This document shows, one piece after another, positions 1 through 61,188 of a stretch of DNA of 61,188 nucleotides (the stretch's first letter is position 1; every line of letters starts with the position of its first letter). The stretch is from Patescibacteria group bacterium (GTDB taxonomy: Bacteria; Patescibacteriota; Minisyncoccia; Phycocordibacterales; SBAW01): positions 1 through 61,188 of the forward strand of contig JACOWS010000006.1 in NCBI GenBank assembly GCA_016176685.1. Direction: 5' to 3'. The position numbers were made by a program, and so were the translations under genes. Under the pieces are notes generated by a model, which did no database searches, was not told the origin of the DNA, and saw only the letters and a program-made list of their open reading frames with translations.

Positions 1-321
1 CACCAGAGCAGAGGCCGCAGATGCGACAATAGCGATGCCGCTTACCTTGAGTATGGTCACAAAGGAGCGGCGCATGAGCGCGGGGTTTGCCATAGAGACG
101 CCGAGCGAAAGCCCCAACATTGGGTAGAGGATGGGCGCGATGAGCATACTGCCTATGACCACCGTCTCACTCCCCAAGAGGAGCCCGAACGAGGACATAA
201 AGACCGCGAGGGTGATCATAAAGAAAAAGTCGAAGTCGGGCGTGGCCCGCTCTACCAGCGTTTTAACCGTCCTCAGCTTGTCTTCTTCCCCAACGGTTTG
301 GAACCGCGATACCAAGCTCAT
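1..321 (-). CDS. DUF389 family membrane protein (3' end outside window)
   Basis: Manual translation from ATG at 321: MSLVSRFQ...PDFDFFFMITLAVLMSSFGLLLGSETVVIGSMLIAPILYPMLG. The VIGxMLIAP motif is typical of DUF389. Not listed in the ORF track because it runs off the edge. Confidence 0.75.
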   Translation of the reverse strand, partial: MSLVSRFQTVGEEDKLRTVKTLVERATPDFDFFFMITLAVFMSSFGLLLGSETVVIGSMLIAPILYPMLGLSLGVSMANPALMRRSFVTILKVSGIAIVASAASALV

Positions 322-401
322 AGGGGTATAGTATAGCAAAAAATAAGGAGCAGCTGCTACATGGCAGCTGCTCAAAATTCTTGCAGTTTATGTCTACTTT
401 T

Positions 402-803
402 TTATTTTTGCCGAGAAAGAACCACCCTGTGAAAGGTAACGTCTTCGTGGAGCAGTACGCGACCCGGTGTCGCGCCCGGAGCAAACACCTTTTCTGAATA
501 CAGCCCGTGGCTTTGTTCGCTGGCGTTCTCTGTGTTGAAAAACGCATAGAGCAATCTGGGGTCGAAACCTTTCGGCCCCAGGTCAATCATATCTTTGTCT
601 CGGTATGCCGGATGATCCTTGACCCAGACACACCGCCCCCAAGTCGCCCAACGTGGGTCTCCAAACTCAACCTCTAGTTTTTCGAGTTGGTACCCCGTTG
701 AGAGGTATTGCTCGACGACGGTTCGTGTGAGATATTCTCCGCTCAGTTCTATCTCATCAACTTCAACGTCGACCTGGCGGGGGTGAACGTTTATTTTCTG
801 CAC
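402..803 (-). CDS. hypothetical protein, 133 aa
   Basis: ORF with a GTG start preceded by a strong SD (GGAGGTG); no recognisable family. Confidence 0.6.
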   Translation of the reverse strand: MQKINVHPRQVDVEVDEIELSGEYLTRTVVEQYLSTGYQLEKLEVEFGDPRWATWGRCVWVKDHPAYRDKDMIDLGPKGFDPRLLYAFFNTENASEQSHGLYSEKVFAPGATPGRVLLHEDVTFHRVVLSRQK

Positions 804-898
804 AGTTTCACCTCCATAAGTGCTAGAGTATGGATCTTGTCCGTCAAAATACTACAATGAAATCGAGAAAAAGTCTAGGTAATTCCGATTGCGAGTCC

Positions 899-1654
899 TT
901 AAGAACGCGCAAGCGCCCCGGGGTTTTGGCTGTTCCAGGCAAAGAGTGCCACGGCGGCTGCGGCGGCAACATTGAGCGACTCGCAGCGCGGGTTAAGCGG
1001 TATGGAAAGCGTGCTGTTGCACAGCGCCTGTATCGGCTTTGACAATCCGAGCGCTTCATTGCCGAACACAAACACTGCGGGCGCGTTGAAGGCCTCTTGC
1101 ATAAGCGGCCTGCCATTCCCCCCGGCAAAACCGTACACATTAAACCCCCTCTTTTTTAAATCACGCAACGTGTTTTCAATACTTTCTATGGGCACCAGCG
1201 GTATGCGCAAGGCCATGCCCGCAGAGGCCTTGACCACCGCGCCGGATACTTGCGCCTGGTGTTTGGTGGGTATGAGCACCGCCATGGCGCCAAAGCCCGC
1301 CGCAGAGCGTATGATAGCGCCAACATTGTGCGGATCTTCCACGCCGCACAAGAGCACCAGCATTGTTTCCTTGCGGGGCTCGAGCTTTTCCGCAAAGGTG
1401 TTGTATGGCACCAGCAGTTCGTGGAGCGAGAGCGAAGCCATAAGCCCTTGGTGTGCCGTGCCGCGCACCATGTCTGAGCGCGCCTGCCCTAGCGCAAGCG
1501 GCCCCGTAGGCACGCCGGCCTTGGCAATGAGCGACTGCACGCCCTTTTCAACCGTGCGAGTGTCTACATACACCTTAGTAACCGCTTTGGGCGCATGCGC
1601 GAGCGCCTCGGTTACCGCGTGTTTGCCGTATATATAAATTTTAGTTTGCTTCAT
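899..1654 (-). CDS. rlmB: TrmH/SpoU family RNA 2'-O-methyltransferase (RlmB-like)
   Basis: N-terminal IYGKHAVTEAL; motifs VEDPHNVGAIIRSA, VFGNEALG and ESLNVAAA. Confidence 0.9.
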   Translation of the reverse strand: MKQTKIYIYGKHAVTEALAHAPKAVTKVYVDTRTVEKGVQSLIAKAGVPTGPLALGQARSDMVRGTAHQGLMASLSLHELLVPYNTFAEKLEPRKETMLVLLCGVEDPHNVGAIIRSAAGFGAMAVLIPTKHQAQVSGAVVKASAGMALRIPLVPIESIENTLRDLKKRGFNVYGFAGGNGRPLMQEAFNAPAVFVFGNEALGLSKPIQALCNSTLSIPLNPRCESLNVAAAAAVALFAWNSQNPGALARS

Positions 1655-1686
1655 GATAGGTATGCAAATTGTACAACAAAATATCG

Positions 1687-1715
1687 AAAAAGAAAAGGCC
1701 GCCTATGTGGCGGCC
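1687..1715 (-). terminator. intrinsic terminator of the lycopene-cyclase-domain pair
   Basis: GGCCGCC/GGCGGCC stem (1697-1715) followed by a U-rich run on the minus strand. Confidence 0.7.
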
Positions 1716-1754
1716 GAGTTATCATTAGCGGCCCACCAAGAAAGATTGGCTGGC

Positions 1755-2099
1755 CTATTGTCTTTTCCTATCTTCACGCCGCGCGTAAAGAAGCGTCGCC
1801 AATGATACGACGAGCGAAACAAGCGCAATGAAGAGGTAATTTTCCACTTCGGCACCAAGAAATATGGTGTGGAATGTTCGTTCTGGGTTGTATGCCCAAG
1901 CGCGCCACGCGAGTGCAAACCGTTCGGCGATCGCCGTGTAAACGAGGCCTCCTAGCATAACAACCCAAATGATGCGCCAATATCGTTTTGGAAGTTCTGC
2001 ACTTCTCGGCTTCCTCAAGCGCATGACGAGGTACAACAGAATCGCCAAGCCTGTGAAGATAATTGTGGTGGCTGTGAATGCGAAGATACCGAGATTCAT
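1755..2099 (-). CDS. lycopene cyclase domain membrane protein (CrtYc/Yd-like)
   Basis: Small hydrophobic protein with AWxYNPE...LGAEVENYLF, a variant of the G-x-P-x-E-E-x-x-F motif; ATGA-coupled to the upstream paralog. Confidence 0.6.
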   Translation of the reverse strand: MNLGIFAFTATTIIFTGLAILLYLVMRLRKPRSAELPKRYWRIIWVVMLGGLVYTAIAERFALAWRAWAYNPERTFHTIFLGAEVENYLFIALVSLVVSLATLLYARREDRKRQ

Positions 2100-2425
2100 A
2101 TGCCGCCTCCATCTGCTTGCTCACGAAGCTCAAGCCGTCTTTTCAAGAGCAGGGTAACGGTTGATATCATCATCGTGACGAAAATAATAAACAGATACTC
2201 TTCCAGAGGTAGGCCCGCAATCCAAAGCCCGACATTCGTGTCGCTCGGGAAAAGCCAAATTTGTGTCCGAACAGCCCACACATCCCACGGAACGCTAAAA
2301 AGGAGTGCCCACCCGATGCAATACAGAACAGTGCGCTTGTATTGCAACAGGTATCCCCAATTCAATGCCCACATCAAAATGATAGGTAGCCACACGAACA
2401 GGAGCAGCCATGCTAGATAATTCAT
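2096..2425 (-). CDS. lycopene cyclase domain membrane protein (CrtYc/Yd-like)
   Basis: PWDVWAVRTQIWLF...GLWIAGLPLEEYLFIIF matches the lycopene-cyclase-domain signature; perfect SD AAAGGAGG upstream. Confidence 0.75.
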   Translation of the reverse strand: MNYLAWLLLFVWLPIILMWALNWGYLLQYKRTVLYCIGWALLFSVPWDVWAVRTQIWLFPSDTNVGLWIAGLPLEEYLFIIFVTMMISTVTLLLKRRLELREQADGGGI

Positions 2426-2549
2426 TATTGTCCTCCTTTGTGAAAGAGTACTGTGGAACTACCAGAGTGCAACTTGCTGGAGCTTCCGACATCCGAAAAG
2501 ACAATACAGTATGTATTTTAAAAAGTCGAATTGCGGCTCTTATAGCAAA

Positions 2550-2580
2550 AGAAAAGGCCGCCTAAAAGGCGGCCTTTTCT
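2550..2580. terminator. bidirectional intrinsic terminator downstream of the cold-shock gene
   Basis: AGAAAAGGCCGCCT-AAA-AGGCGGCCTTTTCT, a 14-bp perfect stem with A/T tails. Confidence 0.8.
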
Positions 2581-2596
2581 CTAACCGGTGCGTAAA

Positions 2597-2794
2597 TTAC
2601 GCGCGGGTTACATTGACGGCGCTCAACCCTTTCTGCCCCTCCTGAACTTCAAAGGAGACACTGTCGCCTTGTTTAAGTTCGTCGAAAGTGACACCGTTGA
2701 GATCTTTGGAGTGGAAGAAGAGGTCCTTCGTCTCGCCTTCGCGAGCGATGAAACCAAATCCCCTATCCGTCAGAGTCTTTATTGTTCCTGTCAT
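2597..2794 (-). CDS. cspA: cold-shock domain protein
   Basis: RNP motifs RGFGFI and DLFFH; C-terminal GQKGLSAVNV; 65 aa. Confidence 0.93.
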   Translation of the reverse strand: MTGTIKTLTDRGFGFIAREGETKDLFFHSKDLNGVTFDELKQGDSVSFEVQEGQKGLSAVNVTRA

Positions 2795-3032
2795 ATTTTT
2801 GTGTTTGCTTTTGCTTTTTTGCTGTTTGAGAAAACCGACCTCTTTTCTTTAGTCTCTAGGACCGCCTCTATAGTAACAGACTCCTACCCCGCTGTCCACA
2901 AGCCCTGTAAGAGCATTATTTACCGCCCTTTTTTGGTTTTTTCTTATCCTTTTTGTATGCGTTGTTTCCTTTCGCCATAAACTTAATGTTATTTGATATT
3001 CTAAAAGTATATCATCGCTCGCTAGCCCTCGG

Positions 3033-3596
3033 CTAAGGGCATGGTGCAAATTCGCAATTCGGGCCTACTCTGCCCACCGCGGAGCCGTCGGGGCATAGTT
3101 TTGCTTCCATGGTACAGGCAACAGGTGGCGGGTTATTACTTACACCGGTTCCGGCAAACACCACCGGGATCTCGAGCGCATCATCGTGTTCGGGCAGGCC
3201 CGACGGGTTGTCTTTTTTGAGGATAAGCGTCCCTCTATTGCTATAGATGTTTTCATCTACCGTGAAGGTGAGTGTCGCTTCAAATGGCACAAAATCAGTC
3301 GTCATCCACTCGCTCTTGGCCGTTGCAATGCCCTGCGCGACAATCCTCCCGTCCCAGTCGGTCAAAAACACCGGGAAGCTCGCCTCAAAAAACCAATTTC
3401 CCCGCGCCTCTCCCAGGATGGTGAGCGGGCTAATGACACTCTGGTTTGGGCGCGGAGAGTCTAAGCGGATGAGGTCGGCATGAGAGTTTACCGGTTCTGC
3501 GGCACGAGGATTGAAAAATAAATATATGCCGGCGGCAACAACCAGCAGAACCAGTATGCCAGCTGTTCTACCCGCAAAAAATCTTATTGGTTTCAT
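3033..3596 (-). CDS. membrane-anchored Gmad2 (Ig-like) domain protein with C-terminal Cys motif
   Basis: N-terminal TM helix; ISPLTILGEARGNWFFEASFPV...WMTTDFVPF (Gmad2-like); C-terminal CTMEAKLCPDGSAVGRVGPNCEFAPCP. Start moved to MKPIRF at 3596. Confidence 0.75.
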   Translation of the reverse strand: MKPIRFFAGRTAGILVLLVVAAGIYLFFNPRAAEPVNSHADLIRLDSPRPNQSVISPLTILGEARGNWFFEASFPVFLTDWDGRIVAQGIATAKSEWMTTDFVPFEATLTFTVDENIYSNRGTLILKKDNPSGLPEHDDALEIPVVFAGTGVSNNPPPVACTMEAKLCPDGSAVGRVGPNCEFAPCP

Positions 3597-3603
3597 AGAA
3601 AAA

Positions 3604-4089
3604 TTACAAATAACTATCGAACCAAATGGCGTGACAGGTATAGCCACCTTTGTTTTTCTGTAGATAATCCTGATGATATTCTTCGGCTCTATAAAATTTA
3701 GTTAACGGCTCAAGAGTAGTTACCACAGGATCCTTCCAGCGCTTCGATTTATTTACGATGGAGATAAAATCTTCTCCCTCTTTTTTCTCCTCCTCGTTTC
3801 CATAGAAAATAGCCGAACGATAGGAAGTTCCTCGATCGTTTCCTTGTTGATTTAGAGTTGTTGGATTATGAATCTGGAAGAAAAAGTCCAGAAGCTTTCG
3901 GTATGTTGTTTTCGATGGGTCGTACTCTATCTCTAGGGCTTCGGCATGGCCTGTATGATTCTCATACGTCGGGTTTGCATTTGTTCCGCCCGTATAACCA
4001 ACCTCGGTACTTATCACTCCAGACTGAGTTCTAAACAAATCCTCAAGTCCCCAGAAACATCCCCCGGCAAGTACAATTTTCTTATTCAT
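3604..4089 (-). CDS. msrA: peptide-methionine (S)-S-oxide reductase
   Basis: GGCFWG active site, GHAEA and AEEYHQDY; start at MNKKIV (4089). Confidence 0.95.
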
Positions 4090-4489
4090 AGTGTCTGGCT
4101 TTAAAGTCTGCAAAGCAAACGGAGTTTATGCAATACCTCTTTCCTGTCTTTGTAGGGCCGTCTTCAAACACATGTCCAAGATGTGAGTCACAAACCGCAC
4201 AGACTGTCTCTGTTCTTTTCACACCATGGGAAGTATCCTCAATATTTCTTACAGCACCGGGTAAGGCTTCATCAAAACTTGGCCAGCCCGTACCAGAATC
4301 AAATTTTGCCTCTGCTTTAAAAAGTGGATTTCCACATGCGGCACATTTGTAGAAACCATCTTTGTCCGGATGAATGAGTTTCCCAGAAAAAGGAGCTTCC
4401 GTACCTTTTTCTCGTAAAACTCTGTACTGTTCACTAGTTAATTTATTTTTAAATTCTTCATCCGTTTTAGGTGTGTTTTTATCGTTCAT
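4082..4489 (-). CDS. msrB: peptide-methionine (R)-S-oxide reductase
   Basis: [20 protein letters not shown] and RYCINS; CxxC zinc pairs. Confidence 0.95.
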
Positions 4490-4549
4490 ATGTTTTGGCC
4501 GACATTTTAGTCTATTCTATCATCTTATAAATTTAGCATATGCTTCAGT

Positions 4550-4843
4550 CTAGTACAGACCTATTAAAACAAGAGTTACAGCACTTGTGGCAAAGGCACC
4601 GAGTGTCTTAAGGAATAAGTTTACAGACTTTTTCTTTTCTCCTTCGAGAAAAAGCTGCAGCGGCTGATACAAAAAAATATAGCCCATGCACGCAGCAGAG
4701 AACACAAACAGCGACAACATCGCAATTGGTATAAAGATGCTTTCTTCCTTACCAAAAAATAGTGGAGCGTAATGCAATAACGAAACTACCAAAACTATAT
4801 ACAACAGTGCCGCAAGAGCATTGATGATAGGATTTTTTGTCAC
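4550..4843 (-). CDS. small multi-pass membrane protein
   Basis: 97-aa hydrophobic ORF with three predicted TM segments. Confidence 0.7.
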   Translation of the reverse strand: MTKNPIINALAALLYIVLVVSLLHYAPLFFGKEESIFIPIAMLSLFVFSAACMGYIFLYQPLQLFLEGEKKKSVNLFLKTLGAFATSAVTLVLIGLY

Positions 4844-5031
4844 ATTGTCTGTAACTTTTTAAAGGGTATAGAAGTTTCCTTTTTGCTTTCTTGGCAGACT
4901 CGACTTTTAGTCACGTTTTTTAATTATATCAAAATCGGCTGACCTCCTCGGATTCGGATAATTCTACCATCAAGCTCCACAAGGCTTTTTTGATGCTTTT
5001 TATTCTACCATTTTGACGCTCCTCGGACGAG

Positions 5032-5445
5032 CTAAATCCCGTTCTGCTTAGTGTAGTTACGTTGCATCATTCCCGCCGCTTTCTTCATGCCGAGATCTTC
5101 ATAAAATACCTGCAGTTCAGTGTCGCACAGGAGATCAATCATATAGAATTCTTTGAGCACCAACAGCATTCGAGTAACGAGCTCTTTACCAATCCCTCGC
5201 TTTTGATATTCAGGCAACACTTCGAGAAAAGGAATGTACGCCGCCAGATGCTTATCAGTTATAGCAGTGGCAAACCCGACAACTTTTTTGCTTTGTGGAT
5301 CTAATGCAAGCAGAACATAATCACTATCACGAAGCAACTCCAAATGGCGAGCGGGAGTGGGTGGATTCTGCCACCCCACAAAAAATCCCTGCAAGTCATT
5401 CTCTTTAACATTTTCCAACGATGAAATAAATTCGATGTTACCCAT
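5032..5445 (-). CDS. GNAT family N-acetyltransferase
   Basis: Acetyl-CoA binding motif VLPEYQKRGIGKELV and FYEDLG. Confidence 0.88.
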   Translation of the reverse strand: MGNIEFISSLENVKENDLQGFFVGWQNPPTPARHLELLRDSDYVLLALDPQSKKVVGFATAITDKHLAAYIPFLEVLPEYQKRGIGKELVTRMLLVLKEFYMIDLLCDTELQVFYEDLGMKKAAGMMQRNYTKQNGI

Positions 5446-5506
5446 GACATTTATTATCTCACAGACTAATCAATAAAAAACGATGCTCTTCGGACATCGA
5501 ACTCTG

Positions 5507-5746
5507 TTATTTGAAGAGTGCCAACTTCTTTTCTCTATCCCAATGCTTAATCTCGGCCTCGCGGTTGCGAGCCTCTGTGAGTGTACCGTAGGTCTCAGAG
5601 TATCTAAGAACCACCGGGCGACGAATCTTGGTGTAATGCGCTCCCGACTTTGCGCCATTATGTTGCATTAGTCTCTTCTCCAAGTCATTGGTGCATCCCA
5701 CATACAAAGAGGAGTCTACGCATTCGAGAATATATACGTATTGCAT
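5507..5746 (-). CDS. GIY-YIG nuclease family protein (UPF0213-like)
   Basis: YVYILEC...LYVGCTNDLEKRLMQHN...YT..RRPVVL...EA.NREAEIK. Confidence 0.9.
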   Translation of the reverse strand: MQYVYILECVDSSLYVGCTNDLEKRLMQHNGAKSGAHYTKIRRPVVLRYSETYGTLTEARNREAEIKHWDREKKLALFK

Positions 5747-5822
5747 AGTCGAAGTCCCCTCGTCTGCCTCGGGACGATTGAAAATCTAAGACGCCTTACA
5801 GGCGTTAAGATTTTCTAATCGG

Positions 5823-5893
5823 CTGGGGGACAGGGATTCGGACCCCGATTAACGGCTTCAAAGGCCGCTGTCCTACCATTAGACGATCCCCCA
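5823..5893 (-). tRNA. trnQ: tRNA-Gln(TTG)
   Basis: Cloverleaf TGGGGGA/TCCCCCA; anticodon loop CTTTGAA; T-loop TCCGAAT. Confidence 0.93.
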
Positions 5894-5983
5894 ATACGCT
5901 TTGAGAATAGCAGATTTTATACCTAGCCACAAAACCCCCAAACTCCTCACGCTCCCCTCCGAACCTCTCCCTCTCACCAACAC

Positions 5984-6003
5984 CCTTACAAACTTGAGAA
6001 TGT
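5984..6003 (+). repeat. 20-bp direct repeat, copy 1 (CCTTACAAACTTGAGAATGT), overlapping a TTGAGA -35
   Basis: Identical to 6320-6339; TTGAGA(5994)-N16-TATACT(6016) promoter for the HTH gene. Confidence 0.85.
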
Positions 6004-6028
6004 TGGTGTGTTGTGTATACTCCAGTGC

Positions 6029-6313
6029 ATGAAAAAATTAAAGACTGCTAGGCAAATGGAGCACCACTTAAAAGGCATCTCAAATCATTATCGGATAGAG
6101 ATATTACTGCTTATCGGGCGGCACGAGAGCATTACTCTTGAGACCATCGCTTCAACGCTGGAAGCGAACGAGAAGACCATAGGAGAACATACGAGGCGGC
6201 TTTACCAGGCGGGACTGATTTCCAAAAAATATAATGGCAAATATGTAGAACACCGGCTGTCGCCCTACGGCAAGAATTTTGTACGCTTTCTCAAATCCCT
6301 CCAAACTCTATAA
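6029..6313 (+). CDS. ArsR/SmtB-like winged-helix protein
   Basis: KGISNHYRIEILLLI...IASTLEANEKTIGEHTRRLYQAGLISKK; ATG at 6029 lies 7 nt after TATACT. Confidence 0.85.
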   Translation: MKKLKTARQMEHHLKGISNHYRIEILLLIGRHESITLETIASTLEANEKTIGEHTRRLYQAGLISKKYNGKYVEHRLSPYGKNFVRFLKSLQTL

Positions 6314-6319
6314 CATCAT

Positions 6320-6339
6320 CCTTACAAACTTGAGAATGT
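6320..6339 (+). repeat. 20-bp direct repeat, copy 2, inside a 10-bp stem hairpin
   Basis: CATCCTTACA-AACTTGAGAA-TGTAAGGATG (6317-6346), immediately after the HTH stop codon. Confidence 0.85.
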
Positions 6340-6406
6340 AAGGATGTTTTAGATGGGGTTGGGTATTGCAAGTTCTGTTGGCTATACAAGTGGATATGCA
6401 AGATGG

Positions 6407-7465
6407 CTACTCTTTAGTTCCAAACAAGCGGTAGAGCGCCAGCTCAAGCGGGAGCGCTGGCAGTGGGGCGCGCGGCGTTTCCACAAGCGCGGTAAGAAGC
6501 TCCGCGAGCATTGCGGAGTTTATTGCCGCCCCCGAAGCGCCGGCGAGTTTTTTTATCAGCACCATATCGTCTGTTCCAAACTGATACTCCAATTCCTTTT
6601 CCATCTTCGGCGCAAAGCGTGCAAGCAAAACCGCTCGCACTCGGGCAACCGCCACCAGCACAAACACGCGCGGCTCTGCCCCCTGCCTAAGCGCGGTATG
6701 GAAAGCGCTGACCGCCGCGGCGATGTCTTTCTCTGCCAGCGCCTGCAAAAAGGCGCCGACAAGCTTGGAAGGAGGTGCCCCCACCACCGCCGCCACCTCG
6801 TCTTCCGTCAGTGTCGCATCGGGAGAGATGGTGAGCACCTTTTGCAAAATCCCCAGCGTGTCGCGGAAGGAACCCTCCCCCATCATGGCAATAAGTTCCG
6901 CACCGGCCGGCGCCAAGCGTGTGCCTTCTTTTTTGGCAATGTCGAGCGCCAGTGTTTTGAGCACCTCGTGCGACGGTTTTTTAAAGTGGAATACCTGGCA
7001 GCGCGATTGCACCGTCTCCGGCACCTTCTCTAGCTCGGTTGTGGCCAGCACAAAAATAGCGTGTTCGGGCGGCTCTTCCAACGTTTTCAGCAGTGTATTG
7101 AAAGCGTCTTTGGTAAACATGTGCACCTCGTCGAGTATGTAAAATTTATAGGTTGAGGAAAATGGCAAGGTTGAGACACCCTCGCGCAGAGTGCGTGCGT
7201 CGTCTACCTGGCGGTTGGAGGCCGCGTCTATCTCGTAGACATCCTCGTCGTGAGTGCCGAGGGCGTGCGCCAAAATGCGCGCCATCGAGGTCTTGCCCGT
7301 GCCGCGCCCGCCGGCAAAGAGGTACGCATGGGCGACCTTTTTTTGTTTGACCGCCGCTTCCAATACCTTGGTGATATGCTCTTGCCCAAGCACCTCGGCA
7401 AAGTTTGCCGGCCTATAGGTGCGATACAGCGCCATCGGCGTACGCTCTGTTTCGACTTTTTTCAT
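6407..7465 (-). CDS. dnaX: DNA polymerase III subunit gamma/tau
   Basis: LYRTYRP; Walker A GGRGTGKT; ILDEVHM; AFNTLLKTLEEPP; TVQSRCQ. Confidence 0.96.
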   Translation of the reverse strand: MKKVETERTPMALYRTYRPANFAEVLGQEHITKVLEAAVKQKKVAHAYLFAGGRGTGKTSMARILAHALGTHDEDVYEIDAASNRQVDDARTLREGVSTLPFSSTYKFYILDEVHMFTKDAFNTLLKTLEEPPEHAIFVLATTELEKVPETVQSRCQVFHFKKPSHEVLKTLALDIAKKEGTRLAPAGAELIAMMGEGSFRDTLGILQKVLTISPDATLTEDEVAAVVGAPPSKLVGAFLQALAEKDIAAAVSAFHTALRQGAEPRVFVLVAVARVRAVLLARFAPKMEKELEYQFGTDDMVLIKKLAGASGAAINSAMLAELLTALVETPRAPLPALPLELALYRLFGTKE

Positions 7466-8577
7466 TGCTTACTTAGTATACCGTTTAGAAACCGCTCTAT
7501 CACCCGCTCTACCTCCCTTGCATTATTTGCCTCCATCAATGCTATACGCAACTCTTTGGCGCTGGGGCTAGCCACATACGCCTTAAAATGCTTTTTCATT
7601 ATGGCGAAATTTTTGATGTCGCCCAACAGCTCTTCAAAAAGCTTGGTGTGTTCTACTACTATTCGCAAACGCTCTTCAAGCGAAGGCAAAAAGCTTTGGA
7701 CAAATGGTCTGGCCCGAAGCCCGCCTGAAGGCGGACGAGGGAAACCCGAGGACCTTTGTCCAGAGCTTTTTGCTGAAGCTTCATCGAACAACCACGGCCG
7801 GCCAAAAATGGCGCGGCCGAGCATAATGCCGTCTGCGCCTGTTTCTTGCGCTTTGGCGCGAGCATCGTCAATGCTCAACATATCGCCATTGCCTATAATA
7901 AGCGTTTTGCTTTTCATTTCATCGCGGATCTCGACCGCCTTTTTTATCCGCTCCCAATGCGCGGGTACTTTTGACATTTCTTTGCGGGTACGCGCATGTA
8001 TCGCTATCGCGGCAGGTTCTGCCACAAGGAGCGCCGGTAGCCACTCTTCTAGTGTGTCTTTGTGGTAGCCAAGCCGCGTTTTGACCGAGACAGGCAAATG
8101 CCGCCCGCCGGGCAGACTCCGTCTGGAGACTCTGTCGGAACGAGCACTCTGGGCGGCGCCGCGTTTGGCCGCGGCTATAAGCTCTTGCGCGAGCTGTGGA
8201 TTAAGTATCAGCTTTGCCCCGGCACCCTGTTTTTCTACCACGCGGTCAGGGCAGCCCATATTGATGTCCACGCCGTCAAAACCGAGGCGCGCCGCCAGTA
8301 CCGCGGCTTTTTCCATATGCGCCGGAGTGGCGGTAAAAAACTGCGCCACTATCGGCCGTTCGGTTTCCGTATACAGTAGATCGCGCAAAAGTTTTTGCCT
8401 TCCCGCTTCCGGCGCGAGTGCCAGGCCGTCGGCCGAGACAAATTCCGTCCACAGCACTGCCGGGCCGGCGGGCTTGCTGTACTTTGCTATGATGCGACGA
8501 AAAGCCGCATCGGTGACGTTAGCCAGCGGCGCCAAACAAAAAAACGGCTTAGGTAGTGAGTCCCAAAAGCTTTGCAT
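7462..8577 (-). CDS. dusB: tRNA-dihydrouridine synthase with two in-frame hairpin insertions
   Basis: LAPLANVTD, DINMGCP, VSVKTRLG, AIHART, GNGD and GIMLGRA. Confidence 0.92.
   Translation of the reverse strand: MQSFWDSLPKPFFCLAPLANVTDAAFRRIIAKYSKPAGPAVLWTEFVSADGLALAPEAGRQKLLRDLLYTETERPIVAQFFTATPAHMEKAAVLAARLGFDGVDINMGCPDRVVEKQGAGAKLILNPQLAQELIAAAKRGAAQSARSDRVSRRSLPGGRHLPVSVKTRLGYHKDTLEEWLPALLVAEPAAIAIHARTRKEMSKVPAHWERIKKAVEIRDEMKSKTLIIGNGDMLSIDDARAKAQETGADGIMLGRAIFGRPWLFDEASAKSSGQRSSGFPRPPSGGLRARPFVQSFLPSLEERLRIVVEHTKLFEELLGDIKNFAIMKKHFKAYVASPSAKELRIALMEANNAREVERVIERFLNGILSKQ
7686..7773. repeat. in-frame hairpin element in dus (shares core with the parB element)
   Basis: 19-bp arms 7686-7704 and 7755-7773 (1 mismatch); core GTCTGGCCCGAAGC...GGGAAACCCGAGGAC. 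Confidence 0.85.
8103..8162. repeat. in-frame REP-like element in dus (shared with 37076-37108)
   Basis: GCCCGCCGGGCAGA (14/14) and GAGCACTCTGGGCGGCGCCGC (20/21) match 37076-37108. Confidence 0.75.
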
Positions 8578-8586
8578 GCCAGTACC

Positions 8587-9420
8587 CTACTGCCCTTTTA
8601 GCTTATAGTACAGTTTGTCGCCAAAGCGAAGGTCAAGGTACTCGAAGTCGGGCAAGGCGTGGGTGGTAAACGGCTCGGCGGTGAGTGCCAAGGTAAAGCG
8701 CTCGTATACGTCGGCACTGTTGTCGTCAATGGAAAAGATGAGCAAAAAATCTTGCTGGAAGTACACGCGCGCGTCGCCGCCTTCGTCTACCACTACTTGC
8801 CGCACCGGGTCTTCCGGTTGGGTTTTTCCAATAGCGGCAACCAGGGCAAAGAGGGCGCGATAATTTTTTTCTGTCAGATATTGCGCGGGCAGTGAACCTC
8901 CAGCCAAGAGCGGCGTCGCGGTACCAAAGTACCGCACATAGGCATCGCCGGAAAAGTCGGCTGCAGGCGCATACACCACCCCTCCCTCATCCATTAGCGC
9001 ACAGCCCGTAGAAGAGGCGCCCGCACCGCACCATAGCGCTTGAGGCGCGCGCTCTGCGACCACAACCGCAAGCGTGTCAAAGTTTTCCGCATGCACGATA
9101 GCACTTTTAAGCGCCGGGAATAGTTTAAGCAGGTTTTGCTCGATGGCGCGCTTGGGGTAAAAAAAGATGCTGTCTTTGGGGATAGCGTATAAGTATGCGC
9201 CGGAAATCGCATCGCGTATCGCCTCTCTAACCTGTGCCGTGGTGACACTTTCGGCACCGGAGATGTCGATTGCCGTCACGCGCACAAAAGGCGCATGTAA
9301 AAACCATATTGCTCCGCCACAGAGCACTAGTAAAAGCGCGCCCAACACAAGCGCTATACGCGCGCGGCGCCCTCGGCGCCGCGCGCGCACTTGAGACATT
9401 GGAAAAGAGACGCGAGCCAT
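8587..9420 (-). CDS. ftsQ: FtsQ/DivIB-like cell division protein (POTRA domain)
   Basis: Basic N-terminus, single TM, POTRA-like segment, C-terminal EYLDLRFGDKLYYK; start set at MARVSF. Confidence 0.75.
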   Translation of the reverse strand: MARVSFPMSQVRARRRGRRARIALVLGALLLVLCGGAIWFLHAPFVRVTAIDISGAESVTTAQVREAIRDAISGAYLYAIPKDSIFFYPKRAIEQNLLKLFPALKSAIVHAENFDTLAVVVAERAPQALWCGAGASSTGCALMDEGGVVYAPAADFSGDAYVRYFGTATPLLAGGSLPAQYLTEKNYRALFALVAAIGKTQPEDPVRQVVVDEGGDARVYFQQDFLLIFSIDDNSADVYERFTLALTAEPFTTHALPDFEYLDLRFGDKLYYKLKGQ

Positions 9421-9544
9421 ACCCTTATAGTATAAGCGAAGCAAAAAATAAGATAAAAGTGAGTCCGAGGCGCGTCGGCGCCGAGGCGAGGGAATTTATC
9501 AGCAGGAAATTCCCGCTCATTTTTATATTATTTTTTGCTTCGCC

Positions 9545-10834
9545 CTACAATTTCACCTTTTCTATTTTCTCTTTCCCCAGATACGCCTGGAGTGCTTTTG
9601 GCACTGCAACCGAGCCGTCCGCCTGCTGGTAGTTTTCAATAATAGCTATAAGGGTGCGGCCTATGGCTATGGCGGTCGCATCATTCATATGTACATGTTC
9701 GCTCGTACCATCAGTGCGTCTAACTTTTGTTCCAAGTCTCCTCGCCTGGAAGCCGCCCACATAGTCGGCGCTGTGCGTCTCGCGGTAGACATTCTGCCCC
9801 GGCATCCAGGTTTCTATATCTATCTGCCGCTGGTCGGGAAAGCCCATGTCGCCGGTGCAGACAATGATAGTTTGGTGCGGCAGCCCGAGCCCCCGCATCA
9901 GATGCTCTTGTATCGCCACCATAAAGTCCTGTTCGGCGATGCCGTCCTCCGGTTTGATAAAACTCTCCATCTCGAGCTTATCGAACTGGTGTTGGCGCAA
10001 AATACCCTTGGTGTCTTTGCCATAGCTGCCTGCCTCGCGGCGGAAAGCGGTCGAGTATCCTACGTAGCGTATAGGCAGGCGCGTCTCGTCCAACATCTCG
10101 TCCATATGCAAGGGCCCCAGCGTATGCTCGGCACTGCCTATCAAAACCAGGTCGTCCTTTTCGAAATAAAAGCGGTCTTCAATGGGGTTGAGGCGGGCCA
10201 TCCGGTTCATCACCTGGGAGCGCATAAAGGCCGGCGGGATAACCGGCACAAAAGGTTTTGGGTCTACAGAAAGATTCGCTTTTTTTGCTATTTTCGCCAA
10301 GGCCTCTCGCGAGGTTAAAACGCCAAGTGCAAATTGCAGGAGCGCAAACTGCATAAGCGCAAGGTCGCCCTTGAGGTAGGTAAAGCGCGCGCCGGAAATA
10401 TCGGCCGCTTTTTCGCTGTCGATGATGCCCAGCGTTTTGCCGATGTCCCAATGCGCCTTGGGTTCAAAATCAAACTTTGGTAGCTCTCCCCACTGCCTGA
10501 GCACCTTGTTGCCCGACTCGTCTTGCCCCACAGGCGTGTCTACCGACGGGATGTTGGGGATTTGTATAAGCAGTGATAGCAGCTCTTTTTCCAGCGTTTG
10601 GTATTGCTCCTCCAGTGCCTTGGCTTCTTCTTTTGACTTTTTACCGGCCTCTGCATCACGGTTATCAGCCGCCTCGTTGCGGCTGCGGTTTGCATCGGCA
10701 AGCTTTCCCGCCAAGACCTTGCGCAGGTCGGCAAGCGTAAGGATTTTGTCGAGGTCTATACCCTCTCTTTTTTTGTTTTTGATAGCCGCGCGCACCAGCT
10801 CCGGGTTCTCGCGTATAAAGGTGATGTCAAGCAT
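9545..10834 (-). CDS. serS: serine--tRNA ligase
   Basis: True start MLDITFIRENPEL at 10834; FRREAGSYGKDTKGILRQHQFDKLE; DIETWMP; RTLIAIIENYQ. Confidence 0.96.
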   Translation of the reverse strand: MLDITFIRENPELVRAAIKNKKREGIDLDKILTLADLRKVLAGKLADANRSRNEAADNRDAEAGKKSKEEAKALEEQYQTLEKELLSLLIQIPNIPSVDTPVGQDESGNKVLRQWGELPKFDFEPKAHWDIGKTLGIIDSEKAADISGARFTYLKGDLALMQFALLQFALGVLTSREALAKIAKKANLSVDPKPFVPVIPPAFMRSQVMNRMARLNPIEDRFYFEKDDLVLIGSAEHTLGPLHMDEMLDETRLPIRYVGYSTAFRREAGSYGKDTKGILRQHQFDKLEMESFIKPEDGIAEQDFMVAIQEHLMRGLGLPHQTIIVCTGDMGFPDQRQIDIETWMPGQNVYRETHSADYVGGFQARRLGTKVRRTDGTSEHVHMNDATAIAIGRTLIAIIENYQQADGSVAVPKALQAYLGKEKIEKVKL

Positions 10835-10861
10835 ATAACTATGGTATATGTGTATCCTACA

Positions 10862-11722
10862 ATGCCATTTCCTATACGACAAATACGGCCACGGGGTTTC
10901 CCCATACTGCTTAAAGAAGTTCCGGACAAGCCGGCGCAGCTCTACATGCGCGGGACACTGCCGCCACCGGAGCACCGGCTCCTGTGCGTGGTTGGCTCGC
11001 GCGCGTGCAGCGCCTATGGCCGTCGGCAGACCCAAAAACTCATCGCCGGACTTGCGCGGGAAAAGGTGGCTATTGTCTCGGGGCTCGCGCTTGGCATAGA
11101 CTCCGAGGCGCACAAAGCGGCGCTCGATGTCGGGCTGCCAACCGTGGCGGTGCTCCCCTCCTCTTGTGACGACGCATCGCTCTACCCCGCTACCAACGCA
11201 GTCCTTGCGGGGCGGATACTTAAGAGTGGCGGCGCCCTGCTTTCCGAGCGTACCGCCCCCTGGAAAGCGCATATACACGACTTTGCCGCTCGCAACCGCA
11301 TTATGGCCGGCATGTCGCAAGCAACTCTTATTATTGAGGCGGGAGAAAAGTCGGGCACGCTCATCACCGCGCGCCTGGCGCTCGACTACAACCGCGAGGT
11401 GCTGTGCATACCGCACGAGCTCGAGCGCATGGGCGGCGCCGGGGCCAACCGGCTTCTGCGGCAAGGGGCAACACTGGTGCAAAACAGTGCCGACATTTTA
11501 GAGGCGCTGGGTTTTACGGCAAGAGCCCCCGTGCAAGCGCCTCTCCCAACCGACCTCACCCCCGAGGAGACGTCGGTGCTCCACACCCTTGCCGAGCCCT
11601 TGGCAAACGACGAGATCATCGAGCGCTCGGGACTCTCGGCACAGGAAGCAAACGCAGCGCTCTCTTCTCTCCTTATCCGCGGGCTCATCGTGGAGCGCCT
11701 GGGTAAAATCGAGCGCCAGTAA
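10862..11722 (+). CDS. dprA: DNA-processing protein DprA/Smf
   Basis: VVGSR, IVSGLALGID, FAARNRIMAG, EAGEKSGTLITA and a C-terminal winged helix; start could be 10841. Confidence 0.94.
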   Translation: MPFPIRQIRPRGFPILLKEVPDKPAQLYMRGTLPPPEHRLLCVVGSRACSAYGRRQTQKLIAGLAREKVAIVSGLALGIDSEAHKAALDVGLPTVAVLPSSCDDASLYPATNAVLAGRILKSGGALLSERTAPWKAHIHDFAARNRIMAGMSQATLIIEAGEKSGTLITARLALDYNREVLCIPHELERMGGAGANRLLRQGATLVQNSADILEALGFTARAPVQAPLPTDLTPEETSVLHTLAEPLANDEIIERSGLSAQEANAALSSLLIRGLIVERLGKIERQ

Positions 11723-11782
11723 AAAAGTAATTCGCCCAACAAATAGTTGACAGGAAGGTTTATTTATAGTAATTAGTAGTAA

Positions 11783-13369
11783 ATGCAATTGAAGATTTCT
11801 GTAAACATTTTGACCTCGCGGGCCATTCAGGCCGGACTCTTGGTATGGCATAGCGCTCTGCGCGTGGGCTTCTGGAAGATAGGTGCCGCGGTGCTGGGCC
11901 TCTTGCTTGGTATAAACGCGGCCGGCCACCTGTTTGGTGCTACAAAAGCCGAACAAGCGGCCACCGACGTGCGCACCGTCTCGGTGCGCACGGTGGCCGA
12001 CCTCGTCAACGAAGGCGAGCCGCTCTCGGTCGCCGGCACGGTAAGTTCCAAGTCGGAAGCATCCGTGCTTGTGCAAAAAACGGGCGGCGTGGTCGGTGTG
12101 TACCATCAGCTCGGCGACTACGTTTCCGCCGGAAGCATTATTGCAGAAATCGACAGTGCGTCCGAGCGCGCGGCCTTGGCGCAGGCGCAGGGGTTGCTTG
12201 ATGCCGCGCGTGCCTCTGGCGGCATTTCGGACACATCTCTCGCCGCCGCGCAAAGTGGTGCCGTAAACACGCTCCTTGCCACCTACGCTATCGTCGACAA
12301 CGCCGTGCGCGGCGGCATAGACCCGATGTTTTCAAACCCAGAAACGGTATACCCGCAATTTAGCGTCCTAAGCTCAAACTCACAGGTAAAAATAGATATA
12401 GAGAACGGGCGCGTGGCACTTTCCCCCCTGCTCGCGCGCGAGCAGGCGCGGGCTACTACACTGGTAAATACCGACGAGCTTGCGGCGGAGCTTGCCGCGA
12501 CCGCAGGAGAGGTGCGTGTAGTGCGTGACTTTTTGGACCAGGTGATTATCACGCTCAACAACGGCATCCCGGCAAACAACATTAGTGCCGCCACCATTGC
12601 TTCGTACAAAGCAACCGCTTCTGCGGCTCGCAGTGCGGTCACCGCGGCGCTCTCCTCGCTCACCGGAGCACAGCAGACACTCACCACGGCAGAGCAAAAC
12701 GCCACCGGCGGGGCCGCCATGTCATCCTCGGCGGGCGCACTGCTTGCGCAAGCACAAGCGGGGCTCAAGGCGGCGGAGATAAATCTTGAAAAAACGCTGA
12801 TACGCGCATCTATTGCCGGCACTATCAACTCGCTTTCGCTCAAGCGGGGCGACTTTGTACAGGCATTTACACCGGCCGCCTCTATCGCCAATAACAATGC
12901 CCTGGAGGTGGTGCTGTATGTAACCGAGGGAGACTCTCGCAACATCCGCGTTGGCGCCAAAGCAATAGTACATGCAGGAAATGGAGCAACTCTTAACGGA
13001 ACGATAACGCGTATTGCGCCGGCACTAGACCCGCTGACAAAAAAAATAGAGGTGCGCGTCGCGGTGGCGGACGAGGCGCACCTGCTCATCAATGGACAGT
13101 CAGTGCTCCTTGCCATTGCCCGCACGCTTGCAACCCCTACGTCCGCGACCTCCCTACCCATCATCATACCCATTGCCGCACTTAAAATCGGCGCCGACGG
13201 CACCAAGATATTTACGGTGAGTGCGAGCTCTAGCGCGGTGGCGCACTCGGTTACGATTGGAGCGCTCCTGGGCGACAAAGTGACCATCAAGGAGGGCCTG
13301 ACTCTCGACATGGAAATAGTGACCGATGCGCGAGGCCTGCAAGACGGCGAGCGGGTATTGGTGCTCTAA
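11783..13369 (+). CDS. RND efflux periplasmic adaptor (HlyD/MFP family) with long helical insert
   Basis: Lipoyl half-motifs VGDYVSAGSIIAEI and IRASIAGTINSLSLKRGDFV; beta-barrel GTITRIAPALDPLTKKIEV; upstream of the AcrB-like gene. Confidence 0.88.
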   Translation: MQLKISVNILTSRAIQAGLLVWHSALRVGFWKIGAAVLGLLLGINAAGHLFGATKAEQAATDVRTVSVRTVADLVNEGEPLSVAGTVSSKSEASVLVQKTGGVVGVYHQLGDYVSAGSIIAEIDSASERAALAQAQGLLDAARASGGISDTSLAAAQSGAVNTLLATYAIVDNAVRGGIDPMFSNPETVYPQFSVLSSNSQVKIDIENGRVALSPLLAREQARATTLVNTDELAAELAATAGEVRVVRDFLDQVIITLNNGIPANNISAATIASYKATASAARSAVTAALSSLTGAQQTLTTAEQNATGGAAMSSSAGALLAQAQAGLKAAEINLEKTLIRASIAGTINSLSLKRGDFVQAFTPAASIANNNALEVVLYVTEGDSRNIRVGAKAIVHAGNGATLNGTITRIAPALDPLTKKIEVRVAVADEAHLLINGQSVLLAIARTLATPTSATSLPIIIPIAALKIGADGTKIFTVSASSSAVAHSVTIGALLGDKVTIKEGLTLDMEIVTDARGLQDGERVLVL

Positions 13370-13381
13370 CCTTCCCCGCCT

Positions 13382-16300
13382 ATGCTCCCCCTTTGGAAAT
13401 TTTTTATAGAAAAGAGGCAGTTCACCATACTGCTTATGTTGGTGCTCTTAGCGTGGGGCAGCGTCGCTACGATACGCATCACCAAAGAGTCTGCTCCGGA
13501 GGTGCAAATACCGGTTGGCATTGTTACCACCGCATTACCGGGTGCCTCCGCGGAAGACATAGAAAAGCTGGTCACCAACAAGCTTGAGCAGAACCTTACC
13601 AGTCTTACCAACCTGGAAAAGCTTACCTCCACCTCTCGCGACGGCGTCTCGGTTATTGTTGCCGAGTTTAGTGCCTCCGCAAACCTAAACCAGTCTATTC
13701 AAGACCTCAAGGACCAAGTAGACAAAGTAAGAGGCGACCTGCCCGCCGATGCCACCGACCCGTCGGTTACCGACGTCAACTTTGTCGACCAGCCGATACA
13801 AATTATCTCCATTACCGCTGACCTGCCATTTGCAAAGTTTGCGGAACTCGGGGAGGAGGTAAAAAATGAGCTGCAGACGGTCCGCGGCGTCTCCAAGGTA
13901 ACTGTTTCCGGCGTGCGCAACCGAGAGATAAACGTTGTGGTCAAAAAAGAGCAGATAGCGCGGTACGGCATTTCCCTTTCGCAGGTGGTTGCGGCCATCT
14001 CGTCCGCAAATGCCTCACTGCCCGTTGGTGCCATCACCGTTGGGAACATCTCCTACAACATTGCGTTTGAAGGAGGTCTCGACACCGTGAGCGCCTTCCA
14101 TAGCATCCCCCTCCTACTGGCCAGCAACCAGGTGGTGTATTTGCGCGACATTGCCGACGTGTCCGACGGAGTAGAAAAAGCGACCTCATACTCGCGGGTA
14201 GCCATAGGGAAAAATCCCAGCCGCCAAGCACTGACGCTTGCGGTGTTTAAAACACACGGGCAAGACGTAACCACTACTACAGGGGGCGTTAAACAAAAAC
14301 TGGACGAACTTACAAACACGCTCCTGCGAGGAAGCGAGATTGTTATTACCTATGACACCGGCGAGGAGGTGGCGAAAGACCTCTATGAACTTACCCGTAC
14401 CGGCATCATTACCATGACCCTGGTTATGCTCGTGCTCTTTGCCACACTCGGTTGGCGCGAGGCGCTGGTGGCGGGTATGTCAGTCCCTTTCTCTTTTCTT
14501 ATCGCGTTTGTGGGGCTCTGGTACTCCGGCAACACGTTTAATTTTGTTTCCCTCTTCTCTCTCATTCTTGCTATCGGCATTTTGGTTGACTCGGGCATCG
14601 TGGTGGTCGAGGCCATACACACCCGAGTTAGGATTTTTGGCGACAAAAAAAAGGCGGCCATACAAGCGCTCGAGGAGTACGCATGGCCACTTATCGGCGG
14701 CACGATGACAACCGTTGCGGTGTTTATACCGCTCTTTTTTATCTCTGGTATTGTAGGCAAATTTATCGCCTCCATCCCCTACACGGTTATCTTTGTGCTT
14801 ATGGCGAGCATCTTCGTGGCGCTGGGGTTTGTTCCTATGTGGGCGATGCTATGTACCTCCACCGGGCGCTCGCCGCTTACCGACCGGCAGGAGCAGTATA
14901 CGGAAAAAATGCGGGTGTGGTACACACAAAAACTCGGCTTATTTTTCAAAAACCGCGCCGCGCAAAACCGCTTTTTGGTCGCTATCTTTGCGAGCTTTAT
15001 ACTTGCGGTACTCCTCCCCATTACCGGCATCATAAAAGTAAACTTTTTTCCGCAGGACGACTCCGACTTTTTGTACGTCGATATCGAGCTCCCCGTCGGT
15101 ACAGAGCTTGAGACAAGCGACCTTTCGGCACGCCAGGTGGAAGAGGCGTTGTATGGCCTTGCGGATGCAGACTCAACCATCACCAGTGTGGGCAACACCA
15201 GTTCATTCGGCAACAACCCGCAAAGCGGCGCGCGGTACGCCAATGTAACCATCAATCTTGCGGCGGACCGCGCACACTCTTCAACCGACATACTCGCCGA
15301 GGTGCAGACTCGTCTCAAAAATATCCACAGCGCAACCATCCGCGCGGGGCAGCCCTCGGGCGGGCCGCCGGTCGGCGCACCCATACTCATACAATTTTTC
15401 GGGCAAGATAGAGACGCGCTTGACCAGGCGCTCTTAGAAGCACAAAGAGCACTGCAAAAAATTTCCGGAATCATCAACATCGACCCGTCAAACAAAAACG
15501 ACGGTACCGAGTTTATCCTCCGCATAAACCGCGACAAAGTGGCGGCGCTGGGGCTCACACCGCAAGCGGTTGCCTTGACCTTGCGCACGGCTATTGCCGG
15601 CTCCAAAGCAACCACGCTAGTGGGCGGCGAGCGCGATGTAAACCTCATGGTCTCACTCAACCTCAACCCTGTGTACACCGACCCGCACGACGCCTCGCGC
15701 GTGTCTCTAGATGCAATACACCAGATACCGATACAAACACCGTCCGGCGCAAGTGTGCTCCTTGGGTCGGTGCTGGAGTCGAGTATCGGGCGCAGTGATG
15801 CGGTTATCAACCACGAAAATCGCCAGCGCGTTGCTTCCATTTCTACCAACCTAGAGGCCCCGCTCACCACGGCAGAAGCCATTGAACAGTTCAACAAAAA
15901 TATGGCGGGCGTAGAGCTGCCGAAAGGGGTAACGATGAAAATCGGCGGAGAAAACGAACAGACTAACCGGTCGTTTGCAGAGATGGGTTTTGCTTTGGTC
16001 GCCGGGTTGGCGCTCATGTTTGTGATATTGGTGCTTGCCTTCAACTCCTTCCGATTTACCACTTACCTGCTTTCCGTCGTGCCGCTTTCGCTCATAGGAG
16101 TCTTTGGCGGGCTGGCGCTCACGGGCCAGGCACTTTCGTTTTCTTCTCTGCTTGGCATCATCGCACTGGCCGGGGTCATAATCAACCACGCCATTATTCT
16201 TATGGACGCTATCATCAAGCGCATGCGGGCAAGCGCCGGGTATGCCTTAAGCGACATCGTGGTTGACGCGGCAGTCTCTCGGCTGCGCCCTATTGTCCTT

Positions 16301-16492
16301 ACCACCGTCACTACCGTTATCGGCATGATTCCGCTCACGACAGTCTCCGCTCTGTGGGGGCCGCTGGCGTTCGCAATACTCTTTGGCCTTTCGTTTGCAA
16401 TGATACTCACACTCGTACTTATCCCCACACTGGTCTACCGCTGGCCTGGAAAATTACCGAGCAACGTTACGCGCGGGGAATACATTTTATAA
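13382..16492 (+). CDS. RND efflux permease (AcrB/AcrD/AcrF family)
   Basis: 1036 aa, 12-TM architecture; LAIGILVDSGIVVVE, GVIINHAIILMD and RLRPIVLTTVTT. Confidence 0.95.
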   Translation: MLPLWKFFIEKRQFTILLMLVLLAWGSVATIRITKESAPEVQIPVGIVTTALPGASAEDIEKLVTNKLEQNLTSLTNLEKLTSTSRDGVSVIVAEFSASANLNQSIQDLKDQVDKVRGDLPADATDPSVTDVNFVDQPIQIISITADLPFAKFAELGEEVKNELQTVRGVSKVTVSGVRNREINVVVKKEQIARYGISLSQVVAAISSANASLPVGAITVGNISYNIAFEGGLDTVSAFHSIPLLLASNQVVYLRDIADVSDGVEKATSYSRVAIGKNPSRQALTLAVFKTHGQDVTTTTGGVKQKLDELTNTLLRGSEIVITYDTGEEVAKDLYELTRTGIITMTLVMLVLFATLGWREALVAGMSVPFSFLIAFVGLWYSGNTFNFVSLFSLILAIGILVDSGIVVVEAIHTRVRIFGDKKKAAIQALEEYAWPLIGGTMTTVAVFIPLFFISGIVGKFIASIPYTVIFVLMASIFVALGFVPMWAMLCTSTGRSPLTDRQEQYTEKMRVWYTQKLGLFFKNRAAQNRFLVAIFASFILAVLLPITGIIKVNFFPQDDSDFLYVDIELPVGTELETSDLSARQVEEALYGLADADSTITSVGNTSSFGNNPQSGARYANVTINLAADRAHSSTDILAEVQTRLKNIHSATIRAGQPSGGPPVGAPILIQFFGQDRDALDQALLEAQRALQKISGIINIDPSNKNDGTEFILRINRDKVAALGLTPQAVALTLRTAIAGSKATTLVGGERDVNLMVSLNLNPVYTDPHDASRVSLDAIHQIPIQTPSGASVLLGSVLESSIGRSDAVINHENRQRVASISTNLEAPLTTAEAIEQFNKNMAGVELPKGVTMKIGGENEQTNRSFAEMGFALVAGLALMFVILVLAFNSFRFTTYLLSVVPLSLIGVFGGLALTGQALSFSSLLGIIALAGVIINHAIILMDAIIKRMRASAGYALSDIVVDAAVSRLRPIVLTTVTTVIGMIPLTTVSALWGPLAFAILFGLSFAMILTLVLIPTLVYRWPGKLPSNVTRGEYIL

Positions 16493-16536
16493 GTTGTGCT
16501 TTGCACATTTTTTGACTTCGGTGTATCAATAGCGAA

Positions 16537-18780
16537 ATGAAGTTGGTTATTGTTGAGTCGCCCGCAAAGGCAAAGACTATAGAAAAGTATCTTTCCCACA
16601 TCGACCAGAAGGGCGACTTTGTCGTGCGCGCCTCGGTGGGCCATGTGCGCGACCTGCCCAAGAGCAACAAAAAGGCGATAGATATTGAGGGTGGATTTGT
16701 CCCCCATTACGAGGTGGTGCCGGGAAAAGCGCGGGTTATCCACGAGCTTAGGGAGCTGGCACACAAAGCCGGCGAGGTTATACTGGCGACCGACCCAGAC
16801 CGCGAGGGCGAGGCGATTGCCTGGCACATACAAGAGGAACTGGGGCTTAAAAAACCAAAGAGAATCGTCTTTTACGAAATTACGGAGGAGGCCATAGCGG
16901 AGGCGCTGGCACACCCGCGTACCATTGACGACCACTTGCGGCTGGCACAAGAGGCGCGCCGCGTACTCGACCGGCTCGTGGGCTACGACCTTTCAGGACT
17001 TATATGGAAAAAGGTTCGCTACGGCCTTTCGGCCGGCCGTGTTCAAAGTCCGGCGCTCCGCATCATTATGGAGCGCGAGCGCGAGATACGCGCTTTTAAA
17101 CCGGAAACGTTTTATGTAATCACCGCACAGACAAAAACGCCTAAAAAAGAATCTCTGGTGTTGACCTGTTCTGAAGAGCCAAAAGAAAAGCGGGAATCGG
17201 AGCGCATCATAGCGGCGGTAAAAAAAGACGGGCTTATCGTTGCCGGTGTTACGGAAAGTGAGATGAAGCGCGCCGCCCGCGCACCTTTTACCACTTCAAC
17301 CCTGCAGCAAACGGCCTCAACCAGGCTGGGGTTCTCTCCTCAAAACACGATGCGTATCGCACAAAAGCTGTATGAGGCCGGGCATATTACCTACATGCGC
17401 ACCGACTCAACCAACCTCGGAGCCGCCGCGCAAAGCGCACTACTTGCCCAGGTGGAAAAAAAATACGGCAAAGAGTACGCAGCGGCCAACACCTTTGCCG
17501 CCAAGTCCAAAAACGCGCAGGAGGCGCACGAGGCGGTGCGTCCCACCCACGCGGACAAAGAGTCTATGGGCTCGACCCCCGAGCAGAAAAAACTCTACGA
17601 GCTTATCTGGCGGCGCGCCATCACTTCGCAAATGGCCGATGCAAAACTGCTTAAGACAAAAATCACCGCTCAAGTTCCAAGGGTCGCCCTTGGACATGTC
17701 CAAGGGCGACCCTTGGAACAAATTCCGGAATTTACCGCCAACGGCTCGCGCGTGGTATTTGACGGCTGGCTCCGCGCCGACCCGGCCGCACGCGGCGAAG
17801 ATGTCGAGCTTCCAAAAGTGGAGCAAAAAGAAGCGTTGGTTGTCGAAGAGGTCTCTTCCGAAGAAAAGCAGACCACCCCGCCGCCGCGCTACACCGAAGC
17901 GGGACTTATTAAAGAGTTGGAGAAGCGCGGCATCGGCCGCCCGTCCACTTACGCGAGCATTATGAAGACGCTTGCCGACCGCGGCTACGTGGTAAAAGAG
18001 GGTCGGAGTTTGCAGCCGACCGACACAGGCGACGTCGTTTCCACCTTTTTGGAAAAAAACTTTCCCTCCTACATCAGCGACACCTTTACCGCCGAGATGG
18101 AAGACGAGCTCGACGAAATAGCCGATGGCAAGCGCGAGTACGCAAAGACGCTCCGCGATTTTTATACCCCGTTTCGTAAAGAAGTAAAAATAAAAGACAA
18201 AGAGGCGGGGAAAATAACCGACCTCGGCCCCGCACCAAAAGAGTTTCCCTGTCCGGTATGCGGTGCCGGCATGGTGTTTAAACTCTCGCGCCAAGACACC
18301 TTTATGAGCTGCGCCCGCTTCCCCGACTGTTTGGGTGCGCGTACCGAGAAGGGAGAAGTACTTTTAAACGAGCCGCCAAAACCAATCGGTACGTATCCAG
18401 AAACAGGCGAGCCCATTTATGTGCTTAGCGGGCGCTTTGGCCCGTATGTCCAGGTTGGTGATACGCCGACCGGCAAAGGGTCAAGGTCGAAAAACAAGCC
18501 GCACCGCGCAAGCGTCCCAAAGGGAAAAGTGCCGGAAGAGGTGACTCTTAAAGATGCGTTAAAATATCTTTCGCTCCCGCGCGTGCTGGGCAACCATCCG
18601 GAAACTAATGAGCCCATTTCCGCAAACATCGGGCGCTTTGGCCCGTATGTCGTGCATCAAAAAGACTTCCGCTCGCTCAAAACAGACGATGTCTACACCA
18701 TAGAGCTTCAAAGAGCACTCGAAATTTTGAGAGAGGAAAAAAAGAAGCGCGGCTTCGCGCGCAAAAGTAAAAAGGAGTAG
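16537..18780 (+). CDS. topA: DNA topoisomerase I with an in-frame 46-bp palindrome
   Basis: VIVESPAKAKTI, ATDPDREGE, SAGRVQ, ITYMRTD, GIGRPSTY; Zn ribbon and Toprim C-terminal repeats. Confidence 0.97.
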   Translation: MKLVIVESPAKAKTIEKYLSHIDQKGDFVVRASVGHVRDLPKSNKKAIDIEGGFVPHYEVVPGKARVIHELRELAHKAGEVILATDPDREGEAIAWHIQEELGLKKPKRIVFYEITEEAIAEALAHPRTIDDHLRLAQEARRVLDRLVGYDLSGLIWKKVRYGLSAGRVQSPALRIIMEREREIRAFKPETFYVITAQTKTPKKESLVLTCSEEPKEKRESERIIAAVKKDGLIVAGVTESEMKRAARAPFTTSTLQQTASTRLGFSPQNTMRIAQKLYEAGHITYMRTDSTNLGAAAQSALLAQVEKKYGKEYAAANTFAAKSKNAQEAHEAVRPTHADKESMGSTPEQKKLYELIWRRAITSQMADAKLLKTKITAQVPRVALGHVQGRPLEQIPEFTANGSRVVFDGWLRADPAARGEDVELPKVEQKEALVVEEVSSEEKQTTPPPRYTEAGLIKELEKRGIGRPSTYASIMKTLADRGYVVKEGRSLQPTDTGDVVSTFLEKNFPSYISDTFTAEMEDELDEIADGKREYAKTLRDFYTPFRKEVKIKDKEAGKITDLGPAPKEFPCPVCGAGMVFKLSRQDTFMSCARFPDCLGARTEKGEVLLNEPPKPIGTYPETGEPIYVLSGRFGPYVQVGDTPTGKGSRSKNKPHRASVPKGKVPEEVTLKDALKYLSLPRVLGNHPETNEPISANIGRFGPYVVHQKDFRSLKTDDVYTIELQRALEILREEKKKRGFARKSKKE
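17674..17719. repeat. perfect 46-bp palindrome in topA (REP doublet)
   Basis: GTTCCAAGGGTCGCCCTTGGACATGTCCAAGGGCGACCCTTGGAAC is its own reverse complement. Confidence 0.95.
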
Positions 18781-18790
18781 TATAGGTGTA

Positions 18791-20341
18791 ATGCCTGCTA
18801 TCCCGACCGCACAAGACATTATTGCTCTTATGGGTGCGCCGAGTGCCGAGGACAAAACCTTGGTAGAGAAAGCGTATGCTTTCGCGGCCGATGCGCACAA
18901 AGACCACAAACGGCTCTCCGGCGAGCCATACCTTATTCACCCCGCCGAGACAGCCAAAGAGCTCGCCAAGCTCGGCATGGGGGCCAAAACAGTTGCGGCT
19001 GGGCTTTTGCACGACACGGTGGAGGATGTCGGCGTGGAGTCCGAAACAATTGAAAAAGAGTTTGGCAAAGAGGTACGCTTTTTGGTAGAGGGGGTAACCA
19101 AGCTCGGCCAGCTTAAGTATCGCGGCACCGGGCGCCATCGGGAGAGTTTGCGCAAATTGTTGGTGGCCACCGGCAAAGACGCTCGAGTTTTGATAATCAA
19201 GCTTATGGACCGGCTCCACAACATGCGCACTCTCGCCTATGTGCCCAAGGAAAAGCGCGAGCGCATTGCGCTGGAGACTCTTGAAATTTACGCGGCCATA
19301 GCACACCGGCTTGGTATGGGCGTGGTGCGCCGCGAGTTGGAGGACCTGGCTTTTGAGCATGCATACCCAAAGGAATTTGCACACACCAAAAAGCTTTTGA
19401 GCGAGAAGGCCAAAGAGGCACAGAAGCGACTCGAGGTAATGGCGCGTACTTTGCGCAAAAAACTTGCCGAGGGCGGTATTGTAAAGTTTGAGAGTGACCA
19501 TCGCGTCAAGGGTATTTGGAGTCTTCATCAAAAATTAAAACGTAAAGGTGGTGACATGAGCGAGATCCATGACATCGCGGCGCTACGCGTGGTGGTTGCG
19601 ACAGTGCCGGAGTGTTACCGTGCTCTGGGGATAGTCAACAACCTATGGCAACCTTTGATGGGCAAAATAAAAGACTACATAGCCTTCCCCAAACCAAACG
19701 GGTATCAGAGCCTGCACACCACGGTATTTACCGGCGATGGCAACATTGTAGAGATACAAATCCGCACCAAGGAAATGCACGATCGGGCAGAGTACGGTAT
19801 TGCCGCACATGTGATGTACAAAGAGCGTGGAGGTACCACTACCAGTCGCGCGTCAAGTTTTGACTGGATCAAAAGTCTTATACCAAAAATAGGTCGCAGT
19901 AGCGAAACAGACAATCCTAAGGTGGAAGAAAAAGTTGAGGAGCGCAGTCACCGCTATGGCGACCCGTCCGCGCCGGAGTGGCTCGCTCGGCTGGGAGAAG
20001 AAGGGGTTGACGACCCCGAGTTTGAGACAACACTTAAAACAGACATTTTTACCCACCGGGTGTTTGCCTTTACCCCCAAGGGCGACGTGGTAGACCTGCC
20101 GCTTAATGCAACTCCAGTCGACTTTGCCTTTGCCATACATTCCGATATCGGCAGTCGGATTTCGGGCGCCAGGGTCAACGGCAAGATGGTGCCTTTCGAC
20201 ACGGTACTACACAATGGCGACATTGTAGAGATAGAAACGCGCAAGTCTGCACGCCCCACAAAAAAATGGCTCAATTATGCGAAGACCACTCTCGCTCGCA
20301 GACACATCCGTAGCGCCCTTGGCCAAGATGAAAAAAGTTAG
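18791..20341 (+). CDS. rel: RelA/SpoT family (p)ppGpp synthetase/hydrolase (HD-SYNTH-TGS, no ACT domain)
   Basis: LLHDTVED, IKLMDRLHNMRT, KDYIAFPKPNGYQSLHT, EIQIRT and the TGS motif TPVDFAFAIHS. Confidence 0.92.
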   Translation: MPAIPTAQDIIALMGAPSAEDKTLVEKAYAFAADAHKDHKRLSGEPYLIHPAETAKELAKLGMGAKTVAAGLLHDTVEDVGVESETIEKEFGKEVRFLVEGVTKLGQLKYRGTGRHRESLRKLLVATGKDARVLIIKLMDRLHNMRTLAYVPKEKRERIALETLEIYAAIAHRLGMGVVRRELEDLAFEHAYPKEFAHTKKLLSEKAKEAQKRLEVMARTLRKKLAEGGIVKFESDHRVKGIWSLHQKLKRKGGDMSEIHDIAALRVVVATVPECYRALGIVNNLWQPLMGKIKDYIAFPKPNGYQSLHTTVFTGDGNIVEIQIRTKEMHDRAEYGIAAHVMYKERGGTTTSRASSFDWIKSLIPKIGRSSETDNPKVEEKVEERSHRYGDPSAPEWLARLGEEGVDDPEFETTLKTDIFTHRVFAFTPKGDVVDLPLNATPVDFAFAIHSDIGSRISGARVNGKMVPFDTVLHNGDIVEIETRKSARPTKKWLNYAKTTLARRHIRSALGQDEKS

Positions 20342-21387
20342 ATTGAGAAGTTTTTCGGGTCAAACGTGTTTTCGTCTATAGTTTTTTCCTCTTCCGAGCG
20401 GTCGTCGAGATACTCCGCAGAAATATCGCCGTCAGCAGAGGCGGCACTGTCCTGCAAAATAGTCTGGCCCGAAGCTCGCTCACCTAGGCGAGCTTCGGGA
20501 GACCCGAGGACTTTTTGCAGGACAGTGCCGCCGGCGTTCTCTTGTTTTATTGAGGTAGCTTTTGCAACCAGCGAGTTGAGCAGTCCGCGCAGGTCGTCCT
20601 CGGTCATAAAGTCTATAGAGACTTTGCCACCGTTCTCCTTTGGCTCTATGGCGACGCGGGTGCCCAATACCTCGGTAAGGTCGCGCTCCATTTGCAAAAT
20701 CTCCGGCGCATAGAGGTACTCTTTTTTGCGCACGCGGTCGGTGGCGATGCGGCGTGCGATAGCCTCTGTGTCGCGCACGGTCAAACGTTTGAGCATAATT
20801 TCTTTAAACAGCACTGCCTGCTCGGCCGGGCGCTCTATAAGCATCAAAAGCGGCCGGGTGTGCCCCTCGTTTATCTTGCCTTCCGCCAGTGCTTGGCGCA
20901 TCTCCTCCGGCAGCCCAAGTATCCGCAGAGAGTTGGAGACATACTCGCGGCTCTTGCCAATTTTGCTGGCAATTTCCGTGTGTTTAAATCCAAACTCTTT
21001 TACCAACTTTTCAAATGCTTGCGCGCGGTCTAAGGGGTTTAAGTCCTCGCGCTGGAGGTTTTCTATAATAGCCAATTCCAGTTTGGTTTTGTCGTCGTCA
21101 AAACCGGCACGGATAAGGACGGGCACTTGAGCTATACCGGCGATTTTTGCGGCGCGCAGGCGCCGCTCGCCGGCTATAAGCTCATACTCGGCAGCCAGCC
21201 CTCCCTCCGCCTTTTCCACCTCGCGGCGCGAGACGGTTAGCGGTTGCAAGACACCATACTGGCGTATGGAGCGCGCAAGGTCGGCCAACTTAGCCTCGTC
21301 AAACTCTTTGCGGGGCTGAAAGGGATTGGGTTTTATCTTGTCTACCTCTATCCAAAAAATCGCGTTGTTGAAAAACTCGGAAGCCAT
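20338..21387 (-). CDS. parB: ParB/Spo0J partition protein with an in-frame hairpin in the C-terminal tail
   Basis: IKPNPFQPRKEF, GVLQPLTV, AGERRLRA and IIENLQREDLNP. Confidence 0.93.
   Translation of the reverse strand: MASEFFNNAIFWIEVDKIKPNPFQPRKEFDEAKLADLARSIRQYGVLQPLTVSRREVEKAEGGLAAEYELIAGERRLRAAKIAGIAQVPVLIRAGFDDDKTKLELAIIENLQREDLNPLDRAQAFEKLVKEFGFKHTEIASKIGKSREYVSNSLRILGLPEEMRQALAEGKINEGHTRPLLMLIERPAEQAVLFKEIMLKRLTVRDTEAIARRIATDRVRKKEYLYAPEILQMERDLTEVLGTRVAIEPKENGGKVSIDFMTEDDLRGLLNSLVAKATSIKQENAGGTVLQKVLGSPEARLGERASGQTILQDSAASADGDISAEYLDDRSEEEKTIDENTFDPKNFSI
20440..20532. repeat. in-frame hairpin element in parB (shares core with dus 7686-7773)
   Basis: Perfect 20-bp arms 20440-20459 and 20513-20532; inner 12-bp stem CCCGAAGCTCGC/GCGAGCTTCGGG. 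Confidence 0.88.
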
Positions 21388-21435
21388 GCAGTGATTGTAT
21401 CACTTTTTTATATTCTGCTCACCAGTTCGCGATTG

Positions 21436-21516
21436 TGCCGGAGGTGGGACTCGAACCCACACCCCTTACGGGACACGATTTTGAGTCGTGCGCGGCTGCC
21501 ATTACGCCACTCCGGC
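21436..21516 (-). tRNA. trnL: tRNA-Leu(CAA)
   Basis: GCCGGAG acceptor; loop CTCAAAA; long variable arm; GGTTCGAGTCC. Confidence 0.94.
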
Positions 21517-21606
21517 AATACTACTCTACCCTACCACCCCCACTATTTTTGTGGTAGTGTGCTCTCGGCAGTTCACTACAAATCAATCTCGAAGAGGAGT
21601 GAGAGT

Positions 21607-22968
21607 ATGAAGTTAGAACCATTACCGGCATTGCGTATGCCGGTCCCGCAAGAAACATGGATCCCGCGGAAGATGCAGGGCGAGGTTGTTGCTTGGATGA
21701 TCGAAGCGGGCCTTATCAAACACGACAACTCCCGCAACCTGCCACTCAAAAAGGGCGGGTTCACGGATGTATACGTCAACCTACGCAACGCACGCAGCCA
21801 CCCCGATGCGCTAAGGACTCTTGCCGAGCTTTATGCCTACCCGCTGCGTTGGCTTGAGCCCGACCTCTTTGTCGAGGTCCCCGACGCGGTGTCCTGCTTC
21901 GCAGGGCCCTTGGCGGTGGAGCTTGGCATGCCCTACACCACGGTGCGAGCCCAGGCCAAGGAAAGCCGCGCCACCGATGCAAACATCATCGGCAGCTGTG
22001 AATCTGGCCAGAGCGTTGTCATTATCGACGACGTCATCACAAACGGCGCCTCCAAGGTACTGCCCTACCGGGCATGCCTCGACAAAAACCTCCAGGTGCA
22101 AGCTTTTGTGGTTTTGGTCGACCGGCAACAGGGCTGGCGGGAGGACTTCCGCGAGCTCGGCATCCGGATGCCCGTGTGGGCTGGGATGACGCTCCATGAC
22201 GTCCGCCGCGAGCTGGTACAGATGGGGGCCATGATGCGCTGTGACTACCGGGTGGAGGACAGCAACCCGATGGTCATCGCACTCGACGGCAAGTCGTGGG
22301 AGGAAATCTTGCCGCTGGTGGAGCAACTGCGGCCCACCGGCTGTATCCTTAAGGTCAACGACTTGCTGTTTGCCAAGGGGATCGAGCACCTCTTGCCGGA
22401 GCTCTCGACCTATGGGCGTGTTATGGCCGACTTGAAGTGCCACGATATACCCCAAACGGTCGAAAATGCCTGCAAGCACCTGCGTATCTGCCCGCCATGG
22501 GCGATGACGGTGCATGCATCCGGCAGTGGCGAGATGGTCAAGGCGGCAAAAAAAGGTCTTGCCCATTGCGGCACCAAAGTCCTCGCCATCACTGTCCTCA
22601 CCTCGCACAACAAGGAGTCGTGCGAGGAAGTGTACCGGCGGCGTCCGCTTGGCGCAGTCAAGCATCTGGCGCAAATCGCGTGGGATGCCGGTGCAGATGG
22701 GTTTGTCTGCTCTCCGGAGGAGGCGCCCCACTTGCGCAAGATGTTCCCCAATGCGCTCATCGTCACGCCTGGCGTGCGCTCGCCCGGCAAGGACACCCAC
22801 GACCAAAAGCGGGTGGCAACGCCTGCGGAGGCAATGAGGTGTGCCGACCACATTGTTATGGGTCGGCACATACTCGGGGCTGACGACCCGGTTGCCGAAG
22901 TGCGTCGCGTCTTGAGCGAAGAGCTCAAGATAGACGCGTTCTCACAAAGTTGGTGGCAACTATCTTAG
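21607..22968 (+). CDS. pyrE-pyrF: fused orotate phosphoribosyltransferase / OMP decarboxylase (PyrE-PyrF, UMP synthase-like)
   Basis: PRPP loop VVIIDDVITNGASK and LPLKKGG...YVNLR; PyrF motifs IALD, DLKCHDIPQTV, LIVTPGVR and VMGR; SD GAGGAG before ATG 21607. Confidence 0.88.
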   Translation: MKLEPLPALRMPVPQETWIPRKMQGEVVAWMIEAGLIKHDNSRNLPLKKGGFTDVYVNLRNARSHPDALRTLAELYAYPLRWLEPDLFVEVPDAVSCFAGPLAVELGMPYTTVRAQAKESRATDANIIGSCESGQSVVIIDDVITNGASKVLPYRACLDKNLQVQAFVVLVDRQQGWREDFRELGIRMPVWAGMTLHDVRRELVQMGAMMRCDYRVEDSNPMVIALDGKSWEEILPLVEQLRPTGCILKVNDLLFAKGIEHLLPELSTYGRVMADLKCHDIPQTVENACKHLRICPPWAMTVHASGSGEMVKAAKKGLAHCGTKVLAITVLTSHNKESCEEVYRRRPLGAVKHLAQIAWDAGADGFVCSPEEAPHLRKMFPNALIVTPGVRSPGKDTHDQKRVATPAEAMRCADHIVMGRHILGADDPVAEVRRVLSEELKIDAFSQSWWQLS

Positions 22969-22979
22969 ACTAGACCTGT

Positions 22980-23020
22980 GCACCCCGCCTTCCGTTTGGA
23001 GGCGGGGTGCTTTCTTTTTT
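22980..23020 (+). terminator. intrinsic terminator after pyrE-pyrF
   Basis: GCACCCCGCC/GGCGGGGTGC stem followed by TTTCTTTTTT. Confidence 0.85.
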
Positions 23021-23045
23021 ATGCAAAGCGCGGTACAAAAATGTC

Positions 23046-24011
23046 GTGGCAAAAAAGATTAGAATAATTGCGGTGGTGGGTCCTACCGCTTCTGGCAAGT
23101 CTTCGCTCGGGGTCTACCTTGCACAAAAGTGCGGGGGTGAAATCATTTCTGCCGACAGCCGGCAAGTATACCGCGGGCTTAACATCGGCAGCGGCAAGGT
23201 AACAAAAAAAGAAATGGCGGGTGTCCCCCACCACCTGCTTGATGTTGCCTCACCAAAAAAGCAATTTTCTGCCGACGACTTTGTAAAACATTCAGAAAGA
23301 GCGATAAAAGATATAACGGAAAGTGACTTGATATATCAAGTCACTTTCCGCGCGCAACTCCCCCCCGTGCCAATTGTGGTGGGCGGCACCGGGTTTTATA
23401 CAGACGCGCTTTTGGGGCGCATTACCCTGCCCCAGGTACCGCCAAACCAAAAACTGCGAGAACAACTGGAACAAAAAACAGTCGAGCAATTATTCAAACA
23501 ACTCAAAAAGCTCGATCCCAATCGTGCCAAAACTATAGAGCCATACCACAAGCGCCGGCTCATCAGAGCAATAGAAATAGCTAAATATCCCAACAAATTA
23601 TTGACTACTGGTAAAAATCATAGAGGCGATGCCTCTATGAAATATGATGTGCTTTGGCTTGGTCTTAAGCCCAATACAGAAAAGTTAAAGAAAAACATTC
23701 ATACTCGCCTGCTGGCTCGACTTAAACAAGGCATGGTCGCAGAGGCCAAGCGCCTGCATGCCAGGGGGCTTTCGTACAAACGGATGGAGGAGCTGGGGCT
23801 GGAGTATCGCTCGCTTGCAAAATTTTTACAGAAAAAAATAAGCAAAAAAGAGCTTGAGGAAGAAATAGAGCGTGGTAATTGGCTCTACGCCAAACGGCAA
23901 ATGCGCTGGTTTAAACGCAACCCCGACATCCACTGGGTCAAAAGCCCGCCTGACAGTCGGGCAGGCAAAACAGAGGCCCTGCGGTTGGCGCGAAAGTTTT
24001 TAAAAGATTAG
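23046..24011 (+). CDS. miaA: tRNA dimethylallyltransferase with three in-frame palindromes
   Basis: VVGPTASGKS, IISADSRQVYRG, VVGGTGFY, RRLIRAIE and YAKRQMRWF; GTG start inferred at 23046. Confidence 0.94.
   Translation: MAKKIRIIAVVGPTASGKSSLGVYLAQKCGGEIISADSRQVYRGLNIGSGKVTKKEMAGVPHHLLDVASPKKQFSADDFVKHSERAIKDITESDLIYQVTFRAQLPPVPIVVGGTGFYTDALLGRITLPQVPPNQKLREQLEQKTVEQLFKQLKKLDPNRAKTIEPYHKRRLIRAIEIAKYPNKLLTTGKNHRGDASMKYDVLWLGLKPNTEKLKKNIHTRLLARLKQGMVAEAKRLHARGLSYKRMEELGLEYRSLAKFLQKKISKKELEEEIERGNWLYAKRQMRWFKRNPDIHWVKSPPDSRAGKTEALRLARKFLKD
23317..23350. repeat. perfect 34-bp palindrome in miaA
   Basis: CGGAAAGTGACTTGATATATCAAGTCACTTTCCG. Confidence 0.92.
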
Positions 24012-24012
24012 G

Positions 24013-24084
24013 CGGGCCCACTCCGACTCGAACGGAGAACTCTTCTTTTGGAGAGAAGTGTTTTACCATTGAAACTATAGGCCC
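24013..24084 (-). tRNA. trnW: tRNA-Trp(CCA)
   Basis: GGGCCTA/TGGGCCC acceptor; loop CTCCAAA; CGTTCGAGTCG T-arm. Confidence 0.93.
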
Positions 24085-24740
24085 TTTTGCAGAAAAGCTC
24101 TTGCTATGGCATGTACTTGTCGAGCAATCCTTACATCATAGTACCGTACACTGGCGCACCCTGCATACCCCTTCCGTACATTGCGCCCGCCGTTCTGTTT
24201 TTGATACGGCTTGGTAAACTGCTCAAGTGGGATAGTGGTAACCTCCGACCAAAAAATCAGTTGTTTTTTAGGATTATGATAGTGGTGCAAGTGTATGCAA
24301 ACTCTGAACTTCTTCTCATCTATTGCATACCCTTTCCTGAGATTTCTCAAAAAAGTTTTTACCAACGTCGGGTCTGAATTAGTGAAGATAAGGGATTTGT
24401 CATTTTTTGATTTTTCTCCTTCACACCAGTAGAGCAATGCGCAAATTAGCCTAGCTTGATCGATGCTGTAGGAAATATTTCCGAGCACTTCTTTGGCAAA
24501 GGTATTAGCTTGCTCTAGGTTACGTCTTGTCTGACTCTGATGAGTAAGTGCCGACTTTTCATTGGCTTGCTTACGTTTGACAAGGATTGAGTTACGAGCT
24601 TTTAAAGACAGCTCGATACCGCGCGCCCAATTAGAAGCAGATGACTTTGAGACCCTGAGAATGCCACTAATCTCACTTAATGAGTGCCCTTCCCGGCGCA
24701 ATCGGCGTGCCTTCTCCCTTTCTAAACTTTTAACCCTCAT
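24075..24740 (-). CDS. HTH + LAGLIDADG-like putative endonuclease
   Basis: N-terminal HTH (LRREGHSLSEISGILRVSKSSASNW); LYWCEGEK...FTNSDP LAGLIDADG-like helix; the stop codon lies inside tRNA-Trp. Confidence 0.75.
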   Translation of the reverse strand: MRVKSLEREKARRLRREGHSLSEISGILRVSKSSASNWARGIELSLKARNSILVKRKQANEKSALTHQSQTRRNLEQANTFAKEVLGNISYSIDQARLICALLYWCEGEKSKNDKSLIFTNSDPTLVKTFLRNLRKGYAIDEKKFRVCIHLHHYHNPKKQLIFWSEVTTIPLEQFTKPYQKQNGGRNVRKGYAGCASVRYYDVRIARQVHAIARAFLQKGL

Positions 24741-24788
24741 CGAACCTATTATAACAGTTACATTACAGCAAGTACAAACACTGCTAAT

Positions 24789-24947
24789 CTACTTCTTGGC
24801 CTCTTTGTGGATGGTCCCCGCCCGGCACCACTTGCAGTACTTTTTAAGCTCTATTTTGCGCTCCACCAGCTTCTTGTTTTTGGAGCTCCAATAGTTAATG
24901 CGCTTGCACTTCTGGCATTGCAGTTTGATGAGTCTATCTTGTGACAT
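24789..24947 (-). CDS. rpmG: 50S ribosomal protein L33 (Zn-binding type)
   Basis: Manual translation MSQDRLIKLQCQKCKRINYWSSKNKKLVERKIELKKYCKWCRAGTIHKEAKK; absent from the ORF track (52 aa). Confidence 0.93.
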   Translation of the reverse strand: MSQDRLIKLQCQKCKRINYWSSKNKKLVERKIELKKYCKWCRAGTIHKEAKK

Positions 24948-24989
24948 AGGTCACAGAAATATACCCTAAATGACGTCTTTTAGCAACGG

Positions 24990-25598
24990 TTAGAGCACCG
25001 TGGCCCCAGGACAAAAACTAAAACCAAGGTTTTTACTGGAGTACAGAGGATTAACAGCGTAAGACACGCCCACCCAATAGGTAAGTAGACACATGGCGGT
25101 TTCGTCGATACCAAGAGTTTGCATAAGATACTGTTGCGCATTGAGCCGCGCTTCTCCTATAGGTTCTTGTGAAAGTCCTATGGTAAAACTTTGGTCAGAC
25201 CCGTTGTAAAGTATGTCATAGGGTGGAGAGTTTTCTGTCGGAGGGACCCCTCCAGCAAGAAAGTAGTTCCCGGGATTATTTTTATCCTCCATGGTGCTGG
25301 GTGCATTGATAAAATCGCGCACCGTGATAATCCCTCCATTTCTAGCGGAAACAACCATGGTAGGTTCTTCCCCGGCAGTGCCTTGAGTACCCGTAGTAAC
25401 GGGAACTTGCGAGGTGTTGGGTATACTTCCTCCAGGATACACCGTGGTGCCTCCGGGTTGGCTCGTACTTCCATCACCAAACCCTCTTAGCACAAGAACG
25501 AATATACCAAGCGCAACTATGAGTCCCGCGGTTACCATAATACCGACGGTCCACAATATTTTAGTAATGCGGTTGGAGTTGAGTGGTGAGGGAGGCAT
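24990..25598 (-). CDS. membrane-anchored hypothetical protein
   Basis: N-terminal TM, Thr/Gly-rich linker and a globular C-terminal domain with two Cys; downstream of the pilin fusion. Confidence 0.7.
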   Translation of the reverse strand: MPPSPLNSNRITKILWTVGIMVTAGLIVALGIFVLVLRGFGDGSTSQPGGTTVYPGGSIPNTSQVPVTTGTQGTAGEEPTMVVSARNGGIITVRDFINAPSTMEDKNNPGNYFLAGGVPPTENSPPYDILYNGSDQSFTIGLSQEPIGEARLNAQQYLMQTLGIDETAMCLLTYWVGVSYAVNPLYSSKNLGFSFCPGATVL

Positions 25599-25624
25599 AC
25601 TGTTGATATAGTACCACTATACCG

Positions 25625-27064
25625 TTAATTACAATTGCCGTATGCACCCCAAGCGGTAGGACCTTGGGTCTTTAAAATAGTCTGCGCCGCCTGCGTGTTG
25701 CATTGCACATTTAACGCCGCTTGTACGCATTGCCGGTACAATGATGGGTTAATAACGGTTACATTGTGTTTGTTCGCCGAATATTTTCCGGAGAATGCAT
25801 TTGTGCAATTTAGGACTTGGCCCTGGCAGGCAAAACTATTCTGCCAAGAAAGATTGATCTGATACAAACCAACAGATATTGCCTGTCCGGCCGGTGTTTT
25901 ATCGACACGACTGTAGTTGTTAGCGCCACATGCGCTTTCCCCTTGGGCGATACACGACATAAGGGCTGCTTGTGACCCCCAGGTTGATTGCAGACTAGCA
26001 GGAGAGCAGGTACCTACCCCTACCGCAGAAAGGGGCACGCTTATTGCGCCCAACGACGCACCCGTAGGGTCTATACAACTACCGCCTTGCAGCGTATAAC
26101 CCGCAGGACAACTCGCTACGCCTGTTGGATCCACGCACACCCCTTGCATAAAAGTACCGCCAGTTGACGCACAGGGGTCTATATAGGTCGTCGGCGTGTA
26201 GCTTGACAACCCCGGCAGTGTATTCAAGAAATCACCTACGGTTACCGTATAGTCAACGCCGGGGCGTTTCTGCCCCGAATCACACTGCAAATCGTTCCAA
26301 TGCCCGCCAATGTAGAAGTCTTGCTTAACCAAGACGCTCAAGACGGTTTGCACTACCAGCCAGCCGGTAAGCGCGAACAAAAAACCGATAAAGACATTTT
26401 TAAAAATACCTTTGGCCCTTGTTATATTTGTTTTATTAGCGGCAGAGGTAAAGTACAAGATGCCCGCCCAGGCAAACATAATGACCGCGATGGGGATAGA
26501 AAGACCGATTAAAAAGTTGATGATGTTTTGTATGAGCTGGCCCGCATCACACAAGTTGCAGTTGATACCATTACAAGTCACCAAACCGCCTGCGGGGGGG
26601 CCGCTTTGTGATGATCTGTTCAACTGCGGACTATAGATAGGTGTGGGGTTTGGTTGCGTCTCACTAAGTGAGTTGTTGCCGCCTCCGCCAGAAGGTGTTG
26701 GCGGATTTTCCATCAGGTAACCGCTTGAGCCAGGATAGATATAATTATTTTGTGCGGAAGCAACGGTCACTTTTGCAGAGCAGGTAGTTGTCCCTAAAGA
26801 TCCTACAAAGGTGCCGTTGTAGATAGTGGTGGTGTTTGGACTTACGGTCCTAGCGCCGGAGGTAGCAACATTGCCGAGCGTTGAGATGGTTCCACTGGCC
26901 ACATTGACACTATTCCAGACCAGCTGGGTTGAACCGCCCGGAGCTATGGTGCTTGGATTGGCCTTAATGAAACAACTGGGAAAAGAAAGCTCGGCGGCGT
27001 AGACGGGAGCAGAGACAAGCAGAAAAAAAACGCCGCTCATGAGCCACACAAACCATCGGTTCAT
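25625..27064 (-). CDS. secreted Ig-like + VirB2/TrbC-like pilin + Cys repeats + lysozyme/SLT-like fusion protein
   Basis: Signal peptide; Ig-like segment; pilin hairpin (IINFLIGLSIPIAVIMFAWAGILYFTSAAN...AKGIFKNVFIG); C-terminal CIAQGES...SVGLYQIN...AW. Confidence 0.7.
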   Translation of the reverse strand: MNRWFVWLMSGVFFLLVSAPVYAAELSFPSCFIKANPSTIAPGGSTQLVWNSVNVASGTISTLGNVATSGARTVSPNTTTIYNGTFVGSLGTTTCSAKVTVASAQNNYIYPGSSGYLMENPPTPSGGGGNNSLSETQPNPTPIYSPQLNRSSQSGPPAGGLVTCNGINCNLCDAGQLIQNIINFLIGLSIPIAVIMFAWAGILYFTSAANKTNITRAKGIFKNVFIGFLFALTGWLVVQTVLSVLVKQDFYIGGHWNDLQCDSGQKRPGVDYTVTVGDFLNTLPGLSSYTPTTYIDPCASTGGTFMQGVCVDPTGVASCPAGYTLQGGSCIDPTGASLGAISVPLSAVGVGTCSPASLQSTWGSQAALMSCIAQGESACGANNYSRVDKTPAGQAISVGLYQINLSWQNSFACQGQVLNCTNAFSGKYSANKHNVTVINPSLYRQCVQAALNVQCNTQAAQTILKTQGPTAWGAYGNCN

Positions 27065-27127
27065 ACTTTCTTATGATAGCACTTGTTTTTGCGCGCCTGC
27101 CCCCTTTGTTGTACTCTTTGTGGGTAT

Positions 27128-27213
27128 GCGTCGGTGGTAGAGTGGTCAATTACAACAGGCTGTAAACCTGTCGCCTTCGGGCTACGGAGGTTCGAATCCT
27201 CCCCGGCGCACCA
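27128..27213 (+). tRNA. trnY: tRNA-Tyr(GTA)
   Basis: Loop CTGTAAA, long variable arm, GGTTCGAATCC, encoded CCA. Confidence 0.95.
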
Positions 27214-27349
27214 TTTAGGAAATTGCAAGTCAGAGCTCGCCGCCGCGTAGGACGCGGCGGCTGGCGCATAGTGCGGTTTCGGGTCAAAAACAAATTTGAT
27301 TGGAAAAAAGAAAATTCTTTTGGCATTTAGAAACTAATCAAAACAAACT

Positions 27350-27535
27350 ATGAAGTACGTACTTTACGCTAGAAAGTCCACAGAGGAAGATGACCGCCAA
27401 GTATTGAGCATTGAAGCTCAGCTCGCTGAGCTGTCTTTGTATTCCGCCAAAGAAAAATTTGATATTGTCGCCTCCTTTGAGGAGGCGAAAACCGCCAAGG
27501 AGCCCGGAAAACCATCGGCCCGAACCATGTGTTGA
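27350..27535 (+). pseudogene. serine recombinase/resolvase N-terminal fragment
   Basis: YVLYARKSTEEDDRQVLSIEAQ catalytic motif (YxRxS...Q), truncated at 61 aa by a TGA inside a 31-bp repeat. Confidence 0.85.
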
Positions 27536-27623
27536 TTGGAAAAAAGAAAATTCTTTTGGCATACGCTCAATTGCGATAAATACGTTGGTACATATGGGTA
27601 GTTTTTGATGTCCACACAACCAC

Positions 27624-27653
27624 TTGACAGCTTCATACTTTAGGGTGTATAAT
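27624..27653 (+). promoter_or_regulatory. consensus sigma70 promoter
   Basis: TTGACA-N18-TATAAT, with exact consensus hexamers. Confidence 0.8.
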
Positions 27654-27726
27654 TACAGGGTCATTGGATTCTCTAATGACCCCTACCACGAGGGCTTCGT
27701 GGATGAAGCACCTTGAGGAGAGAAAC

Positions 27727-27951
27727 ATGGATAGCAAGCGCCAAGGCGAAATCGCCCTTGAGCTGGTGAAGACATACGCCAGCAAAAACGGCCTTCCGAG
27801 CGTCGACGAAGCAAAGCGTCGGTTCGGAAATATCGCCAAGGAAACTGGTATTTCGAAGGAAGAGTTGACGGCGTTCGCCGATGCAATTCTTCCCGACCTC
27901 ATCGGTCGGATCTTCGGATACAAGAGTGTCTCCATGGAAACGTCACGGTAA
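27727..27951 (+). CDS. small hypothetical protein (islet cargo), 74 aa
   Basis: SD GAGGAG before ATG 27727; MDSKRQGEIALELVK...; has its own promoter and terminator. Confidence 0.7.
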   Translation: MDSKRQGEIALELVKTYASKNGLPSVDEAKRRFGNIAKETGISKEELTAFADAILPDLIGRIFGYKSVSMETSR

Positions 27952-28068
27952 ATGACGGATAAGAACTTACCACAACACACAGGTTGAGATCCTCGGATCT
28001 CTTAAAGGGTAATGCTCACTATCCTGCGGGATAGAGAGCGAATAAGAACCTTCCTCGTGTTGGTTACT

Positions 28069-28098
28069 GAACCCCTTGCTTCGGCAAGGGGTTCTTTC
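28069..28098 (+). terminator. intrinsic terminator with UUCG loop
   Basis: GAACCCCTTGC-TTCG-GCAAGGGGTTC-TTTC. Confidence 0.85.
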
Positions 28099-28300
28099 TA
28101 TCCATTTGTAAAGAACCATTGTGTGGGCTTTGCCCACTCGAACCTTTTCCGCCAAAGAAAAATTTGATATTGTCAGCGGTGCGGCTTCGCCGCGCCGTTT
28201 TCCTGCGCGGGGTTTGCGCCGCCGCCCCCACCGGCGGCGCTGGTTCGAGCTATTGCAAGTATTTTGCACCATTTAGGAAATTGCAAGTATTTTGCACCAA

Positions 28301-28338
28301 CGTCAAAAAGTCCCAACTTTTGTTGGGACTTTTTGACG
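28301..28338. terminator. 17-bp perfect inverted repeat, probably the clpB terminator
   Basis: CGTCAAAAAGTCCCAAC-TTTT-GTTGGGACTTTTTGACG, 17 nt beyond the clpB stop. Confidence 0.7.
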
Positions 28339-28355
28339 CCCACCTTTGACTATAC

Positions 28356-31070
28356 TTAGGATAAACTTACTTTTTCTTCCCCCAGGATTTCTTGCGGGAG
28401 TTTGACGCGGCGGGTGCGGCCGGTTTTTTTTACCTCAAAAACAAACTCGCCGTCTTTAACATTGACCATTACGCTCCCGCCTTGGAGTACCCCGCGCGAC
28501 ACCATCAAGTTGGCCATTTTGGTTAAAATTTTGTCCTGTATGAGCCGGCGCAGTGGCCGCGCGCCATAGTGCGGGTTGTAACCCTCCTTAGCCAGGTAGT
28601 CGTACACCGCCGGCGCAAACCCGAGCGTAATGTCTTTGGCCGCCAGGCGCGCCACAATTTCTTTAATTGCCTCGGGGCTTAGAATATTGAAGATGATTAT
28701 CTCATCGATACGGTTGAGGAACTCCGGGCGGAAGTGCTCTTTGAGCGCCGCGCTTACCTTTTCCTTCGCCATTTTGTAGTTTTGCGCGTCGCTGGTGCCG
28801 CCGAAGGCAAAGCCGATTTGCTCCATCTTGTCTATGTACTGCGCGCCGATGTTGGAGGTCATAATGATGATAGTGTTGCGGAAGTTGACCCGCCGCCCCT
28901 TGGCATCGGTCAGGTAGCCGTTGTCCAGCACTTGGAGGAGTATGTTAAACACCTCCGGGTGCGCTTTTTCTATCTCGTCAAACAAGAGCACCGCGTAGGG
29001 CCGGTGGCGCACCACTTCGGTCAAGGCGCCGCCCTCTTCGTGTCCCACATAGCCTGGCGGCGCGCCGATAATTTTTGAAACCGAGTGCTTTTCCATATAC
29101 TCGGACATATCTACCCGTATGAGCGACTTTTCGTCGTCAAACATAAACTCCGCAAGCGCGCGCGTGAGCTCGGTCTTGCCCACCCCGGTGGGCCCCAAAA
29201 ACATAAACGAGGCGATAGGCCGGTTGGGGTCGGAGATGCCGGCGCGCGAGCGCTTCACCGCGTCGGACACTTTTCCAACCGCCTCGCTCTGCCCGACCAC
29301 GCGCTCTTTAAGCGACGCTTCGATTCGCATGAGTTTTTGCGCTTCTTCCTCGAGCATGCGCGAGACCGGCACGCCGGTCCATTTTGAAACGACCGAGGCA
29401 ATGTCGCTTTCCGTTATCTCCTCTTTGAGCAGGCGGCGCGAGGTCTGGAGTTTTTTGAGCCTCTTTTGTTTTTGCTCAAGCTCCTTCTCGAGGCTCGGTA
29501 TCTCGCCGTAGCGGATTTCCGCCGCGCGCGAAAGGTCTACCGCCGCCTCGGCGGTGTCCGCCTCCATGCGCAGAGACTCCAGCTCTTTTTTTATAGACTT
29601 AATATCCTGCAAAATCTGCTTTTCGTTCTTCCATCGAAGTTCCAACTCGCCGGTTTTTTCCTTGAGCTCCGCAATATCGCGCTCGATCTCTTTGACGCGC
29701 GCTCCCGCCTTGCCATGAGGCGTCGTGGCGCCTTTTTTGCCGGAAGCGGACTCCTTTTCCCCCTCGGCCTCTTTGCGCAGGGCCTCCTTTTCTACCTCGA
29801 GCCGCATTATTTTGCGGTGGGCATCCTCCAAAACCGGCGGCTTATTTTCCAAAGAGATGCGCAGAGAAGATGCCGCTTCGTCTATAAGGTCTATCGCCTT
29901 GTCGGGCAAAAACCGGTCCGGGATATACCTGGCGGAAAGCTCTACCGCGGTTACTATCGCATTGTCGGTGATGTGCACGCCATGGAAGAGTTCGTATTTT
30001 TCCTTCAGCCCGCGCAAAATAGCGGTCGCATCGTCTATAGACGGCTCAAGTACGTGCACCGGCTGGAAGCGGCGCTGGAACGCCGGGTCGCGCTCGATGT
30101 GTTTTTGATATTCCTTGAGCGTTGTCGCACCCACCACGTGCAGGTCGCCGCGCGCCAGAGCCGGTTTGAGCATATTGCTGGCGTCGAGCGCTCCCTCGGC
30201 GGCACCCGCACCTATCATAGTGTGTATCTCGTCTATAAAAAGGAGGATCTTGCCCTCGGAGCGCTCGATTTCTTTGACTATCGCTTTGAGCCGCTCTTCA
30301 AACTCGCCGCGATACTTGGTGCCGGCGATCAAAGACCCCAGGTCAAGCGAGACGAGCTCTTTGCCGCGCAGAGATTCCGGCACGTCGCCCGTGGCTATCC
30401 GCGAGGCGAGACCCTCGGCTATTGCGGTTTTACCGACTCCCGCCTCGCCTATCAAAATGGGGTTGTTTTTGGTGCGGCGAGAAAGTATTTGGATAACGCG
30501 GCTGATTTCTTCGTCGCGGCCGATAACCGGGTCGAGTTTGTTTTCGGCGGCCATCTTGGTGAGTGAGCGCGTGTATTTGGAAAGCGCTCGGTATTTTTTC
30601 TGCTCCGGGGCGGCCGACTTGCTGGAGCGCAGTTCCGATACCATGCGAACCAACCCGTCCCTGGTGATGCGAAAGCGGTTTAAGAGGTCGCGTGCGGCGC
30701 CGGGTATGTCGAGTAATGCCACAAAAAGATGTTCGGTCGAGACAAACTCGTCGTGGAGTTCGGTGGCCACCTTGGCCGAGCGCTCAAGCACCTGTACCAG
30801 GTCGGGAGTTAGGTACAGCTGGTAGGAAGGCGATAATACTGAAGATACCGAGCCGCTTCCCTCGAGCGCCTCGAGCACCGTGTCGGTGAGCAGTATCACG
30901 TCTATGTCGAGCCGCTCAAGGACGGTGGCAACCAAAGATTCTTCTTGCAGGAGCAGGGCGCCCAACAGATGTATCGGGCTCACTTGGTTTTGGCCGCGCT
31001 CAACGGCGAGCTCGTACGCTCTGCGGACCGCCTCTTTTGCCTTGGTGGTGAAGTGGTTAAATGGGGGCAT
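28356..31070 (-). CDS. clpB: ATP-dependent chaperone ClpB
   Basis: Two AAA+ modules ([16 protein letters not shown]), coiled-coil M-domain, IDLIDEA and GYVGHEEGG. Confidence 0.95.
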
Positions 31071-31085
31071 ATAGTTACTTATATA

Positions 31086-31913
31086 TTACGAACTGGTGGC
31101 TGGTTTTGTTTCAGTAGGGTTTACGGGGGCGGCGGGGGCGGCAGTTTGCGGTATGGAGTAGAAGTCGGAGCCACGCGCTGTCGACTCGGCGGTTATCATG
31201 CCCACCACCTCTCCAAAAAGCGTGATGATAATGGAACCCGGTGTTGCCGAGGACACACTTGCCTCAATCATGCTCGGCGCGGTACCTGGGGCGCCGGCCG
31301 GGATCATTGCAACCACTCCGGAGCCGACTGTGTCTGCACTGATACCGCCGATACGGATGACCGTTTGCCCTAGCGCCACTTTGCTGATGTCAACTATTTT
31401 TACCGGGGCAAAGCCGGTAGAGGTACCGACCGCAACCGCAATGGTTGCGAGCGGGGTCGAGGTTGCCTGCATCGAGGGGAGAGTAAGCGGGACGCGCTCG
31501 CCGCTTGCCAGAATCGCCTCAAAGTCTGTAGCTCCGGATGCCGAGAGTGCCGCACGGTCGGTTAGGCCCGCGCCCTCTTGGCTCATGATAATGCCGCGCG
31601 CCACCAACGTATCGCCCCCCCTTGCAACGATGCGGATAATCCCCTTTTGCACCGAGGCGATAGATTGTGCGATAAGGTCGTCATCTTTAACTACCACCGT
31701 CTTCTCGGTCACGGTTACTGCCGCGGCGCCCAGGTTTTGCGGCACTACTCTTTCTATAGTTTTCTCGACTATCTGATTAACGACCTTGGTGACCCCGGCT
31801 GGGGCTTGGTCCATGAGAGAAACGGTGACTATGCCGGTTGCTATAGACGTCACAAAACTCACCAAAAGCGTGAGTAAAATAATCTGATGCTTAGTGAGCT
31901 TTTCTATATCCAT
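31086..31913 (-). CDS. membrane-anchored trypsin/HtrA-like fold protein, catalytic residues not recognisable
   Basis: TM plus S1C-like layout (GIIMSQEG.GLTDRA, LGQTVI, GEVVGM) without the TNxH or GNSGG motifs. Confidence 0.6.
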   Translation of the reverse strand: MDIEKLTKHQIILLTLLVSFVTSIATGIVTVSLMDQAPAGVTKVVNQIVEKTIERVVPQNLGAAAVTVTEKTVVVKDDDLIAQSIASVQKGIIRIVARGGDTLVARGIIMSQEGAGLTDRAALSASGATDFEAILASGERVPLTLPSMQATSTPLATIAVAVGTSTGFAPVKIVDISKVALGQTVIRIGGISADTVGSGVVAMIPAGAPGTAPSMIEASVSSATPGSIIITLFGEVVGMITAESTARGSDFYSIPQTAAPAAPVNPTETKPATSS

Positions 31914-31937
31914 ACCACAATGTTTTTCTAAGCCGCA

Positions 31938-33266
31938 TTATAGCACATGACGGTACAGTGCGACAATACTTTCCAAGGCGCGGGCGATAGTACGCGCGTC
32001 GGCTCTTGTGGCGGTTGGCAAAAGGGTCAGCCGCAGTGAAGAGCGCGCCAACTCCGGAGAAACGCCGAGCGCCTCAAGCATGTGGCTGGGGTGGCCCGAG
32101 GAAGTGTCGCAGGCACTGCGGGTCGAGGCGGCGATGCCGCCCGCGTCGAGCGCTATAACCGCCATCTCACCGGAGAGACCGGGTATTATTAAATTAATAT
32201 TATTTGCAATCCGGCAGGCCGGAGAAAAGGGGGTAAGACTTGGCCTAGCGGCCCGGAGCGCACCCTTTTCCTGGCCTGCCGGATTGTTCCCACATGCCGG
32301 ACCGTTGAGTTTTGCACTCGGAATGCGCCGCTGTATTTCGCTCCATAAAAAGTCGCGCACAGCCGCCGTCTGCAGTGCGCGTGCTTCGCACCCTTTTGCC
32401 GCCTCCACAAGCGCCGCGGCAAACGCACCGGCCGCGGCGACATTTTCTGTCCCACTGCGCAAACCGGCCTCTTGCCCGCCGCCCCAAATAATCGGCTCAA
32501 CCAAAGTACCGCGGCGTACGTAGAGAGCTCCTATACCTTTTGGCCCGCCGACCTTTTGCGCATCCAGAGTCATCAAATCAACGCCAAGTTTTTCTACATT
32601 AAGCGGCAGCCACAGGGGCGCCTGCGACGCATCGGTGTGCAGGTAAAGCGGGGCAGAATCTCGCAAAGCGAGGGTAAGACTTGGGTCTTTAGCGGCCCGG
32701 AGCGCCCGAGTGTGCGGGATTCTGCCCCGCTTTATAAAACGCAGTTCTTTTGCAATCGCGCGGATGTCTTGCACCGCGCCCATTTCGCTGTTGACCATCT
32801 GCACCGACAAAAGCGCGGTGTCCTCGCCTACCGCTTCGCGCAACTGTTTTGGGTCTAGGAGTCCGTGTGCATCTACGGTAAGTTTTGTAACATACAAACC
32901 CTCGCGCTCAAGCGCGCGCAGGGGTTCCAATACCGAAGAATGTTCTATCGCGCTCGTGACTGCCCCCACCTCTCCACGATCTAAAAGAAGCGGCCGCAAT
33001 ACGCCTTGGAGCGCGAGGTTGTTTGCCTCGGTACCGCTGCCCACAAATATAATTTCGTCCGCGTGGGCGCCGATGGCGCCTGCAACTTTCGCGCGCGCGG
33101 CCTCAAGCTCTTTTTGTGCCGCAACCGCCTCCTGGTGGAGCGCGCTTGGATTGCCAAAAAGCCGCAAGAGCCGTGCAAGCTCTTTTCGTGCCGCGCGCGA
33201 GAGCGGCATCGCCGCCGCCGCGTCTGCATAGACCCGTTTACCCGGCCATCGTATCTGCCATTTCAT
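31938..33266 (-). CDS. iscS: cysteine desulfurase (IscS/NifS family) with two in-frame hairpin insertions
   Basis: GNPSALH, SGTEANN, HTDASQ, DAQKVGGPKGIG, RSGTEN and STRSAC (catalytic Cys). Confidence 0.92.
   Translation of the reverse strand: MKWQIRWPGKRVYADAAAAMPLSRAARKELARLLRLFGNPSALHQEAVAAQKELEAARAKVAGAIGAHADEIIFVGSGTEANNLALQGVLRPLLLDRGEVGAVTSAIEHSSVLEPLRALEREGLYVTKLTVDAHGLLDPKQLREAVGEDTALLSVQMVNSEMGAVQDIRAIAKELRFIKRGRIPHTRALRAAKDPSLTLALRDSAPLYLHTDASQAPLWLPLNVEKLGVDLMTLDAQKVGGPKGIGALYVRRGTLVEPIIWGGGQEAGLRSGTENVAAAGAFAAALVEAAKGCEARALQTAAVRDFLWSEIQRRIPSAKLNGPACGNNPAGQEKGALRAARPSLTPFSPACRIANNINLIIPGLSGEMAVIALDAGGIAASTRSACDTSSGHPSHMLEALGVSPELARSSLRLTLLPTATRADARTIARALESIVALYRHVL
32207..32286. 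repeat. in-frame hairpin element 1 in iscS
   Basis: 14-bp perfect arms CAATCCGGCAGGCC/GGCCTGCCGGATTG; core shared with 32644-32734. Confidence 0.88.
32644..32734. repeat. in-frame hairpin element 2 in iscS
   Basis: 22-bp arms (1 mismatch); core GGGTAAGACTTGG...TAGCGGCCCGGAGCGC. Confidence 0.88.
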
Positions 33267-33300
33267 ATTCGCTCCAATCTACTATATACTGTTTGTACGT

Positions 33301-34833
33301 ATGAGCGAAACGGCCGCGGATAAGGGGGTTCGGCCCCCGATTGTTGCCATTGTGGGACATATAGACCACGGCAAGTCCACCCTGCTCGACTATATTCGAA
33401 AGACCAATGTGGTAGAAGCGGAGGCGGGAGGTATCACCCAACACCTCTCCGCCTACGAAGCCGTGCACAAAAACACAACCGGAGAACATCGCATAACCTT
33501 CCTCGACACGCCGGGGCACGAGGCCTTTAAAGCGATGCGCTCGCGGGGGCTTGAGGTCGCCGACGTTGCTATTTTGGTAGTCTCTGCAGAGGATGGCGTA
33601 AAACCGCAAACGGTAGAGACGCTTAAACTTATTGCCGATACAAAAATTCCTTACATTGTTGCACTCACCAAAATAGACAAACCGGATGCCAATGTAGAAA
33701 AAGCAAAAATGTCTTTGCTCGAGCATGGCGTCTACCTTGAAGGGCTCGGCGGCAACATCCCCTATGTTGCCATTTCAAGCAAGACAGGCGCGGGAGTGCC
33801 GGAGCTGTTGGACCTCATTTTGCTTGCCGCAGAGCTCGAGGGTATCTCCGGAGACCCGGCCGCCCCGCCTAAGGGCGTGGTGCTAGATGCGTACGCCGAC
33901 AGCAAGCGCGGCACCACCGCCACGCTGCTGGTAAAAAACGGCACACTGGAGAGTGGCCAGTTTGTGGTTGCCGGTGATGCGTGGGCTCCGGTGCGGATTA
34001 TGGAAAACTTTTTGGGCAAATCCATACAGCTAGCACTCCCAGGGAGCCCTGCTCGAGTGGTGGGTTTTTCCGCTCTCCCGGCCGCGGGGAGATCGTTTAT
34101 GGTTGTGCATAGTAAAAAAGAGGCAGAGGCACAAGCGCTTGCCAACGCGCCCAAAAAAGCCGGCAGACCCATGCCGGCCGCCCTAGACGCCACCGAGGCA
34201 CAAAGCGAGGAACCGACGCCGCATCTGGTACTCCCTATTGTTATCAAAACAGATGTGGCCGGCATGGGCGATGCGGTTATGCACGAGCTTCGCAAGCTGC
34301 CCCAGAGCGAGCAGTTGGAAATACACCTGGCGCTCCAGGGCGTGGGCCCTATTTCCGAAAACGACGTCAAGCTGGTGGGCGGCGGCAAAACACCCGGGCT
34401 TATCATCGGCTTCAACGTCAAGGCGGATGCCGCGGTACGCGAGGCGGCAGAGCGGCACGGCGTGGTGATAGGTATGTTTGATGTCATCTACAAGCTCGGT
34501 GAGTGGCTCGGCAAAGAGTTTGAGGCGCGCCGGCCCAAAGTGCGCACGGAGGAGCGTACCGCCGCCGCCAAGGTTTTAAAATATTTTAGCGGCGGTAAGG
34601 GCAAGGTGGTCTTGGGCGGCCGAGTCGAGGAGGGCACTTTGGCGTTGGGCGAGGAAGTGTATTTTTTTAGACGCGACCTCAATCTTGGTTCCGGCACCAT
34701 CACCAACCTCCAGGCGCAGAAAAAAGAGGTGAAGCGGGTCGAGGCCGGGGCCGAGTTTGGCGCGCAGATAAAAACATCGGTGGAGCCGGCACCCGGCGAC
34801 AAGTTCGAGGCGCACGCTATCGTATTTAAATAA
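33301..34833 (+). CDS. infB: translation initiation factor IF-2 (short form, no N-terminal domain)
   Basis: [29 protein letters not shown] and IIGFNV; 510 aa. Confidence 0.95.
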
Positions 34834-35148
34834 ATGCACAATCGAGACGACAAAATGCGCGAGGCACTGCGCGAGGTTGCGGCAGAGTTTTTGTCGCGCG
34901 AGGCAAACCCCACCCCGCTTATCACGGTGACCCGCGCCGCACTAAGCGAGGACCACGCGCGCGGCGTGGTGTATATGACCGTGTTCCCCGAGTCGGGCGA
35001 GGCGGCTGCGGTTGCTTTTGCCAACCGCGCCGCTGGGGAGTTTGCAACGTTTTTTAAAAAGCGCATCCGCGGCATGTCGCCGCCGCGCGTTGTGTTTGAA
35101 ATTGATAAGGGAGAAAAAAGCCGCCAACGGCTCGACCAATTACTCTAG
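34834..35148 (+). CDS. rbfA: ribosome-binding factor A
   Basis: ITVTRAALSED...PRVVFEID; directly after infB. Confidence 0.85.
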   Translation: MHNRDDKMREALREVAAEFLSREANPTPLITVTRAALSEDHARGVVYMTVFPESGEAAAVAFANRAAGEFATFFKKRIRGMSPPRVVFEIDKGEKSRQRLDQLL

Positions 35149-35220
35149 AGGCCACGGCGGGAATCGCACCCGCGTATAAGGGTTTTGCAGACCCTTGCCT
35201 TACTACTTGGCTACGTGGCC
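35149..35220 (-). tRNA. trnC: tRNA-Cys(GCA)
   Basis: GGCCACG acceptor; loop CTGCAAA; T-loop TGCGATT. Confidence 0.92.
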
Positions 35221-35260
35221 GTGTTTGTTACTGTATCATTTGATGGTAAAAATAGTAAAC

Positions 35261-35342
35261 GCCCGGGTGGCGGAATTGGTATACGCGCTCGACTTAAGAT
35301 CGAGTTCCGTAAGGAATGTGAGTTCGAGTCTCACCCCGGGCA
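35261..35342 (+). tRNA. trnL: tRNA-Leu(TAA)
   Basis: GCCCGGG/CCCGGGC acceptor; loop CTTAAGA; variable arm; GTTCGAGTC. Confidence 0.93.
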
Positions 35343-35378
35343 CCTGTTAGTGAGAAAGACCAAAGACGCATAAATGCT

Positions 35379-35867
35379 ATGAAATTACTTACAGGGCAGG
35401 AAGAACAAGAAGCAAATAAGTGGTTTGGCGAGGCGGCACAGGTCGCGCGCAGAGCGCTCTGCCTACGTGCCAAGTGTGGAGCAGTTATTGTGAAAGACGG
35501 AGAGATAATTGGCGAAGGATACAATGCCCCGCCGCAAGATAATCCCGAATTCCGAACGTGTTTGAATGAATACGAATTGCCTAAAAATTATCGCCATGAC
35601 CACACCTGTTGCATGCATTCCGAATGGCGAGCCATACTCGACGCCAAAGAACGCAACCCCGCCAAACTCAAGGGCTCACGGCTATATTTTGTGCGAGTAA
35701 CGGATGCAGGCGAATGTAAGCGTTCAGGAAAACCTTATTGCACGGTATGTAGCAGACTCGCGCTTGATTCGAGGATAGCGGAGTTCGTCCTCTGGCAAGA
35801 GGAAGGTTTTGCCGTTTTTCCGACCGATGAATACAATCAGCTCTCGTTTCAAAATATAAAAGAGTAA
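35379..35867 (+). CDS. dCMP deaminase-like Zn-dependent deaminase
   Basis: CLRAKCGAVIV...GYNAPP; HSEWRAI (HxE); PYCTVC (PCxxC variant). Confidence 0.85.
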   Translation: MKLLTGQEEQEANKWFGEAAQVARRALCLRAKCGAVIVKDGEIIGEGYNAPPQDNPEFRTCLNEYELPKNYRHDHTCCMHSEWRAILDAKERNPAKLKGSRLYFVRVTDAGECKRSGKPYCTVCSRLALDSRIAEFVLWQEEGFAVFPTDEYNQLSFQNIKE

Positions 35868-35919
35868 TCCAGACCGAGGGACTTAAGTCTGCTATAGTAA
35901 AATCATCAATACGGTCTTT

Positions 35920-36807
35920 ATGGAATGTATTTACGGCCCGCTTGCGAAAGAATTGCCGGACGGTTTTGCCCCGCCGGAGATGTGGCCGGAGTACGGGCAT
36001 CTTGTCGACCCGGCAGCCATTTGCAAACGCGAAGCCATAAGTAGCGACCCCATGGGCATCCGCTGGAGTTTGTGGCCACTGACGTTTGAAGAGTACGTCG
36101 GCGACACGGTCCCCGATGTAGTGCAGGCAAGCACGGGCGCGCTTGCCTACAGCCGGCTTGCGGTGTGGTACCGGGTACGAAACAACAACAGCGTGGCTCC
36201 CGGTGGGTGGTGGCAGTGGTCCAAACAAACCTATCGCATAGACGGCTATCAGATTCTCTCTTTCCACGAGCACATAACGGCGCACTGGAACAAAAACGCG
36301 CGCAGAGAATTGCGGCTGTGGCAGGAGCGGCACATGGGGACAACGCACGCCGTGATAGAGTTGTCGTTGGAAAAATATACCGAAGCATATAAAAAAAGTT
36401 TGATATCCAAACGACAGGGCAATGACCGACTCTACGCCCTACAGAGAAGGTTGAGACTTCCGGAGGTGGCCGCACACACCACGCTGTGGGGTGTTGTTAA
36501 CAGGCACAACGGTGCCGTGGTAGCCGGCACGGCGATAATCTATTCCCCCACTTATAAAAGCTCGACGCATTTTGCACCATTTATCCTCAAGGAGGCGCGG
36601 CCCATATTTGCGGCCACGGCACTTATACACCATTGGTTTGCCGAGTCGCTACGGAAAGGGATGCCTAAAATAATAACCACCAACTTTTGGCACCAGGGCA
36701 AACCTAAAAGCTGGAAGGGGTTCTCCGAGTTTAAATCGCACTTTGGGTTTACCTACGTTGCATATCCGCCGACCTTGTACCGGTTTGTGGGCGGAAAGTT
36801 TTTTTAA
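35920..36807 (+). CDS. hypothetical protein with GNAT/FemAB-like C-terminal fold
   Basis: WNKNARREL, GAVVAGTAII, ATALIHHWF and GFSEFKSHFG resemble the FemABX-type pattern. Confidence 0.6.
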   Translation: MECIYGPLAKELPDGFAPPEMWPEYGHLVDPAAICKREAISSDPMGIRWSLWPLTFEEYVGDTVPDVVQASTGALAYSRLAVWYRVRNNNSVAPGGWWQWSKQTYRIDGYQILSFHEHITAHWNKNARRELRLWQERHMGTTHAVIELSLEKYTEAYKKSLISKRQGNDRLYALQRRLRLPEVAAHTTLWGVVNRHNGAVVAGTAIIYSPTYKSSTHFAPFILKEARPIFAATALIHHWFAESLRKGMPKIITTNFWHQGKPKSWKGFSEFKSHFGFTYVAYPPTLYRFVGGKFF

Positions 36808-36812
36808 AATAT

Positions 36813-37142
36813 ATGAAAGGGTATGTATACATTCTAAAGGTAAGAAATGGGAATAGATACATTGGATCTACAATAAATTTAGAGAAGAGGGTGCTTGAAC
36901 ATATGAGAGGAAAAGTTTTCTCGACTAAGAATAAGTTACCGGTTACTTTAATGGCTTATAGATTTTTTGAAGATGTAAAAGAAGCTTCACTCTGGGAAAA
37001 AAAGTATAAAAAGAGTCACGGACAGTTGGAAAGAGACATTAAAAAAGGTATATTACTTCTTACTCCAGATGGACTGCCCGCCGGGCAGAGCCCTCTGGGC
37101 GGCGCCGCCCATAGCTCAGTTGGTAGAGCAACTCCCTCTTAA
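36813..37142 (+). CDS. GIY-YIG nuclease whose ORF runs into tRNA-Lys
   Basis: GYVYILK...YIGSTINLEKRVLEH...EKKYKK; the tail derives from a REP-like element and the tRNA 5' half. Confidence 0.85.
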   Translation: MKGYVYILKVRNGNRYIGSTINLEKRVLEHMRGKVFSTKNKLPVTLMAYRFFEDVKEASLWEKKYKKSHGQLERDIKKGILLLTPDGLPAGQSPLGGAAHSSVGRATPS

Positions 37143-37177
37143 GGAGATGGTCCGAGGTTCGAATCCTCGTGGGCGGA
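37105..37177 (+). tRNA. trnK: tRNA-Lys(CTT)
   Basis: CCGCCCA/TGGGCGG acceptor; TAGCTCAGTTGGTAGAGC; loop CTCTTAA; GGTTCGAATCC. Confidence 0.93.
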
Positions 37178-37339
37178 CAAAAGACAATAAAACCTGCCCT
37201 GCGGCAGGTTTTTTGCTTTTGTCCGAGGCGCAGCTATGTCCCGCACTTGCGGGACAGCGAGCCGGGGTCGCGAGCGCACCGAGTGACGGCGAGGTGCGAC
37301 TTGTGACGACAAGGTATTATGATATAGCATGCAGAATAT

Positions 37340-37424
37340 GCTGGGGTGGCGAAATTGGTAGACGCACCTGCCTTAGGAGCAGGTGGGGCAACCCTTGGAG
37401 GTTCGAGTCCTCTCCCCAGCACCA
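37340..37424 (+). tRNA. trnL: tRNA-Leu(TAG)
   Basis: GCTGGGG acceptor; loop CTTAGGA; variable arm; encoded CCA. Confidence 0.94.
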
Positions 37425-37571
37425 GTTCGGAAATTGCAAGTCATTGAAAGTGCACCCGGCCAAAAATATCGATGCCCGAAGTCTAGTGTACTTGTTTATT
37501 ACTCACGACCGCGAGAGATAAACAAGTTACTTAAGGGTTTTTAAATCCGGTTTTTAAGGGGTTTTTGGGCC

Positions 37572-37601
37572 TTGACTTTTGGCCGTTTTGTATGATATAA
37601 T
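37572..37601 (+). promoter_or_regulatory. sigma70 promoter with extended -10
   Basis: TTGACT-N18-TATAAT with TGn; phased T5 tracts upstream (37538, 37551, 37562). Confidence 0.75.
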
Positions 37602-37667
37602 TTTTTATGGAAAGGCGACATGAGGTCGCCCGCAATCGCCACAGACCTTTGACTTGAGAGGTGCAAC

Positions 37668-38663
37668 ATGACAAGCACTACATCTACAACTCCGGAAGAG
37701 CCCCCGGCGTGGGTTCAGATGGAAGAAGAGGCAGCACAAGCTGCCATGAGTCAGATAAGCATCTTGGTAGGCGCAGTGTTCTCTCTGCTCCTAGCCCTGG
37801 TGCTCGACCTCCCAATGCGCCACCTGTTCGCTCTTATTGGGTTGGGTGACTCCCTACTCGTGAACGGCGTGTTCGTACTGACCGTCGGGAGCCTCTACTT
37901 CTTGTGGGGACTCGATAATATCCCCATAGGTTTTCGCGGCGTCGTCCTTTTTTTGGGAAGACGCTTGTTGCGAAACGGTAAGGGGCTCTCGGAAGGGTAC
38001 CAGTGGACCCCACAGCCAATCATGTTCATCAGGCAGGTCGACTGCAAGCCAAAATCGATTGACATAAGCGACGAGGAAGGAGCCTATACCTCTGACGGGG
38101 TCTTAATAGCCACCAATGGCATCCAAAGACTTCGGGTTGGCGGTCCTTACCGCTTCCTCGGTGTTGACGATGCTGTCCTATCGCTGGAGCGACTGGCTCG
38201 CCAGGCAGTCCGCATTGTCATGAAACAAAAAACAGCTGTTCAGGCCCGTAACGCGGACAAAAAAGACTTTTCCGACGAGGTTGCGAGAGTGCTCCACGCC
38301 CAGCTCTACTCCACAAACAACCCGAATGCGGTCATGTGGGGCCTCAATACGGGCACCACTATCATTGACGATATCTGGGCCGTGGACGAAAAGTTGGAAG
38401 CCGCCTGGGCCGCACAGGTACGGGAGCAGGCCGAGGGTGTGGCAGAGGCTGTTCAAACCGCTCGGCGCCGTGAGCAAGCGCAGCAATACATCAACATGGG
38501 GGCAAGCCCTGACTTGGCAGTTATTGCTGCACAAACCGACGTCGAGAAGCCTCATGCTAGCATCAGTGCCACTGCCTTGCCGGGGATACCCGGGGCCATC
38601 ACGGCGGCGGCAAATGCACTCGCTGAGGCCATCAAGGGCTGGTCTGGGAGTGGGAGGAAGTAA
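37668..38663 (+). CDS. SPFH (stomatin/prohibitin/band-7) domain membrane protein
   Basis: TM helices, then IPIGFRGVVLFLGRR...EGYQW, and a C-terminal coiled coil (REQAEGVAEAVQTARRREQ). Confidence 0.75.
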   Translation: MTSTTSTTPEEPPAWVQMEEEAAQAAMSQISILVGAVFSLLLALVLDLPMRHLFALIGLGDSLLVNGVFVLTVGSLYFLWGLDNIPIGFRGVVLFLGRRLLRNGKGLSEGYQWTPQPIMFIRQVDCKPKSIDISDEEGAYTSDGVLIATNGIQRLRVGGPYRFLGVDDAVLSLERLARQAVRIVMKQKTAVQARNADKKDFSDEVARVLHAQLYSTNNPNAVMWGLNTGTTIIDDIWAVDEKLEAAWAAQVREQAEGVAEAVQTARRREQAQQYINMGASPDLAVIAAQTDVEKPHASISATALPGIPGAITAAANALAEAIKGWSGSGRK

Positions 38664-38665
38664 AC

Positions 38666-39076
38666 ATGAACAAAACTCTCATTGCAAAATGGATTGCTGG
38701 TATTGGTTTTTCGCTGCTTGTTGTTGCCGGTATCTACAACTGGGCTACAAGCCCTGGTGTAGGACGGCACACCGCCACCCAGCAGTCGGCTGCTACCTCC
38801 GTACCGCTGGAGTACAAGCTGGTGACACTCGACGGAGTGAAGCGGGTCATAAACCCCACACTCCAGCAGGTGCGGACATCGGTAGAGTCCGAGGGCTGTA
38901 TTCTGCTCTACAATCGGGCTGGCCGTTATAACGGAAAGTCCTGTAGCGGCCCAAATCACGAAATAATTAATGGTCTTGGGTACTCGGCCAAGACCGAAAG
39001 CGGACAGAAGATGTTGGTCATGGTGACCATTTGTCCGCTTGGCAGCCCGGGGACGAACTCCGGCAGCTGCAATTAG
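38666..39076 (+). CDS. secreted/membrane-anchored hypothetical protein
   Basis: N-terminal hydrophobic segment, four Cys; co-oriented 2 nt after the SPFH gene. Confidence 0.65.
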   Translation: MNKTLIAKWIAGIGFSLLVVAGIYNWATSPGVGRHTATQQSAATSVPLEYKLVTLDGVKRVINPTLQQVRTSVESEGCILLYNRAGRYNGKSCSGPNHEIINGLGYSAKTESGQKMLVMVTICPLGSPGTNSGSCN

Positions 39077-39087
39077 AACACGACGTC

Positions 39088-39124
39088 GCGGCGGAACCTT
39101 TCGAGGTTCCGCCGCTTTATTTTT
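39088..39124. terminator. terminator between convergent genes
   Basis: GCGGCGGAACCT-TTCG-AGGTTCCGCCGC followed by TTTATTTTT. Confidence 0.85.
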
Positions 39125-39130
39125 ATGAAA

Positions 39131-39457
39131 TTAAATCCCGCCGCTGCACACGCCGCCAGGACCTGGTGGAAGGTCGCCGGGGCACAACGAGGCGGGTGCC
39201 CCCGGTAGCGGAAACGTATTTACTATAATCCCCACAATGGCATATGCCGCCACCATTACAAACATCCCCACCAGGCCCCAGAACATATGCTTGCGACCGC
39301 TGTCTATCCCGACGCTCTTGCCGCTTTTGTTAAGATTGAAAAGAAATTCGACTATGCCGAATATAAACACCAAAAGACCCACCGCAAAAAGCAGTAACAA
39401 AAGCGGGTTGATGAGCACGGTCGCTATGTTGTCGACCAAGCTACTTATAGAATCCAT
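39131..39457 (-). CDS. VirB2/TrbC-like pilin
   Basis: LINPLLLLLFAVGLLVFIFGIVEFL...GRKHMFWGLVGMFVMVAAYAIV two-helix pilin pattern. Confidence 0.75.
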   Translation of the reverse strand: MDSISSLVDNIATVLINPLLLLLFAVGLLVFIFGIVEFLFNLNKSGKSVGIDSGRKHMFWGLVGMFVMVAAYAIVGIIVNTFPLPGAPASLCPGDLPPGPGGVCSGGI

Positions 39458-39470
39458 ACGCTCTTAGCTT

Positions 39471-39818
39471 TTACCCGTGCGGGATAGCAGGGACAGTGGG
39501 GACGACATTACTGGGGACGCCAAGCGCACTCTGTAGTAGGGCGATAATCCCCCAAAGAGATACCATGATAAACAGCGCTGCTATGCCGGCGAACATTATC
39601 TTCTTTCCCTTTTCATTACCCTCCTTGCCGGATTTAAATATATACACCAAGAGCCCCCAGAAGAAGACTACCACCGCCGCCCCTATAAGGAGCGGCACCA
39701 GGGCAATAACAATACCGTTTAGCGCCGCTATGAGGTTGCGTATCGGGATGAGCGATTGGGCCAGAGCCAAAAGCGGCGTAAAGAAAAGCACAGACGAAAA
39801 TAGTGCGGTCTTTTTCAT
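39471..39818 (-). CDS. VirB2/TrbC-like pilin
   Basis: Signal peptide; LVPLLIGAAVVVFFWG...GKKIMFAGIAALFIMVSLWGII. Confidence 0.8.
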   Translation of the reverse strand: MKKTALFSSVLFFTPLLALAQSLIPIRNLIAALNGIVIALVPLLIGAAVVVFFWGLLVYIFKSGKEGNEKGKKIMFAGIAALFIMVSLWGIIALLQSALGVPSNVVPTVPAIPHG

Positions 39819-39902
39819 AGTAAAAAAGTGACAAATAATCTATAGCTGCACTTTTAAGTGTAACAAGCGAGCAGTGGGAGGCAAGCACCTAGTGTGGATA
39901 GG

Positions 39903-40205
39903 CTAGTAAATCGCGGGGAAGGTGCTGGTTTGACTCGCCGGCGCGGCTTGGTCAAGCAAAGAGGAGGTAAAAAAGCGCAGTATCCCCCAGACAGAGACAA
40001 GTACAAACAGCGCTACTATGCCCCATATAAGCATATCTTTGTCTTTGTTTTTGCCCTTGACGCTCTGCGCCCGCATGATAAAACGCACTCCTCCGTAGAG
40101 AAAGAGCACCAGCGCCGCGCCGGATAGTACCGGTATCACCAGGTTGATGAGCCCCACCAAGACCCCTACCAGGTCGCCAAAGTTTTGCGCAGCAGAAAAG
40201 TTCAT
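39903..40205 (-). CDS. VirB2/TrbC-like pilin
   Basis: VIPVLSGAALVLFLYGGVRFI...KDMLIWGIVALFVLVSVWGIL. Confidence 0.78.
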   Translation of the reverse strand: MNFSAAQNFGDLVGVLVGLINLVIPVLSGAALVLFLYGGVRFIMRAQSVKGKNKDKDMLIWGIVALFVLVSVWGILRFFTSSLLDQAAPASQTSTFPAIY

Positions 40206-40208
40206 AGG

Positions 40209-40655
40209 TTAAAAACAAGTGTTAAAGCCGCTGCCGCCCAGCTGCAGGAGCGTGTTGGCCACCACCTGCGCGAGGAACCACGCGCCGACAAACAGCGCGA
40301 TACCGACCATGGTGTAGTAGATATTTTTCTTTGCATTGCCGAGCTTTTTGGGGTTGCCGAGCGCCAGCACAAACTTGAGCCCCGCGATGACCATAAACAC
40401 CACCGCAATGGGTATCCCGAGCGTAAGGGTGACGCTAAACACCGCGTTTAAGAGCTCGCAAAGGGTGGAGCCGTGCGCCAGGGGGTTTTGGAGGGTGAAA
40501 GAATTTGAAGGCTGTTGTACAGTGTTGCTGGTAGGTTGAAAAGGATCGCTAGTCGGCTGTTGCACAGTCACGGCCTGGACACTGATGGGGAGAATAAAAA
40601 ATAATGCGACTGTAACCCCTACCACCTGCCGATGCTTCCAAAAAAAGTATTGCAT
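40209..40655 (-). CDS. VirB2/TrbC-like pilin
   Basis: LQNPL...LGIPIAVVFMVIAGLKFVLALGNPKKLGNAKKNIYYTMVG. Confidence 0.8.
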   Translation of the reverse strand: MQYFFWKHRQVVGVTVALFFILPISVQAVTVQQPTSDPFQPTSNTVQQPSNSFTLQNPLAHGSTLCELLNAVFSVTLTLGIPIAVVFMVIAGLKFVLALGNPKKLGNAKKNIYYTMVGIALFVGAWFLAQVVANTLLQLGGSGFNTCF

Positions 40656-40657
40656 AG

Positions 40658-41962
40658 TTAGTTTGGCAACAGCGCTTCAAACTCTTGAGCCGCCGCGGCA
40701 ACCGCGGCGGCGGGCTCATTTTTGCCGCTTATAACCGATTCTACCATGGTCTGGAATATGCGATTTGTCGCCTTGGGCGATGGGTCGAGCCACCCGCGCG
40801 CCAACAAAGCAGATTGCACAAACACCGCCATGGCCGCGTTGTTTGCGGTGTCGAGCACCACATCGCGCCGCACGGGCGGGAGCCCCGTGAGCGGCGCTAG
40901 AGCCCCGATACCTTTTTTGTCGGTTAGGCGTTGTGCCACGGTGAGCGCTCCTTGGGGATTATGGCTGCTGCGGGGTATAGCCAAGCTAACCAGCCGACCG
41001 TAGGTCGCCTTGACGCCGCCACCCTCTATCTGCGGCAGCACTGCCGCGCTAAAGCGCAAGTTGGGGTTGCGCTCTAAAAGTCCTGGATATTCGCTCGCGT
41101 AGCCAAAGTAGACGGCTACGTCACCCGCGACAAAAGCGTTGTCCGAGCGCGGGAGCGAGCGGTTCCACGAGTAGCTAGTTTTGGATGGGTTGCCAAACTC
41201 GGTGTAAAAGCGCAGGGCCGATTCCGACGGCGTACTTTGTGCGTTTGTCGGACGCCTGCCAAACACCGAGCCGGGTGTGCCGTCCTCGCCGCGTACCACA
41301 ATGCGGTCGCCTGCCTGCATAAACAGCGTGGCCAAAATGTCTTTGGCATGGAAAATATTTTCCCATTGCCCGAGCGCCACGGCGCTCTTTTTTACCGTCG
41401 CCCCCGCGTCAAGCGAGGTTACCTTTGGCGCGAGGTCAAAAAACTCGTTCCAATACTTGGGCGGCAAGGCAACCCCCGCACCGGCAAGCAGGTCGCGGTT
41501 CCAATACATTACCAGGGGGTCGATTATAAACGGCAGTGCCAAGGAGCCGTCCTGGGTTAAAAAGAGTTGCCCCTCGTCTATATACGAGCCGATAAAGCTG
41601 GCCTGCGACACCGCGCCGTAGGGTATGGTGAGCACTTTGTCGGCAAACGCCAACAACTCGTCTTGCGAAAGCATAATAAGGTCCGGGCCGGTGCCCGAGG
41701 CCATGGCGTTAATCAGCTCGGAGTCGTATGTTTCCGGCTTTTTTTGCACGTAGCTGACATTTTGAAACGTCTTGTCCTTTGGCCGCAACTCTCCAAACAC
41801 ACGCTGCAGCACATTGCTGTCTACAGTTCCCCACACCACCACCGAGCCGACCTCTTTCGAGCCGCCGAGGCCGCCGGACACCGCAAACACACCCACCCCC
41901 ACCAAAATAAGGGCGGCAAAAATCCCGAGTACGACTATTTGAAAGGTGGTGAGTTGGTGCAT
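40658..41962 (-). CDS. extracellular solute-binding protein (sugar-binding family 1-like), membrane-anchored
   Basis: N-terminal TM; GTGPDLIM, LPFIIDPLVMYWNRDLL, AFVAGDVAVYFGY. Confidence 0.85.
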   Translation of the reverse strand: MHQLTTFQIVVLGIFAALILVGVGVFAVSGGLGGSKEVGSVVVWGTVDSNVLQRVFGELRPKDKTFQNVSYVQKKPETYDSELINAMASGTGPDLIMLSQDELLAFADKVLTIPYGAVSQASFIGSYIDEGQLFLTQDGSLALPFIIDPLVMYWNRDLLAGAGVALPPKYWNEFFDLAPKVTSLDAGATVKKSAVALGQWENIFHAKDILATLFMQAGDRIVVRGEDGTPGSVFGRRPTNAQSTPSESALRFYTEFGNPSKTSYSWNRSLPRSDNAFVAGDVAVYFGYASEYPGLLERNPNLRFSAAVLPQIEGGGVKATYGRLVSLAIPRSSHNPQGALTVAQRLTDKKGIGALAPLTGLPPVRRDVVLDTANNAAMAVFVQSALLARGWLDPSPKATNRIFQTMVESVISGKNEPAAAVAAAAQEFEALLPN

Positions 41963-41974
41963 AGTTTGTTTGTA

Positions 41975-42532
41975 CTATTGTGCGCGCCCTCGCCGCGTTT
42001 TGCGAAAGAGTAATCCCCAATGGTACTCCCCTGCCGGCACTTGAGTGGGCGGCGCAAACCCTTGCGACTCAAACAATTTTTGCGCCTGGGCGGCAGAAAC
42101 CACGTGGTCTTGATGCGGCCCCAAGCCGCCAAACGACTCGCGCCAGTCTACCAAGAGAGCCCTGCCGCCCGGTTTAAGCACCCTATACGCCTCGGCGGCA
42201 AGCTCGCGCTTGTGCTCGACGGCAAAGAGTAGGTTGGCCACTACCACTGTGTCGAGCCCTTCTGCGGGGAGATTGCTGCCGCCGGCAACTTCAACGTCGC
42301 CGTAGACCACTTCCACATTGGCAAGACCTTCTGTCAGTGCCACACTTTTAATGTGCGGGAGTATGTCGCGATGGATGTCCACCGCCCACACGGCTCCTCC
42401 CTGCCCCACCAGGCGCGCGGCGGCGCGGGTAAAAAAGCCGGAGCCCGCGCCAAAGTCGGCGACCTGCATCCCTTCGTGGATACCTGCGGCGCGCGCAACC
42501 TTAAGCGGGTTTAAAAAAGAGCTCTCTGCCAT
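41975..42532 (-). CDS. class I SAM-dependent methyltransferase
   Basis: VADFGAGSGFFT motif I; AVDI; LKPGGRALLVDW. Confidence 0.88.
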   Translation of the reverse strand: MAESSFLNPLKVARAAGIHEGMQVADFGAGSGFFTRAAARLVGQGGAVWAVDIHRDILPHIKSVALTEGLANVEVVYGDVEVAGGSNLPAEGLDTVVVANLLFAVEHKRELAAEAYRVLKPGGRALLVDWRESFGGLGPHQDHVVSAAQAQKLFESQGFAPPTQVPAGEYHWGLLFRKTRRGRAQ

Positions 42533-42641
42533 TGCCTACAGTATATCACCGCCTTTGGCGGAATCCCGCTGTAAACGGTGATCGTATAAAAAACAAACCG
42601 CCGGCGTAAAACGCCGGCGGGCAGAGGTTTAGTGAACCATT

Positions 42642-42809
42642 TCAACTTGGGAAAAAATAAAGTAACACAGAAAGAAACAGTGTGCCAGCCGTGAGCATTA
42701 CGACTGTAATACCCAAAGCCTCGAAAAATACTTTCGGGTTTATTTTTTCCTCTTTGCGGTGGCGGTACCATTTCGTGCGGGTAGCACGCGCTCCCCAGAA
42801 CGCAGACAT
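42642..42809 (-). CDS. small membrane protein, 55 aa
   Basis: SD AAGGAG before ATG 42809; promoter TTGTCA-N17-TATACT (42877-42849); single C-terminal TM. Confidence 0.55.
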   Translation of the reverse strand: MSAFWGARATRTKWYRHRKEEKINPKVFFEALGITVVMLTAGTLFLSVLLYFFPS

Positions 42810-42923
42810 GGCAGTCTCCTTTTTCAAACAAGTTGACAACTATTCAATAGTATACTTTCTTGCTCCATTCCTGACAAGCCATATACAGTATATTATTTTT
42901 TAAAATTATAATATATCAAAATT

Positions 42924-42953
42924 TATTCCGGTATTCTGCAGAATACCGGAATA
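42924..42953. repeat. perfect 30-bp intergenic palindrome
   Basis: TATTCCGGTATTCTGCAGAATACCGGAATA. Confidence 0.9.
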
Positions 42954-43032
42954 CTTAGGAGACGGCTACTGACTTGCTATGGCAAGTCAATGGAATTCTA
43001 TTGTACCTTCTCAAAACTTTTGCGAGAGAATT

Positions 43033-45519
43033 TTACAAACACACAAAGGAGGCGATAGCATCGCCTTCGTGCAAGCGCATAATGCGCACCCCTTGGGTGG
43101 AACGCGAGAGCGAAGGGATCTCTTTGAGCTCGGTGCGTATCACCTGACCTTTTTTGGAGATGACCACAATCTCGTCTGCACCCACTCCCTCCTCTTTTGA
43201 AATAATATGTGCGGCAATGAGCGGGCCGGTCTTCGGCGTCACTTTTACCGTTTTGATGCCCGAGCCGCCGCGTTTTTGCGTTTTATACTCTTTTACCGGC
43301 GTGGTTTTGCCGTAGCCGTTGCGGGAGACCACCAGCACCTCTACCTCTTTAGCGCCCTTTGGCACCATGTCGGCCGCGACAATAGTGTCGCCCGCGCCCA
43401 ACTTCATCCCGCGCACACCGCCGGCCGTGCGGCCCATCGCGCGGACATCACCCTCTTTAAACTTGATAGACTGTCCCTTTGCGGTGGCAAGCAAAATGTC
43501 GTCGCCTTTTTCCACAAACAAAGCGGCAATGAGCTCGTCGCCCTTTTGGAGTTTTATGGCAATAAGCCCACTACGCCTTACGTCGTGGAAGGCGGTTGCA
43601 TCAACCTTTTTTGCAACGCCATGCTTGGTTATCATGTACAAAAACTTTTCGCCCGCCTTTTGACCCTTGCGCATGGGGAGTATGCCGGTAACCTGCTCGT
43701 CGCCCCCCACGGAAAGGAAGTTGACAATGGCCTTGCCCTTGGTCGAGCGTTTGCCCTCGGGCAGTTCATACATCTTTAGCTGATAGGCCTTGCCCGCGTT
43801 GGTAAAGAAGAGCAGGTCGCTGTGTGTCGAGGTGGTGAGGAAGGTGGTGACAAAGTCCTCCTCTTTGGTGTTGAGGTCTATTACCCCCACCCCGCCGCGC
43901 TTTTGCTTGCGAAATTCCTCCGGGTTGGTGCGCTTAACATAACCGCCCTGGGTGAGGGTCAGCACCTGCTCTTCGTCGGGCACCAAGTCCTCTATGTTTA
44001 TGACGCCGGCAGGGCCCTTCATCATTTTGGTTTTGCGGTCGTCGCCAAACCGTTTGGCGGTGTCCGCAATTTCCCCCTTGATGATGCCGAGCATTTTCTT
44101 TTCGCTCTTTAAGAGCTCGGTCAGCTCTCCCATTAGCGCTTGCACCTCTTTGAGCTCATCCTCAACCTTTTGGCGCTCGAGGTTGGCGAGCTTTTGCAGG
44201 CGCATTTCCAAAATGGCCGTTGTTTGCAGGGGCGAAAACTTAAACTTTTTTATCAAATTGGCGTGGGCGTCGGCCACGTCTTTGGAGGCGCGGATTGTTT
44301 TTATTATTTCGTCTATATGGTCGAGCGCCTTTTTAAGCCCGAGCAATATGTGTTCGCGCTCTGTGACGCGGGTCAGGTCAAACTGCGTGCGGCGGCGCAC
44401 CACCTCCTGCCGGTGCTTGATAAACTCCTGCAAAATTCCCTTGAGCGAGAGCGTTCTTGGCACGCCGTCTACCAGCACCACCATGTTGAAGTGGAAAGTG
44501 TCTTCAAGCGCGGTGTGTTTGTAGAGATAGTTTAAAACTTTTTGCGGATGTGCACCTTGCTTCAGGTCTATAGCAATGCGGATGTCGCGGGTGGACTCGT
44601 CGCGCAGCCCGCGGATGCCGTCTATTTTTTTGTCGCGCACCAAGTCGGCGATGCGCACGATGAGGTCTGCTTTGTTGACCCGATACGGGATGCTGGTGAC
44701 GATAATCTGGAAGTCGCCCTTTTTGCCTTCCACAATTTCGGCATTGCCGCGCACCACCACCCCGCCTTTGCCGGTGGAGTAGGCGTGAAGCAGGTCTTTT
44801 TTATTAAAAGCAACGGCGCCAACAGGAAAGTCGGGCCCCGTAACAAACTGCATCAAGTCCTCTACCGAGGCCCCGGGGTTGTCTATCAAATGTGCGAGTG
44901 CGTGGGAAAGCTCGTGCAGGTTGTGCGGCGGAATGTTGGTTGCCATGCCCACCGCAATGCCGAGTGTGCCGTTGAGCAAAATGTTTGGCACCGCCGCGGG
45001 CAGGACCTCGGGCTCTTTAAGCGAGCCGTCGTAGTTCCCCCGCCATTCGACCGTGTCTTTTTCCAAATCGTGCAAAAGTTCCATGGCGAGCGGGGACATC
45101 TTTGCCTCGGTGTAGCGCATGGCCGCCGCCGAGTCGCCGTCTATCGAGCCGAAGTTGCCTTGGCCGAGCACCAGCGGGTAGCGCATCACAAAGTCTTGCG
45201 CCATTTTGACCATTGCCTCATAGACCGCGGAGTCGCCGTGCGGGTGGTATTTGCCCAAAACATCGCCCACTACTGCCGCACTTTTGCGGAAGCGCGATTG
45301 CGGGGTCAACCCCATGCGATGCATCGTGTAGAGGATGCGCCGGTGCACGGGCTTAAGCCCGTCGCGCACATCGGGGAGAGCGCGCGAGGTAATGACCGAC
45401 ATTGCGTAGTCTAGGTATGCCTCGCGCATCTCTTGTGAAATGTTGCGCGACACAATACCCTGCTCCGCCGTTCGTTGTGGCACTTCGCCAGCCGGCGGTT
45501 TTTTTTCTCCCTTAGCCAT
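43033..45519 (-). CDS. gyrA: DNA gyrase subunit A
   Basis: [22 protein letters not shown]; GyrA-box QKRGGVG and beta-pinwheel repeats. Confidence 0.97.
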
Positions 45520-45520
45520 A

Positions 45521-45781
45521 TCAGTTGTTGAAAACGCTCGTGGTGGCCACTTCTAACCCGTTTGTTTGTGTTTGATAGTTCACCACTGCGGCGGTCTGTG
45601 TGCTGTCAGCGCCGCCTATAGCGCTGGGGTTGCCCGTGCCAGGGTTGGCAAGCCGCACGCCAAGAGACGCCGCCCAGGTGACAAAAAGCACTGTAGTGAG
45701 CGCGCCCGCCGCGCGCATGGCAAACTGCCGCCTCTCGTGCGGGGCCGTGTTTTCCTGCAGATGTTTAAAATATTTTTTCAT
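45521..45781 (-). CDS. small single-pass membrane protein
   Basis: 86 aa, one TM, in the operon upstream of gyrA. Confidence 0.65.
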
Positions 45782-45787
45782 CTTTCT

Positions 45788-46450
45788 CTATGCACTCAAC
45801 ACTATAACCTCGCCCTCTTTGCCCTCCAGATCTTTTTTCTTTACCGTCAGTTTGTCTATCGGTACTACCTCCTCTGCTCCGGCCTCTTTAAGAAACGCTT
45901 TAAGCGCGCCTGGCTCGCAGCGACCTGAAGGTAGGTCATAGCCCATAGGCACCACTGCCTTCGGCTCCAATTGTACCGCAAGCTTGTATGCCTCGCTCGC
46001 ATCAAGCATCCCCGAGCCCCCTATGGGGACAAAAAGTATGTCGATGTCGTCGAGCTCTTGGAGCGCCTCCTTGGAAAGGGCCAGGTTGCCCAAGGCGCCC
46101 AAAAAAACCAGGTTCATCCCTTCAAAAAGGATACTATATACAGTATTGAGTCCCCTTTCTCCACCCGCCTTGCCGGCAGAAAGGTCGTAGCTGGTTTCCG
46201 AGGCAAAACCGCGCACCGCCACTCCCTTGACTTCGTACTCGCCGGGGCCCTGTATGGCAAACGGTTCGCGCTCGCCGTACACGCAATTTTCTACCCCGTT
46301 AAAGTCCTCGTGGTTGTAGGAAACGAGCACAATGTCGGAGCCGAATTTTGGCGACTTAAGGTCGGAGTCTTTGGAGGGCGGGTTGAGAGCTATGGTGAGC
46401 TCCCCTTGCGATATCTTGAAGCACTCACCCCCCAAATAGGTTATCACCAT
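45788..46450 (-). CDS. MBL-fold protein (Lactamase_B_3-like), degenerate metal motif
   Basis: MVITYLGGECFKI; VSYNHEDFN in place of SHxHxDH; GPGEYEVKGV; DILFVPIGG; VVPMGY. Confidence 0.8.
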   Translation of the reverse strand: MVITYLGGECFKISQGELTIALNPPSKDSDLKSPKFGSDIVLVSYNHEDFNGVENCVYGEREPFAIQGPGEYEVKGVAVRGFASETSYDLSAGKAGGERGLNTVYSILFEGMNLVFLGALGNLALSKEALQELDDIDILFVPIGGSGMLDASEAYKLAVQLEPKAVVPMGYDLPSGRCEPGALKAFLKEAGAEEVVPIDKLTVKKKDLEGKEGEVIVLSA

Positions 46451-46534
46451 ATAACAATTATAGCATATGTTGCGCTGTTTTAAAAGCGTGCTAGGGTAAA
46501 TATTGCGCCTACCGCATGGGCCCTTTCTATATTT

Positions 46535-46543
46535 TGTGGATAA
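46535..46543 (-). promoter_or_regulatory. perfect DnaA box TTATCCACA
   Basis: Exact 9-mer on the minus strand, 5 nt upstream of a TTGACA. Confidence 0.6.
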
Positions 46544-46578
46544 GTGGTTTGACAAAAAACTATTTTGATATAGTATCT

Positions 46579-46898
46579 GAAGTGCCTTGGCTTGCTTTGG
46601 TAGCCGAGGCGATGCACTTCAAAATCGAAACTAGGGAGAATGATTATGGCTCATTTCCACGGACCCCCGATGAGTTCAATCAGCATCAATAACCGGGCCG
46701 TCATCCGCAACTGACCACTGGTGATCGGCCGCGCCATTAAGCAGGCGCAACAGGCTGATTTGGTCCTTTCAACAGGGAGTACGTTTCGCCATGAAGACCC
46801 TTCACGGCAGATTCACCCGGGCTGAGTAGTTTTCTCAGCCAGGTTTTCGATGTTCGTTCCCCGGGGTCCCGCTGCACTTCGCAGTCGGGGCCCTTTTT
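46579..46898 (+). other. self-contained ~320-nt transcription unit (sRNA or interrupted small ORF)
   Basis: TTGACA(46549)-N16-TAGTAT promoter, 5' hairpin, SD AGGGAG, ORF 46646-46825 with internal TGA at 46712, terminator 46864-46898. Confidence 0.5.
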
Positions 46899-46900
46899 AT

Positions 46901-46929
46901 TTGCACATATCACTCTGCCTTGCTATACT
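46901..46929 (+). promoter_or_regulatory. rpsA promoter
   Basis: TTGCAC-N17-TATACT with extended TGn. Confidence 0.7.
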
Positions 46930-47014
46930 GCCTGGCAATAAAGGGCTTGTCCTTTTATTAGAAAGCGCGAGAGTAACTCCCGACCTGGGACCCTCGCCTT
47001 ACAACCACATATAT

Positions 47015-48139
47015 ATGACAGCAAAAACACCGGCCGTATTGGATACGGTAACGTCTTTAGACGCAACCCAAGAGGCCCCCTCGCTTATGGCGGGGTTTGT
47101 TGAGCGCTCGGCGCAGCCGCCTAAAGAGGGCGACCTTGTCGAGGGCAAGGTTATAATGCTCGACCGCGCGCGGGTTTACATCGACCTGCCGCCCTTTGGC
47201 ACCGGCATCATTTATGGCCGCGAGTACCTTAACGCGCGCGAGGTTATCAAGCGCACCAACCCGGGCGACATCATTGCCGCCAAAGTGGTTGACGTTAACT
47301 CAAAAGAGGGATACATCGAACTATCGCTCAAAGAGGCGCGTCAGGCGCTCTTGTGGGGCGAGGCCGAAGAGGCGCTCAAAAACAAAACGCAGTTTGAACT
47401 GCCGGTCAAAGAGGCTAACAAAGGCGGACTCATTTTGGAGTGGCAAGGTATTGCCGGTTTCCTCCCCGCCTCGCAACTCAAAGCCGAGCACTACCCGCGC
47501 GTCTTGGACGGCGACAAAGACAAAATACTCGACGAGCTGCGCAAGCTGGTGGGCGAAAAGTTTACGGTTTCTATCATCTCGGCAACTCCGAAGGAAGGCA
47601 AACTTATTTTTTCTGAAAAAGGGCTGGATGACAAAGAAAAGCGCGACCTCATCGCCGGCTACCAGGTTGGCGCCGTTTTGGAGGGCGAGGTCACCGGCAT
47701 GGTGGACTTCGGCGCATTTGTAAAATTGGAAGAGGGGCTCGAGGGTTTGGTACACATTTCCGAAATCGACTGGGGCCTGGTAGACGACCCGCGGCACTTC
47801 TTTAAAGTCGGAGACAAAGTGACGGTCAAAATAATAGACATAAAAGAGGGCAAGGTCTCGCTTTCGGTCAAACAGCTCAAAGAAAATCCGTGGACCATTG
47901 CCGCCGACAAATACAAAAAAGGCGACAAGGTGGAGGGGGTGGTTATAAAGTACAACAAGCATGGCGCCCTGGCCTCTATAGAAGAAGGCATAGCCGGCCT
48001 GGTGCACGTGAGCGAGTTTGGCGGCGAGGAAAAGTTGCACCAAAATCTCGAACTTGGAAAGCGCTACCCATTTACTATTTCCCTCTTTGAGCCAAAAGAG
48101 ATGCGCATGGCGCTTGCCTTTTCCGGAGAAAAGAAATAG
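47015..48139 (+). CDS. rpsA: 30S ribosomal protein S1 (four S1 domains)
   Basis: Repeated S1 motifs (GFLPASQL, DFGAFVKL..GLEGLVHISEI, GLVHVSEF); start MTAKT at 47015. Confidence 0.92.
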   Translation: MTAKTPAVLDTVTSLDATQEAPSLMAGFVERSAQPPKEGDLVEGKVIMLDRARVYIDLPPFGTGIIYGREYLNAREVIKRTNPGDIIAAKVVDVNSKEGYIELSLKEARQALLWGEAEEALKNKTQFELPVKEANKGGLILEWQGIAGFLPASQLKAEHYPRVLDGDKDKILDELRKLVGEKFTVSIISATPKEGKLIFSEKGLDDKEKRDLIAGYQVGAVLEGEVTGMVDFGAFVKLEEGLEGLVHISEIDWGLVDDPRHFFKVGDKVTVKIIDIKEGKVSLSVKQLKENPWTIAADKYKKGDKVEGVVIKYNKHGALASIEEGIAGLVHVSEFGGEEKLHQNLELGKRYPFTISLFEPKEMRMALAFSGEKK

Positions 48140-48163
48140 GGAGTAAAAAATAAATAAAGATAT

Positions 48164-48198
48164 ACCCGCCTTAAGCTAGCTCAAGGCGGGTGCTTTTT
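48164..48198. terminator. terminator between rpsA and the response regulator
   Basis: ACCCGCCTT/AAGGCGGGT stem followed by GCTTTTT. Confidence 0.75.
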
Positions 48199-48217
48199 GC
48201 GTGTGGGCGGGACAATG

Positions 48218-48907
48218 CTATGCGGCGGTATGTTGTTGTTTTTTCTGACCGCGCAGTATGTACCCATAGCCCCAGACTGTCTCTGGGATAGTGGTTCCTC
48301 CGGCTTCGATAATTTTTTGCCGTATACGGAACACCAGCGTATCAAGCGCACGGGAGTCTGGCTCCCTTTCGCTGTTGTAGAGGTGTAGGAACACACCCGT
48401 CTTGGCGACCATCTCCCTCCTCAACATAAGCAGCCTGAGAAAAGAGTATTCTTTCGGACGTAGAGGCACCTCGGTGCCAAGTACCTTAAATGTTCTCGTT
48501 GTAAGGTTAATGGAAAGGTCTCCAACAACTACAAGCGGGGTTGCGTGACCATGAGCACGGCGTATCATCGCACGCAAACGCGCCATTAGCTCGTCCATGT
48601 CCGGAATGCGGTCCATACAATCGTCGGCTCCGCTGTCGAGAAACTCTTTCCGCTCCATTGGCCCGCCATCCACCAAAACAATTACCATAATAGATAACTT
48701 GCGTATGCGTGCGGTGCGTACCGTTTGGATGCTTGACAGATCAGCGGTAATGACACCGACTACCAACACATCAAACCCGCACAGCTTGGCGGCGCTGAGT
48801 GCATCCTCCCCGCTTTCCGTTATGTAGGAATACTCGCCATCCTCTCGAATAGAGTTACCGATGGCCTTAGCGACAGTTGGGTCGCTTTCTGCAACAATAA
48901 CGCGCAT
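48218..48907 (-). CDS. orphan OmpR-family, CtrA-like response regulator with degenerate receiver
   Basis: SD GGAGGT before MRVIVAESD; GADDC; RRAHGHA; HLYNSEREPD; ETVWGYGYILR; phospho-Asp position reads Gly. Confidence 0.82.
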   Translation of the reverse strand: MRVIVAESDPTVAKAIGNSIREDGEYSYITESGEDALSAAKLCGFDVLVVGVITADLSSIQTVRTARIRKLSIMVIVLVDGGPMERKEFLDSGADDCMDRIPDMDELMARLRAMIRRAHGHATPLVVVGDLSINLTTRTFKVLGTEVPLRPKEYSFLRLLMLRREMVAKTGVFLHLYNSEREPDSRALDTLVFRIRQKIIEAGGTTIPETVWGYGYILRGQKKQQHTAA

Positions 48908-48983
48908 TGCTCTACCTCCATGAGACAGTTTGAAGAACATAAACACTAATGCAGAAACTACCGCAAAACGCCTGGAGTTACAA

Positions 48984-49514
48984 CTACCGCGTATTGGTGG
49001 CGGTCATGGCAGGTGCCAGACCATCGGCCAGTAGCAGTGCGAGCGCTTCTTTGACCGTCTTTTTTACCTTTTTGAGTTTGTCGCGCTCTGCGGGTTTAAA
49101 TTGCCCGAGCACAAAGTCCACCACCTTTTTTGCGTCCGGCTTTTTGAGTTTGCCTCCCGGGGTGGTTGGACAAATCCCCACCCGCACGCGCACAAAGTCG
49201 CGCGTTTTTAATGCCTTTATTATAGACTCCACGCCGCGGTGGCCGCCGGAGCCGGAGCCAAACGAAAGTTTTACGCTCCCCAGCGGCAGGTCTAGGTCGT
49301 CATGGACCACCACCAGGCGCTCTGCGGCTTTTGGGGATGGCACCGCTTTTTTTATGGGGCCGCCAGAGTGGTTCATATAGACGTCAAGGTCCAATATTTT
49401 CGGTTTTCCGGGCAAGTCATTTGCCAGCGCATGCAAAAAGTCGCGCCCGACGTTGTGCCGGCTCCCTGTATACTCCTGCCCCGGGTTGCCGAGGCCCGCC
49501 AACATCCATTGCAT
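48984..49514 (-). CDS. pth: peptidyl-tRNA hydrolase
   Basis: GLGNPGQEYTGSRHNVG, YMNHSG, VVHDDLDL and GGHRGVES; start at 49514. Confidence 0.94.
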   Translation of the reverse strand: MQWMLAGLGNPGQEYTGSRHNVGRDFLHALANDLPGKPKILDLDVYMNHSGGPIKKAVPSPKAAERLVVVHDDLDLPLGSVKLSFGSGSGGHRGVESIIKALKTRDFVRVRVGICPTTPGGKLKKPDAKKVVDFVLGQFKPAERDKLKKVKKTVKEALALLLADGLAPAMTATNTR

Positions 49515-49571
49515 GTGTTGTACTGTAGCAAAAAACTTGCATAGGTGCACCAAGCCGGTACAATGGTGTGT

Positions 49572-50129
49572 ATGCAGGAAGAGTCTCGTGAGAATTTCTT
49601 TATCGAGCTCCTCAAATTTGCTCTCATCGCGGTTGTTATAGTCGTCCCGGTGCGGCTCTATGTTGCACAACCTTTTATTGTATCCGGCGCCTCTATGGAG
49701 CCGACCTTCGACAACGGACAATACCTTATTGTCGACGAGCTTTCCTACCGGCTGGAAGATCCGAGTCGCGGTGATGTCATAATTTTCCGTCCGCCCGGGC
49801 AATCCAATGGAACCTACTTTATAAAACGGGTCATCGGCTTGCCCGGCGAGACAGTACGCATTACCGACAGCGCGGTTTCTATCACCTCCATAGACGGCAT
49901 ACGGACAGAGCTCGACGAGTGGTACATAAAAAACATCGGCAACGGCAAAACGATGCAGGTTGCACTGGGGAAAGATGAATACTTTGTCATGGGTGACAAT
50001 CGGCCGGAAAGTTCCGACTCGCGCTACTGGGGAGTACTCCCGCGAGGAAACATTATCGGACGCGCACTATTTCGGCTCTTGCCGCTACAAAGTATCAGTA
50101 TCTTGCCCGGAAGTACGTCGTTTAAATAA
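49572..50129 (+). CDS. lepB: signal peptidase I
   Basis: SGASMEPTF (Ser), FIKRVIGLPGE (Lys) and GDNRPESSDSR. Confidence 0.95.
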   Translation: MQEESRENFFIELLKFALIAVVIVVPVRLYVAQPFIVSGASMEPTFDNGQYLIVDELSYRLEDPSRGDVIIFRPPGQSNGTYFIKRVIGLPGETVRITDSAVSITSIDGIRTELDEWYIKNIGNGKTMQVALGKDEYFVMGDNRPESSDSRYWGVLPRGNIIGRALFRLLPLQSISILPGSTSFK

Positions 50130-50146
50130 CGCTAAGTATTTCAATC

Positions 50147-51307
50147 ATGAGCCCTACACGAACCTCGCCCGTTTCCTTTTTAAAACTGTCGAGCGATGTT
50201 GCCTCTTTTTACGGGTTCCGCCCCATGCGCGAAGTTGAGCGTGCCTCGGCGGGAGCGTGGAAAAACCGCGAGCGTCCGCGCGCGCGCGCGACGCACACGT
50301 TCGACGCGGCTGCTGCAATGTGCGCGGCAAGCGCGTCGGTCTCCCAAGGCGAGCCGGTGCTCGCCTATTATGCAACTCCCTCCCCTTCGCCGCTTCCTCT
50401 CGGCTCCATAGTTCAAGAAGTCGGCGAGTTTGGACTCCAAGCGGTCGGCACGAGCGAGAGCGTCGGGGAAATTATTTTGCTCAAAACACTCTCTACCATT
50501 TTTGCCGAGTGGGGGACGCCGCCCACGCGCGTGCGGGTAAATGCGCTAGGCGACCGCGAGTCACAGCAACGGTTTGCCCGCGAGCTTTCCATACACGTGC
50601 GCAAGCATGCAAACCGCCTTCTCGCCGAGCACCGCGCCGCCATTATGGAAAACCCGATGCTTTTGTATCGTATAGAAGCGCCCGAACATCAGGAACTGCG
50701 CGCCGAAGCGCCGCACTCGCTCACCTACCTTTCCGAAAAGAGCCGCGCATACTTTCGCTCGATGCTCGAGCACTTGGAGGTTCTCGACATTCCGTGGGAG
50801 ATTGACGACTCGCTGGTGGGCGACCCGCGCGCGCCGCACGTTGCATTTGCACTCGACTTTGCCGAAGGAGACACCACTATTATCGCGGCCATGGGAGGGC
50901 GCTTCGACGACTACCTGCGCGAGCGCGCACAACGCAAAGACAGCACCGGGGTCGGCGCAAGTATTTTTTTTCGCAAAAAGGGCGCCTCGGCAAAAAACTT
51001 TGCAACATCCGTCGTAAAACAAAAACCAAAAATTTATTTTGCACAATTGGGAATCAAAGCCAAACTCCAGGGGCTTAAGGTGGTAGACCATCTGCGCAAG
51101 GCGCGCGTGCCGGTGATGCAGACATTCGAGGCCGCACACCTCTCCTCGCAGCTCACAACGGCGCGCGCGCTGGACGTGCAGTACCTGTTTATAATGGGCC
51201 AGCGCGAGGCCATCGACAGCACGGTGCTCGTGCGCTCAATGGACAACGGCGTCCAGGTGACTTTGTCCATACACGAGATTCCGCGGTTTTTGAGGACCTT
51301 GCGATAG
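50147..51307 (+). CDS. degenerate HisRS/HisZ-like protein with anticodon-binding domain
   Basis: GGRFDDY...GVGASI motif-3-like segment and C-terminal HGTP domain (YLFIMGQRE...VLVRSM); motifs 1 and 2 are eroded. Confidence 0.7.
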   Translation: MSPTRTSPVSFLKLSSDVASFYGFRPMREVERASAGAWKNRERPRARATHTFDAAAAMCAASASVSQGEPVLAYYATPSPSPLPLGSIVQEVGEFGLQAVGTSESVGEIILLKTLSTIFAEWGTPPTRVRVNALGDRESQQRFARELSIHVRKHANRLLAEHRAAIMENPMLLYRIEAPEHQELRAEAPHSLTYLSEKSRAYFRSMLEHLEVLDIPWEIDDSLVGDPRAPHVAFALDFAEGDTTIIAAMGGRFDDYLRERAQRKDSTGVGASIFFRKKGASAKNFATSVVKQKPKIYFAQLGIKAKLQGLKVVDHLRKARVPVMQTFEAAHLSSQLTTARALDVQYLFIMGQREAIDSTVLVRSMDNGVQVTLSIHEIPRFLRTLR

Positions 51308-51341
51308 GCACGATTCTTGTGCTACCATAGCCATATAACCT

Positions 51342-51599
51342 ATGGCGGTAAATGCGGAGGTCAGCAAAAATGATAACGAAACGGCGGTGAATTTAATACG
51401 CCGTTTTTCGCGTCGCGTGCAGGGCACCCGGCTTATACAGCAAGCGCGCGCGCGGCGCTACTACTCGCGCGACAAGTCGCGCATAGTAAAGCGCAAGCAC
51501 GCGCTTAAGGTACTCAAGCGGCGCGAGGAGGTGGCGGAGCTTATCAAACTGGGCAAAATGCTCGAGAAACCTCCGCACACCCGCGGCCGTCGCTCCTAG
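51342..51599 (+). CDS. rpsU: 30S ribosomal protein S21-like
   Basis: EV.K.DNE....LIRRFSRRVQ.TRLI..AR.RRYY pattern; highly basic. Confidence 0.75.
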   Translation: MAVNAEVSKNDNETAVNLIRRFSRRVQGTRLIQQARARRYYSRDKSRIVKRKHALKVLKRREEVAELIKLGKMLEKPPHTRGRRS

Positions 51600-51968
51600 A
51601 TGTCTACATTTTCTTTGGTTAACAAGACCCGCTTTACGGTAGGGAGTATTCCGTTTAAAAAGATAAAAGAATCTGTGCTCGGTACGGATTTCGACCTGTC
51701 GGTTGCGCTGGTCGGGCCCGCGGAGTCGCGCGCCATAACTCGCCAGACCAGACGGCAAGACCACGTGTCCAACGTACTCGCCTTCCTTCTTTCTAAAAAC
51801 TCGGGAGAAATCATTTTGTGTCCATCCGCGGCAAAAGAAGGTATCGGATACCTATTTATCCACGGACTCCTGCACAGTAAAGGACACGTCCATGGTGTTA
51901 CAATGGAGAAAGCGGAAGCGCGTCTGCAAAAGCAATTTCCTATATGCAAAAAACAGTCACCGGGATAG
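51600..51968 (+). CDS. ybeY: rRNA maturation endoribonuclease YbeY
   Basis: SNVLAF and IHGLLHSKGHVH Zn motif. Confidence 0.88.
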   Translation: MSTFSLVNKTRFTVGSIPFKKIKESVLGTDFDLSVALVGPAESRAITRQTRRQDHVSNVLAFLLSKNSGEIILCPSAAKEGIGYLFIHGLLHSKGHVHGVTMEKAEARLQKQFPICKKQSPG

Positions 51969-53122
51969 ACGTTGGCAGCTACCAGATAAAGGTGGTTATT
52001 GCCGCACCCGGAGACTCGCCGCGCGATACCCCGCGCATCCTCGGTACCGGCTACGCGGAGAGCCGCGGCCTTAAGCAGGGGTACATAGTTTCTATAGACG
52101 AGGTGGCTCGCTCTATAGTCGCCGCCGTTGCACAGGCCTCCAAGGCGGCGCGTGTAAAGGTCAAGCGCGTGTACCTGGGCGTTGGCGGCGTCGGGCTTGA
52201 AGAGGCCTTTTCCCGAGGAGAAACGGTGGTCGAGCGCGGCGACTCGGAAGTTACCGACCGAGATATCCCGCGCGCCATCGCGGCGAGTGAAACCGCGCTG
52301 GCACCGTCGATAATGCTCAACCGTAAAATTATACATACCATTCCACTGCACTATTTTGTCGACGGAGTGCGCGTGATGGGCAAAAGCCCCGTGGGGATGA
52401 AGGGTATGCGCCTTTCGGTGGAGGCGCTGTTTGTCACCTGCCTGGAGCGCCACCTCGACGACCTGGTCGAGGCGGTCGAGCGGGCTGGGTTGGAGGTTGA
52501 TGACGTAGCCGCCGCCCCGTTGGCGGCAAGTTTTGTCGCGCTCAACAACATGCAAAAACGGGTCGGGTGCGTGTTGGCAAACATCGGCTCGGAAACACTC
52601 TCCATTATTGTGTTTGAAGACGGCTTGCCGATATCTATAAAAGTATTTCCCACCGGAGCCGCCGACATCACCAACGACCTAGCGCTGGGCCTGCGCATAA
52701 GCCCCGAGGAGGCCGAGCAACTAAAACACGGCGCGGTGTTGGGAGCCCCTTTCTCCAAACGCAAAATTGACGACCTTATGTCGCGCAGGATGCAAGACAT
52801 GTTTAAGCTGGTGGAGTCGCACCTTAAAAAAATCGGCAAAGACGGTTTGCTTCCGGCGGGCATCATACTCACCGGTGGCGGCTCCTCCGTGCAAACAGTG
52901 TCCGACCTTGCCAAAGCGGTTTTGCGCCTGCCGGCTCGGACCGCGGCGCTTTCGGAAAGCGCCGGATCAAAAGTGCAGATGCGCGATGGTTCGTGGGCGG
53001 TTGCCTACGGGCTCACCATCTGGGGTTTTACCCAGGGCAATGGGCTTGAGGTATCCTCCCAGAGCGGTATGCATGACTTCATCGACATCTTTTGGCGTTT
53101 TATAAAAAAACTCTTGCCGTAG
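51944..53122 (+). CDS. ftsA: cell division protein FtsA
   Basis: GIDVGSYQIKV, ITNDLA, AEQLK and GIILTGGGS; upstream of ftsZ. Confidence 0.94.
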   Translation: MQKTVTGIDVGSYQIKVVIAAPGDSPRDTPRILGTGYAESRGLKQGYIVSIDEVARSIVAAVAQASKAARVKVKRVYLGVGGVGLEEAFSRGETVVERGDSEVTDRDIPRAIAASETALAPSIMLNRKIIHTIPLHYFVDGVRVMGKSPVGMKGMRLSVEALFVTCLERHLDDLVEAVERAGLEVDDVAAAPLAASFVALNNMQKRVGCVLANIGSETLSIIVFEDGLPISIKVFPTGAADITNDLALGLRISPEEAEQLKHGAVLGAPFSKRKIDDLMSRRMQDMFKLVESHLKKIGKDGLLPAGIILTGGGSSVQTVSDLAKAVLRLPARTAALSESAGSKVQMRDGSWAVAYGLTIWGFTQGNGLEVSSQSGMHDFIDIFWRFIKKLLP

Positions 53123-53247
53123 CGGTCAACGTAGACGGAACATAATTTTGTTTTGTCAAACCAGCCCTTAAAACAGGCGGGGTTTGCATTTCTGGCGAGA
53201 GTGGTATAGTGGTGAAGCTTATTCAGAAATTCATACCCTTACCATTT

Positions 53248-54426
53248 ATGCCGCAAGTACAACCGGAAGTAGAAGCATTCGCACGGATACGCGTTGTGGG
53301 AGTCGGCGGCTCGGGCTGTAATGCTATAAACCACATGGTCAACAGCAAAGTGCGCGGGGTAGACTTTATCGCCATCAACACCGACGCACAGGACCTGCAC
53401 CACTCGCTTGCCAAACGCAAGATCCACATCGGCAAAAACTTGACCCGCGGGCTCGGCACCGGTATGAACCCGGAGTTGGGCAAGCGCGCTGCGGAAGAAA
53501 CAAAGGAGGAAATCCAACAGACGCTTAAGGGCTCCGACATGGTATTTGTCGCGTGCGGCGAGGGCGGCGGCACGGGCACCGGCGCGGCGCCTATCGTGGC
53601 AAAGACCGCCAAGGAACTCGGCGCACTTACGGTCGCGGTGGTTACCCGGCCTTTCTCGTTTGAGGGTCTGCAGCGCCAACGCCTGGCAGAGCAAGGCATC
53701 GAAGAGTTGCGCAAAGAGGTAGATGCGCTCATTGTGGTCCCCAACGACCGACTGCTTGCCACCGTGCAAAAAGAAACGACGCTTAAAAGCGCTTTTGCCA
53801 TGTGCGATGACATACTCCTGCAGGCGGTTGAGGGTATCTCCGACCTTATAACCCACCCGGGCATTATCAATGTTGACTTTGCAGACGTGCGCGCGGTGAT
53901 GGAAAATTCCGGCTCGGCACTCATGGGCGTGGGGATCGCCTCGGGAGAAAACCGCGCTCAATCTGCGGCACAAATGGCCGTATCTTCTCCCCTGCTTGAG
54001 CTTTCTATAAACGGCGCCAAGGGAGTTTTGTTTGCCATCGCGGGCGGCGATGATCTGGGTATGATAGAGGTCCACGAGGCAGCCAAGATAATAACCGAGT
54101 CGGTCGACCCAAATGCCAAGATCATTTTTGGCGCCATCAAAGACGACAAACTCAAAAAGAGCGAGGTGCGCGTAACGGTTATCGCGACCGGCTTCCCGGC
54201 GGCCGGTATAAGCCCGCGCGGGACTCCGCTGTTTACCTTTGGACAGAGCGGCAAGGAAAAAGAGAACGAGAGCGACGCAGTGGGCCGCATATACCACACG
54301 CCGGTTCCGCAAAAAGGTAGGTCTGATGCCGATGAAAAACCGGCCGCTAAACCAAAACCGGAAGACAAAGAGGAGGACGAGTGGGGGGCGATACCAAGTT
54401 TCCTGCGCAGACCTAAGATTAAATAG
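53248..54426 (+). CDS. ftsZ: cell division protein FtsZ
   Basis: GGGTGTGAAP tubulin signature, INVDFADV and C-terminal IPSFLRR. Confidence 0.97.
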   Translation: MPQVQPEVEAFARIRVVGVGGSGCNAINHMVNSKVRGVDFIAINTDAQDLHHSLAKRKIHIGKNLTRGLGTGMNPELGKRAAEETKEEIQQTLKGSDMVFVACGEGGGTGTGAAPIVAKTAKELGALTVAVVTRPFSFEGLQRQRLAEQGIEELRKEVDALIVVPNDRLLATVQKETTLKSAFAMCDDILLQAVEGISDLITHPGIINVDFADVRAVMENSGSALMGVGIASGENRAQSAAQMAVSSPLLELSINGAKGVLFAIAGGDDLGMIEVHEAAKIITESVDPNAKIIFGAIKDDKLKKSEVRVTVIATGFPAAGISPRGTPLFTFGQSGKEKENESDAVGRIYHTPVPQKGRSDADEKPAAKPKPEDKEEDEWGAIPSFLRRPKIK

Positions 54427-54524
54427 ATTTCACGCACAAATTTAAAAAAGTCGGCGCTCCGGGCCGTTAAAGACACAAGTCTTACCGACTTTTTTAATTT
54501 TGTGCGCTCCTGTATACTGTTTCT

Positions 54525-55463
54525 ATGTACGACTTGGCGATAATCGGCGGAGGGCCCGCGGGGGTGTCGGCTGGCGTGTATGCGGCGCGCAAACGGCTCA
54601 ATACTATTTTTATAACCGAGACAATCGGCGGACAGAGCATGGACTCCGTCGAGATACAAAACTGGATAGGCACGCAAAAAATATCCGGGCTCGAACTTGC
54701 CAAGTCGCTCGAAGCTCACCTTAGGGCCTACGTAGCCGGCCTAGTAGATATCAAACAGGGTGTCCGCGTAGATAGGGTAGAGAAGACCGCTTCCGGTTTT
54801 ATGGTATACACCGACAAAAATACATTTGAAGCGCGAGCGGTGCTGGTTGCCACCGGCGGTGTGCGCCGCAAGCTCTCCGTGCCCGGCGCCAAGGAGTTTG
54901 AAAACAAGGGAGTTACCTACTGCGCCTCCTGCGACGGCCCGCTGTTTGCCGGCCAAGATGTCGCCGTGGTGGGCGGCGGCAACGCCGGGTTTGAAACTGC
55001 CGCTCAATTGCTTGCATACGCCAAGTCTGTCACGTTGGTGCACCGCAGTGGCGAGTTTAACAAAGCAGACAAATCAACCGTCGATGCGGTTATGGTTCAC
55101 CCAAATTTCAAAGCGCTCATCAACACCGAGCCCGTTGAGGTTAAAGGGGGTGGAGCCAATGGCAAAAACTTTGTAGGCGCTCTGGTTGTTAAAAACAACG
55201 CTACCGGGGTATTGCAGGATCTACCCGTTACCGGCGTGTTTGTGGAAGTAGGTATGCTCCCGGCCACCGACCTGGTAAAAGGCCTGGTGGAACTCGACCA
55301 ATTTAGTCGGATCATAGTCAACCCAAAAAATCAGCGCACATCTCAAGACGGCGTGTGGGCCGCGGGCGACTGCACCGATGAGCTGTATCATCAAAACAAC
55401 ATCGCCGCCGGCGACGGCGTCAAAGCGCTCGAGGACATCTACTTTTGGTTAAAACGGCAATAG
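54525..55463 (+). CDS. trxB: thioredoxin reductase / AhpF-like FAD oxidoreductase
   Basis: GGGPAG, YCASCDG, GGGNAG and WAAGD. Confidence 0.9.
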   Translation: MYDLAIIGGGPAGVSAGVYAARKRLNTIFITETIGGQSMDSVEIQNWIGTQKISGLELAKSLEAHLRAYVAGLVDIKQGVRVDRVEKTASGFMVYTDKNTFEARAVLVATGGVRRKLSVPGAKEFENKGVTYCASCDGPLFAGQDVAVVGGGNAGFETAAQLLAYAKSVTLVHRSGEFNKADKSTVDAVMVHPNFKALINTEPVEVKGGGANGKNFVGALVVKNNATGVLQDLPVTGVFVEVGMLPATDLVKGLVELDQFSRIIVNPKNQRTSQDGVWAAGDCTDELYHQNNIAAGDGVKALEDIYFWLKRQ

Positions 55464-55474
55464 CCGGGGCTGCA

Positions 55475-56809
55475 CTAGAGCGTCGGCGGATATAGGTTGC
55501 CTTCTGTGTACGAGCTGTTAGAAAGTAGGCGGCGATTTGCCTTTATTTTCCTGTAAAGTGTAATTAAGTCCTTTGCTATCTGGGCGCTAGTAAATTGAGT
55601 TGCAGTCTCTTTTGCTTTTAATGCCATGGTCAGGCGTAGCTCCTGGTTTCTAAGCAGCTCGCTCGCTCTGTCTACGGCCTGCTCTAAGGAAGTAACTATA
55701 AAACCGTTCACTCCGTCTTGTATAACTTCTTCAACCACACCGACCGGGTACGCCACCGGCACCAGCCCCTGCGACATACCCTCGATAAGACTCAGAGAAA
55801 AACCTTCGTAGCGCGACGGGAGAAACAGGATACCGCCATACAGGGGTGCCAAAGCGCCGGGGATGAGGTCTTTGCGCAAGTTGACATACATAGAGTGGAG
55901 CGGAAATGATACCTTAAGCCACTCTTTGAGCTTGCGGTTAGCGGTCATGCAGATAGTGGTTTTATGCACCTCGGGAAACGCGCGGTAAAACTCCACTAGA
56001 TGGTCTACTCCTTTGAGTTTGAGCGTAAAAATGTCACCACCCAATCGCCCCAAAAAAACAAGGTGCGGCGGTCGAGGAGTGTTGGGTATCTGTGCCGGAG
56101 TTTGGGTAAACCAATAATTTTCAATGGCATTGTGGATTATGTACACGCGCTCCGGTGCAACACCGGCTTTGACAAGTTCTACCTGCACTTTTTTTGACGT
56201 GGCGATGCAAGCATCCACGCGTGTGGCCACTATCTCTTCCATATCGGCGGTGTCGGTAAGAGGCCTAAATGTTTTAAAATCCAGTTCTGGTACAATGTCC
56301 AACTTATACAATTCCTTATAAAACTTTTTTGCTTTAGCGGGCAGTTTTGTAGTCATAGGCACCGAGTGTAAAAAGCCGCGGGCGGTCGAGCCAAAGTGGC
56401 TCACCGTCAACACATTGGGAAATGTGAGGAATGGGAGCGTGGTGTAAGTGGTTCCTTGAACGATGTCGTTTTTTAGTATCTCCTCTTTACGGTCAAGCAG
56501 TGAGTGAAAAAATAGGATGTTTGCAATGCCGCGCAAGTGCGCGGGCGTGTCGGTAAGCCGCACCCTGGGGTAGAAGTTGTGTATCTTTACTCCTTCTGCG
56601 GCGAGCGCCTCGGTCATCAGTTGGTTGATGTGGTGCGCGCCGGTGCTCAACTTGCGCTCGCCGTGGACAAACGCAACCTTTAGCCCGCTACCGAGGCCTT
56701 GTCTCGGGACTCTTTGCTTCTTGTCCTCCCTGGGTTTTAAAAGCCGTATAAGAGAGCGCGTGGCGCTATAGGCGCGGCGCTGCAACCCTGAGTTTTTTTT
56801 ATTTTCCAT
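55475..56809 (-). CDS. glycosyltransferase family 4 (GT-B)
   Basis: IIHNAI; LPSRYEGFSLSLIEGMSQG; VIQDGVNGFIV. Confidence 0.88.
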   Translation of the reverse strand: MENKKNSGLQRRAYSATRSLIRLLKPREDKKQRVPRQGLGSGLKVAFVHGERKLSTGAHHINQLMTEALAAEGVKIHNFYPRVRLTDTPAHLRGIANILFFHSLLDRKEEILKNDIVQGTTYTTLPFLTFPNVLTVSHFGSTARGFLHSVPMTTKLPAKAKKFYKELYKLDIVPELDFKTFRPLTDTADMEEIVATRVDACIATSKKVQVELVKAGVAPERVYIIHNAIENYWFTQTPAQIPNTPRPPHLVFLGRLGGDIFTLKLKGVDHLVEFYRAFPEVHKTTICMTANRKLKEWLKVSFPLHSMYVNLRKDLIPGALAPLYGGILFLPSRYEGFSLSLIEGMSQGLVPVAYPVGVVEEVIQDGVNGFIVTSLEQAVDRASELLRNQELRLTMALKAKETATQFTSAQIAKDLITLYRKIKANRRLLSNSSYTEGNLYPPTL

Positions 56810-56834
56810 TTTTCTTCAGCGGTTGCAGAATGCA

Positions 56835-57254
56835 CTAAAAAAGCTCTTTAGTCAAGTTTTTCGACTCCTTCGGAGTCCCTTTGAGCTCGTGCATGTCCTC
56901 TTCCATGTGGTCTATCTTTGCGAGTATTTGCTCGGCGGTCGACTTCCCCGCCTCGATTATTTCCTTCTCGCTCTTTTCCGCTATTTTTTTGTCGCGCTTA
57001 ATGCCGGAGAGGATTATAGTATCGCCGATAAAAAACGACACCATGAGCCCGGTCGCAAGCAAAATGAGTATCCCAAGAATGATAGAGGTCGGACCCCATA
57101 GCACCGGGTAAAACTCGGCTGTTTCCCACACACCCTTCCACACCAGGACAATACCCACCGCCCCAACAAGCGCGTACAAAATCGGGTAGTGGCTCAACTT
57201 TCCCCGCACCACGTCTTCAAACTTGTCGAAAAATCGTACAATCTTTTTAAACAT
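56835..57254 (-). CDS. membrane protein, two TM plus coiled-coil tail
   Basis: 139 aa; its 5' end is duplicated at 57984-58036. Confidence 0.75.
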   Translation of the reverse strand: MFKKIVRFFDKFEDVVRGKLSHYPILYALVGAVGIVLVWKGVWETAEFYPVLWGPTSIILGILILLATGLMVSFFIGDTIILSGIKRDKKIAEKSEKEIIEAGKSTAEQILAKIDHMEEDMHELKGTPKESKNLTKELF

Positions 57255-57330
57255 ACCCTCTTATTGTAGCAAATCCCTCTACAGACCACACTAATTGCAA
57301 AGCAATGCCACAAGTGTACAATACCCGTCA

Positions 57331-57858
57331 ATGAAAGGTAAAAATGTAGAAGAACGTCTTAAAGATTACGCCGATATACGCTCAAAGGCACTAAAAATTT
57401 ATAATACTTTTGGGAAAGTTAACTGTCCCGCCCTCGGTGGTTATGTCCACTTCACTTCAGAAGGGTTCAACCATCTAGTTTACGGAAGGGCTAAAAAAGA
57501 ACGGGATAAGAGGGCACAAATCGCTAGGTTTGATATGCTAGAGAAAGCAAAGTTCATTCTTGAAGAATCAACTACTTTTCAAGAATACGACGAAGCTATT
57601 GAGTATGTGAGGGTAAACCGACATGGCAAGTATGTTGGTATGAATGCCATAGTACGGTGTTGGGGGTTTGTCGCTATCGTAAGAAAATTTCGTCTAAAAG
57701 TGGTCGTGGTACAGGTTGGTAATGGAAAAATGGAATTTCAGAGCGTTAGACCTGCTTGGTTTATAAAACAATACAGAGACATAAAATTGGTGCAGACCTC
57801 AACAGGAGCAGGTCTTTTAGGTGACGATGATGATGAGGTACTAAAAAACACCACATAA
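57331..57858 (+). CDS. putative BECR-fold (LPD3/PBECR-like) ribonuclease
   Basis: VNCPALGGYVHFTSEGFNHL...R...STTFQEY...WGFVAIV...KVVV...GNG...F.SV.P; a spot count gave 33% GC. The family call is from pattern recall only. Confidence 0.6.
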   Translation: MKGKNVEERLKDYADIRSKALKIYNTFGKVNCPALGGYVHFTSEGFNHLVYGRAKKERDKRAQIARFDMLEKAKFILEESTTFQEYDEAIEYVRVNRHGKYVGMNAIVRCWGFVAIVRKFRLKVVVVQVGNGKMEFQSVRPAWFIKQYRDIKLVQTSTGAGLLGDDDDEVLKNTT

Positions 57859-57929
57859 GGTGGCGTTCTTTAGTGTGTCTGTCTCCAGCGCTTCACTTGG
57901 CCAGATAGGGCTGACGCCCCGCAGACACA
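57843..57929 (-). ncRNA. candidate ~87-nt sRNA convergent with the nuclease gene
   Basis: Promoter TTGCTT-N17-TATAAT (57963-57935); closing stem UGUGUCUG/CAGACACA; terminator ACGCCAC/GUGGUGU + U6 overlapping the ORF stop. Confidence 0.6.
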
Positions 57930-57983
57930 ATCCTATTATACTCAATCAATGTGCGACAAGCAAGTTTTTCCACACTTAAAATA

Positions 57984-58048
57984 TGGCTCAACTTACCCCG
58001 CACCACGTCTTCAAACTTGTCGAAAAGCCGTACAATTATTGTAGCAAA
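57984..58048. repeat. duplicated 5' end and promoter of the 56835-57254 gene
   Basis: 57984-58036 matches 57190-57242 at 50/53; TTATTGTAGCAAA is repeated at 57261 and 58036; the start codon is deleted. Confidence 0.88.
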
Positions 58049-58133
58049 CTAAACTGGTGAGGATATTCTAACCCGTCCGCGAACTCACTTCGCACGCGCG
58101 GAGCGCGTGGTGGCTTGAGATTCTTTCGTGCGC

Positions 58134-58200
58134 TCCGATTCCGTGCCAGTGCGGCGGGGGGTGCCGCGCTGTCCTCGCTTTGATTTTTGAGTGGGCGGCT
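58134..58200. repeat. left inverted repeat flanking lysS
   Basis: Reverse complement of 59707-59753 plus 59784-59806. Confidence 0.9.
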
Positions 58201-58250
58201 TTCAAGAAAAGTGCTAAAATATAAATACAGAGGATACTTCTCCAAAATAT

Positions 58251-59702
58251 ATGTCCGACGATATCCGCGCAGAGCGCGTAAAAAAATTAGAAACCCTAAA
58301 GGCGCACGGGATTGACCCCTATCCCGCAGAATCTCACCGTACGCATGAGAACGGAGCCTTTTTGAAAAGTTTCGACTCTTTTTTGCATTCACACGAGCAG
58401 ATTACTCTTGCTGGACGAATAATGTCCTTGAGAGACCAGGGTGGAATTATTTTCGTCGATTTATTTGATGGTACTGCTCGTGTTCAAGCACTAATTAAAA
58501 AGGACGAAGTTGGCGAAGATAGTTTCGAGCTCTTTATGGAGGCAGTCGGAATAAGCGATTTTGTGGAAGTAGCTGGCAGTGCGTTTACGACAAAGCGAGG
58601 TATGAATTCTCTGCTCGGCAAATCGTGGCGAATGTTGTCAAAAAGTTTGCGCCAAGTGCCCGATGAATGGTTCGGTTTGAAAGATGAGGACGAACGATAC
58701 CGAAAACGGTATCTCGATATTCTCCTGAACCCAGAGGTTGCAGAAATCATAAAAAAGCGCTCCACTTTTTGGAATGCCATTCGAGCGTTCATGCTTGAAC
58801 GCGATTTCCTTGAAGTTGAGACTCCTGTGCTAGAAACTAAAACTGGAGGTGCTGAGGCGCGACCATTTACTACACACCATAAAGCACTTGATATGGAAAC
58901 ATATCTGCGCATTTCCACGGAGCTGTGGCATAAGAAATTGATGGTGGGTGGCGTGCCGAAAGTTTTTGAAATCGGGAGAGTTTTTAGAAACGAAGGAATG
59001 TCGTTTGAGCATGCACAAGATTATACGCACTTTGAGTTTTATGAGGCGTATCAAGACGCTCGAAAAGGCGTGCCAATGATTATTGAACTCTATCGCACTG
59101 TCGCGGAAAAAACTTTCGGCACGCTACAATTCAAAATCGGCGATTTTGACGTTGACCTTGGGAAAGAATGGGGGTCGTACGATTTTAACGACCTCATGCA
59201 AAAACAATATGGTTTCGACCCGCGCGCTGTGGATTTGCAAACAGTTCGCGCACGGCTAGATATCGAGAATATTTCTTATGAGCCAAACGCTGATATTGGG
59301 CGCGGAGTCGATCTTCTGTGGAAGAAAATCAGAAAAACTATTGGTGGTCCGGCGATTTTGACGGGTATACCCGTATATTTGGAACCGCTCGCAAAGAAGT
59401 CTGCTAAAGACGCTCGCGTTGTTGACCGTTTTCAAATTTTGATTGGTGGAAGCGAATTGGGTAAGGCGTTCAACGAACTCAATAACCCGCTTGACCAACG
59501 CGAGCGCTTTGAAAAACAGCAGTCGCTTCGAGACGCTGGCGATGACGAAGCGCAGATGGCAGATTTTGAGTACGTAGAGGCAATGGAGTATGGAATGCCG
59601 CCCATATTTGGTTTCGGCGTCTCGGAGCGTCTATTCAGTTTTTTGCTAGGCAAGAGTATACGAGAAGCTCAACTTTTCCCACTGATGCGTCCAAAAGTAT
59701 AA
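58251..59702 (+). CDS. lysS: lysine--tRNA ligase (class II)
   Basis: AGRIMSLR, RYRKRYLD, GGAEARPFTTHH, FRNEG and GMPPIFGFGVSERL. Confidence 0.96.
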   Translation: MSDDIRAERVKKLETLKAHGIDPYPAESHRTHENGAFLKSFDSFLHSHEQITLAGRIMSLRDQGGIIFVDLFDGTARVQALIKKDEVGEDSFELFMEAVGISDFVEVAGSAFTTKRGMNSLLGKSWRMLSKSLRQVPDEWFGLKDEDERYRKRYLDILLNPEVAEIIKKRSTFWNAIRAFMLERDFLEVETPVLETKTGGAEARPFTTHHKALDMETYLRISTELWHKKLMVGGVPKVFEIGRVFRNEGMSFEHAQDYTHFEFYEAYQDARKGVPMIIELYRTVAEKTFGTLQFKIGDFDVDLGKEWGSYDFNDLMQKQYGFDPRAVDLQTVRARLDIENISYEPNADIGRGVDLLWKKIRKTIGGPAILTGIPVYLEPLAKKSAKDARVVDRFQILIGGSELGKAFNELNNPLDQRERFEKQQSLRDAGDDEAQMADFEYVEAMEYGMPPIFGFGVSERLFSFLLGKSIREAQLFPLMRPKV

Positions 59703-59706
59703 TTGT

Positions 59707-59806
59707 AGCCGCCCACTCAAAAATCAAAGCGAGGACAGCGCGGCACCCCCGCCTTGCAGCGCTGTCCCGCACTGCGTTTCCGACGCCGCACTGGCACGGA
59801 ATCGGA
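59707..59806. repeat. right inverted repeat flanking lysS
   Basis: Starts 4 nt after the lysS stop; carries a 30-nt insert relative to the left copy. Confidence 0.9.
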
Positions 59807-59937
59807 CTCAAAACCAATAATCCAGTTCCTCCAAGAGCTAAGCACTGCAGCCTCCAGATTCGCAAGCCTCCAAAATAAGGCTTTTCTAGCTAACAATTAG
59901 ATGCAGGTAATACTCCTATAATGAATTCAAAACCCAA

Positions 59938-60660
59938 CTATAACAACTTCGCCAAATAGCGAATTGATTCTACAGATAGTCTGTGGCGAAAAAGTGATTC
60001 ATCAGTTTCTGCAATACCTGGATGGGCGCCTTTGTCCGAAAGCATGCCGTAAAGCGCGTAGAGAGAATCTTTCTCGTTCTGCGTAAGAATGCCCACAGAA
60101 ACGAGTGTTTTAAGTCTCCCATTGGTGCTATCTGATGTCGAAGACTGATGTCTATTGGCAGCAAACTCTATCAGATATTCAAAAGCCTTTCTCAGTTGCG
60201 AGGACATGTCGTCCCATTTTTTCTCCCCAAAGTGGGTTTGTGCCGCTGTTAAATGGTGCCTCAGCACTTCCAAAGAATCTTTACTCATACCTTTTGCTCC
60301 CAGTGTGTTTAGCAGCTCGTGAATCTCGGTTGGGAAACTATTACCACCATTAGTTATATAGAAAATACTTAGATCGTCATTGACTCCTAAATTGAAAGAT
60401 CGCAAATGTTCGTTGACTAAGGCGAGATTAGATTTTGCGGTGTAACGATGCTCGCTGAACAGTAGATTGAAGAACGAATATAACTTTTGTGGATTGCTCG
60501 AATATTTCCTTATAATGTAATTTATGGCTTCGGCTTTTGAAGATATCCATTCATCATTAGAGCCAACCAGGTACTCCTTGAACAACTTGCTCCAACCAAC
60601 ATTGGCTTTTACTTTCCCAAAAATACTTCCAAGCGCTATCGCGTCAGTTTCTGGGTTCAT
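59938..60660 (-). CDS. low-GC hypothetical protein, Abi-C/HEPN-like C-terminal helical domain (putative defence)
   Basis: QLRKAFEYLIE...LYGMLSDKGAHPG resembles Abi_C-type domains; spot count 33% GC; next to tRNA-Glu. Confidence 0.55.
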   Translation of the reverse strand: MNPETDAIALGSIFGKVKANVGWSKLFKEYLVGSNDEWISSKAEAINYIIRKYSSNPQKLYSFFNLLFSEHRYTAKSNLALVNEHLRSFNLGVNDDLSIFYITNGGNSFPTEIHELLNTLGAKGMSKDSLEVLRHHLTAAQTHFGEKKWDDMSSQLRKAFEYLIEFAANRHQSSTSDSTNGRLKTLVSVGILTQNEKDSLYALYGMLSDKGAHPGIAETDESLFRHRLSVESIRYLAKLL

Positions 60661-60806
60661 ATGTGTTTATCTTTAGGTTTAAAATTTCATTAAGGGGCTT
60701 GAAATCCTCTTGGAACCGAGAATCTGGAATCCACAATTTTAAACCCAGATTCTACTGTGGAGTAAAGCAGTATTCCAGTCCAAAAACTGGGTACTGAATC
60801 GTTATG

Positions 60807-60878
60807 TGACCCCACCGGGAATCGAACCCGGATTTAGAGCTTGAAAAGCTCTCGTCCTAACCGTTAGACGATAGGGCC
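60807..60878 (-). tRNA. trnE: tRNA-Glu(TTC)
   Basis: GGCCCTA acceptor; loop TTTTCAA; GGTTCGATTCC. Confidence 0.93.
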
Positions 60879-60988
60879 CTAAAACATTGTTGCACAATGT
60901 TCGGGCGAACAATCGCTACGCGATTGTTTTAGCCACCCACAAAACTATAGCCGAAAATTGAAAAAAGTGCTATTTTGTGGTGGTAAAA

Positions 60989-61075
60989 GGAGAGGTGGCT
61001 GAGTGGTCGAAGGCACCGCACTCGAAATGCGGCGTGGGGGAAACCTCACCGTGAGTTCGAATCTCACCCTCTCCG
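60989..61075 (+). tRNA. trnS: tRNA-Ser(CGA)
   Basis: GGAGAGG/CCTCTCC acceptor; loop CTCGAAA; long variable arm. Confidence 0.94.
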
Positions 61076-61128
61076 CAGATGTCCAAGTTCGAACCGAGGT
61101 AGAATAAGGGTTCTTGGACAAAAGTAAT

Positions 61129-61188
61129 ATGCAAAAACGAACATTAATCCAAATTAAGAAAGCCCTTCAAGAACTCTCGAAAAAAGGG
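61129..61188 (+). CDS. 5' end of an unidentified CDS (runs off window)
   Basis: ATG 61129 opens MQKRTLIQIKKALQELSKKG with no stop before the edge. Confidence 0.4.
   Translation, partial: MQKRTLIQIKKALQELSKKG

Follow-up and report, generated by a model that had tools for sequence, protein, structure and literature searches.

The Rickettsia palindromic elements (RPEs) are short palindromic repeats of several families, present in a reduced genome, many copies of which lie in frame in unrelated housekeeping genes and are read through as additional peptides at positions compatible with the protein fold (PMC10969869). REP and REPIN sequences are non-autonomous hairpins that usually lie at the ends of genes; they are presumed to act as folded single-stranded DNA and are mobilised in trans by a single-copy RAYT (TnpA_REP) HUH transposase (PMC3116915, PMC3479197, PMC6006769). 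MITEs, among them ERIC, Correia/NEMIS, BOX and Nezha, are small repeats that do not code for protein, have inverted ends and occasionally form in-frame fusions (PMC10969869). Template switching, a mutational process, makes imperfect inverted repeats more perfect (PMC7202029, PMC3820800).

The searchable literature yielded no description of repeats of palindromic or hairpin type from Patescibacteria, CPR or Parcubacteria. Patescibacteria account for much of bacterial diversity, and selfish DNA is thought to be scarce in their tiny, dense genomes. We analysed contig JACOWS010000006.1 (GCA_016176685.1) from an ultra-small groundwater bacterium of the Patescibacteria, and refer to the whole stretch of 61,188 nt as the window. 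Families of hairpin repeats are present in the window, with elements of about 35-118 nt, and several of these lie in frame within housekeeping genes. We consider it likely that they represent several families of small mobile hairpin repeats specific to Patescibacteria, similar to REP, MITE and RPE sequences and tolerated in protein loops.

Results

An earlier note on this DNA had listed 12 hairpins within open reading frames and ascribed them to a repeat system. The supported sites do belong to repeat families and are not private oddities, and about half of those listed proved robust. The strong in-frame set comprises six elements, at dus 7686-7773, topA 17674-17719, parB 20440-20532, miaA 23317-23350, and iscS 32207-32286 and 32644-32734. 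Three further sites, dus 8103-8162, miaA 23944-23966 and 37062-37108, are genuine as insertions or as a further copy of a repeat but fold weakly; one, miaA 23618-23640, is weak, and two are attributable to chance: the clpB site (29704-29722) shows no indel relative to its relatives and a fold of only -7 kcal/mol, and the site in the MBL-fold gene (46164-46184) folds at -4 kcal/mol. With the exception of parB, the strong sites are extra relative to close orthologues, as had been suggested for most sites, and the reading frame is kept in all. The description of the host genes as essential was loose, since model bacteria can do without dus, miaA and clpB.

The excess of palindromes was evaluated against a null in which synonymous codons were shuffled in all called genes (100 shuffles). 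Ten stems of at least 12 bp were observed against 0.30 expected, while stems of at least 14 bp were found five times in the window and never in the 100 shuffles; 10-bp stems numbered 27, with 5.8 expected. Long stems in the window are far in excess of this null. The word GCCCGCC was rejected as a family signature, being barely enriched (27 observed, 19 expected, with 3 of the 100 shuffles reaching 27). Inverted repeats in IF-2 (34168-34268), in clpB (30184-30268), and at 39321-39406 and 42650-42750 were set aside as native conserved sequence or doubtful or membrane ORFs, and not inserts.

Family B has three copies in the window. At iscS site 2 (32207-32286; element on the + strand, gene on the - strand), 14-bp arms enclose the loop GTAAGACTTGGCCTAGCGGCCCGGAGCGC, read on the + strand. 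This site is empty in relative L001, compared with which the window carries an additional 78 nt, whereas L003 has the same stem but a flipped element. At iscS site 1 (32644-32734, + strand), arms of 17-22 bp enclose a variant loop containing GGGTCTTTAGC, and relatives have either different elements or a truncated remnant of B here. The third copy (54433-54506, loop on the - strand) is intergenic, between ftsZ and trxB. Across Patescibacteria genomes we counted approximately 78 hairpin-embedded copies of the B core, in records labelled Adler-, Kaiser- and Paceibacteria, Minisyncoccia, Peregrini- and Peribacteria, and Nanosyncoccus. Not all of these labels can be trusted (L009 carries the label 'Saccharibacteria' but shows 81% protein identity to a Kaiserbacteria record), which makes the taxonomic breadth of the family more doubtful than the names imply.

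Family B combines a near-constant 29-nt loop, whose constancy is in part a product of the search pattern, with covarying stems. Each of the 12 stem positions adjoining the loop is Watson-Crick paired in 80-98% of cases, and all four pair types occur at 11 of them. Stems are specific to the copy, with a degenerate consensus in the outer stem, GAGCCGGCAAG, and a conserved GA...GA at the foot, where GA is found on both sides. These flanks are compatible with either a 2-bp duplication or paired G·A mismatches. In young subfamilies (L014, L030, L044, L057, L086, L111), whole stems are common to several loci and genomes, indicating that the stem travels with the loop. The loop bears only a superficial resemblance to the tRNA D-arm or 5S rRNA, and an origin from either was rejected.

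Mismatches within the hairpins are strongly biased when read on the loop strand. There were 96 G·T against 35 A·C mismatches (p = 1e-7; 41 against 9 when counted by element), and 172 purine·purine against 56 pyrimidine·pyrimidine mismatches. The bias was equal whether the loop strand was sense (40/13) or antisense (31/4) to the host gene, and this independence from gene direction is best read as folding of the hairpins as one DNA strand.

The distribution of family B, the one family counted in this way, does not bear out the earlier proposal that a repeat system is colonising coding space. About three quarters of the copies (~55) lie between genes and ~18 lie in ORFs, so that these are mainly gene-boundary elements, with occasional survivors inside genes. 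Some of the occupied operon gaps are tight (gatC|gatA, adk|map, greA|aaRS), which would suit elements that are not selfish and are maintained by the host, as a structured RNA or as a single-stranded DNA site of a conserved Patescibacteria protein with a role in processing, termination, nucleoid organisation or replication, the in-gene copies being by-products. A near-constant loop on covarying stems, and a fold that is specific to one strand and contains conserved G·A mismatches, also argue for a host function, as does the gap between an aaRS gene and prsW. This gap is occupied in both L009 and L025, whose flanking genes share 81% protein identity, and there the element has stayed at the same site with the same loop, on stems that are entirely different. 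However, orientation relative to transcription is random, at 16:19 between tandem genes and 9:9 inside genes, making an mRNA-level signal unlikely. Presence, absence and orientation vary among close relatives, no function is plausible for copies in coding loops, no Rfam family matches, and subfamilies with the same stems at unrelated loci resemble the outcome of recent copying. We therefore regard maintenance for a host function as unlikely, and favour mobile repeats.

How the in-gene copies are accommodated is suggested by their reading frames. All in-gene B copies are open, add a length that is a multiple of three, and use four stop-free frames only. Among the peptides encoded, only the ten residues specified by the loop recur, in four frames. 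B peptides are found in 15 of 120 IscS and 6 of 120 MiaA orthologues, in the same loops. In the AlphaFold model of IscS, both inserts map to low-confidence loops, with pLDDT <50 at residues 185-201 (site 1) and 328-349 (site 2); elsewhere in the model such values are confined to residues 259-272, residues 384-389 and the N-terminus. Orthologue alignments and this model agree with the earlier suggestion that frame is kept and that the proteins appear to tolerate the inserts in loops.

The other possibility raised at that time, removal at the RNA level, would involve intron-like excision from the transcript through a bulge-helix-bulge or a small ribozyme, yielding proteins that lack the extra peptides. 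A long helix would indeed join the flanks of each copy, and the loop is conserved. However, excision would not call for copies that are invariably open, a multiple of three in length and confined to stop-free phases, and no gene was split by a stop-containing copy (five candidate pairs tested were distinct neighbouring genes). The strand favoured for folding is antisense to the mRNA in half of the in-gene copies. Rfam searches returned tRNAs alone at curated thresholds and noise at permissive ones, with no match to a ribozyme or intron model. Removal is thus scarcely credible, and the in-gene copies would, as judged from sequence, be read through as floppy or disordered extra peptides.

Family A is represented by two hairpins that have a core in common. 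The first lies in dus (7686-7773; + strand, gene on the - strand), has 19-bp outer arms with one mismatch and a predicted fold of -50.7 kcal/mol, and contains a conserved asymmetric internal loop, TGG / A[A/G]ACCCGAG, plus a nested inner hairpin. At the same dus site, L005 and L007 carry another hairpin, which is flipped between these two relatives (95% nucleotide identity). The second (20440-20532; + strand, gene on the - strand) lies in the C-terminal tail of parB, with 20-bp arms and a fold of -71.9 kcal/mol, and corresponds to residues 286-316, C-terminal of the ParB_C domain. Family A was seen only in the lineage of the window and in one other genome, L099. A metagenome scan with the family-A core gave 47 matches, none in a hairpin context, and these were therefore dismissed as chance.

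Family D (direct-repeat family D12) comprises two weak hairpins. A GC-rich insert in dus (8097-8162) makes the gene a net 51 nt longer than in relatives of 88% nucleotide identity and is missing from L005 and L007. The second copy (37062-37108), relative to which the dus insert has a nested extra block of ~30 nt, forms the tail of the AT-rich GIY-YIG gene and abuts or overlaps the start of a tRNA-Lys. Family C is an intergenic hairpin of 108 nt (9436-9543) between an ftsQ-like gene and serS, with 28-bp arms and a fold of -55 kcal/mol; its relatives have kept the core, with a mirrored block replaced in both arms. This hairpin and the family-B copy at 54433-54506 had been overlooked in the first reading.

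The palindromes of topA and miaA do not contain these cores. In topA, a perfect 46-nt palindrome (17674-17719) encodes VPRVALGHVQGRPLE; TopA has 14 residues at this point, against 3 (KDK) in most orthologues. The palindrome consists of two CCAAGGG-NNN-CCCTTGG mini-hairpins, inverted to form a doublet, and shows three mirrored double changes relative to L005, L006 and L008. A perfect 34-nt palindrome in miaA (23317-23350) lies in an insert of ~12 residues (SDLIYQVTF...) and differs from L008 by one mirrored A-T to G-C change that alters the amino acid on both sides. Two smaller sites are present in the same gene. The hairpin at 23618-23640, with a 10-bp stem, is on its own weakly above chance; it falls in the hypervariable MiaA loop that holds family-B elements in other lineages. 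At 23944-23966, a 21-nt in-frame insert encoding seven residues (PPDSRAG) forms an imperfect mini-hairpin; the insert is patchy among MiaA orthologues, and the mini-hairpin is not conserved in L008.

Perfect palindromes with no common core, and mirrored multi-base changes that even alter amino acids, could indicate that the topA, miaA and small GC-rich inserts are immobile and arose locally by template switching (fold-back copying), which would also keep their arms perfect. This process is known to generate inverted copies and to make quasipalindromes perfect (PMC7202029, PMC3820800, 10.1101/2021.11.26.470150). However, the sequence of the ancestral KDK loop is matched by neither arm of the topA palindrome. 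Moreover, the CAAGGG/CCCTTG unit recurs as an inverted doublet (CAAGGG-NNN-CCCTTG) in another gene, at IscS site 1 of L003, which points to a repeat family, and an 'SDLIYQ'-like peptide lies near the same position in the more distant MiaA orthologue P0251. A purely local origin is, in our estimate, quite improbable. We propose instead that the core-less palindromes are REPIN-like doublets of short inverted hairpins and part of the same phenomenon as the families.

Changes between close relatives were seen at several of these sites. Mirrored arm changes numbered three in TopA and one each in ParB (present in L006 and L008), MiaA and Dus, and whole elements were flipped in iscS (the window against L003) and in dus (L005 against L007). 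Turnover is seen in the stems at the aaRS|prsW gap, which differ entirely between L009 and L025, and in the block swapped in both arms of the family-C element. A single recent event is clean, namely a mini-insert of 33 nt in L005 that carries a CCGGGC direct repeat; for a full-size element, no clear case of a target-site duplication or of a clean empty/filled pair was found among the relatives compared. When contigs of four groundwater runs were compared with the window, the organism was present at ~100x in two runs and contigs ended at palindromes; no joints skipping the palindromes were seen in these contigs. The earlier remark that no mobilising enzyme is visible in the window also stands, since searches with Pfam and NCBIfam, covering most but not all called ORFs, identified no transposase or HUH enzyme there.

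Discussion

The following sequence of events would account for mobile hairpin repeats of this kind. The element would consist of a long stem around a recognition module, which may be the near-constant 29-nt loop in family B and the asymmetric internal loop in family A. We infer that mobilisation acts in trans on one folded strand of DNA, through an HUH/RAYT-like or IS200/IS605-like enzyme whose recognition features would be the G·A mismatches of the stem foot and the conserved loop. Gene boundaries would be the main landing places of new copies. Those landing inside genes would persist only where a permissive surface loop, a length that is a multiple of three and a stop-free phase coincide; the frame usage and loop positions behind this step were observed, and translation is what we infer from them. 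Whole elements flip, as was seen between close relatives, and the arms would drift yet stay complementary. The mirrored changes observed are consistent with such drift, the cause of which may be template switching between arms during replication (quasipalindrome correction) or selection on the fold. Fast turnover of sites would leave different elements or stems at the same place in close relatives.

A bolder reading, possible if doubtful, is that Patescibacteria encode an undescribed hairpin-handling enzyme, which would recognise structure on single-stranded DNA and repeatedly excise, invert or rewrite hairpins at preferred docking sites, so that IscS, MiaA and Dus would switch loop peptides. 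Such machinery is suggested by the near-constant loop, the measured stem with its G·A foot and the folding of one strand, together with flips that are frequent and stems that are quickly replaced while their sites stay fixed.

If mobile repeats are indeed involved, they would be a second, independent instance of the Rickettsia phenomenon and a marker of recent genome change in uncultured lineages. They would also account for many of the 'lineage-specific insertions' in Patescibacteria proteins, and for assembly breaks at hairpin sites. The strand-biased fold and the near-constant loop point to a specific recognition partner, still to be found.

Comparison with known systems

Quasipalindrome template switching accounts for the mirrored changes and for outward growth of perfect stems in the absence of selection. 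It is, however, a mutational process and not an element, and leaves the common loop at unrelated loci unexplained. MITEs are similar to the elements described here in being small repeats with inverted ends; the terminal inverted repeats here are loosely conserved, as the degenerate outer-stem consensus GAGCCGGCAAG indicates, and no parent insertion sequence or target-site duplication was identified.

REP sequences are resembled in that family B is mostly extragenic and shows a strand-specific mismatch bias on the loop strand, consistent with a putative activity on that strand. A REPIN is a doublet of inverted short palindromes, an arrangement found in the topA palindrome and at IscS site 1 of L003, but not in families A, B and C. 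Unlike REP sequences, the elements have no 5' GTAG and carry GA on both sides of the foot, and what is recognised would be the 29-nt loop together with the G·A mismatches of the foot rather than any conserved stem. Their stems are much longer (20-39 bp) and copy-specific, and in-gene copies are common.

The comparison with RPEs drawn in the earlier note is apt. RPEs are ~150 bp long, compared with 35-118 nt for the Patescibacteria elements, and belong to a host of a different phylum. Unlike in RPEs, conservation is confined to the loop or internal loop, and stems vary by copy, so that no single peptide is conserved along the whole element; most copies of family B are intergenic, and flips and a strand-biased fold were observed in the Patescibacteria elements. 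The two are nevertheless alike in being multi-copy palindromic repeats of several families that lie in frame in unrelated protein genes.

Strong hairpins in the window

An earlier note had listed 12 palindromes lying in frame within genes between 7686 and 46184. When the listed sites were folded, six were striking: the dus (7686-7773) and parB (20440-20532) hairpins of 88-93 nt, the two iscS hairpins (site 1, 32644-32734, and site 2, 32207-32286) of 80-91 nt, and the perfect palindromes of topA (17674-17719, 46 nt) and miaA (23317-23350, 34 nt). The others were weaker, and the clpB (29704-29722) and MBL (46164-46184) sites could not be told from chance. Gene names from the same note agreed with Pfam (Dus, TopA, ParB, MiaA, ClpB, IscS-type desulfurase, GIY-YIG domain and MBL-fold). 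A scan of the whole window identified 12 strong inverted repeats, 7 of them within ORFs, namely the six striking sites and one inside an ftsQ-like gene (9359-9387). Synonymous codons were shuffled within each called gene in 100 shuffles to give the null; 10 stems of at least 12 bp were observed against 0.30 under this null, and five of at least 14 bp against none in the 100 shuffles. Two hairpins had been overlooked: the iscS core occurs a third time, in the ftsZ-trxB gap (54433-54506), and a 108-nt intergenic hairpin (family C) lies at 9436-9543.

The dus and parB hairpins (family A) have in common a conserved asymmetric internal loop (5' TGG; 3' A[A/G]ACCCGAG) that encloses an inner hairpin differing between them; both iscS hairpins and the ftsZ-trxB copy carry the loop GTAAGACTTG...CGGCCCGGAGCGC (family B). 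Among the weaker sites, dus 8103-8162 is a true insertion (+51 nt compared to relatives) that folds poorly; a second copy of this GC-rich element (family D, 8097-8162 in dus) lies at 37062-37108, in the tail of the AT-rich GIY-YIG gene, and runs into tRNA-Lys. The miaA site at 23944-23966 is a 7-residue insert, patchy across orthologues, and at 23618-23640 a hypervariable loop carries a 10-bp stem. Two further structures fell outside the repeat families: upstream of gyrA, a perfect 30-nt palindrome (TATTCCGGTATTCTGCAGAATACCGGAATA; 42924-42953) that may be an operator, and downstream of clpB, a terminator-like hairpin with a 17-bp stem (28301-28338).

Inserts coincide with variable protein loops

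IscS aligned with solved structures in three blocks, and both gaps coincided exactly with the two hairpins. Across 20 aligned sequences (the window and 19 orthologues), both positions were hot spots of variable length, and two orthologues were insert-free at both. Site 2 was empty in the related genome L001 (GGC CCA AAA ATT AGG ATT; 74% protein identity), and the window has 78 additional nucleotides there. An AlphaFold model of IscS was confident overall (pTM 0.80), with pLDDT below 50 at both inserts (185-201 and 328-349) and also at 259-272, 384-389 and the N-terminus. At the TopA palindrome the window has 14 residues, compared to three (KDK) in most of the 50 nearest orthologues, and unrelated inserts occupy this loop in ~10 other lineages. 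The MiaA palindrome corresponds to an insert of ~12 residues common to orthologues down to 73% identity, and the ParB element is in the C-terminal tail, beyond the last domain.

Peptides derived from family B were present in 15 of the 120 nearest IscS orthologues, confined to the same two loops. Both insertion phases were present at each loop, indicating that each was hit at least two times independently. Such peptides were also found in one loop of MiaA (6/120 orthologues), and in none of 120 TopA orthologues. Among the matches listed, in-gene copies used all four stop-free loop phases (GKTWPSGPER, VRLGLAARSA, ALRAARPSLT and RSGPLGQV) and never the two that contain stops; removal of the hairpins at the RNA level is very unlikely.

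Family B recurs in Patescibacteria records, and its fold is strand-biased

Scanning one genome per species with the family-B pattern returned at least 116 stretches, of which at least ~78 were embedded in hairpins of 12-39 bp. The latter, among the matches listed, came from records labelled Adler-, Kaiser- and Paceibacteria, Parcubacteria, Minisyncoccia, Peregrinibacteria, Peribacteria, Nanosyncoccus and 'Saccharibacteria'. Some TPA_asm MAG labels are unreliable for taxonomic spread, since a class I aminoacyl-tRNA synthetase of L009, labelled 'uncultured Candidatus Saccharibacteria', is 81% identical to that of the Kaiserbacteria record L025, in an identical gene order. Matches in GC-rich non-Patescibacteria had odd spacing and no hairpin, and were set aside as chance. 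The 19 specified loop bases are constant by construction of the search pattern, and independent evidence for loop conservation comes only from the unspecified positions, GT[A/T/G][A/G] and GCC[T/A/G]AG. Family A is known only from the window lineage and one other genome (L099), and a scan of the metagenome collection with its core gave chance matches only. No Rfam family matched the repeats, and full-text literature searches turned up no account of repeats of this kind in Patescibacteria.

Each of the 12 base pairs adjoining the family-B loop was Watson-Crick in 80-98% of the matches listed, in which all four pair types occurred at 11 of the 12 positions. Outer stems are copy-specific, yet follow a loose consensus, GAGCCGGCAAG. 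In some subfamilies (L014, L030, L044, L057, L086 and L111) the entire stem is common to different loci and genomes, indicating that the stem travels with the loop. The foot, or outer end of the stem, has GA at both its 5' and 3' sides, with pairing often continuing further out, a pattern consistent with G·A mismatches in tandem on the strand that carries the loop. Among the matches listed, ~18 copies were in ORFs, 35 in gaps between tandem genes, 13 in convergent and 7 in divergent gaps. Tandem-gap copies that were examined occupied tight spaces separating distinct housekeeping genes (greA|aaRS, gatC|gatA, adk|map and aaRS|prsW), and none of these cases was a gene split by the element.

Non-canonical stem positions, among the matches listed, comprised 96 wobble G·T pairs on the strand carrying the loop against 35 A·C on the other strand (p = 1e-7); the bias was 41 against 9 when counted by element and 80 against 25 with similar stems removed, and mismatches were purine·purine in 172 cases and pyrimidine·pyrimidine in 56. 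In the same matches the loop strand was oriented at random with respect to host transcription (16:19 in tandem gaps, 9:9 in genes), and the G·T/A·C bias was equally strong in same-sense (40/13) and opposite-sense (31/4) copies. It follows that the fold is a property of the strand of the element itself and not of host mRNA. The main rival explanation is a host function for the family-B loop; a role in the host transcript is at odds with a fold tied to the element's strand. Such a fold is in line with a single-stranded DNA stage.

Arm changes, flips and turnover among close relatives

Close relatives were compared at 85-95% nucleotide identity. Three double changes (positions 8/39, 12/35 and 21/26), all of which leave the arms paired, separate the topA palindrome from those of L005, L006 and L008, and several of them alter the amino acid. 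A single mirrored arm change was seen in each of three other hairpins: those of parB and miaA, and the one at the dus site in L005 and L007. The intergenic family-C element kept its core and showed mirrored replacement of a 6-7-bp block in its two arms. The window and L003 had identical outer stems at iscS site 2, with the inner imperfect stem and loop reverse-complemented; the dus sites of L005 and L007 (95% identical) likewise had the same outer stem and a reverse-complemented inner stem and loop. Inversion of the segment between perfect inverted arms is a known outcome of such repeats.

The contents of iscS site 1 were a family-B element in the window, a doublet palindrome in L003, another hairpin in L004, and in L001 a truncated family-B remnant with an arm matching the element that L004 has at site 2. 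At an orthologous site in L009 and L025, loop and flanks were kept and the stem bases were all different. Recent in-frame GC-rich hairpin inserts were found in dus of L005 (33 nt, with a CCGGGC direct repeat) and gyrA of L001 (30 nt). A perfect 20-nt palindrome, CCTGCCTGCCGGCAGGCAGG, lies within the 3' internal loop of the family-A element of L099 (7640-7790), showing that a hairpin element can have a small palindrome nested in it; an extra ~30-nt block is nested inside the dus family-D element.

During replication of quasipalindromes, template-switching copies one arm from the other, so that imperfect repeats become perfect (PMC7202029; PMC3820800); mirrored arm changes do not by themselves imply that the structure is under selection. 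Either selection or repeated copying from fold-competent masters is required to account for the strand-biased mismatches and the G·A foot.

Source genome and other features of the window

The window belongs to a Patescibacteria genome; its TopA shares 94% identity with the TopA of a Candidatus Adlerbacteria MAG, and the window DNA is present in groundwater metagenome runs, at ~100x in two. Coding density is ~89% (called genes), with 10 tRNA genes. A segment of ~4.7 kb (11716-16485) with genes for an HlyD-type adaptor and for an RND transporter of AcrB type was missing from the otherwise collinear L005, L006 and L007, making the efflux pair a lineage-specific gain or loss. At clpB 28653, an in-frame stretch of 24 bases (ACTACCTCTTGTATCTGGATGCCG) missing from the window is present in contigs of three source-like runs and in L003, and is either an assembly or a strain variant.

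In the region 27128-28340, tRNA-Tyr is followed by three small ORFs without a family match, and two identical 23-nt direct repeats (27208-27230 and 28266-28288) enclose these ORFs. A further copy, 91% identical, follows tRNA-Leu (37419-37441), and an identical 31-nt pair lies at 27296 and 27532. The layout of the region resembles that of a small integrated element whose attachment-site repeats lie where tRNA genes have their 3' ends. The gene at 36813-37104 (~33% G+C), adjoining tRNA-Lys, encodes a GIY-YIG domain and nothing more, weakly similar to group I intron endonucleases; in L001 this place is taken by a methyltransferase gene, so that the GIY-YIG gene is probably what remains of a horizontal acquisition. 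Two small minus-strand ORFs have starts that overlap a 60-nt direct repeat, whose copies (57190-57249 and 57984-58043) are 90% identical and 794 bp apart.

Relation to known mobile elements

The simplest account of these observations would be that the repeats are non-autonomous mobile hairpins, tolerated in frame within protein loops. Pfam and NCBIfam calls covering most of the called ORFs revealed no transposase-like protein in the window, in keeping with the earlier note, which saw no mobilising enzyme there. REP/REPIN, MITE and RPE elements are analogues of such hairpins, and REP/RAYT and IS200/IS605 systems have a single-stranded DNA stage of the kind that the strand-biased fold would fit (PMC6006769, PMC3479197).

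Follow-up and report, generated by a model that had tools for sequence, protein, structure and literature searches.

Two hairpin-forming inserts in the dus and parB genes of a groundwater Patescibacterium (CPR; ultra-small groundwater bacteria) are probably two copies of one old palindromic DNA repeat family of Patescibacteria, about 90-100 nt long, which lies in frame in permissive inter-domain loops and for which we propose a mechanism combining template switching with a trans-acting factor. We refer to this family as family A, and to its copies in dus and parB as A1 and A2. Both lie in the window, the whole 61,188-nt stretch of DNA analysed here; copies from the window itself are labelled WIN, whilst L-numbers (L001, L050 and so on) denote the loci to which they were compared.

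Patescibacteria proteins are known for lineage-specific insertions, and the organisms that carry them are not culturable and possess only minimal repair systems. We know of no explanation for the origin of these insertions. Family A would provide one concrete source, namely hairpin DNA repeats written into essential genes and apparently translated with them. Its conserved-core/variable-stem architecture, its nucleotide constraint independent of frame and orientation, and the replacement of cores at a single site are unusual, and together suggest that a process specific for structure acts on folded DNA. In practice, such inserts break assemblies at palindromes, inflate apparent protein divergence and can pass for introns or ribozymes.

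The dus and parB copies share a hairpin core

The features of the two copies are as follows.

7462-8577, minus strand: dus (tRNA-dihydrouridine synthase), host of A1; Pfam PF01207, E = 4.8e-51, the match spanning the insert
7686-7704, plus strand: left outer arm of A1, a 19-nt inverted repeat with 7755-7773 containing one mismatch; the gene strand encodes FVQSFL
7705-7754, plus strand: core of A1, in which a covarying apical hairpin, CCGCC TGAA GGCGG, separates the conserved blocks 7707-7720 and 7739-7753
7755-7773, plus strand: right outer arm of A1; the gene strand encodes AKSSGQ
20338-21387, minus strand: parB, host of A2; Pfam ParB_N, HTH_ParB and ParB_C
20440-20459, plus strand: left outer arm of A2, a 20-nt perfect inverted repeat with 20513-20532
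20460-20512, plus strand: core of A2, in which a perfect 12-bp inner stem separates the conserved blocks 20462-20475 and 20497-20511
20513-20532, plus strand: right outer arm of A2, pairing with the left arm at 20440-20459

As an earlier note on this DNA had claimed, GTCTGGCCCGAAGC is present exactly at both 7707-7720 and 20462-20475, and GGGARACCCGAGGAC at 7739-7753 matches 20497-20511 at 14 of 15 positions. The chance expectation for one given 14-mer in the window is 4.6e-4, a figure that takes no account of the second block, which follows in the same order, or of the inverted repeats on either side; the shared blocks and stems of the two copies are far beyond chance. We also recovered the closing stems that had been described (19 nt with one mismatch in A1; 20 nt and perfect in A2). 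The statement that these stems differ completely holds for their distal arms, but not for the core-proximal bases AAAT(A/G)G...C(C/T)TTT, which are shared by all copies. Alignment of the family further revealed a degenerate A-rich/T-rich arm pattern and a recurring GCAAAA/TTTTGC motif. Each element consists of an outer stem of ~20 bp with one A-rich and one T-rich arm, an asymmetric internal-loop region that is conserved and has the consensus 5'-TCTGG CCC GAA / GA GGG AGACCCGAGGA-3', and a short covarying apical hairpin.

Both copies are situated inside minus-strand ORFs carrying Pfam Dus and ParB domains, where the core encodes RSSGFP and VLGSP, respectively, in agreement with the same note. 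In Dus, A1 separates the TIM barrel (PWLF) from the C-terminal helical domain; an orthologue that lacks the element has 26 codons fewer here, corresponding to a net dus insert of 78 nt. A2 occupies the variable linker that leads from the dimerisation domain of ParB to its conserved C-terminal tail. Dus residues 255-297 have a pLDDT below 50 in an AF2 model that is poor overall (mean pLDDT 62.5), and the added loop is probably disordered.

Family A is inserted in frame in five host genes

Searching with a covariance model, as had been suggested, yielded 13 more copies in Patescibacteria contigs, bringing the total to 15; this count combines scans of the collection with the model CM R1, and all 15 are in Patescibacteria-type contigs. 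With CM R1, close family-A copies scored 86-106 bits (106 for the A1 core and 95 for the A2 core), whilst the remaining 35 pattern matches in the genome collection and both viral matches obtained no score. The 15 copies are limited to five host genes (dus, parB, recJ, lepA and a phosphoribosyltransferase gene), and the position of the insert in the protein is constant within each. Family A is present at only some two to five copies in each genome, a low number for a mobile element that is active, which runs against the explanation favoured here.

The host ORF is never broken: all copies have Pfam domains on both sides within one ORF, and every copy preserves the host frame, even by means of compensating 1-nt indels. 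Two such indels separate the cores of the WIN and L055 dus copies, yet overall the two span 150 and 153 nt. The claim that the core is read in different frames was borne out, with at least four in use across both strands; five of its six frames are open, and the frames actually used are open ones only. This conservation of frame suggests that family-A elements are co-transcribed and translated with the host gene, adding about 26-30 residues of loop.

Orientation relative to the host gene is mixed, with about nine copies antisense and about six sense. The Dus site is antisense in WIN, L055 and L057 and sense in L038, and the ParB site is antisense in WIN, L050 and L056 and sense in L052. Opposite orientations were likewise observed at the RecJ site (L012 against L037), the LepA site (L020 and L045 against L039) and the phosphoribosyltransferase site (L044 against L046). 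Taking families A and B together, both orientations occur between lineages at six sites.

A CG(A/G)AG motif recurs on both outer sides of several, not all, family-A copies, around which no consistent direct target-site duplication was seen. The compared loci revealed neither a cognate autonomous IS with the same ends nor a transposase or other mobilising partner protein, and these observations, too, count against the explanation favoured here.

The core is constrained as nucleic acid and its stems covary

Conservation at the nucleic-acid level, which the earlier note had put forward, was supported, as the core is kept across the various frames and both strands, and far above the level of host synonymous sites. 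Core identity between orthologues is 87-91% where synonymous sites are saturated, indicating that the constraint acts on nucleic acid. The A1 core is identical to that of L055 at 46 of 53 positions, as compared to 32% identity at 4-fold sites of the host gene. Between A2 and L056 the core is ~91% identical, and among codons encoding the same residue 14 of 16 are identical in the element versus a background of 42.5% (P = 2.7e-4). The WIN and L056 parB genes, with 77% protein identity, have an identical 7-nt loop, TCACCTA, and resident orthologous copies retain site-specific details.

Covariation, for which the earlier note had called, was evident in the closing stem as well as the inner one: both bases have changed in 22 of 33 pairs, a number reached in 0 of 500 shuffles, and paired cells amount to 89%, as compared to 71% in shuffles and 40-51% when partners were slid. 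One example is a compensatory C-G to T-A change in the core between A2 and L050. This covariation is not proof of selection on structure, because template switching can itself produce it. Folding gave the same unbranched rod for both strands, with hairpin stabilities of -48 to -72 kcal/mol (z = -7 to -11).

Palindromes are extended, inverted, replaced and lost

Further palindromes of the window bear on how such elements turn over.

9436-9543, plus strand: hairpin of core family C1, intergenic between a SerRS gene and a POTRA-domain gene
17674-17719, plus strand: 46-nt perfect palindrome in topA, retained in four relatives via compensatory double changes
23317-23369, plus strand: 34-nt perfect palindrome in miaA and 19 further nt, of which 23334-23369 is a 36-nt insertion
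32207-32286, plus strand: copy 1 of family B, a sister family of A, in frame in a cysteine desulfurase gene (31938-33266, minus strand)
32644-32734, plus strand: family B copy 2, in the same cysteine desulfurase gene (31938-33266)
54433-54506, minus strand: family B copy 3, intergenic

The signature of template switching (quasipalindrome mutation), a mechanism described previously (PMC8794818, PMC7202029), was found in the miaA insert, in the distal arms of L052 parB, in the changes between WIN and L050, and in the topA palindrome. The right arm of the miaA palindrome repeats the native left flank exactly in inverted form; the arm is missing in the outgroup loci L052 and L053, and one compensatory change distinguishes the palindrome from that of L050. 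The parB palindrome is longer in WIN than in the 95%-identical L050 owing to five clustered substitutions, the outermost 5 bp of the L050 arms not being complementary. In L052, where the parB copy is flipped and decayed, the arm extends into native AATTCTG.

Family B copy 1 is inverted as a whole, arm asymmetries included, in the 82%-identical orthologue L001, with breakpoints in the distal arms, and is absent from L002. The site of copy 2 is a hot spot, with different content in each of four close relatives. Whole cores are also replaced: on homologous outer arms, the SerRS-POTRA spacer holds core C1 in WIN and L047 and core D in L052, and the Dus site holds core A in WIN and core D in L047, the outermost arms being common to both. 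Core D of the L047 Dus site is identical to that of the L052 SerRS-POTRA spacer at 33 of 34 positions. The "empty" dus site of L054 contains a 10-nt palindrome, GAGAATTCTC, that reads as a footprint of element loss. Taken together, and judged from alignments of these loci, the comparison shows a core that stays constant as nucleic acid whatever its frame and orientation, whilst the outer stem drifts yet remains complementary, whole elements that flip from one close relative to another, cores that substitute for each other on the same arms, and elements that are sometimes lost, leaving a small palindrome behind.

Possible explanations

We propose that intra-strand (snap-back) template switching in replication would generate the complementarity of the stems, carry it outwards into native codons of the flanks and repair it, that inversion would occur via recombination or strand switching between the arms, and that selection would retain only those copies with the frame preserved and no stop codon. 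The conserved internal loop would be the handle for a trans-acting factor specific to the hairpin structure, most plausibly an enzyme of the HUH/IS200/RAYT kind that acts on folded single-stranded DNA and copies cores into existing hairpins. As a tentative reading that we consider possible, cores A, B, C1 and D may be "hairpin cassettes", modules of 35-50 nt whose conserved and asymmetric internal loop would be read by a putative Patescibacteria-wide factor that recognises folded nucleic acid. Palindromes already present in essential genes would receive copies of such modules, which could flip in place or be exchanged with those of other palindromes; neither terminal repeats nor target duplications nor a neighbouring transposase would be involved, and some resident copies would then come under purifying selection for a locus-level function. 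If true, this would represent a new mode of DNA mobility or maintenance inside coding sequence.

The site-specific details kept by resident copies, where junk selfish copies should decay, make locus-level function a serious alternative, if on balance an unlikely one: at every locus, selection would maintain the core as a cis-acting site. It might act at the DNA level, where a nucleoid or regulatory protein would bind it in duplex or cruciform form, or as a hairpin of the mRNA; with an A-tract, a GC-rich stem and a U-tract in either orientation, it has the shape of a bidirectional intrinsic terminator, and it could pause ribosomes at domain boundaries or enforce transcription-translation coupling. 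Conservation of orthologous copies far over the neutral level is consistent with this, as are the A-rich and T-rich sides of the arms, the very high stability, one terminator-like match within A2, the indifference to orientation that a palindrome would predict, and positions at domain boundaries (between the Dus barrel and helical domain, between the LepA G domain and domain II, after the RecJ DHH domain, and in the ParB linker). Mere folding, however, leaves the conserved primary sequence of the internal loop unaccounted for, a sequence-specific RNA binder would be unable to read both orientations, and G:T versus A:C mismatch counts display no strand preference. The element is also dispensable, since among close relatives L052 has a flipped copy in decay, L047 another core and L054 no element at all, and no candidate binding protein was found. 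A process without any mobility or recognition factor is improbable; here the hairpins would be pure mutational by-products of template switching in repair-poor lineages, with shared cores descending from one ancient duplication. The inverted copying of native flank and the multi-base compensatory changes are direct evidence of such events, and it is known that template switching can both give rise to hairpins and keep them intact (PMC8794818), but such a process leaves unexplained the same 45-50-nt core in five unrelated genes, the near-identity of core D at two unrelated sites (33/34), and the 87-91% conservation of unpaired internal-loop bases amid saturated synonymous sites.

Very improbable is an intragenic inverton, a form of phase variation within genes (PMC10028968): an enzyme would use the arms as inverted repeats for a reversible DNA inversion, by which the encoded loop peptide changes among members of one population. 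Close relatives do hold the same site in both orientations in families A and B, neither orientation introduces stop codons, and inversion leaves the length unchanged; contigs from four metagenomes with this strain nevertheless contained no inverted variant, although contigs drop rare variants. The arms differ between copies, so that one site-specific invertase is unlikely, the inserted peptides are not conserved, and breakpoints in the distal arms are expected of homology-driven, not site-specific, inversion. The idea that led the earlier note, a structured catalytic RNA such as a small ribozyme or an intron removed from mRNA, could draw on the conserved junction-like region with covarying stems and on a possible tandem G-A internal loop on one strand only, but did not hold up and is highly improbable. 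At gathering thresholds tRNAs were the only Rfam matches, and at E = 10 or less just generic hairpin (miRNA-type) matches appeared, far under their cut-offs. The fold is a plain rod on either strand, about nine of the 15 copies run antisense to the mRNA of their host, every copy stays in frame, with compensating indels, and only open frames of the core are in use (five of six being open); moreover, the dus hairpin is 88 nt long, so its excision would shift the frame.

Comparison with known systems

The nearest analogue of the favoured palindromic repeat family appears to be the Rickettsia palindromic element (RPE). RPEs are short palindromic repeats of a reduced-genome bacterium that lie in frame in housekeeping genes and are translated as extra surface loops; they comprise several families, with no adjacent transposase known (PMC10969869, PMC3184786). 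Family A is likewise a dispersed palindromic repeat of ~100 bp in multiple copies (two in the window, 15 in total) that sits in frame in protein-coding genes without destroying them, its translation being suggested by frame. In behaviour it resembles an RPE, but it probably does not belong to that group. Its hosts are of another phylum than Rickettsia; with a groundwater Patescibacterium as host, sequence homology to RPE-1 to RPE-8 is not expected. Family A is also shorter (88-93 nt versus about 100-150), is conserved at the hairpin centre with lineage-specific arms, occupies the same few orthologous sites across distant genomes, and differs in its frequent inversion, its core-by-core replacement at one site and the apparent extension and repair of its outer stems by template switching.

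REP/REPIN-RAYT systems and palindromes derived from IS200/IS605 (PMC3733652) resemble family A: they are small and non-autonomous, and they form imperfect hairpins in which asymmetric features are conserved, as in the single-stranded DNA substrates recognised by HUH Y1 transposases. However, REPs are 20-40 nt long with a GTAG or CGTC tag that the family-A consensus lacks, and are mostly extragenic and of high copy number, unlike family A; REPINs have conserved arms and a variable loop, the reverse of the conserved centre and variable arms observed here. No RAYT or TnpA was linked to family A in the compared loci. Family A does not have the copy-conserved terminal inverted repeats of a MITE, as only 6-8 core-adjacent stem bases are shared and the distal arms differ.

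Template-switch mutation (PMC8794818, PMC7202029) explains one-step perfect arms, multi-base compensatory changes and the correction of imperfect palindromes, all three of which are seen here; it is a mutational process, not an element, and leaves a core shared by unrelated genes unaccounted for. Intragenic invertons (PMC10028968) similarly have inverted repeats flanking a short segment within an ORF that is readable in both orientations, whereas the inversions described here are seen only between lineages and the arms differ at every locus. The coding palindromes of Nematomorpha mitochondria (PMC6649704) are long perfect inverted repeats in protein-coding sequence that are translated, but unlike family A they are gene-specific palindromes of animal organelles, with no shared conserved core, and do not form a dispersed family.

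A shared core in the dus and parB hairpins

The two blocks that the earlier note had placed in both dus and parB are both present: the first, GTCTGGCCCGAAGC, is an exact match at 7707-7720 and 20462-20475, and the second, GGGARACCCGAGGAC, recurs at 7739-7753 and 20497-20511 with one base different. Each block pair surrounds its own, differing, small hairpin, as described, and the closing stems are indeed perfect or near perfect, pairing 7686-7704 with 7755-7773 in dus (19 nt, one mismatch) and 20440-20459 with 20513-20532 in parB (20 nt, perfect). The claim that these stems are wholly different in sequence did not survive, as the core-adjacent bases AAAT(A/G)G / C(C/T)TTT and a GCAAAA/TTTTGC motif are common to them. 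The feature is real; because a given 14-mer is expected only 4.6e-4 times in the window, this block-plus-stem arrangement does not arise by chance. An inverted-repeat scan located further elements in the window.

Hairpin elements of the window, in forward-strand coordinates
7686-7773, family-A copy A1, within dus (minus strand)
9436-9543, hairpin with core C1, in the SerRS/POTRA-domain spacer
17674-17719, topA zero-spacer perfect palindrome, 46 nt
20440-20532, family-A copy A2, within parB (minus strand)
23317-23350, miaA zero-spacer perfect palindrome
32207-32286, family-B copy 1, within the cysteine desulfurase gene (31938-33266)
32644-32734, family-B copy 2, within the same cysteine desulfurase gene
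54433-54506, family-B copy 3, between genes

The host ORFs of A1 and A2 lie on the minus strand and display clear Dus and ParB architectures by Pfam. The core reads RSSGFP in Dus and VLGSP in ParB, as previously proposed, or more fully RSSGFP...RARPF and VLGSP...SGQT, and read-through of the two elements would yield the peptides RSSGFPRPPSGGLRARPF and VLGSPEARLGERASGQTILQ. The window also carries a second dus insertion at 8092-8158 (51 nt, or 17 residues, AQSARSDRVSRRSLPGGRH), which is missing from the related loci L047 and L052. This insertion is rich in GC and contains small hairpins, and its GTCTGCCCGG stretch recalls the family-A block.

Family A in five housekeeping genes

Copies were searched for by pattern scans of genome and metagenome collections, and by running a family-A covariance model (R1, trained on 11 copies) over orthologous loci fetched via protein homologues. 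Such a covariance-model search had been called for in the earlier note, and together with the scans it brings family A to 15 copies. The genome-collection scan returned 40 matches, 35 of which were chance matches in GC-rich genomes that fail the model, and the metagenome scan yielded three true copies. In the viral collection, family A gave two chance matches (both failing the model) and family B none, and there is thus no sign of a phage vector.

Orientation of family-A copies by host protein (sense, the strand with GTCTGGCCCGAAG codes the host gene; antisense, the GTCTGGCCCGAAG strand is opposite the mRNA; L numbers are loci fetched from relatives)
Dus: antisense in the window, L055 and L057; sense in L038
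ParB: antisense in the window, L050 and L051 (near-identical contigs) and L056; sense in L052 (diverged)
RecJ: antisense in L037; sense in L012
LepA: antisense in L039; sense in L020 and L045
Phosphoribosyltransferase: antisense in L044; sense in L046

Both orientations are found at all five sites. The position of the element within each host protein is constant, with Pfam domains flanking it on either side in a single ORF. The named records all belong to Patescibacteria (Nomurabacteria, Adlerbacteria), and the ParB relative closest to the window carries the label of a groundwater CPR bacterium. Family A is an old palindromic repeat family, residing in frame within five housekeeping genes; our full-text literature search yielded no account of elements of this kind in Patescibacteria.

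Several copies carry a CG(A/G)AG motif in direct orientation immediately beyond their arms (columns 1-5 and 97-102 of the copy alignment); the motif resembles the in-core blocks CCCGAAG and CCCGAGG. Some apical hairpins of L039 and L055 read CCGTCTGAA-GACGG, near the Neisseria DNA uptake sequence; we judged this likeness a coincidence, since there are far too few copies.

Constraint on structure and on the core

Across the copy alignment, 89% of cells pair in the stated structure, as compared to 71% in column shuffles and 40-51% with slid partners. Both sides change in 22 of 33 pairs, so that the covariation of the stem, which the earlier note had named as a check, is borne out. Compensatory changes are also seen between close orthologues: C20470-G20497 in the window parB is T-A in L050, and CCGCC/GGCGG in dus is CCGTC/GACGG in L055.

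Conservation of the core's primary sequence clearly exceeds what neutral drift would leave. Between the window and L055, the dus core is identical at 46 of 53 positions, whilst 4-fold sites of the host gene are 32% identical. Between the window and L056, the parB core is identical at about 50 of 55 positions, whilst 42.5% of same-residue codons in the host gene are identical; within the element, this rises to 14 of 16 (P = 2.7e-4). Since the copies are not all read in one frame, this constraint acts on the core as nucleic acid, in agreement with the level of conservation that had been proposed. Counts of G:T versus A:C mismatches, a signal of RNA or single strand versus duplex DNA, were too small and displayed no bias.

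Probable translation rather than splicing

Family A has a mixed orientation relative to its host genes, uses at least four reading frames, and interrupts no ORF. In dus, two 1-nt indels within the core alter the local frame between the window and L055, yet the PWLF-to-EH stretch is still 150 nt versus 153 nt; since the overall dus frame is left intact, the frame is under selection across the element. Removal of the 88-nt dus hairpin would shift the frame. Folding gives the same rod, without branches, for either strand (-48 to -72 kcal/mol, z = -7 to -11), and no family, ribozyme or intron was matched in Rfam at either gathering or permissive thresholds. We therefore rejected the ribozyme or intron reading that the earlier note had entertained, on the grounds of the absent Rfam match, the rod on both strands, the mixed orientation, the kept frame and the length of the dus hairpin. 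Judged from sequence, the family-A element is probably translated, not spliced; a search of RNA runs found none that contains the locus. An AF2 model of Dus, shallow and with low confidence overall, was for this reason used solely to place the insert (residues 255-297), which is coil and the least confident segment. A terminator scan gave one weak match within A2, which is suggestive only, with 39 matches in the region overall versus 24.5 expected.

Growth, inversion and exchange of the elements

The stems grow when neighbouring sequence is copied in inverted form. Compared with L052 and L053, miaA carries a 36-nt insertion at 23334-23369, the first 17 nt of which exactly invert the native left flank; in L052 parB, the 20-bp arm extends into native AATTCTG. 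Five clustered substitutions in the distal parB arms lengthen the window palindrome by 4-5 bp as compared to L050, the GAA/GA internal loop of family A has been converted to perfect pairing in A2, and the topA palindrome is maintained in four relatives through compensatory double changes. Inverted copying of a flank and palindrome correction are signatures of template-switch mutation (PMC8794818, PMC7202029). That the arms are merely native flank plus its inverted copy was rejected as a full account for dus, where an element-free orthologue is without both arms; a degenerate pattern common to the arms of all copies also counters such an origin, which holds for the distal extensions only. In L054, whose dus site seems 'empty', a perfect 10-nt palindrome, GAGAATTCTC, lies between the PWLF and PSLE codons, which may thus enclose the base of a deleted stem instead of a never-occupied site.

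Elements also flip, and cores move between sites by exchange. The whole of family-B copy 1 (IscS site 2), arm asymmetries included, lies in opposite orientations in the window and L001, and the copy is missing from L002. At the dus site of the closest relative, the 94%-identical L047 (5343-5430), core D (CTCCGGAAAGATGAACGGGAGCCCTACTCCTGCA) replaces core A, enclosed by an 18-21-bp perfect inverted repeat of which the window shares the outermost arm bases only. Core D is also present in the SerRS-POTRA spacer of L052 (33/34 identical); this spacer (window 9436-9543, L047 3640-3750, L052 12190-12270) carries C1 in the window and L047, and D in L052. The spacer forms a long terminator-like hairpin, its outer GCAAAAA/TTTTTGC arms being homologous across the three relatives.

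In one metagenome run containing the strain (X1), contigs end precisely at the parB palindrome (20448-20508), as expected of the assembly graph for k = 31. A minor 60-nt unitig at this position, one base different and at depth 15 versus 67, indicates a strain variant within the element; a search for population variants among contigs of four metagenome runs, which drop rare variants, found the reference form only.

Relation to known systems and possible mechanism

Of known systems, family A most resembles the Rickettsia palindromic element (PMC10969869, PMC3184786) and works alike, but its host is a different one and its sequence is probably unrelated. It further differs by a conserved centre with lineage-specific arms, by occupying few orthologous sites, by flipping between relatives and by exchanging cores between sites. 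One aspect is held in common with the coding palindromes found in the mitochondria of Nematomorpha (PMC6649704), and one with intragenic invertons (PMC10028968). Of MITEs, REP/REPINs and ribozymes, family A lacks those hallmarks that were tested.

We posit that the stems are maintained via snap-back template switching, and that inversion would occur when one arm recombines with the other. The asymmetric internal loop, which is conserved, could provide the handle for a putative trans-acting, structure-specific factor, most plausibly an HUH-type enzyme that works on single-stranded DNA. Chief among the alternatives is a function at the locus itself, in keeping with the site-specific detail long retained in parB between the window and L056; however, the element is dispensable in the close relatives L047, L052 and L054.

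Other hairpins of the window

The core of family B is GGTAAGACTTGG..TAGCGGCCCGGAGCGC. Alignment to solved IscS structures revealed both copies in the cysteine desulfurase as insertions of ~25 residues, and the same two positions hold variable inserts in 20 Patescibacteria homologues. Among homologues, the family-B core appears translated in all four stop-free frames (GKTWPSGPER, ALRAARPSLT, RSGPLGQV and VRLGLAARS). The miaA element (23317-23369) comprises the inverted flank copy plus 19 nt, CGCGCAACTCCCCCCCGTG, with no other copy of the latter in the window or fetched loci. The topA palindrome consists of two head-to-head CCAAGGG-N3-CCCTTGG hairpins, and a similar CAAGGG hairpin doublet occupies IscS site 1 in L001.

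Follow-up and report, generated by a model that had tools for sequence, protein, structure and literature searches.

Two protein-coding genes in the window, the 61,188-nucleotide stretch of patescibacterial DNA analysed here, end inside the tRNA genes that follow them, a habit shared by thousands of related genes in the phylum. Both are probably mobile, homing-endonuclease-like cassettes lodged on tRNA 5′ flanks, with the borrowing of a stop codon from the tRNA arising as a by-product. In the two gene families the conserved feature is the docking of the gene on the tRNA and not the stop inside it, and the overlap looks more like a side effect of this docking than a purpose-built switch.

At the first locus, on the minus strand, a 221-aa ORF (24075..24740), the Trp-type member of a large unannotated tRNA-docking family, runs into tRNA-Trp(CCA) (24011..24084, minus, located with ARAGORN), which is the genome's only tRNA-Trp gene. 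The two genes share 10 nt (24075..24084). The ORF ends with CAA AAG GGC CTA TAG, and its TAG at 24077..24075 coincides with U8-A9-G10 (positions 8-10), so that the stop lies within the first 10 nt of the tRNA, as the sequence-only reading had stated; position 8 is also the modal stop position among homologues of the ORF. The host gene rpmG (ribosomal protein L33; 24789..24947, minus) lies upstream, while miaA (tRNA isopentenyltransferase; 23007..24011, plus) is convergent to the tRNA, and the last base of its stop codon is the annotated tRNA 3′ end (24011). Read from the sequence, the spacer between rpmG and the ORF (24741..24788, minus) holds a perfect −10 hexamer, TATAAT, at 24753..24748, ending 7 nt 5′ of the ATG, along with the near-palindrome ATGTAACTGTTAT at 24763..24751. 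A full sigma-70 scan gave no call at this TATAAT because the −35 is weak. The ATG is immediately preceded by AGGTTCG, and a Shine-Dalgarno sequence is absent from the spacer. Motifs akin to those of the spacer recur 5′ of homologues in distant taxa.

The protein begins with a helix-turn-helix (HTH; residues about 7-45), continues through a long helix and ends in an alpha/beta domain with an invariant YWCEGxK motif, and its close homologues, about 100 in number, are 216-226 aa long. The HTH is the sole supported domain of the predicted protein. Searches of Pfam, NCBIfam and PHROGs with the window protein and 35 aligned members returned only HTH families at E ≤ 1, and a profile search against PDB sequences likewise returned only HTH proteins. 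The ORF had been described from its letters as “HTH-LAGLIDADG-like”, and the first half of this label holds, while the second failed the sequence, fold and hhalign tests. LAGLIDADG homing endonucleases of the I-CreI type are common in patescibacterial rRNA insertions, and the ORF resembles them in the size of its C-terminal domain, in the acidic-Gly pair at a helix end (YWCEGxK) and in the selfish-like behaviour of the gene. Where helix 93-107 ends, residues Y104, W105, E107, G108 and K110 vary little or not at all, which is a resemblance only to the LAGLIDADG helix. AlphaFold models (pLDDT 93) give the C-domain the order alpha-beta-alpha-beta-alpha-beta-beta-alpha, in contrast to the LAGLIDADG core of alpha-beta-beta-alpha-beta-beta-alpha, and hhalign of the C-domain profile against an approximate I-CreI sequence gave a probability of 0.08%. 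When the models were compared with the PDB using Foldseek, the C-terminal domain matched no nuclease fold and no LAGLIDADG enzyme appeared in the top 50, the best matches being YfiB/OmpA-like chains (TM 0.41, E 3.6e-3). A viral structure library yielded weak, non-significant intein and homing-endonuclease matches (E 0.2-1.7, TM 0.35-0.48). With no family match, a different core fold and a null hhalign result, membership in the LAGLIDADG family is not supported.

The family to which this protein belongs is large, with 8426 representative clusters at E ≤ 1e-3 (clustered at 50% identity), and its members keep to tRNA genes. The next same-strand feature is tRNA-Trp in 72/72 intact Trp-type loci, drawn from many patescibacterial classes, with docking distances mostly from −13 to +19. 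Paralogues in relatives abut tRNAs for Val, Arg (4 anticodons), Gln, Ile, Thr, Tyr, Gly and Met. On a tree of 114 proteins, the 17 tRNA labels need 16 changes, which is the minimum, versus 38-40 when the labels are shuffled. Each subfamily thus abuts the start of a single kind of tRNA gene.

The distribution of the family is patchy. A match is found in 28/61 relatives, with at most 4 copies each, and the Trp type is present only in G000, G010 and G016 of the about 30 congeners with the rpmG locus that were compared. The spacer between rpmG and tRNA-Trp measures 15-87 nt where it is empty (about 20 congeners) and 704-853 nt where it is occupied; the Trp-type gene therefore shows presence and absence at one conserved locus, with intact empty sites in congeners. 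Such a pattern weighs against the quite unlikely alternative that the host has domesticated the HTH protein as a DNA-binding regulator specific to one tRNA gene, which would share a transcript with that tRNA and control its own expression through the upstream palindrome. That reading would account for the HTH being the only supported domain and the nuclease fold going unrecognised, for the palindromic GTTA-N-TAAC motifs enriched 5′ of the gene (13/67 vs 0.6 expected), and for the about 95% of family copies that are intact. However, the gene is missing from most congeners with the same tRNA and gene order, the family is multi-copy with a tRNA partner that differs by subfamily, the composition of the HTH gene is foreign (GC 0.44 vs 0.52-0.54 for the genome's contigs), and the GIY-YIG genes, from an unrelated true nuclease family, dock in the same way. 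Even so, purely selfish endonuclease genes do not usually keep such a share of their copies intact, and a host function could exist.

The tRNA-Trp alleles themselves differ between occupied and empty loci. The three occupied alleles of the genus have an anticodon stem of CTTCT/AGAAG or CCTCT/AGAGG, versus NCGGT/ACCGN in 26/26 empty alleles (p = 3e-4). Occupied alleles are 82-93% identical to occupied alleles elsewhere and at most 75% identical to the empty alleles of their own genus, and miaA does not cluster the occupied species together. Cassette and tRNA allele are imperfectly linked, in that protein and tRNA similarity rank differently: the nearest matches of the G000 tRNA-Trp are at loci where the protein shares just 43% identity, and comparisons over 74 nt are noisy.

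At the second locus, on the plus strand, a 109-aa ORF (36813..37142) matches Pfam PF01541 (E 1.3e-13; 51.5 bits vs a cut-off of 22.6), and its predicted product belongs to the GIY-YIG nuclease superfamily, with GYV (3-5), YIG (16-18), R26 and E62 all readable. The domain and the conserved core stop near residue 86 (about 37070), and beyond it the ORF reads on through a GC-rich tRNA leader and 38 nt of tRNA-Lys. Homologues are mostly 85-93 aa long and cover about 73% of the query. The tRNA-Lys(CTT) (37105..37178, plus, ARAGORN), with C1-G72 as its first pair, shares 37105..37142 with the ORF, which ends with CCC TCT TAA. The TAA at 37140..37142 forms T36-A37-A38 (positions 36-38), placing the stop in the anticodon loop, in agreement with the earlier description.

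The leader contained in the ORF tail (37071..37104, plus, read from the sequence) includes the hairpin CTGCCC-GCC-GGGCAG at 37074..37088, and a 14-nt palindrome, GGGCGGCGCCGCCC, straddles the tRNA 5′ end at 37097..37110. In homologues P0103, P0104 and P0106 the leader appears translated as LPAGQSPLGGA. Contig depth jumps at 37077, the point where contigs of other organisms join. A promoter-like site, TTGGAA-17-TATATT (37026..37054, plus; a consensus match only), lies within the 3′ end of the ORF and could allow tRNA-Lys to be transcribed independently of it; in G014 the coding motif at this site, GGTATATT, is found 10 nt 5′ of the tRNA. The first terminator downstream of the ORF is an intrinsic one 3′ of the tRNA, at 37189..37212 (plus). 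Within the window's genus, a GIY-YIG gene at tRNA-Lys(CTT) occurs in G000 and G014 only. Since the tRNA-Lys is 100% identical in two congeners without the gene, it carries no sign of co-conversion. More widely, a same-strand tRNA lies within 120 nt 3′ of the GIY-YIG gene in 21/30 copies; small GIY-YIG genes thus share the docking on tRNAs, although less strictly than the HTH family.

How often such genes end inside a tRNA was counted over 381 tRNAs in 201 sequences, scoring stops that lie fully inside the downstream tRNA. The HTH family does so in 70/132 cases and GIY-YIG genes in 8/28, compared with 2/103 other ORFs of at least 120 aa (Fisher tests against these ORFs, p = 7e-20 and 6e-5, respectively), an excess of about 25-fold over control genes, where an equal frequency would have counted against the sequence-only reading. 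The overlaps in both families exceed chance. It is very improbable, then, that they reflect nothing more than genome compactness, with ORFs overlapping by chance or called too long. Genes in Patescibacteria do lie close together, with 24/103 ordinary ORFs ending 2-30 nt 5′ of a same-strand tRNA, and 6/40 tRNAs of the window's 550-kb genome have a same-strand ORF (60 aa or longer) that terminates inside them, two of these ORFs being spurious-looking. But the control counts already contradict this account, with overlap in 2/103 ordinary ORFs against 53% and 29% in the two families. The protein is also conserved in homologues up to the last few residues 5′ of the tRNA, and the assembly is confirmed, as contigs from four groundwater metagenome runs match both ORFs without any difference. 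The four real-looking ORFs among the six are the two in the window, an HTH-family paralogue at tRNA-Met on contig C2, and a membrane-protein gene that ends inside tRNA-Arg.

The excess itself would also be expected if selection had placed the stop in the tRNA, the function proposed when the overlaps were first noticed: RNase P would strip the stop, the product would be tagged by tmRNA and degraded, and the cell would gain an off switch or tie nuclease output to tRNA processing. Homologues that mostly stopped short of the tRNA would have counted against this proposal, but at Trp-type loci the stop is fully inside it in 44/72 cases and touches it in 51/72, and the machinery appears to be present in the genome. 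The tmRNA lies on C2 at 33250..33638, with the tag AKSVASPYFSVNDLSFATARA, and an RNase P RNA candidate on C3 (48396..48714) matches the full model at E 1e-31 with 99 bits, just under the Rfam gathering cut-off of 100. No terminator separates ORF and tRNA at either locus, and many docked tRNAs lack the positional −10 peak typical of free tRNAs, so co-transcription with the ORF is likely. With tmRNA and a candidate RNase P RNA present, loss of the stop codon from the message after tRNA processing is plausible.

A switch selected as such is nevertheless unlikely. The stop-inside-tRNA state is not conserved across homologues; about 29-40% of them have their own stop a few bases 5′ of the tRNA, offsets relative to the tRNA span −62 to +61, and close relatives differ (−4 in G016, +8 in G000 and G010). 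The stop sites are merely the first stop triplets that tRNAs provide: of the 381 tRNAs, 235 spell a stop triplet at position 8, and in the frame of position 36 that position supplies the stop most often. This is what is expected where an ORF meets the first stop spelled by conserved tRNA bases. The GIY-YIG overlap, moreover, hangs on one base of frame in the GC-rich leader, and the same kind of overlap in an ordinary membrane-protein gene supports the by-product reading. An “off switch” is better taken as a possible consequence of the overlap than as an established, selected function.

The preferred explanation, that both ORFs represent selfish, homing-endonuclease-like families colonising tRNA 5′ flanks in Patescibacteria, runs as follows. 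The genes sit on the tRNA's strand, within about 15 nt of its first base, and their foreign composition (GC 0.38 for the GIY-YIG ORF, 0.44 for the HTH ORF, vs 0.52-0.54) supports mobility. The HTH family has split into tRNA-tied subfamilies, of which the window's genome carries a Trp type and a Met type. Homing would involve cutting of the empty allele and copying in of the cassette, probably along with the tRNA. Conserved bases of the tRNA spell early stops in two of the three frames, through U8-A9-G10 (TAG) and the TAA, TAG or TGA of the D-loop, and in the third frame a stop is often met at positions 36-38. Because the gene ends at the tRNA edge and the tRNA spells stops, the ORF can lose its own stop and borrow that of the tRNA, at the price of a few extra residues; the overlap would thus be mainly a by-product of docking and compaction. 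Were the cassette co-transcribed with the tRNA, the RNase P cut would leave a stop-less message for tmRNA to handle, and expression of the selfish gene would fall.

Messages and tRNAs share transcripts in other systems. In Escherichia coli, the secG-leuU co-transcript of mRNA and tRNA is separated by RNase P; a coding message and a downstream tRNA are probably on one transcript here as well, but in the secG-leuU type the ORF ends 5′ of the tRNA, shares no stop with it and shows no mobile behaviour. In animal mitochondria, excision of tRNAs makes the mRNA 3′ end and polyadenylation completes the stop. There, as would be so in the window, it depends on tRNA processing whether a message ends with a full stop codon, although in mitochondria processing completes the stop, genome-wide, whereas here it would remove it, and only from mobile-looking genes. 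The GIY-YIG ORF resembles the small URI/COG2827 proteins in PF01541 and in the GIY, YIG, Arg and Glu of the approximately 86-aa core, but the description of that family includes neither a systematic site 5′ of tRNAs nor a read-through tail. Another parallel is T4 SegB, whose gene stands in the tRNA gene cluster of the phage. This free-standing GIY-YIG homing endonuclease recognises a T-psi-C stem-loop motif of tRNA genes, with cleavage and homing proven, and drives inheritance of itself with the adjoining tRNA genes (PMC2330249). As in the window, a nuclease or nuclease-like gene stands free among tRNA genes and its presence varies in related genomes. Unlike this phage gene, the window's families are chromosomal and patescibacterial, start no tRNA-free gap of more than about 15 nt, lie on the tRNA strand and often borrow tRNA bases as stop; the HTH family, in addition, has one subfamily per tRNA and is not GIY-YIG. 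Cleavage by SegB is proven, while the window's nucleases are putative.

A bolder version, which we put forward tentatively, is that the C-domain of the HTH superfamily is a new nuclease fold and that its subfamilies are gene drives against essential, usually single-copy tRNA genes. The resident allele would be cut and the cassette copied in with a resistant tRNA allele; through stop borrowing and the lack of any spacing, drive and immunity could not be parted. The pre-tRNA leader would be a safe harbour for the cassette, whose expression RNase P and tmRNA would automatically throttle. If the cassette explanation is true, site-specific selfish genes routinely settle on tRNA genes in the largest uncultured radiation of bacteria, which would give a reason for the fast turnover of tRNA alleles and flanks in tiny genomes and a function for thousands of “hypothetical”, “helix-turn-helix” or “transposase” annotations. 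It would also caution annotators that an ORF can genuinely end inside a tRNA in these genomes. The family would then supply natural proteins that bind and possibly cut DNA, each aimed at its own tRNA gene, so that the targets are many, different and predictable; among their parts is a domain without known structural relative. The overlaps would let one study, in a natural setting, how tRNA processing and non-stop rescue treat a message whose final codons belong to a tRNA as well.

The host is an ultra-small groundwater bacterium, and the sequencing runs in which its sequence occurs are all DNA runs. One co-occurring contig has an additional G after 37089, in the GC-rich leader of tRNA-Lys. No empty-site contigs at 95% identity or more were found in the sampled population, and the occupied allele is fixed there.

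The two overlaps in the window hold up when the tRNA genes are mapped with ARAGORN, which puts tRNA-Trp(CCA) on the minus strand (24011..24084) and tRNA-Lys(CTT) on the plus strand (37105..37178). The first ORF (24740..24075, 221 aa) ends with CAA AAG GGC CTA TAG, where the TAG is formed by positions 8-10 of tRNA-Trp. The GIY-YIG ORF (36813..37142, 109 aa) ends with CCC TCT TAA, and the TAA corresponds to T36-A37-A38 in the anticodon loop of tRNA-Lys. Both stops are therefore located within the tRNAs, as the sequence-only reading had described, and both ORFs are reproduced with zero differences in contigs from 4 groundwater metagenome runs. A 295-aa ORF (35920-36807, plus strand), for which Pfam and NCBIfam gave no match, lies just 5′ of the GIY-YIG gene, its stop 5 nt before the GIY-YIG start codon. 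The first pair of the tRNA-Lys is C1-G72 (CCGCCCA...TGGGCGG), as in most tRNA-Lys genes of the genus, while some congeners (genomes of the same GTDB genus) carry G1.

The GIY-YIG assignment of the 109-aa ORF is well founded (Pfam, E 1.3e-13), as is the N-terminal helix-turn-helix (HTH) of the 221-aa protein, where HTH_23 is found in 34/35 family members and resembles the PAI subdomain of Sleeping Beauty. The LAGLIDADG label given earlier to this protein was not supported. The model of its C-terminal domain (pLDDT 93) has the order alpha-beta-alpha-beta-alpha-beta-beta-alpha. Foldseek searches with two AlphaFold models returned no significant structural neighbour in the PDB or a viral library, Pfam, NCBIfam and PHROGs hold no sequence family for it, and hhalign of the domain profile against I-CreI was null; the protein is therefore not filed as LAGLIDADG, which also drew no support from profile searches of PDB sequences. 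Hints of intein or homing-endonuclease domains in this region are weak, with E values of 0.2 or higher. A PD-(D/E)xK reading of D123...E142-x-K144 came from sequence alone, found no structural match, and was not adopted. We infer nuclease activity for the first protein from its behaviour only.

That behaviour is a close association with tRNA genes. There are ~100 close homologues (216-226 aa), and past a conserved ...ARAFLxK their C-termini resemble translated tRNA 5′ ends, such as KGL, TGP, YGPIVQW, and GRVV. A scan with one genome per species gave 193 relatives, of which the best 80 loci were examined; these 80 come from Paceibacteria, Microgenomates, ABY1 groups, Saccharimonadia, and Doudnabacteria, with the NCBI labels of many of the metagenome-assembled genomes being unreliable. 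Within the best 80 loci, a tRNA could be detected for 72 intact ORFs, and in every case tRNA-Trp(CCA) comes next. Relative to tRNA position 1, the stop begins anywhere from -62 to +61, with modes at 8 (24 loci, five of them with an ARAGORN tRNA start shifted by one base), 13-14 (12), 19 (4), and 11 (3). Homologues do not usually stop before the tRNA: 44/72 stops of this Trp type are fully inside and 51/72 touch it, while 21/72 fall before it, mostly by 2-13 nt.

The Trp type is one branch of a larger family. A match is present in 28 of about 60 relatives of the window's genome, often as 2-4 distant paralogues, and the 52 places fetched show paralogues adjoining tRNAs for Val(GAC), Arg(CCG, GCG, CCT, TCG), Gln(TTG), Ile(TAT, GAT), Thr(TGT, CGT), Tyr, Gly(TCC, GCC), and Met. 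When the 17 tRNA labels are mapped onto a 114-protein tree, 16 changes suffice, which is the minimum possible, compared with 38-40 after shuffling of the labels; the family is split as one subfamily per tRNA. A profile search of 1.8 billion representatives returned 8426 clusters at E<=1e-3, of which 4335 reach E<=1e-10; some of the weakest of the 8426 may be hits to the HTH alone. Six representatives of 440-576 aa (P0207, P0218, P0236, P0237, P0241, and P0244) each have three stretches that match the family profile, and could be fusions in tandem or reading frames that run across arrays of tRNAs.

To what extent do other genes end in this way? The window's genome (550 kb, 7 contigs, the window being contig C7) has 40 tRNAs, and inside 6 of these ends an ORF of 60 aa or more on the same strand. 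Two of the six ORFs look spurious, and the remaining four are both window ORFs, a first-family paralogue, and a membrane-protein gene. The paralogue (contig C2:76433-77146, plus strand) is a distant relative of the HTH protein (27% identity) situated between two divergent tRNA-Met(CAT) genes, and its TAA is at position 37 of the downstream tRNA-Met (77108..77182). The fourth encodes an ordinary-looking 211-aa multi-pass membrane protein (contig C4:72842-73477, minus strand) with a stop TAG at U8-A9-G10 of tRNA-Arg(TCT), which shows that stop borrowing extends beyond nuclease-like genes. For a wider survey we pooled the window's genome with loci picked by protein similarity, irrespective of tRNA proximity (201 sequences, 381 tRNAs), and classed the nearest same-strand ORF upstream of each tRNA with HMMs. 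The stop is fully inside the tRNA for 70/132 genes of the first family and 8/28 GIY-YIG genes, compared with 2/103 other ORFs of at least 120 aa (Fisher p = 7e-20 and 6e-5, respectively). Ordinary genes in this set frequently end close to a tRNA (24/103 at 5-30 nt) but almost never overlap it.

The positions of the stops follow from the tRNA sequence itself. When the 381 tRNAs are read in the frame through position 8, 76% present a stop within their first 21 nt, and in 235 tRNAs it is at position 8. Reading through position 13 gives 38%, with stops at 13 and 19, and the third frame gives 17%, with position 36 its commonest stop; the two stops in the window are thus the default stops of their frames. 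Close relatives moreover differ in whether they stop in the tRNA, and an ordinary gene behaves alike, so the overlap is read as a by-product of zero-distance docking, where a gene abuts the 5′ edge of a same-strand tRNA gene, and not as the conserved feature. The sequence-only reading had proposed an off switch, in which tRNA maturation by RNase P removes the stop from the nuclease message, or a coupling of nuclease output to tRNA processing. The genome contains tmRNA and a full-length RNase P RNA candidate (99 bits, one below the Rfam cut-off of 100; E 1e-31), no terminator lies between ORF and tRNA at either locus, and the first one downstream of the GIY-YIG ORF follows tRNA-Lys, so messages that contain the tRNA would lose their stop on RNase P cleavage, with tmRNA rescue as the expected fate. 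The sequencing runs in which the sequence was found are all DNA runs. The observation of stops in tRNAs is confirmed and generalised, and the interpretation is supported in part: the overlap is enriched over other genes, but stopping in the tRNA is not itself conserved. We consider it fairly probable that these genes are mobile, homing-endonuclease-like cassettes that sit at the 5′ edges of tRNAs; borrowing the stop would be a by-product, and RNase P and tmRNA might throttle the cassettes. No account of nuclease genes docked on tRNAs in Patescibacteria came up in full-text literature searches, and the nearest precedent is SegB of phage T4 (PMC2330249).

Small GIY-YIG genes are present in 172/400 genomes of the phylum, often several in each. 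At 21/30 loci the gene precedes a same-strand tRNA by no more than 120 nt, and at six of these its stop falls inside the tRNA; some subfamilies are faithful to one tRNA, e.g., Ser(GCT) or Ala(GGC). The homologues, mostly 85-93 aa long, terminate around query residue 86; the tail in the window is a read-through of a GC-rich leader and then tRNA-Lys. This leader is common to three metagenomic homologues (translation LPAGQSPLGGA), two of which are one base out of the window's frame and end ...GGARP, a frame that would place the stop on TAG 8-10 of the tRNA. It contains a hairpin (37074..37088) and, within 37077-37110, the 14-nt perfect palindrome GGGCGGCGCCGCCC, which straddles the start of tRNA-Lys and resembles the 3′ strand of the acceptor. 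In all 4 metagenome runs contig depth jumps about four-fold at 37077, where differing upstream sequences join; the 28-nt leader and tRNA-Lys are therefore common to several co-occurring organisms. One contig, at a depth similar to that of the organism, has an extra G after 37089 in all 4 runs; if this contig is linked to the GIY-YIG gene, the insertion would shift the stop of that frame out of the anticodon loop and onto TAG 8-10. Among congeners, only G014 has a GIY-YIG gene before tRNA-Lys(CTT), with its stop at TAG 8-10, and two congeners lacking the gene have a tRNA-Lys 100% identical to that of the window. A promoter-like site (37026..37054) inside the 3′ end of the ORF could allow independent transcription of tRNA-Lys. 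A second small GIY-YIG gene (C4:75472-75675, plus strand; 43% identity) is 84 nt downstream of tRNA-Ser(TGA) and does not precede a tRNA.

Upstream of the HTH genes, distant taxa share conserved non-coding DNA (24741-24763 in the window; loci L001-L080), which could be an operator, promoter, or tRNA relic. A strict pattern picks out palindromes such as GGTTATATAACC or ATAACTGTTAT upstream at 13/67 loci (0.6 expected), and a T-loop-like GGTTCGA motif lies just before the ATG at 13/67 (0.7 expected). Inspection of the DNA 5′ of the Trp-type gene for remains of a tRNA gave the GGTTCGA-like motif only, with no recognisable partial tRNA. Expression may be leaderless, from the displaced tRNA promoter: a -10-like box lies 4-12 nt before the start codon in 43/67 loci, although its distance varies and the conserved leader is longer at many loci. 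For the idea that docked tRNAs lack a promoter of their own, the comparison is not decisive, as -10-like hexamers are about as frequent before docked (31%) as free tRNAs (35%), with a difference solely in the positional peak.

Empty sites (tRNA alleles with no docked gene) were missed by a tRNA-Trp sequence search because the alleles are too divergent, and rpmG was used as an anchor for 30 loci (28 congeners, one relative of another family, and the window). Only the window's genome, G010, and G016 carry the Trp-type gene, with rpmG-tRNA-Trp gaps of 704-853 nt; in about 20 species 15-87 nt separate the two genes, and a -10-like box usually lies 8-9 nt upstream of the tRNA. The spacers of G024 (L174) and G025 hold unrelated small secreted-protein (signal-peptide) ORFs. 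The three occupied alleles have anticodon stems CTTCT/AGAAG or CCTCT/AGAGG, compared with NCGGT/ACCGN in 26/26 empty alleles (p = 3e-4), and share 82-93% identity with occupied alleles from other lineages, against <=75% with the empty alleles of their own genus. The other flank, miaA, does not group the occupied species (identity of G000, the window's genome, is 62% with G016 as well as with several empty species, and 50% with G010). The pattern suggests joint movement of gene and tRNA-Trp, though not cleanly, since the ranking of partners by protein similarity differs from that by tRNA similarity. No empty allele within the population was found in metagenome contigs, where ORF-skipping joints all lie in contigs of <95% identity, i.e., other species. 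Turnover of tRNA-Trp in this genus is unusually fast for a single-copy tRNA gene. The spacers of L182 and L183 (G025 and G007) share a conserved element starting with GGGCCTATAtcttcggc, a copy of the first 9 nt of tRNA-Trp. Across L169-L197, from one GTDB genus, empty-site tRNA-Trp genes are of two very different types, GGGCCTATAG... and GGGCGATTAG..., and tRNA-Trp occurs in both orientations relative to rpmG and miaA.

Follow-up and report, generated by a model that had tools for sequence, protein, structure and literature searches.

Does a pilin that carries a lysozyme-like domain supply Patescibacteria with a wall-cutting enzyme, and against whose wall would such an enzyme be directed? Patescibacteria represent a large share of bacterial diversity, and all members studied so far are found attached to other cells. 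In the single species examined for this, a T4SS with VirB2-like pilins proved essential; what this system does is described as "completely unknown" (PMC11665869, PMC10633639). Most Patescibacteria genomes with VirB2 are without a VirB1-type wall hydrolase (PMC12102498). The question is raised here by one gene, P0001, in a 61,188-nucleotide stretch of DNA from an ultra-small bacterium of groundwater, which was analyzed as a whole (the window).

Domain organization of P0001

The ORF described in the earlier note was reproduced exactly in its boundaries; it is on the minus strand and encodes 479 aa (Table 1). From the N to the C terminus, P0001 consists of a signal peptide, an Ig-like domain, a linker, a VirB2-type hairpin, two Cys-rich repeats, and a lysozyme-superfamily domain. 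Contigs from four groundwater samples span the domain boundary with zero mismatch, which rules out an assembly chimera at this position; the mosaic gene is therefore real.

Table 1. Features of P0001 and of the gene downstream, with positions in the window
Feature	Residues	Position	Strand	Basis or remarks
Whole ORF P0001, pilin-lysozyme fusion		25625..27064	-	479 aa
Signal peptide	1-23	26996..27064	-	hydrophobic core 5-23, then VYA/AE; hydropathy and sequence, cleavage site inferred
Ig/PKD-like beta-sandwich	28-104	26753..26983	-	AF2, Foldseek, conserved C31 and C95
Pro/Gly/Ser/Asn-rich linker	105-159 (disorder to 168)	26588..26752	-	AF2, alignment
VirB2-type pilin module	160-262	26279..26587	-	C164-x4-C169-x2-C172, TM1, loop 206-219, TM2, W256, C261
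Spacer	263-293	26186..26278	-	variable cassette starts here; nucleotide identity to sister locus ~85-90% before it, ~59% from here
Two Cys-rich beta-hairpin repeats, stalk-forming		26057..26185	-	C298..C310, C319..C330; AF2 pLDDT ~80, short strands
Lysozyme-superfamily domain	346-479	25628..26029	-	AF2, Foldseek, profile vs PDB, Pfam SLT_3 below cut-off
Glu376 codon, predicted general-acid catalyst	376	25937..25939	-	CIAQGES motif; invariance; aligns with Glu35 of C-type lysozymes
Beta-hairpin signature S397-V-G399-L-Y-Q402-I-N404	397-404	25853..25876	-	Ser397 at the hen lysozyme Asp52 position
Partner gene d202	202 aa	24990..25598	-	26 nt downstream of P0001, co-directional; membrane-anchored

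Each of the N-terminal elements recognized in the earlier note was recovered. Hydropathy maxima are located at residues 5-23, 185-203, and 220-238, and the first of these, followed by the probable cleavage site VYA/AE, corresponds to the signal peptide. AF2 modeled the Ig-like domain as a beta-sandwich with a pLDDT of about 90, its Foldseek matches were exclusively Ig/PKD domains, and C31 and C95 are close to invariant in an alignment of 22 homologues. The Pro/Gly/Ser linker is predicted to be disordered (AF2 pLDDT below 50), is weakly conserved, and varies in length across homologues.

The VirB2/TrbC-like hairpin matched Pfam PF18895 (T4SS_pilin) over residues 176-240 at 30.3 bits, compared to a cut-off of 26.6. 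The match to TrbC (PF04956, E 5.7e-4) was under the cut-off of that family, and the hairpin also matched a Mycoplasma ICE pilin-like model. AF2 places its helices at residues 171-206 and 211-245, and the loop between the two hydrophobic segments has a charge of +3/0 and is predicted to be cytoplasmic. Judged by hydropathy, AF2, and charge, P0001 possesses the leader peptide, two hydrophobic helices, and short basic loop of a pilin; co-location with virB4/virB6, a further mark of a pilin gene, was not found for P0001. In the alignment of 22 homologues, the C-x4-C-x2-C motif and W256 of the pilin module are invariant and C261 is conserved. The closest described proteins are the Patescibacteria VirB2-like pilins (PF18895; Wang et al. 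2023, PMC10633639; Quinonero-Coronel et al. 2025, PMC12102498), which have the same hairpin and come from the same phylum, and arrays of small pilins are also found in the genome that encodes P0001. The pilins in those reports are small and have no reported enzyme fusion, whereas P0001 adds Ig-like and lysozyme-like domains and is encoded away from virB4.

The succession of signal peptide, hairpin with a +3 loop, and ectodomains predicts that the enzyme domain is extracytoplasmic, and not cytoplasmic, as its proposed role demands. All 18 Cys of P0001 are in the two large domains, both of which are predicted to be outside the cell. The distribution of Cys, the signal peptide, and the loop charge together place the enzyme, by prediction, outside the membrane. 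The earlier note had proposed a filament-associated or membrane-tethered muralytic enzyme. As to the lysozyme fold, the outside topology, and the pilin hairpin, this proposal stands in silico; that the domain cuts peptidoglycan, that the hairpin joins a filament and does more than anchor the protein, and that a host wall is the target are inferences.

A word-indexed search with residues 345-479 returned 3 proteins and an exhaustive HMMER search returned 331 clusters. T4SS_pilin is present in 100 of the 136 cluster representatives of the lysozyme-like domain, so the union of the two is a widespread architecture. In the first homologue search, PF18895 was combined with SLT, SLT_3, or CHAP. A wall-hydrolase-type domain is thus often built into a pilin-type protein, and in one clade the gene occupies a fixed chromosomal slot. 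This fusion architecture is not described in the T4SS papers that were consulted, including two on Patescibacteria pilins (PMC10633639, PMC12102498).

The C-terminal lysozyme-superfamily domain

The two Cys-rich repeats reported in the earlier note, C298..C310 and C319..C330, are modeled as beta-hairpins (pLDDT about 80) and have a weak Pfam match to cEGF (E 0.015). A full-length AF2 model made with a mixed alignment had a pLDDT below 50 at the C terminus, because the closest homologues bear non-homologous C-termini, and it was replaced by a model from a 16-sequence, domain-only alignment of the subfamily. The domain model had a pLDDT of 86.7 and a pTM of 0.81. All 47 of its 47 PDB Foldseek matches are in the lysozyme superfamily, namely lysozymes, alpha-lactalbumins, or lytic transglycosylases, which agrees with the fold that had been proposed. 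The top ~27 of these are C-type lysozymes or alpha-lactalbumins, with TM scores of 0.46-0.56; the C-type lysozyme matches have probabilities up to 0.99, a best E of 0.036, and rmsd values of 5-8 A. Matches in a viral library were mostly phage SLT/GEWL-type lysins (TMq 0.40-0.48).

The superfamily is marked by a catalytic Glu on the central helix and by a beta-hairpin in which Gly and Gln are conserved (PMC2976769), and both are present in the C-terminal domain of P0001. The E-S and GxxQ(I) motifs, from which an enzymatic core had first been suspected, proved to be strongly conserved. E376, G399, and Q402 are invariant across the 22 homologues and in the 16-sequence subfamily; among the 136 cluster representatives, E376 and N404 are invariant and G399 and Q402 are conserved in at least 90%. 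The eight Cys of the domain are invariant in the subfamily alignment, with the exception of C379 (at least 90%).

Several known families resemble the domain. C-type (GH22) lysozymes, such as the hen egg-white and insect digestive enzymes, are the best PDB structural matches (TM about 0.5) and share with P0001 the CIAxxES...GLYQIN core, the C-terminal C..AW..C helix, and a Cys five residues before the Glu that is equivalent to C30. A profile of the domain matched three C-type lysozymes in the PDB (E 0.004-0.02) across the catalytic core and the C..AW..C helix. However, of the GH22 catalytic pair, Glu35 and Asp52, P0001 has the Glu and carries Ser397 in place of the Asp, and this Ser is near-invariant in the subfamily. 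P0001 has no Pfam Lys match, a match to the GH22 family PF00062 was found for just one of the 16 subfamily members (E 0.018), the profile similarity is weak, and phage SLT/GEWL models fit about equally; P0001 is also bacterial and fused to a pilin. The Ser at the Asp52-equivalent position excludes the retaining mechanism of C-type enzymes, and activity would need a single-Glu mechanism like that of GH23. A single catalytic Glu suffices for GH23 enzymes and lytic transglycosylases (PMC2976769). Family 1 lytic transglycosylases (GH23, PF01464) share the E-S and G-L-x-Q motifs and the single catalytic Glu, and true SLT domains are found in sisters at the same locus. P0001 is under the SLT cut-off (14.7 bits compared to 21.3), and in the alignment of 22 homologues it has ES and GLYQ and lacks the AYNxG motif, which is present in the SLT-type sisters.

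The nearest sequence family is Pfam SLT_3 (PF18896, "Lysozyme like domain"). P0001 scored 15.6 bits as a full protein and 19.8 bits as the domain alone, below the cut-off of 27, and has eight conserved Cys. SLT_3 matches at E <= 1e-3 were obtained for 59 of the 136 domain homologues, 11 of the 16 close ones match SLT_3, and three relatives linked to d202 (L069, L079, and L080) exceed the cut-off. The domain is a divergent, more Cys-rich branch near SLT_3. With hhalign, the domain family aligned with hen/human lysozyme and with the SLT-type sisters across the catalytic core only (E 0.005 and 0.001; probabilities 7% and 18%), and the place of the domain within the superfamily cannot be assigned from sequence alone.

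Exchange of the head together with the downstream gene

Close relatives exchange the ectodomain that follows TM2 jointly with the partner gene, as one cassette. At the nucleotide level, the P0001 locus is 100% identical to a syntenic sister locus upstream and 85-90% identical over codons 1-255; identity is about 40% at codons 346-479 and in the entire downstream gene, and is high again at rpmG. The two proteins are 93% identical at residues 1-250 and unrelated thereafter. Compared to a relative with flanks that are 85-100% identical, the part after TM2 and the entire downstream gene are unalignable. Within one genus, the heads are of SLT, SLT_3-like, CHAP-like, or unknown type; canonical SLT domains in sister cassettes are above the Pfam cut-off, and CHAP-like matches are weak. 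A conserved N-terminal part followed by non-homologous C-terminal heads among close relatives is the arrangement of polymorphic modules. The joint exchange of a catalytic head and its neighbor gene is a new finding at this locus.

The partner gene, d202, encodes an N-terminal TM anchor, a Gly/Thr/Pro linker, and an ectodomain of ~125 aa in which two Cys are conserved and the motif KNLGFSFC is invariant, and its product is 44% identical (E 1e-46) to that of the gene downstream of a distant fusion of the same type. Species-level d202 loci with upstream DNA numbered 42. In 38 of them, the ORF immediately before d202 combines the pilin hairpin with the P0001-type lysozyme, in a further 3 that ORF has one of the two, and in none of the 42 does d202 follow an SLT type. 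SLT heads occur with d239, SLT_3/P0001-type heads with d202, and CHAP-like heads with d145. The pairing is one-to-one, with zero cross-pairing at 17 loci (16 of them independent, as one sequence was fetched twice). The co-variation of three head classes with three downstream families also conforms to a polymorphic module; part of it could stem from the shared vertical descent of the gene pairs. The d202 protein had no Pfam, PHROGs, or PDB match (the best E of the ectodomain profile against the PDB was ~1) and no similarity to known lysozyme inhibitors. Evidence of co-transcription with P0001 was sought, and no RNA runs were found to contain the locus.

The breadth of the family, the Ser at the hen Asp52 position, and the pairing with the downstream gene are three points that the earlier note had missed.

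Proposed function and alternatives

It is proposed that P0001 is a pilin-tethered wall-cutting enzyme of the Patescibacteria T4SS/pilus, with a cognate downstream partner and with heads tuned to foreign walls, a proposal that is regarded here as evenly balanced between right and wrong. P0001 would be a Sec-exported membrane protein in which the VirB2-type hairpin exposes two ectodomains outside the membrane. The first, at the N terminus, is the Ig-like domain; the second would be a disulfide-rich stalk ending in a single-Glu (Glu376) glycosidase with a GH23-like catalytic set and a compact fold. Joined physically to the pilin module, this domain may act as the peptidoglycan-cutting head of the apparatus and supply the VirB1-type activity reported to be mostly missing from Patescibacteria genomes. 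The only other lysozyme-like match in the genome is a single sub-threshold SLT match. A head of ~140 aa and an Ig domain of ~75 aa per subunit would crowd a VirB2-type filament, so that P0001 could at best be a minor subunit, or one at the tip or base. P0001 and d202 presumably operate as a pair, as one of three enzyme classes, each with its own partner family. The partner would be a class-specific binder, most likely an inhibitor that spares the cell's own wall, and head swapping would adapt the cutting head to the walls of hosts or competitors. The polymorphism of the cassette is consistent with such an outward-directed role and is no proof of it. The findings provide testable hypotheses about how Patescibacteria cross walls, whether their own or those of the host, and about possible determinants of host range.

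Polymorphic toxins (CdiA-CT/CdiI, Rhs, LXG) and the bacteria-killing T4SS effectors of Xanthomonadales (X-Tfe/X-Tfi) are effector-immunity modules. Like the P0001 locus, these have a conserved N-terminal delivery part, a variable wall-degrading enzymatic head, and a small cognate gene directly downstream that changes with the head. A more specific form of the proposal, put forward tentatively, is that the pilin is the delivery vehicle of such a system, in which SLT, SLT_3/C-type-like, and CHAP-like heads are interchangeable and each has a membrane-anchored inhibitor. Recombination at the W..C motif, where the end of TM2 is conserved, would swap head and inhibitor and tune which host or competitor walls can be breached, and the "missing VirB1" of an essential T4SS would be explained. 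The locus differs from effector-immunity modules in that neutralization by the partner is putative, the genome has no orphan cassettes (no orphan d202, d239, or d145 gene was found in it), and the delivery module would be a pilin. To our knowledge, no effector-immunity system with a pilin as delivery module has been described.

Alternatively, the tethered glycosidase may be a self-directed analogue of VirB1 that opens the cell's own peptidoglycan for the T4SS channel or for pilus assembly, in the manner of PrgK, TraG (pIP501), and CwlT in Gram-positive conjugation systems, with the downstream protein as a class-specific regulator or scaffold and not an immunity factor; this is somewhat unlikely. 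Its domain logic is that of the membrane-anchored T4SS hydrolases of Gram-positive bacteria, which likewise mix SLT and CHAP (PMC12102498, PMC12857230). VirB1, PrgK (pCF10), TraG (pIP501), and CwlT (ICEBs1) share with P0001 a membrane-tethered, extracytoplasmic lysozyme/SLT-type domain (CHAP-like in sisters of P0001) in a monoderm cell with a T4SS. Unlike PrgK, TraG, and CwlT, P0001 is anchored by a pilin hairpin and not a simple TM helix, its gene is outside the T4SS cluster, and it has a cognate partner and undergoes cassette exchange. The P0001-type gene is single-copy, is carried by 23 of the 24 genomes in the genus, and remains in a stable housekeeping neighborhood, the conserved ClpB...rpmG-miaA slot, as might be expected of a self-directed enzyme. 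Five SLT-type fusions have no recognizable partner gene, indicating that a partner is not always required. However, a presumably constant own wall poorly explains the replacement of a glycosidase by another glycosidase or by a peptidase-like domain. Nor does it readily account for head replacement between genomes with 85-100% identical flanks, in which the partner is exchanged simultaneously.

The location of the gene bears on a further alternative, in which P0001 is a general autolysin without a T4SS role, the VirB2-like hairpin does no more than anchor the protein in the membrane, and the partner is a regulator of an enzyme for wall growth or division. The neighbors of P0001 are tRNAs, rpmG, miaA, and clpB, with parB nearby, and no T4SS genes were found within about 10 kb. 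This neighborhood, away from T4SS genes, is just as compatible with a housekeeping wall enzyme, and the T4SS_pilin score is only modestly over its cut-off. An autolysin is nevertheless improbable. The hairpin has family-specific features beyond hydrophobicity (C-x4-C-x2-C, FAWAG, and W256..C261), and PF18895, TrbC, and the pilin-like model from a Mycoplasma ICE all match it. The same module occurs in stand-alone small pilins, including a four-gene array within the window, and contig 4 of the genome has it within a T4SS cluster. This cluster encodes a VirB4-like ATPase, VirB6/TrbL, and a pilin, and was recognized by matches to AAA_10/P-loop_TraG and TrbL; a PF03135 search for VirB4 gave no match in the genome. 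At a related locus, L061, the cassette directly precedes four further pilin genes. A phage lysis cassette, consisting of a holin-like hairpin and an endolysin, was also considered and rejected, given no PHROGs matches and chromosomal synteny that is kept in many genomes.

In a last alternative, the head is catalytically inactive: it would have lost hydrolase activity and would bind peptidoglycan or another host-surface polysaccharide as an adhesin, alongside the Ig-like domain. This would suit Ser397 at the nucleophile position of hen lysozyme and the alpha-lactalbumins (inactive lysozyme relatives) among the structural matches. It is very improbable, given that all 136 representatives keep the general-acid Glu, that the Gly and Gln of the hairpin signature do not vary in the alignments of 22 and 16 sequences and are retained in at least 90% of the 136, that one Glu suffices in GH23 enzymes and lytic transglycosylases, and that sister cassettes have canonical SLT and weak CHAP-like matches.

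The findings also single out d202, d239, and d145, three uncharacterized partner families, as candidates for inhibitors that are each specific to one of three peptidoglycan hydrolase classes. Among the d239 proteins, one of three has a faint FG-GAP_3 hint in Pfam.

Results and Discussion

The gene for the fusion protein P0001 was recovered exactly where the earlier note had placed it, and all the sequence features listed for it were confirmed. The source genome is a 550-kb, ~98% complete assembly of 7 contigs, typical for the candidate phyla radiation; its nearest relatives are Candidatus Adlerbacteria and other Paceibacteria MAGs, and groundwater metagenomes contain the P0001 locus. Residues 5-23 form the hydrophobic leader of the signal peptide, with VYA|AE after it, as judged from hydropathy and sequence. 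AlphaFold2 places a beta-sandwich at residues 30-101 (pLDDT ~90), with structural matches to Ig/PKD-type domains only, and a disordered, low-complexity linker at residues 105-168. A copy of the Ig-like domain occurs in an ORF at a contig end elsewhere in the genome (own HMM, E 4e-19). The pilin hairpin is modeled as two long helices (171-206 and 211-245) and matches Pfam T4SS_pilin (PF18895) at residues 176-240 with 30.3 bits, above the 26.6-bit cut-off; matches to TrbC/VirB2 and a Mycoplasma ICE pilin-like model are weaker. The homologue alignment shows conserved residues on either side of the hairpin: C164-x4-C169-x2-C172, ahead of helix 1, and W256, past helix 2, are invariant, and C261, also past helix 2, is nearly so. 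The two Cys-rich repeats (C298..C310 and C319..C330) are predicted to form short beta-hairpins (pLDDT ~80). Three basic residues and no acidic ones lie in the inter-helix loop, and all 18 cysteines are within the two large domains; the loop is therefore predicted to be on the inner side of the membrane, with both ends of the protein on the outer side.

A mixed alignment gave a poor model of the C-terminal domain because the nearest homologues have different C-terminal domains. In an alignment of 16 sequences of the same domain type (A3), twelve residues are invariant (seven Cys, E376, G399, Q402, N404 and L442), and an eighth Cys, C379, is kept in at least 90% of sequences. The domain-only model (pLDDT 86.7, pTM 0.81) supports the lysozyme-like fold proposed earlier: all 47 Foldseek matches in the PDB belong to the lysozyme superfamily. 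C-type lysozymes/alpha-lactalbumins make up the top ~27 (TM 0.46-0.56, probability up to 0.99), and lower matches (TM <0.33) are lytic transglycosylases and g-type lysozymes. Small phage SLT/GEWL-type lysins from a viral structure library fit about as well as C-type lysozymes (TMq 0.40-0.48). The domain profile also finds C-type lysozymes as its best three PDB sequences (E 0.004-0.02), each alignment spanning the CIAxxES...GLYQIN core and the C-terminal C..AW..C helix. The nearest Pfam family is SLT_3 (PF18896), which 11 of the 16 subfamily members match and against which the P0001 domain scores 19.8 bits (cut-off 27). In profile-profile comparison only the catalytic core aligns, whether with SLT-type sisters or with hen and human lysozyme.

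The proposed catalytic Glu of the E-S motif is invariant in 136 representatives, and Ser397 occupies the position of hen-lysozyme Asp52. The lysozyme superfamily has as its common signature a central-helix Glu and a Gly/Gln beta-hairpin, and in GH23 members no second carboxylate is defined (PMC2976769). This makes the domain a predicted lysozyme-superfamily glycosidase with a GH23-like catalytic set and a compact fold, modeled as closest within the PDB to C-type lysozymes; it is classed neither as GH22 nor as a canonical SLT. Sequence cannot discriminate between hydrolysis and anhydro-muropeptide formation.

An exhaustive domain-only search returned 331 clusters at 50% identity, with the domain nearly always C-terminal in proteins of 280-550 aa. 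Six longer proteins (P0156, P0165, P0169, P0177, P0193 and P0196; 860-1120 aa) likewise have the lysozyme-like domain at the end. T4SS_pilin is present in 100 of the 136 representatives (SLT_3 is reached by 59), and in the first homologue search PF18895 was also combined with SLT (PF01464) and with CHAP; this domain is thus fused as a rule, and database domain annotation shows the fusion. Across the wider class the P0001 lysozyme type is patchy (16/301 genomes) and always single-copy. A survey of Patescibacteria T4SS used PF18895, described pilin arrays, and reported that most VirB2-bearing genomes lack VirB1, whose role other glycosidases might take (PMC12102498). No published description of the pilin-lysozyme fusion was found in the accessible literature, a Tn-seq paper and reviews mention essential pilins and not the fusion, and no mention of PF18896 was found in indexed literature. 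P0001 is a member of a widespread family, undescribed in the papers searched.

The new and most interesting result is cassette behavior, with one-to-one pairing of enzyme and partner. The closest homologue of P0001 is P0002 from an Adlerbacteria MAG, and the two loci share the order clpB, tRNA-Tyr, fusion gene, small gene, rpmG, miaA, OMP decarboxylase and parB. Over residues 1-250 the two proteins share 93% identity; beyond that they are unrelated apart from IAQxES, and P0002 ends in a canonical SLT domain. Nucleotide identity is 100% from tRNA-Tyr to the start codon, 85-90% over codons 1-255, 59% over codons 256-300, 50% over codons 301-345, and ~40% (chance level) over codons 346-479 and the whole downstream gene, before returning to >80% in the rpmG region. 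The downstream proteins (202 and 239 aa) have nothing in common. Contigs of four different samples span the domain boundary without mismatch, so the mosaic gene is real.

P0010 is a distant fusion with this lysozyme type that occupies the equivalent chromosomal slot, and the gene downstream of it encodes a product 44% identical to the 202-aa protein (d202; E 1e-46). When species-representative genomes were scanned with the d202 alignment, 44 loci were returned, 42 with upstream DNA. The directly upstream, co-directional ORF matches both our pilin and lysozyme-type HMMs at 38 of these 42, the pilin HMM only at two, the lysozyme HMM only at one (cut by a contig end) and neither at one; the SLT-type HMM matches at none. 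Where the fusion in this slot is of the SLT type, the gene after it belongs to another family, d239 (mutual identity 40-49%, E 1e-52 to 1e-77). A homologue of the N-terminal part is present in 23 of 24 genomes of the genus, from which twenty loci were classified by head (the enzymatic domain after the hairpin) and downstream family. SLT heads precede d239 at five loci (one sequence fetched twice), SLT_3/P0001-type heads precede d202 at eight (three above the SLT_3 cut-off), and CHAP/NlpC-P60-like heads, with weak Pfam matches, precede a ~145-aa family (d145) at four (three weak CHAP, one unassigned head). No cross-pairing occurs among the classified loci; five fusions of the SLT type, and a few whose heads are unknown, lack a recognizable partner. 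By these comparisons, head and neighbor gene are shown to be exchanged together. The d202, d239 and d145 proteins share a plan of N-terminal TM anchor, low-complexity linker and small Cys-containing ectodomain, and their ectodomains are unrelated to one another; that of d202 has no PDB, Pfam or PHROGs match. Among Kaiserbacteria/Moraniibacteria MAGs, locus L060 has two tandem pilin-fusion and d202 pairs. At L061 one such pair is followed by four more pilin genes, physically tying the cassette to a pilin array.

Comparison and modeling together show a VirB2-type hairpin bearing a lysozyme-superfamily domain that is predicted to face outward and whose catalytic Glu is conserved. This supports the earlier reading of a muralytic enzyme on a pilin or membrane tether, as far as sequence and structure prediction reach. 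Both termini of VirB2-type pilins point outward from the filament, and fused domains could therefore decorate the pilus; being bulky, they would fit better on a minor, tip or base subunit among small pilins. P0001 may cut peptidoglycan at the T4SS/pilus. The partner would bind the head with which it is paired; its simplest role would be that of an inhibitor shielding the producer's own wall, and head swapping may adapt the enzyme to foreign walls. In the main rival reading, the enzyme would have a VirB1-like role directed at the cell itself and the partner would be a regulator.

No T4SS genes flank P0001, whose neighbors are tRNA-Tyr, a decayed serine-recombinase islet, clpB, the 202-aa gene, rpmG, an HTH protein, tRNA-Trp and miaA. 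A T4SS-like cluster lies on contig 4; its VirB4-like protein was missed by a PF03135 search. The pilin array in the window, of the kind reported for Patescibacteria, adjoins a solute-binding protein gene, not T4SS genes, and its four small pilins are candidate major pilus subunits. The lysozyme-type domain of P0001 is single-copy in the genome, and the sole other lysozyme-like candidate is a sub-threshold SLT match.

Features of the P0001 locus and related loci
Feature	Location	Strand	Details
HTH protein	window 24075-24740	-	221 aa; between rpmG and tRNA-Trp
rpmG (L33)	window 24789-24947	-	52 aa; distal end of variable cassette
d202 gene	window 24990-25598	-	202 aa
P0001	window 25625-27064	-	479 aa; pilin-lysozyme fusion
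tRNA-Tyr	window 27128-27213		uninterrupted
Skipped segment	window 27326-27442		115 nt; in serine-recombinase islet, tRNA-Tyr to clpB
Pilin array	window 39131-40655	-	four tandem genes (108, 115, 100, 148 aa), all matching T4SS_pilin
Solute-binding protein gene	window 40658-41962		
T4SS-like cluster (L011)	C4:110000-127000		pilin (304 aa; PF18895, 31 bits); VirB4-like ATPase (601 aa; P-loop_TraG, AAA_10); TrbL/VirB6-like protein (749 aa); several unannotated genes
ORF with Ig-like domain	C4:141383-143524	-	714 aa
Lysozyme-like candidate (L012)	C6:46391-46579	-	152-aa ORF; SLT, 19.1 bits, E 3e-4
Sister tRNA-Tyr	L014:7700-8000		split by ~150-nt insertion

The rpmG gene is below the length limit of the default ORF list. 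The HTH protein matches no PHROGs entry, nor any Pfam family above cut-off; its gene is missing at the syntenic sister locus L014 and so is apparently an insertion. Contigs from three samples omit the skipped segment, indicating that the serine-recombinase islet is polymorphic in the population. The insertion in the sister tRNA-Tyr has a 20-nt direct duplication (CCACTCTACCACCGACGCAT) on its flanks.
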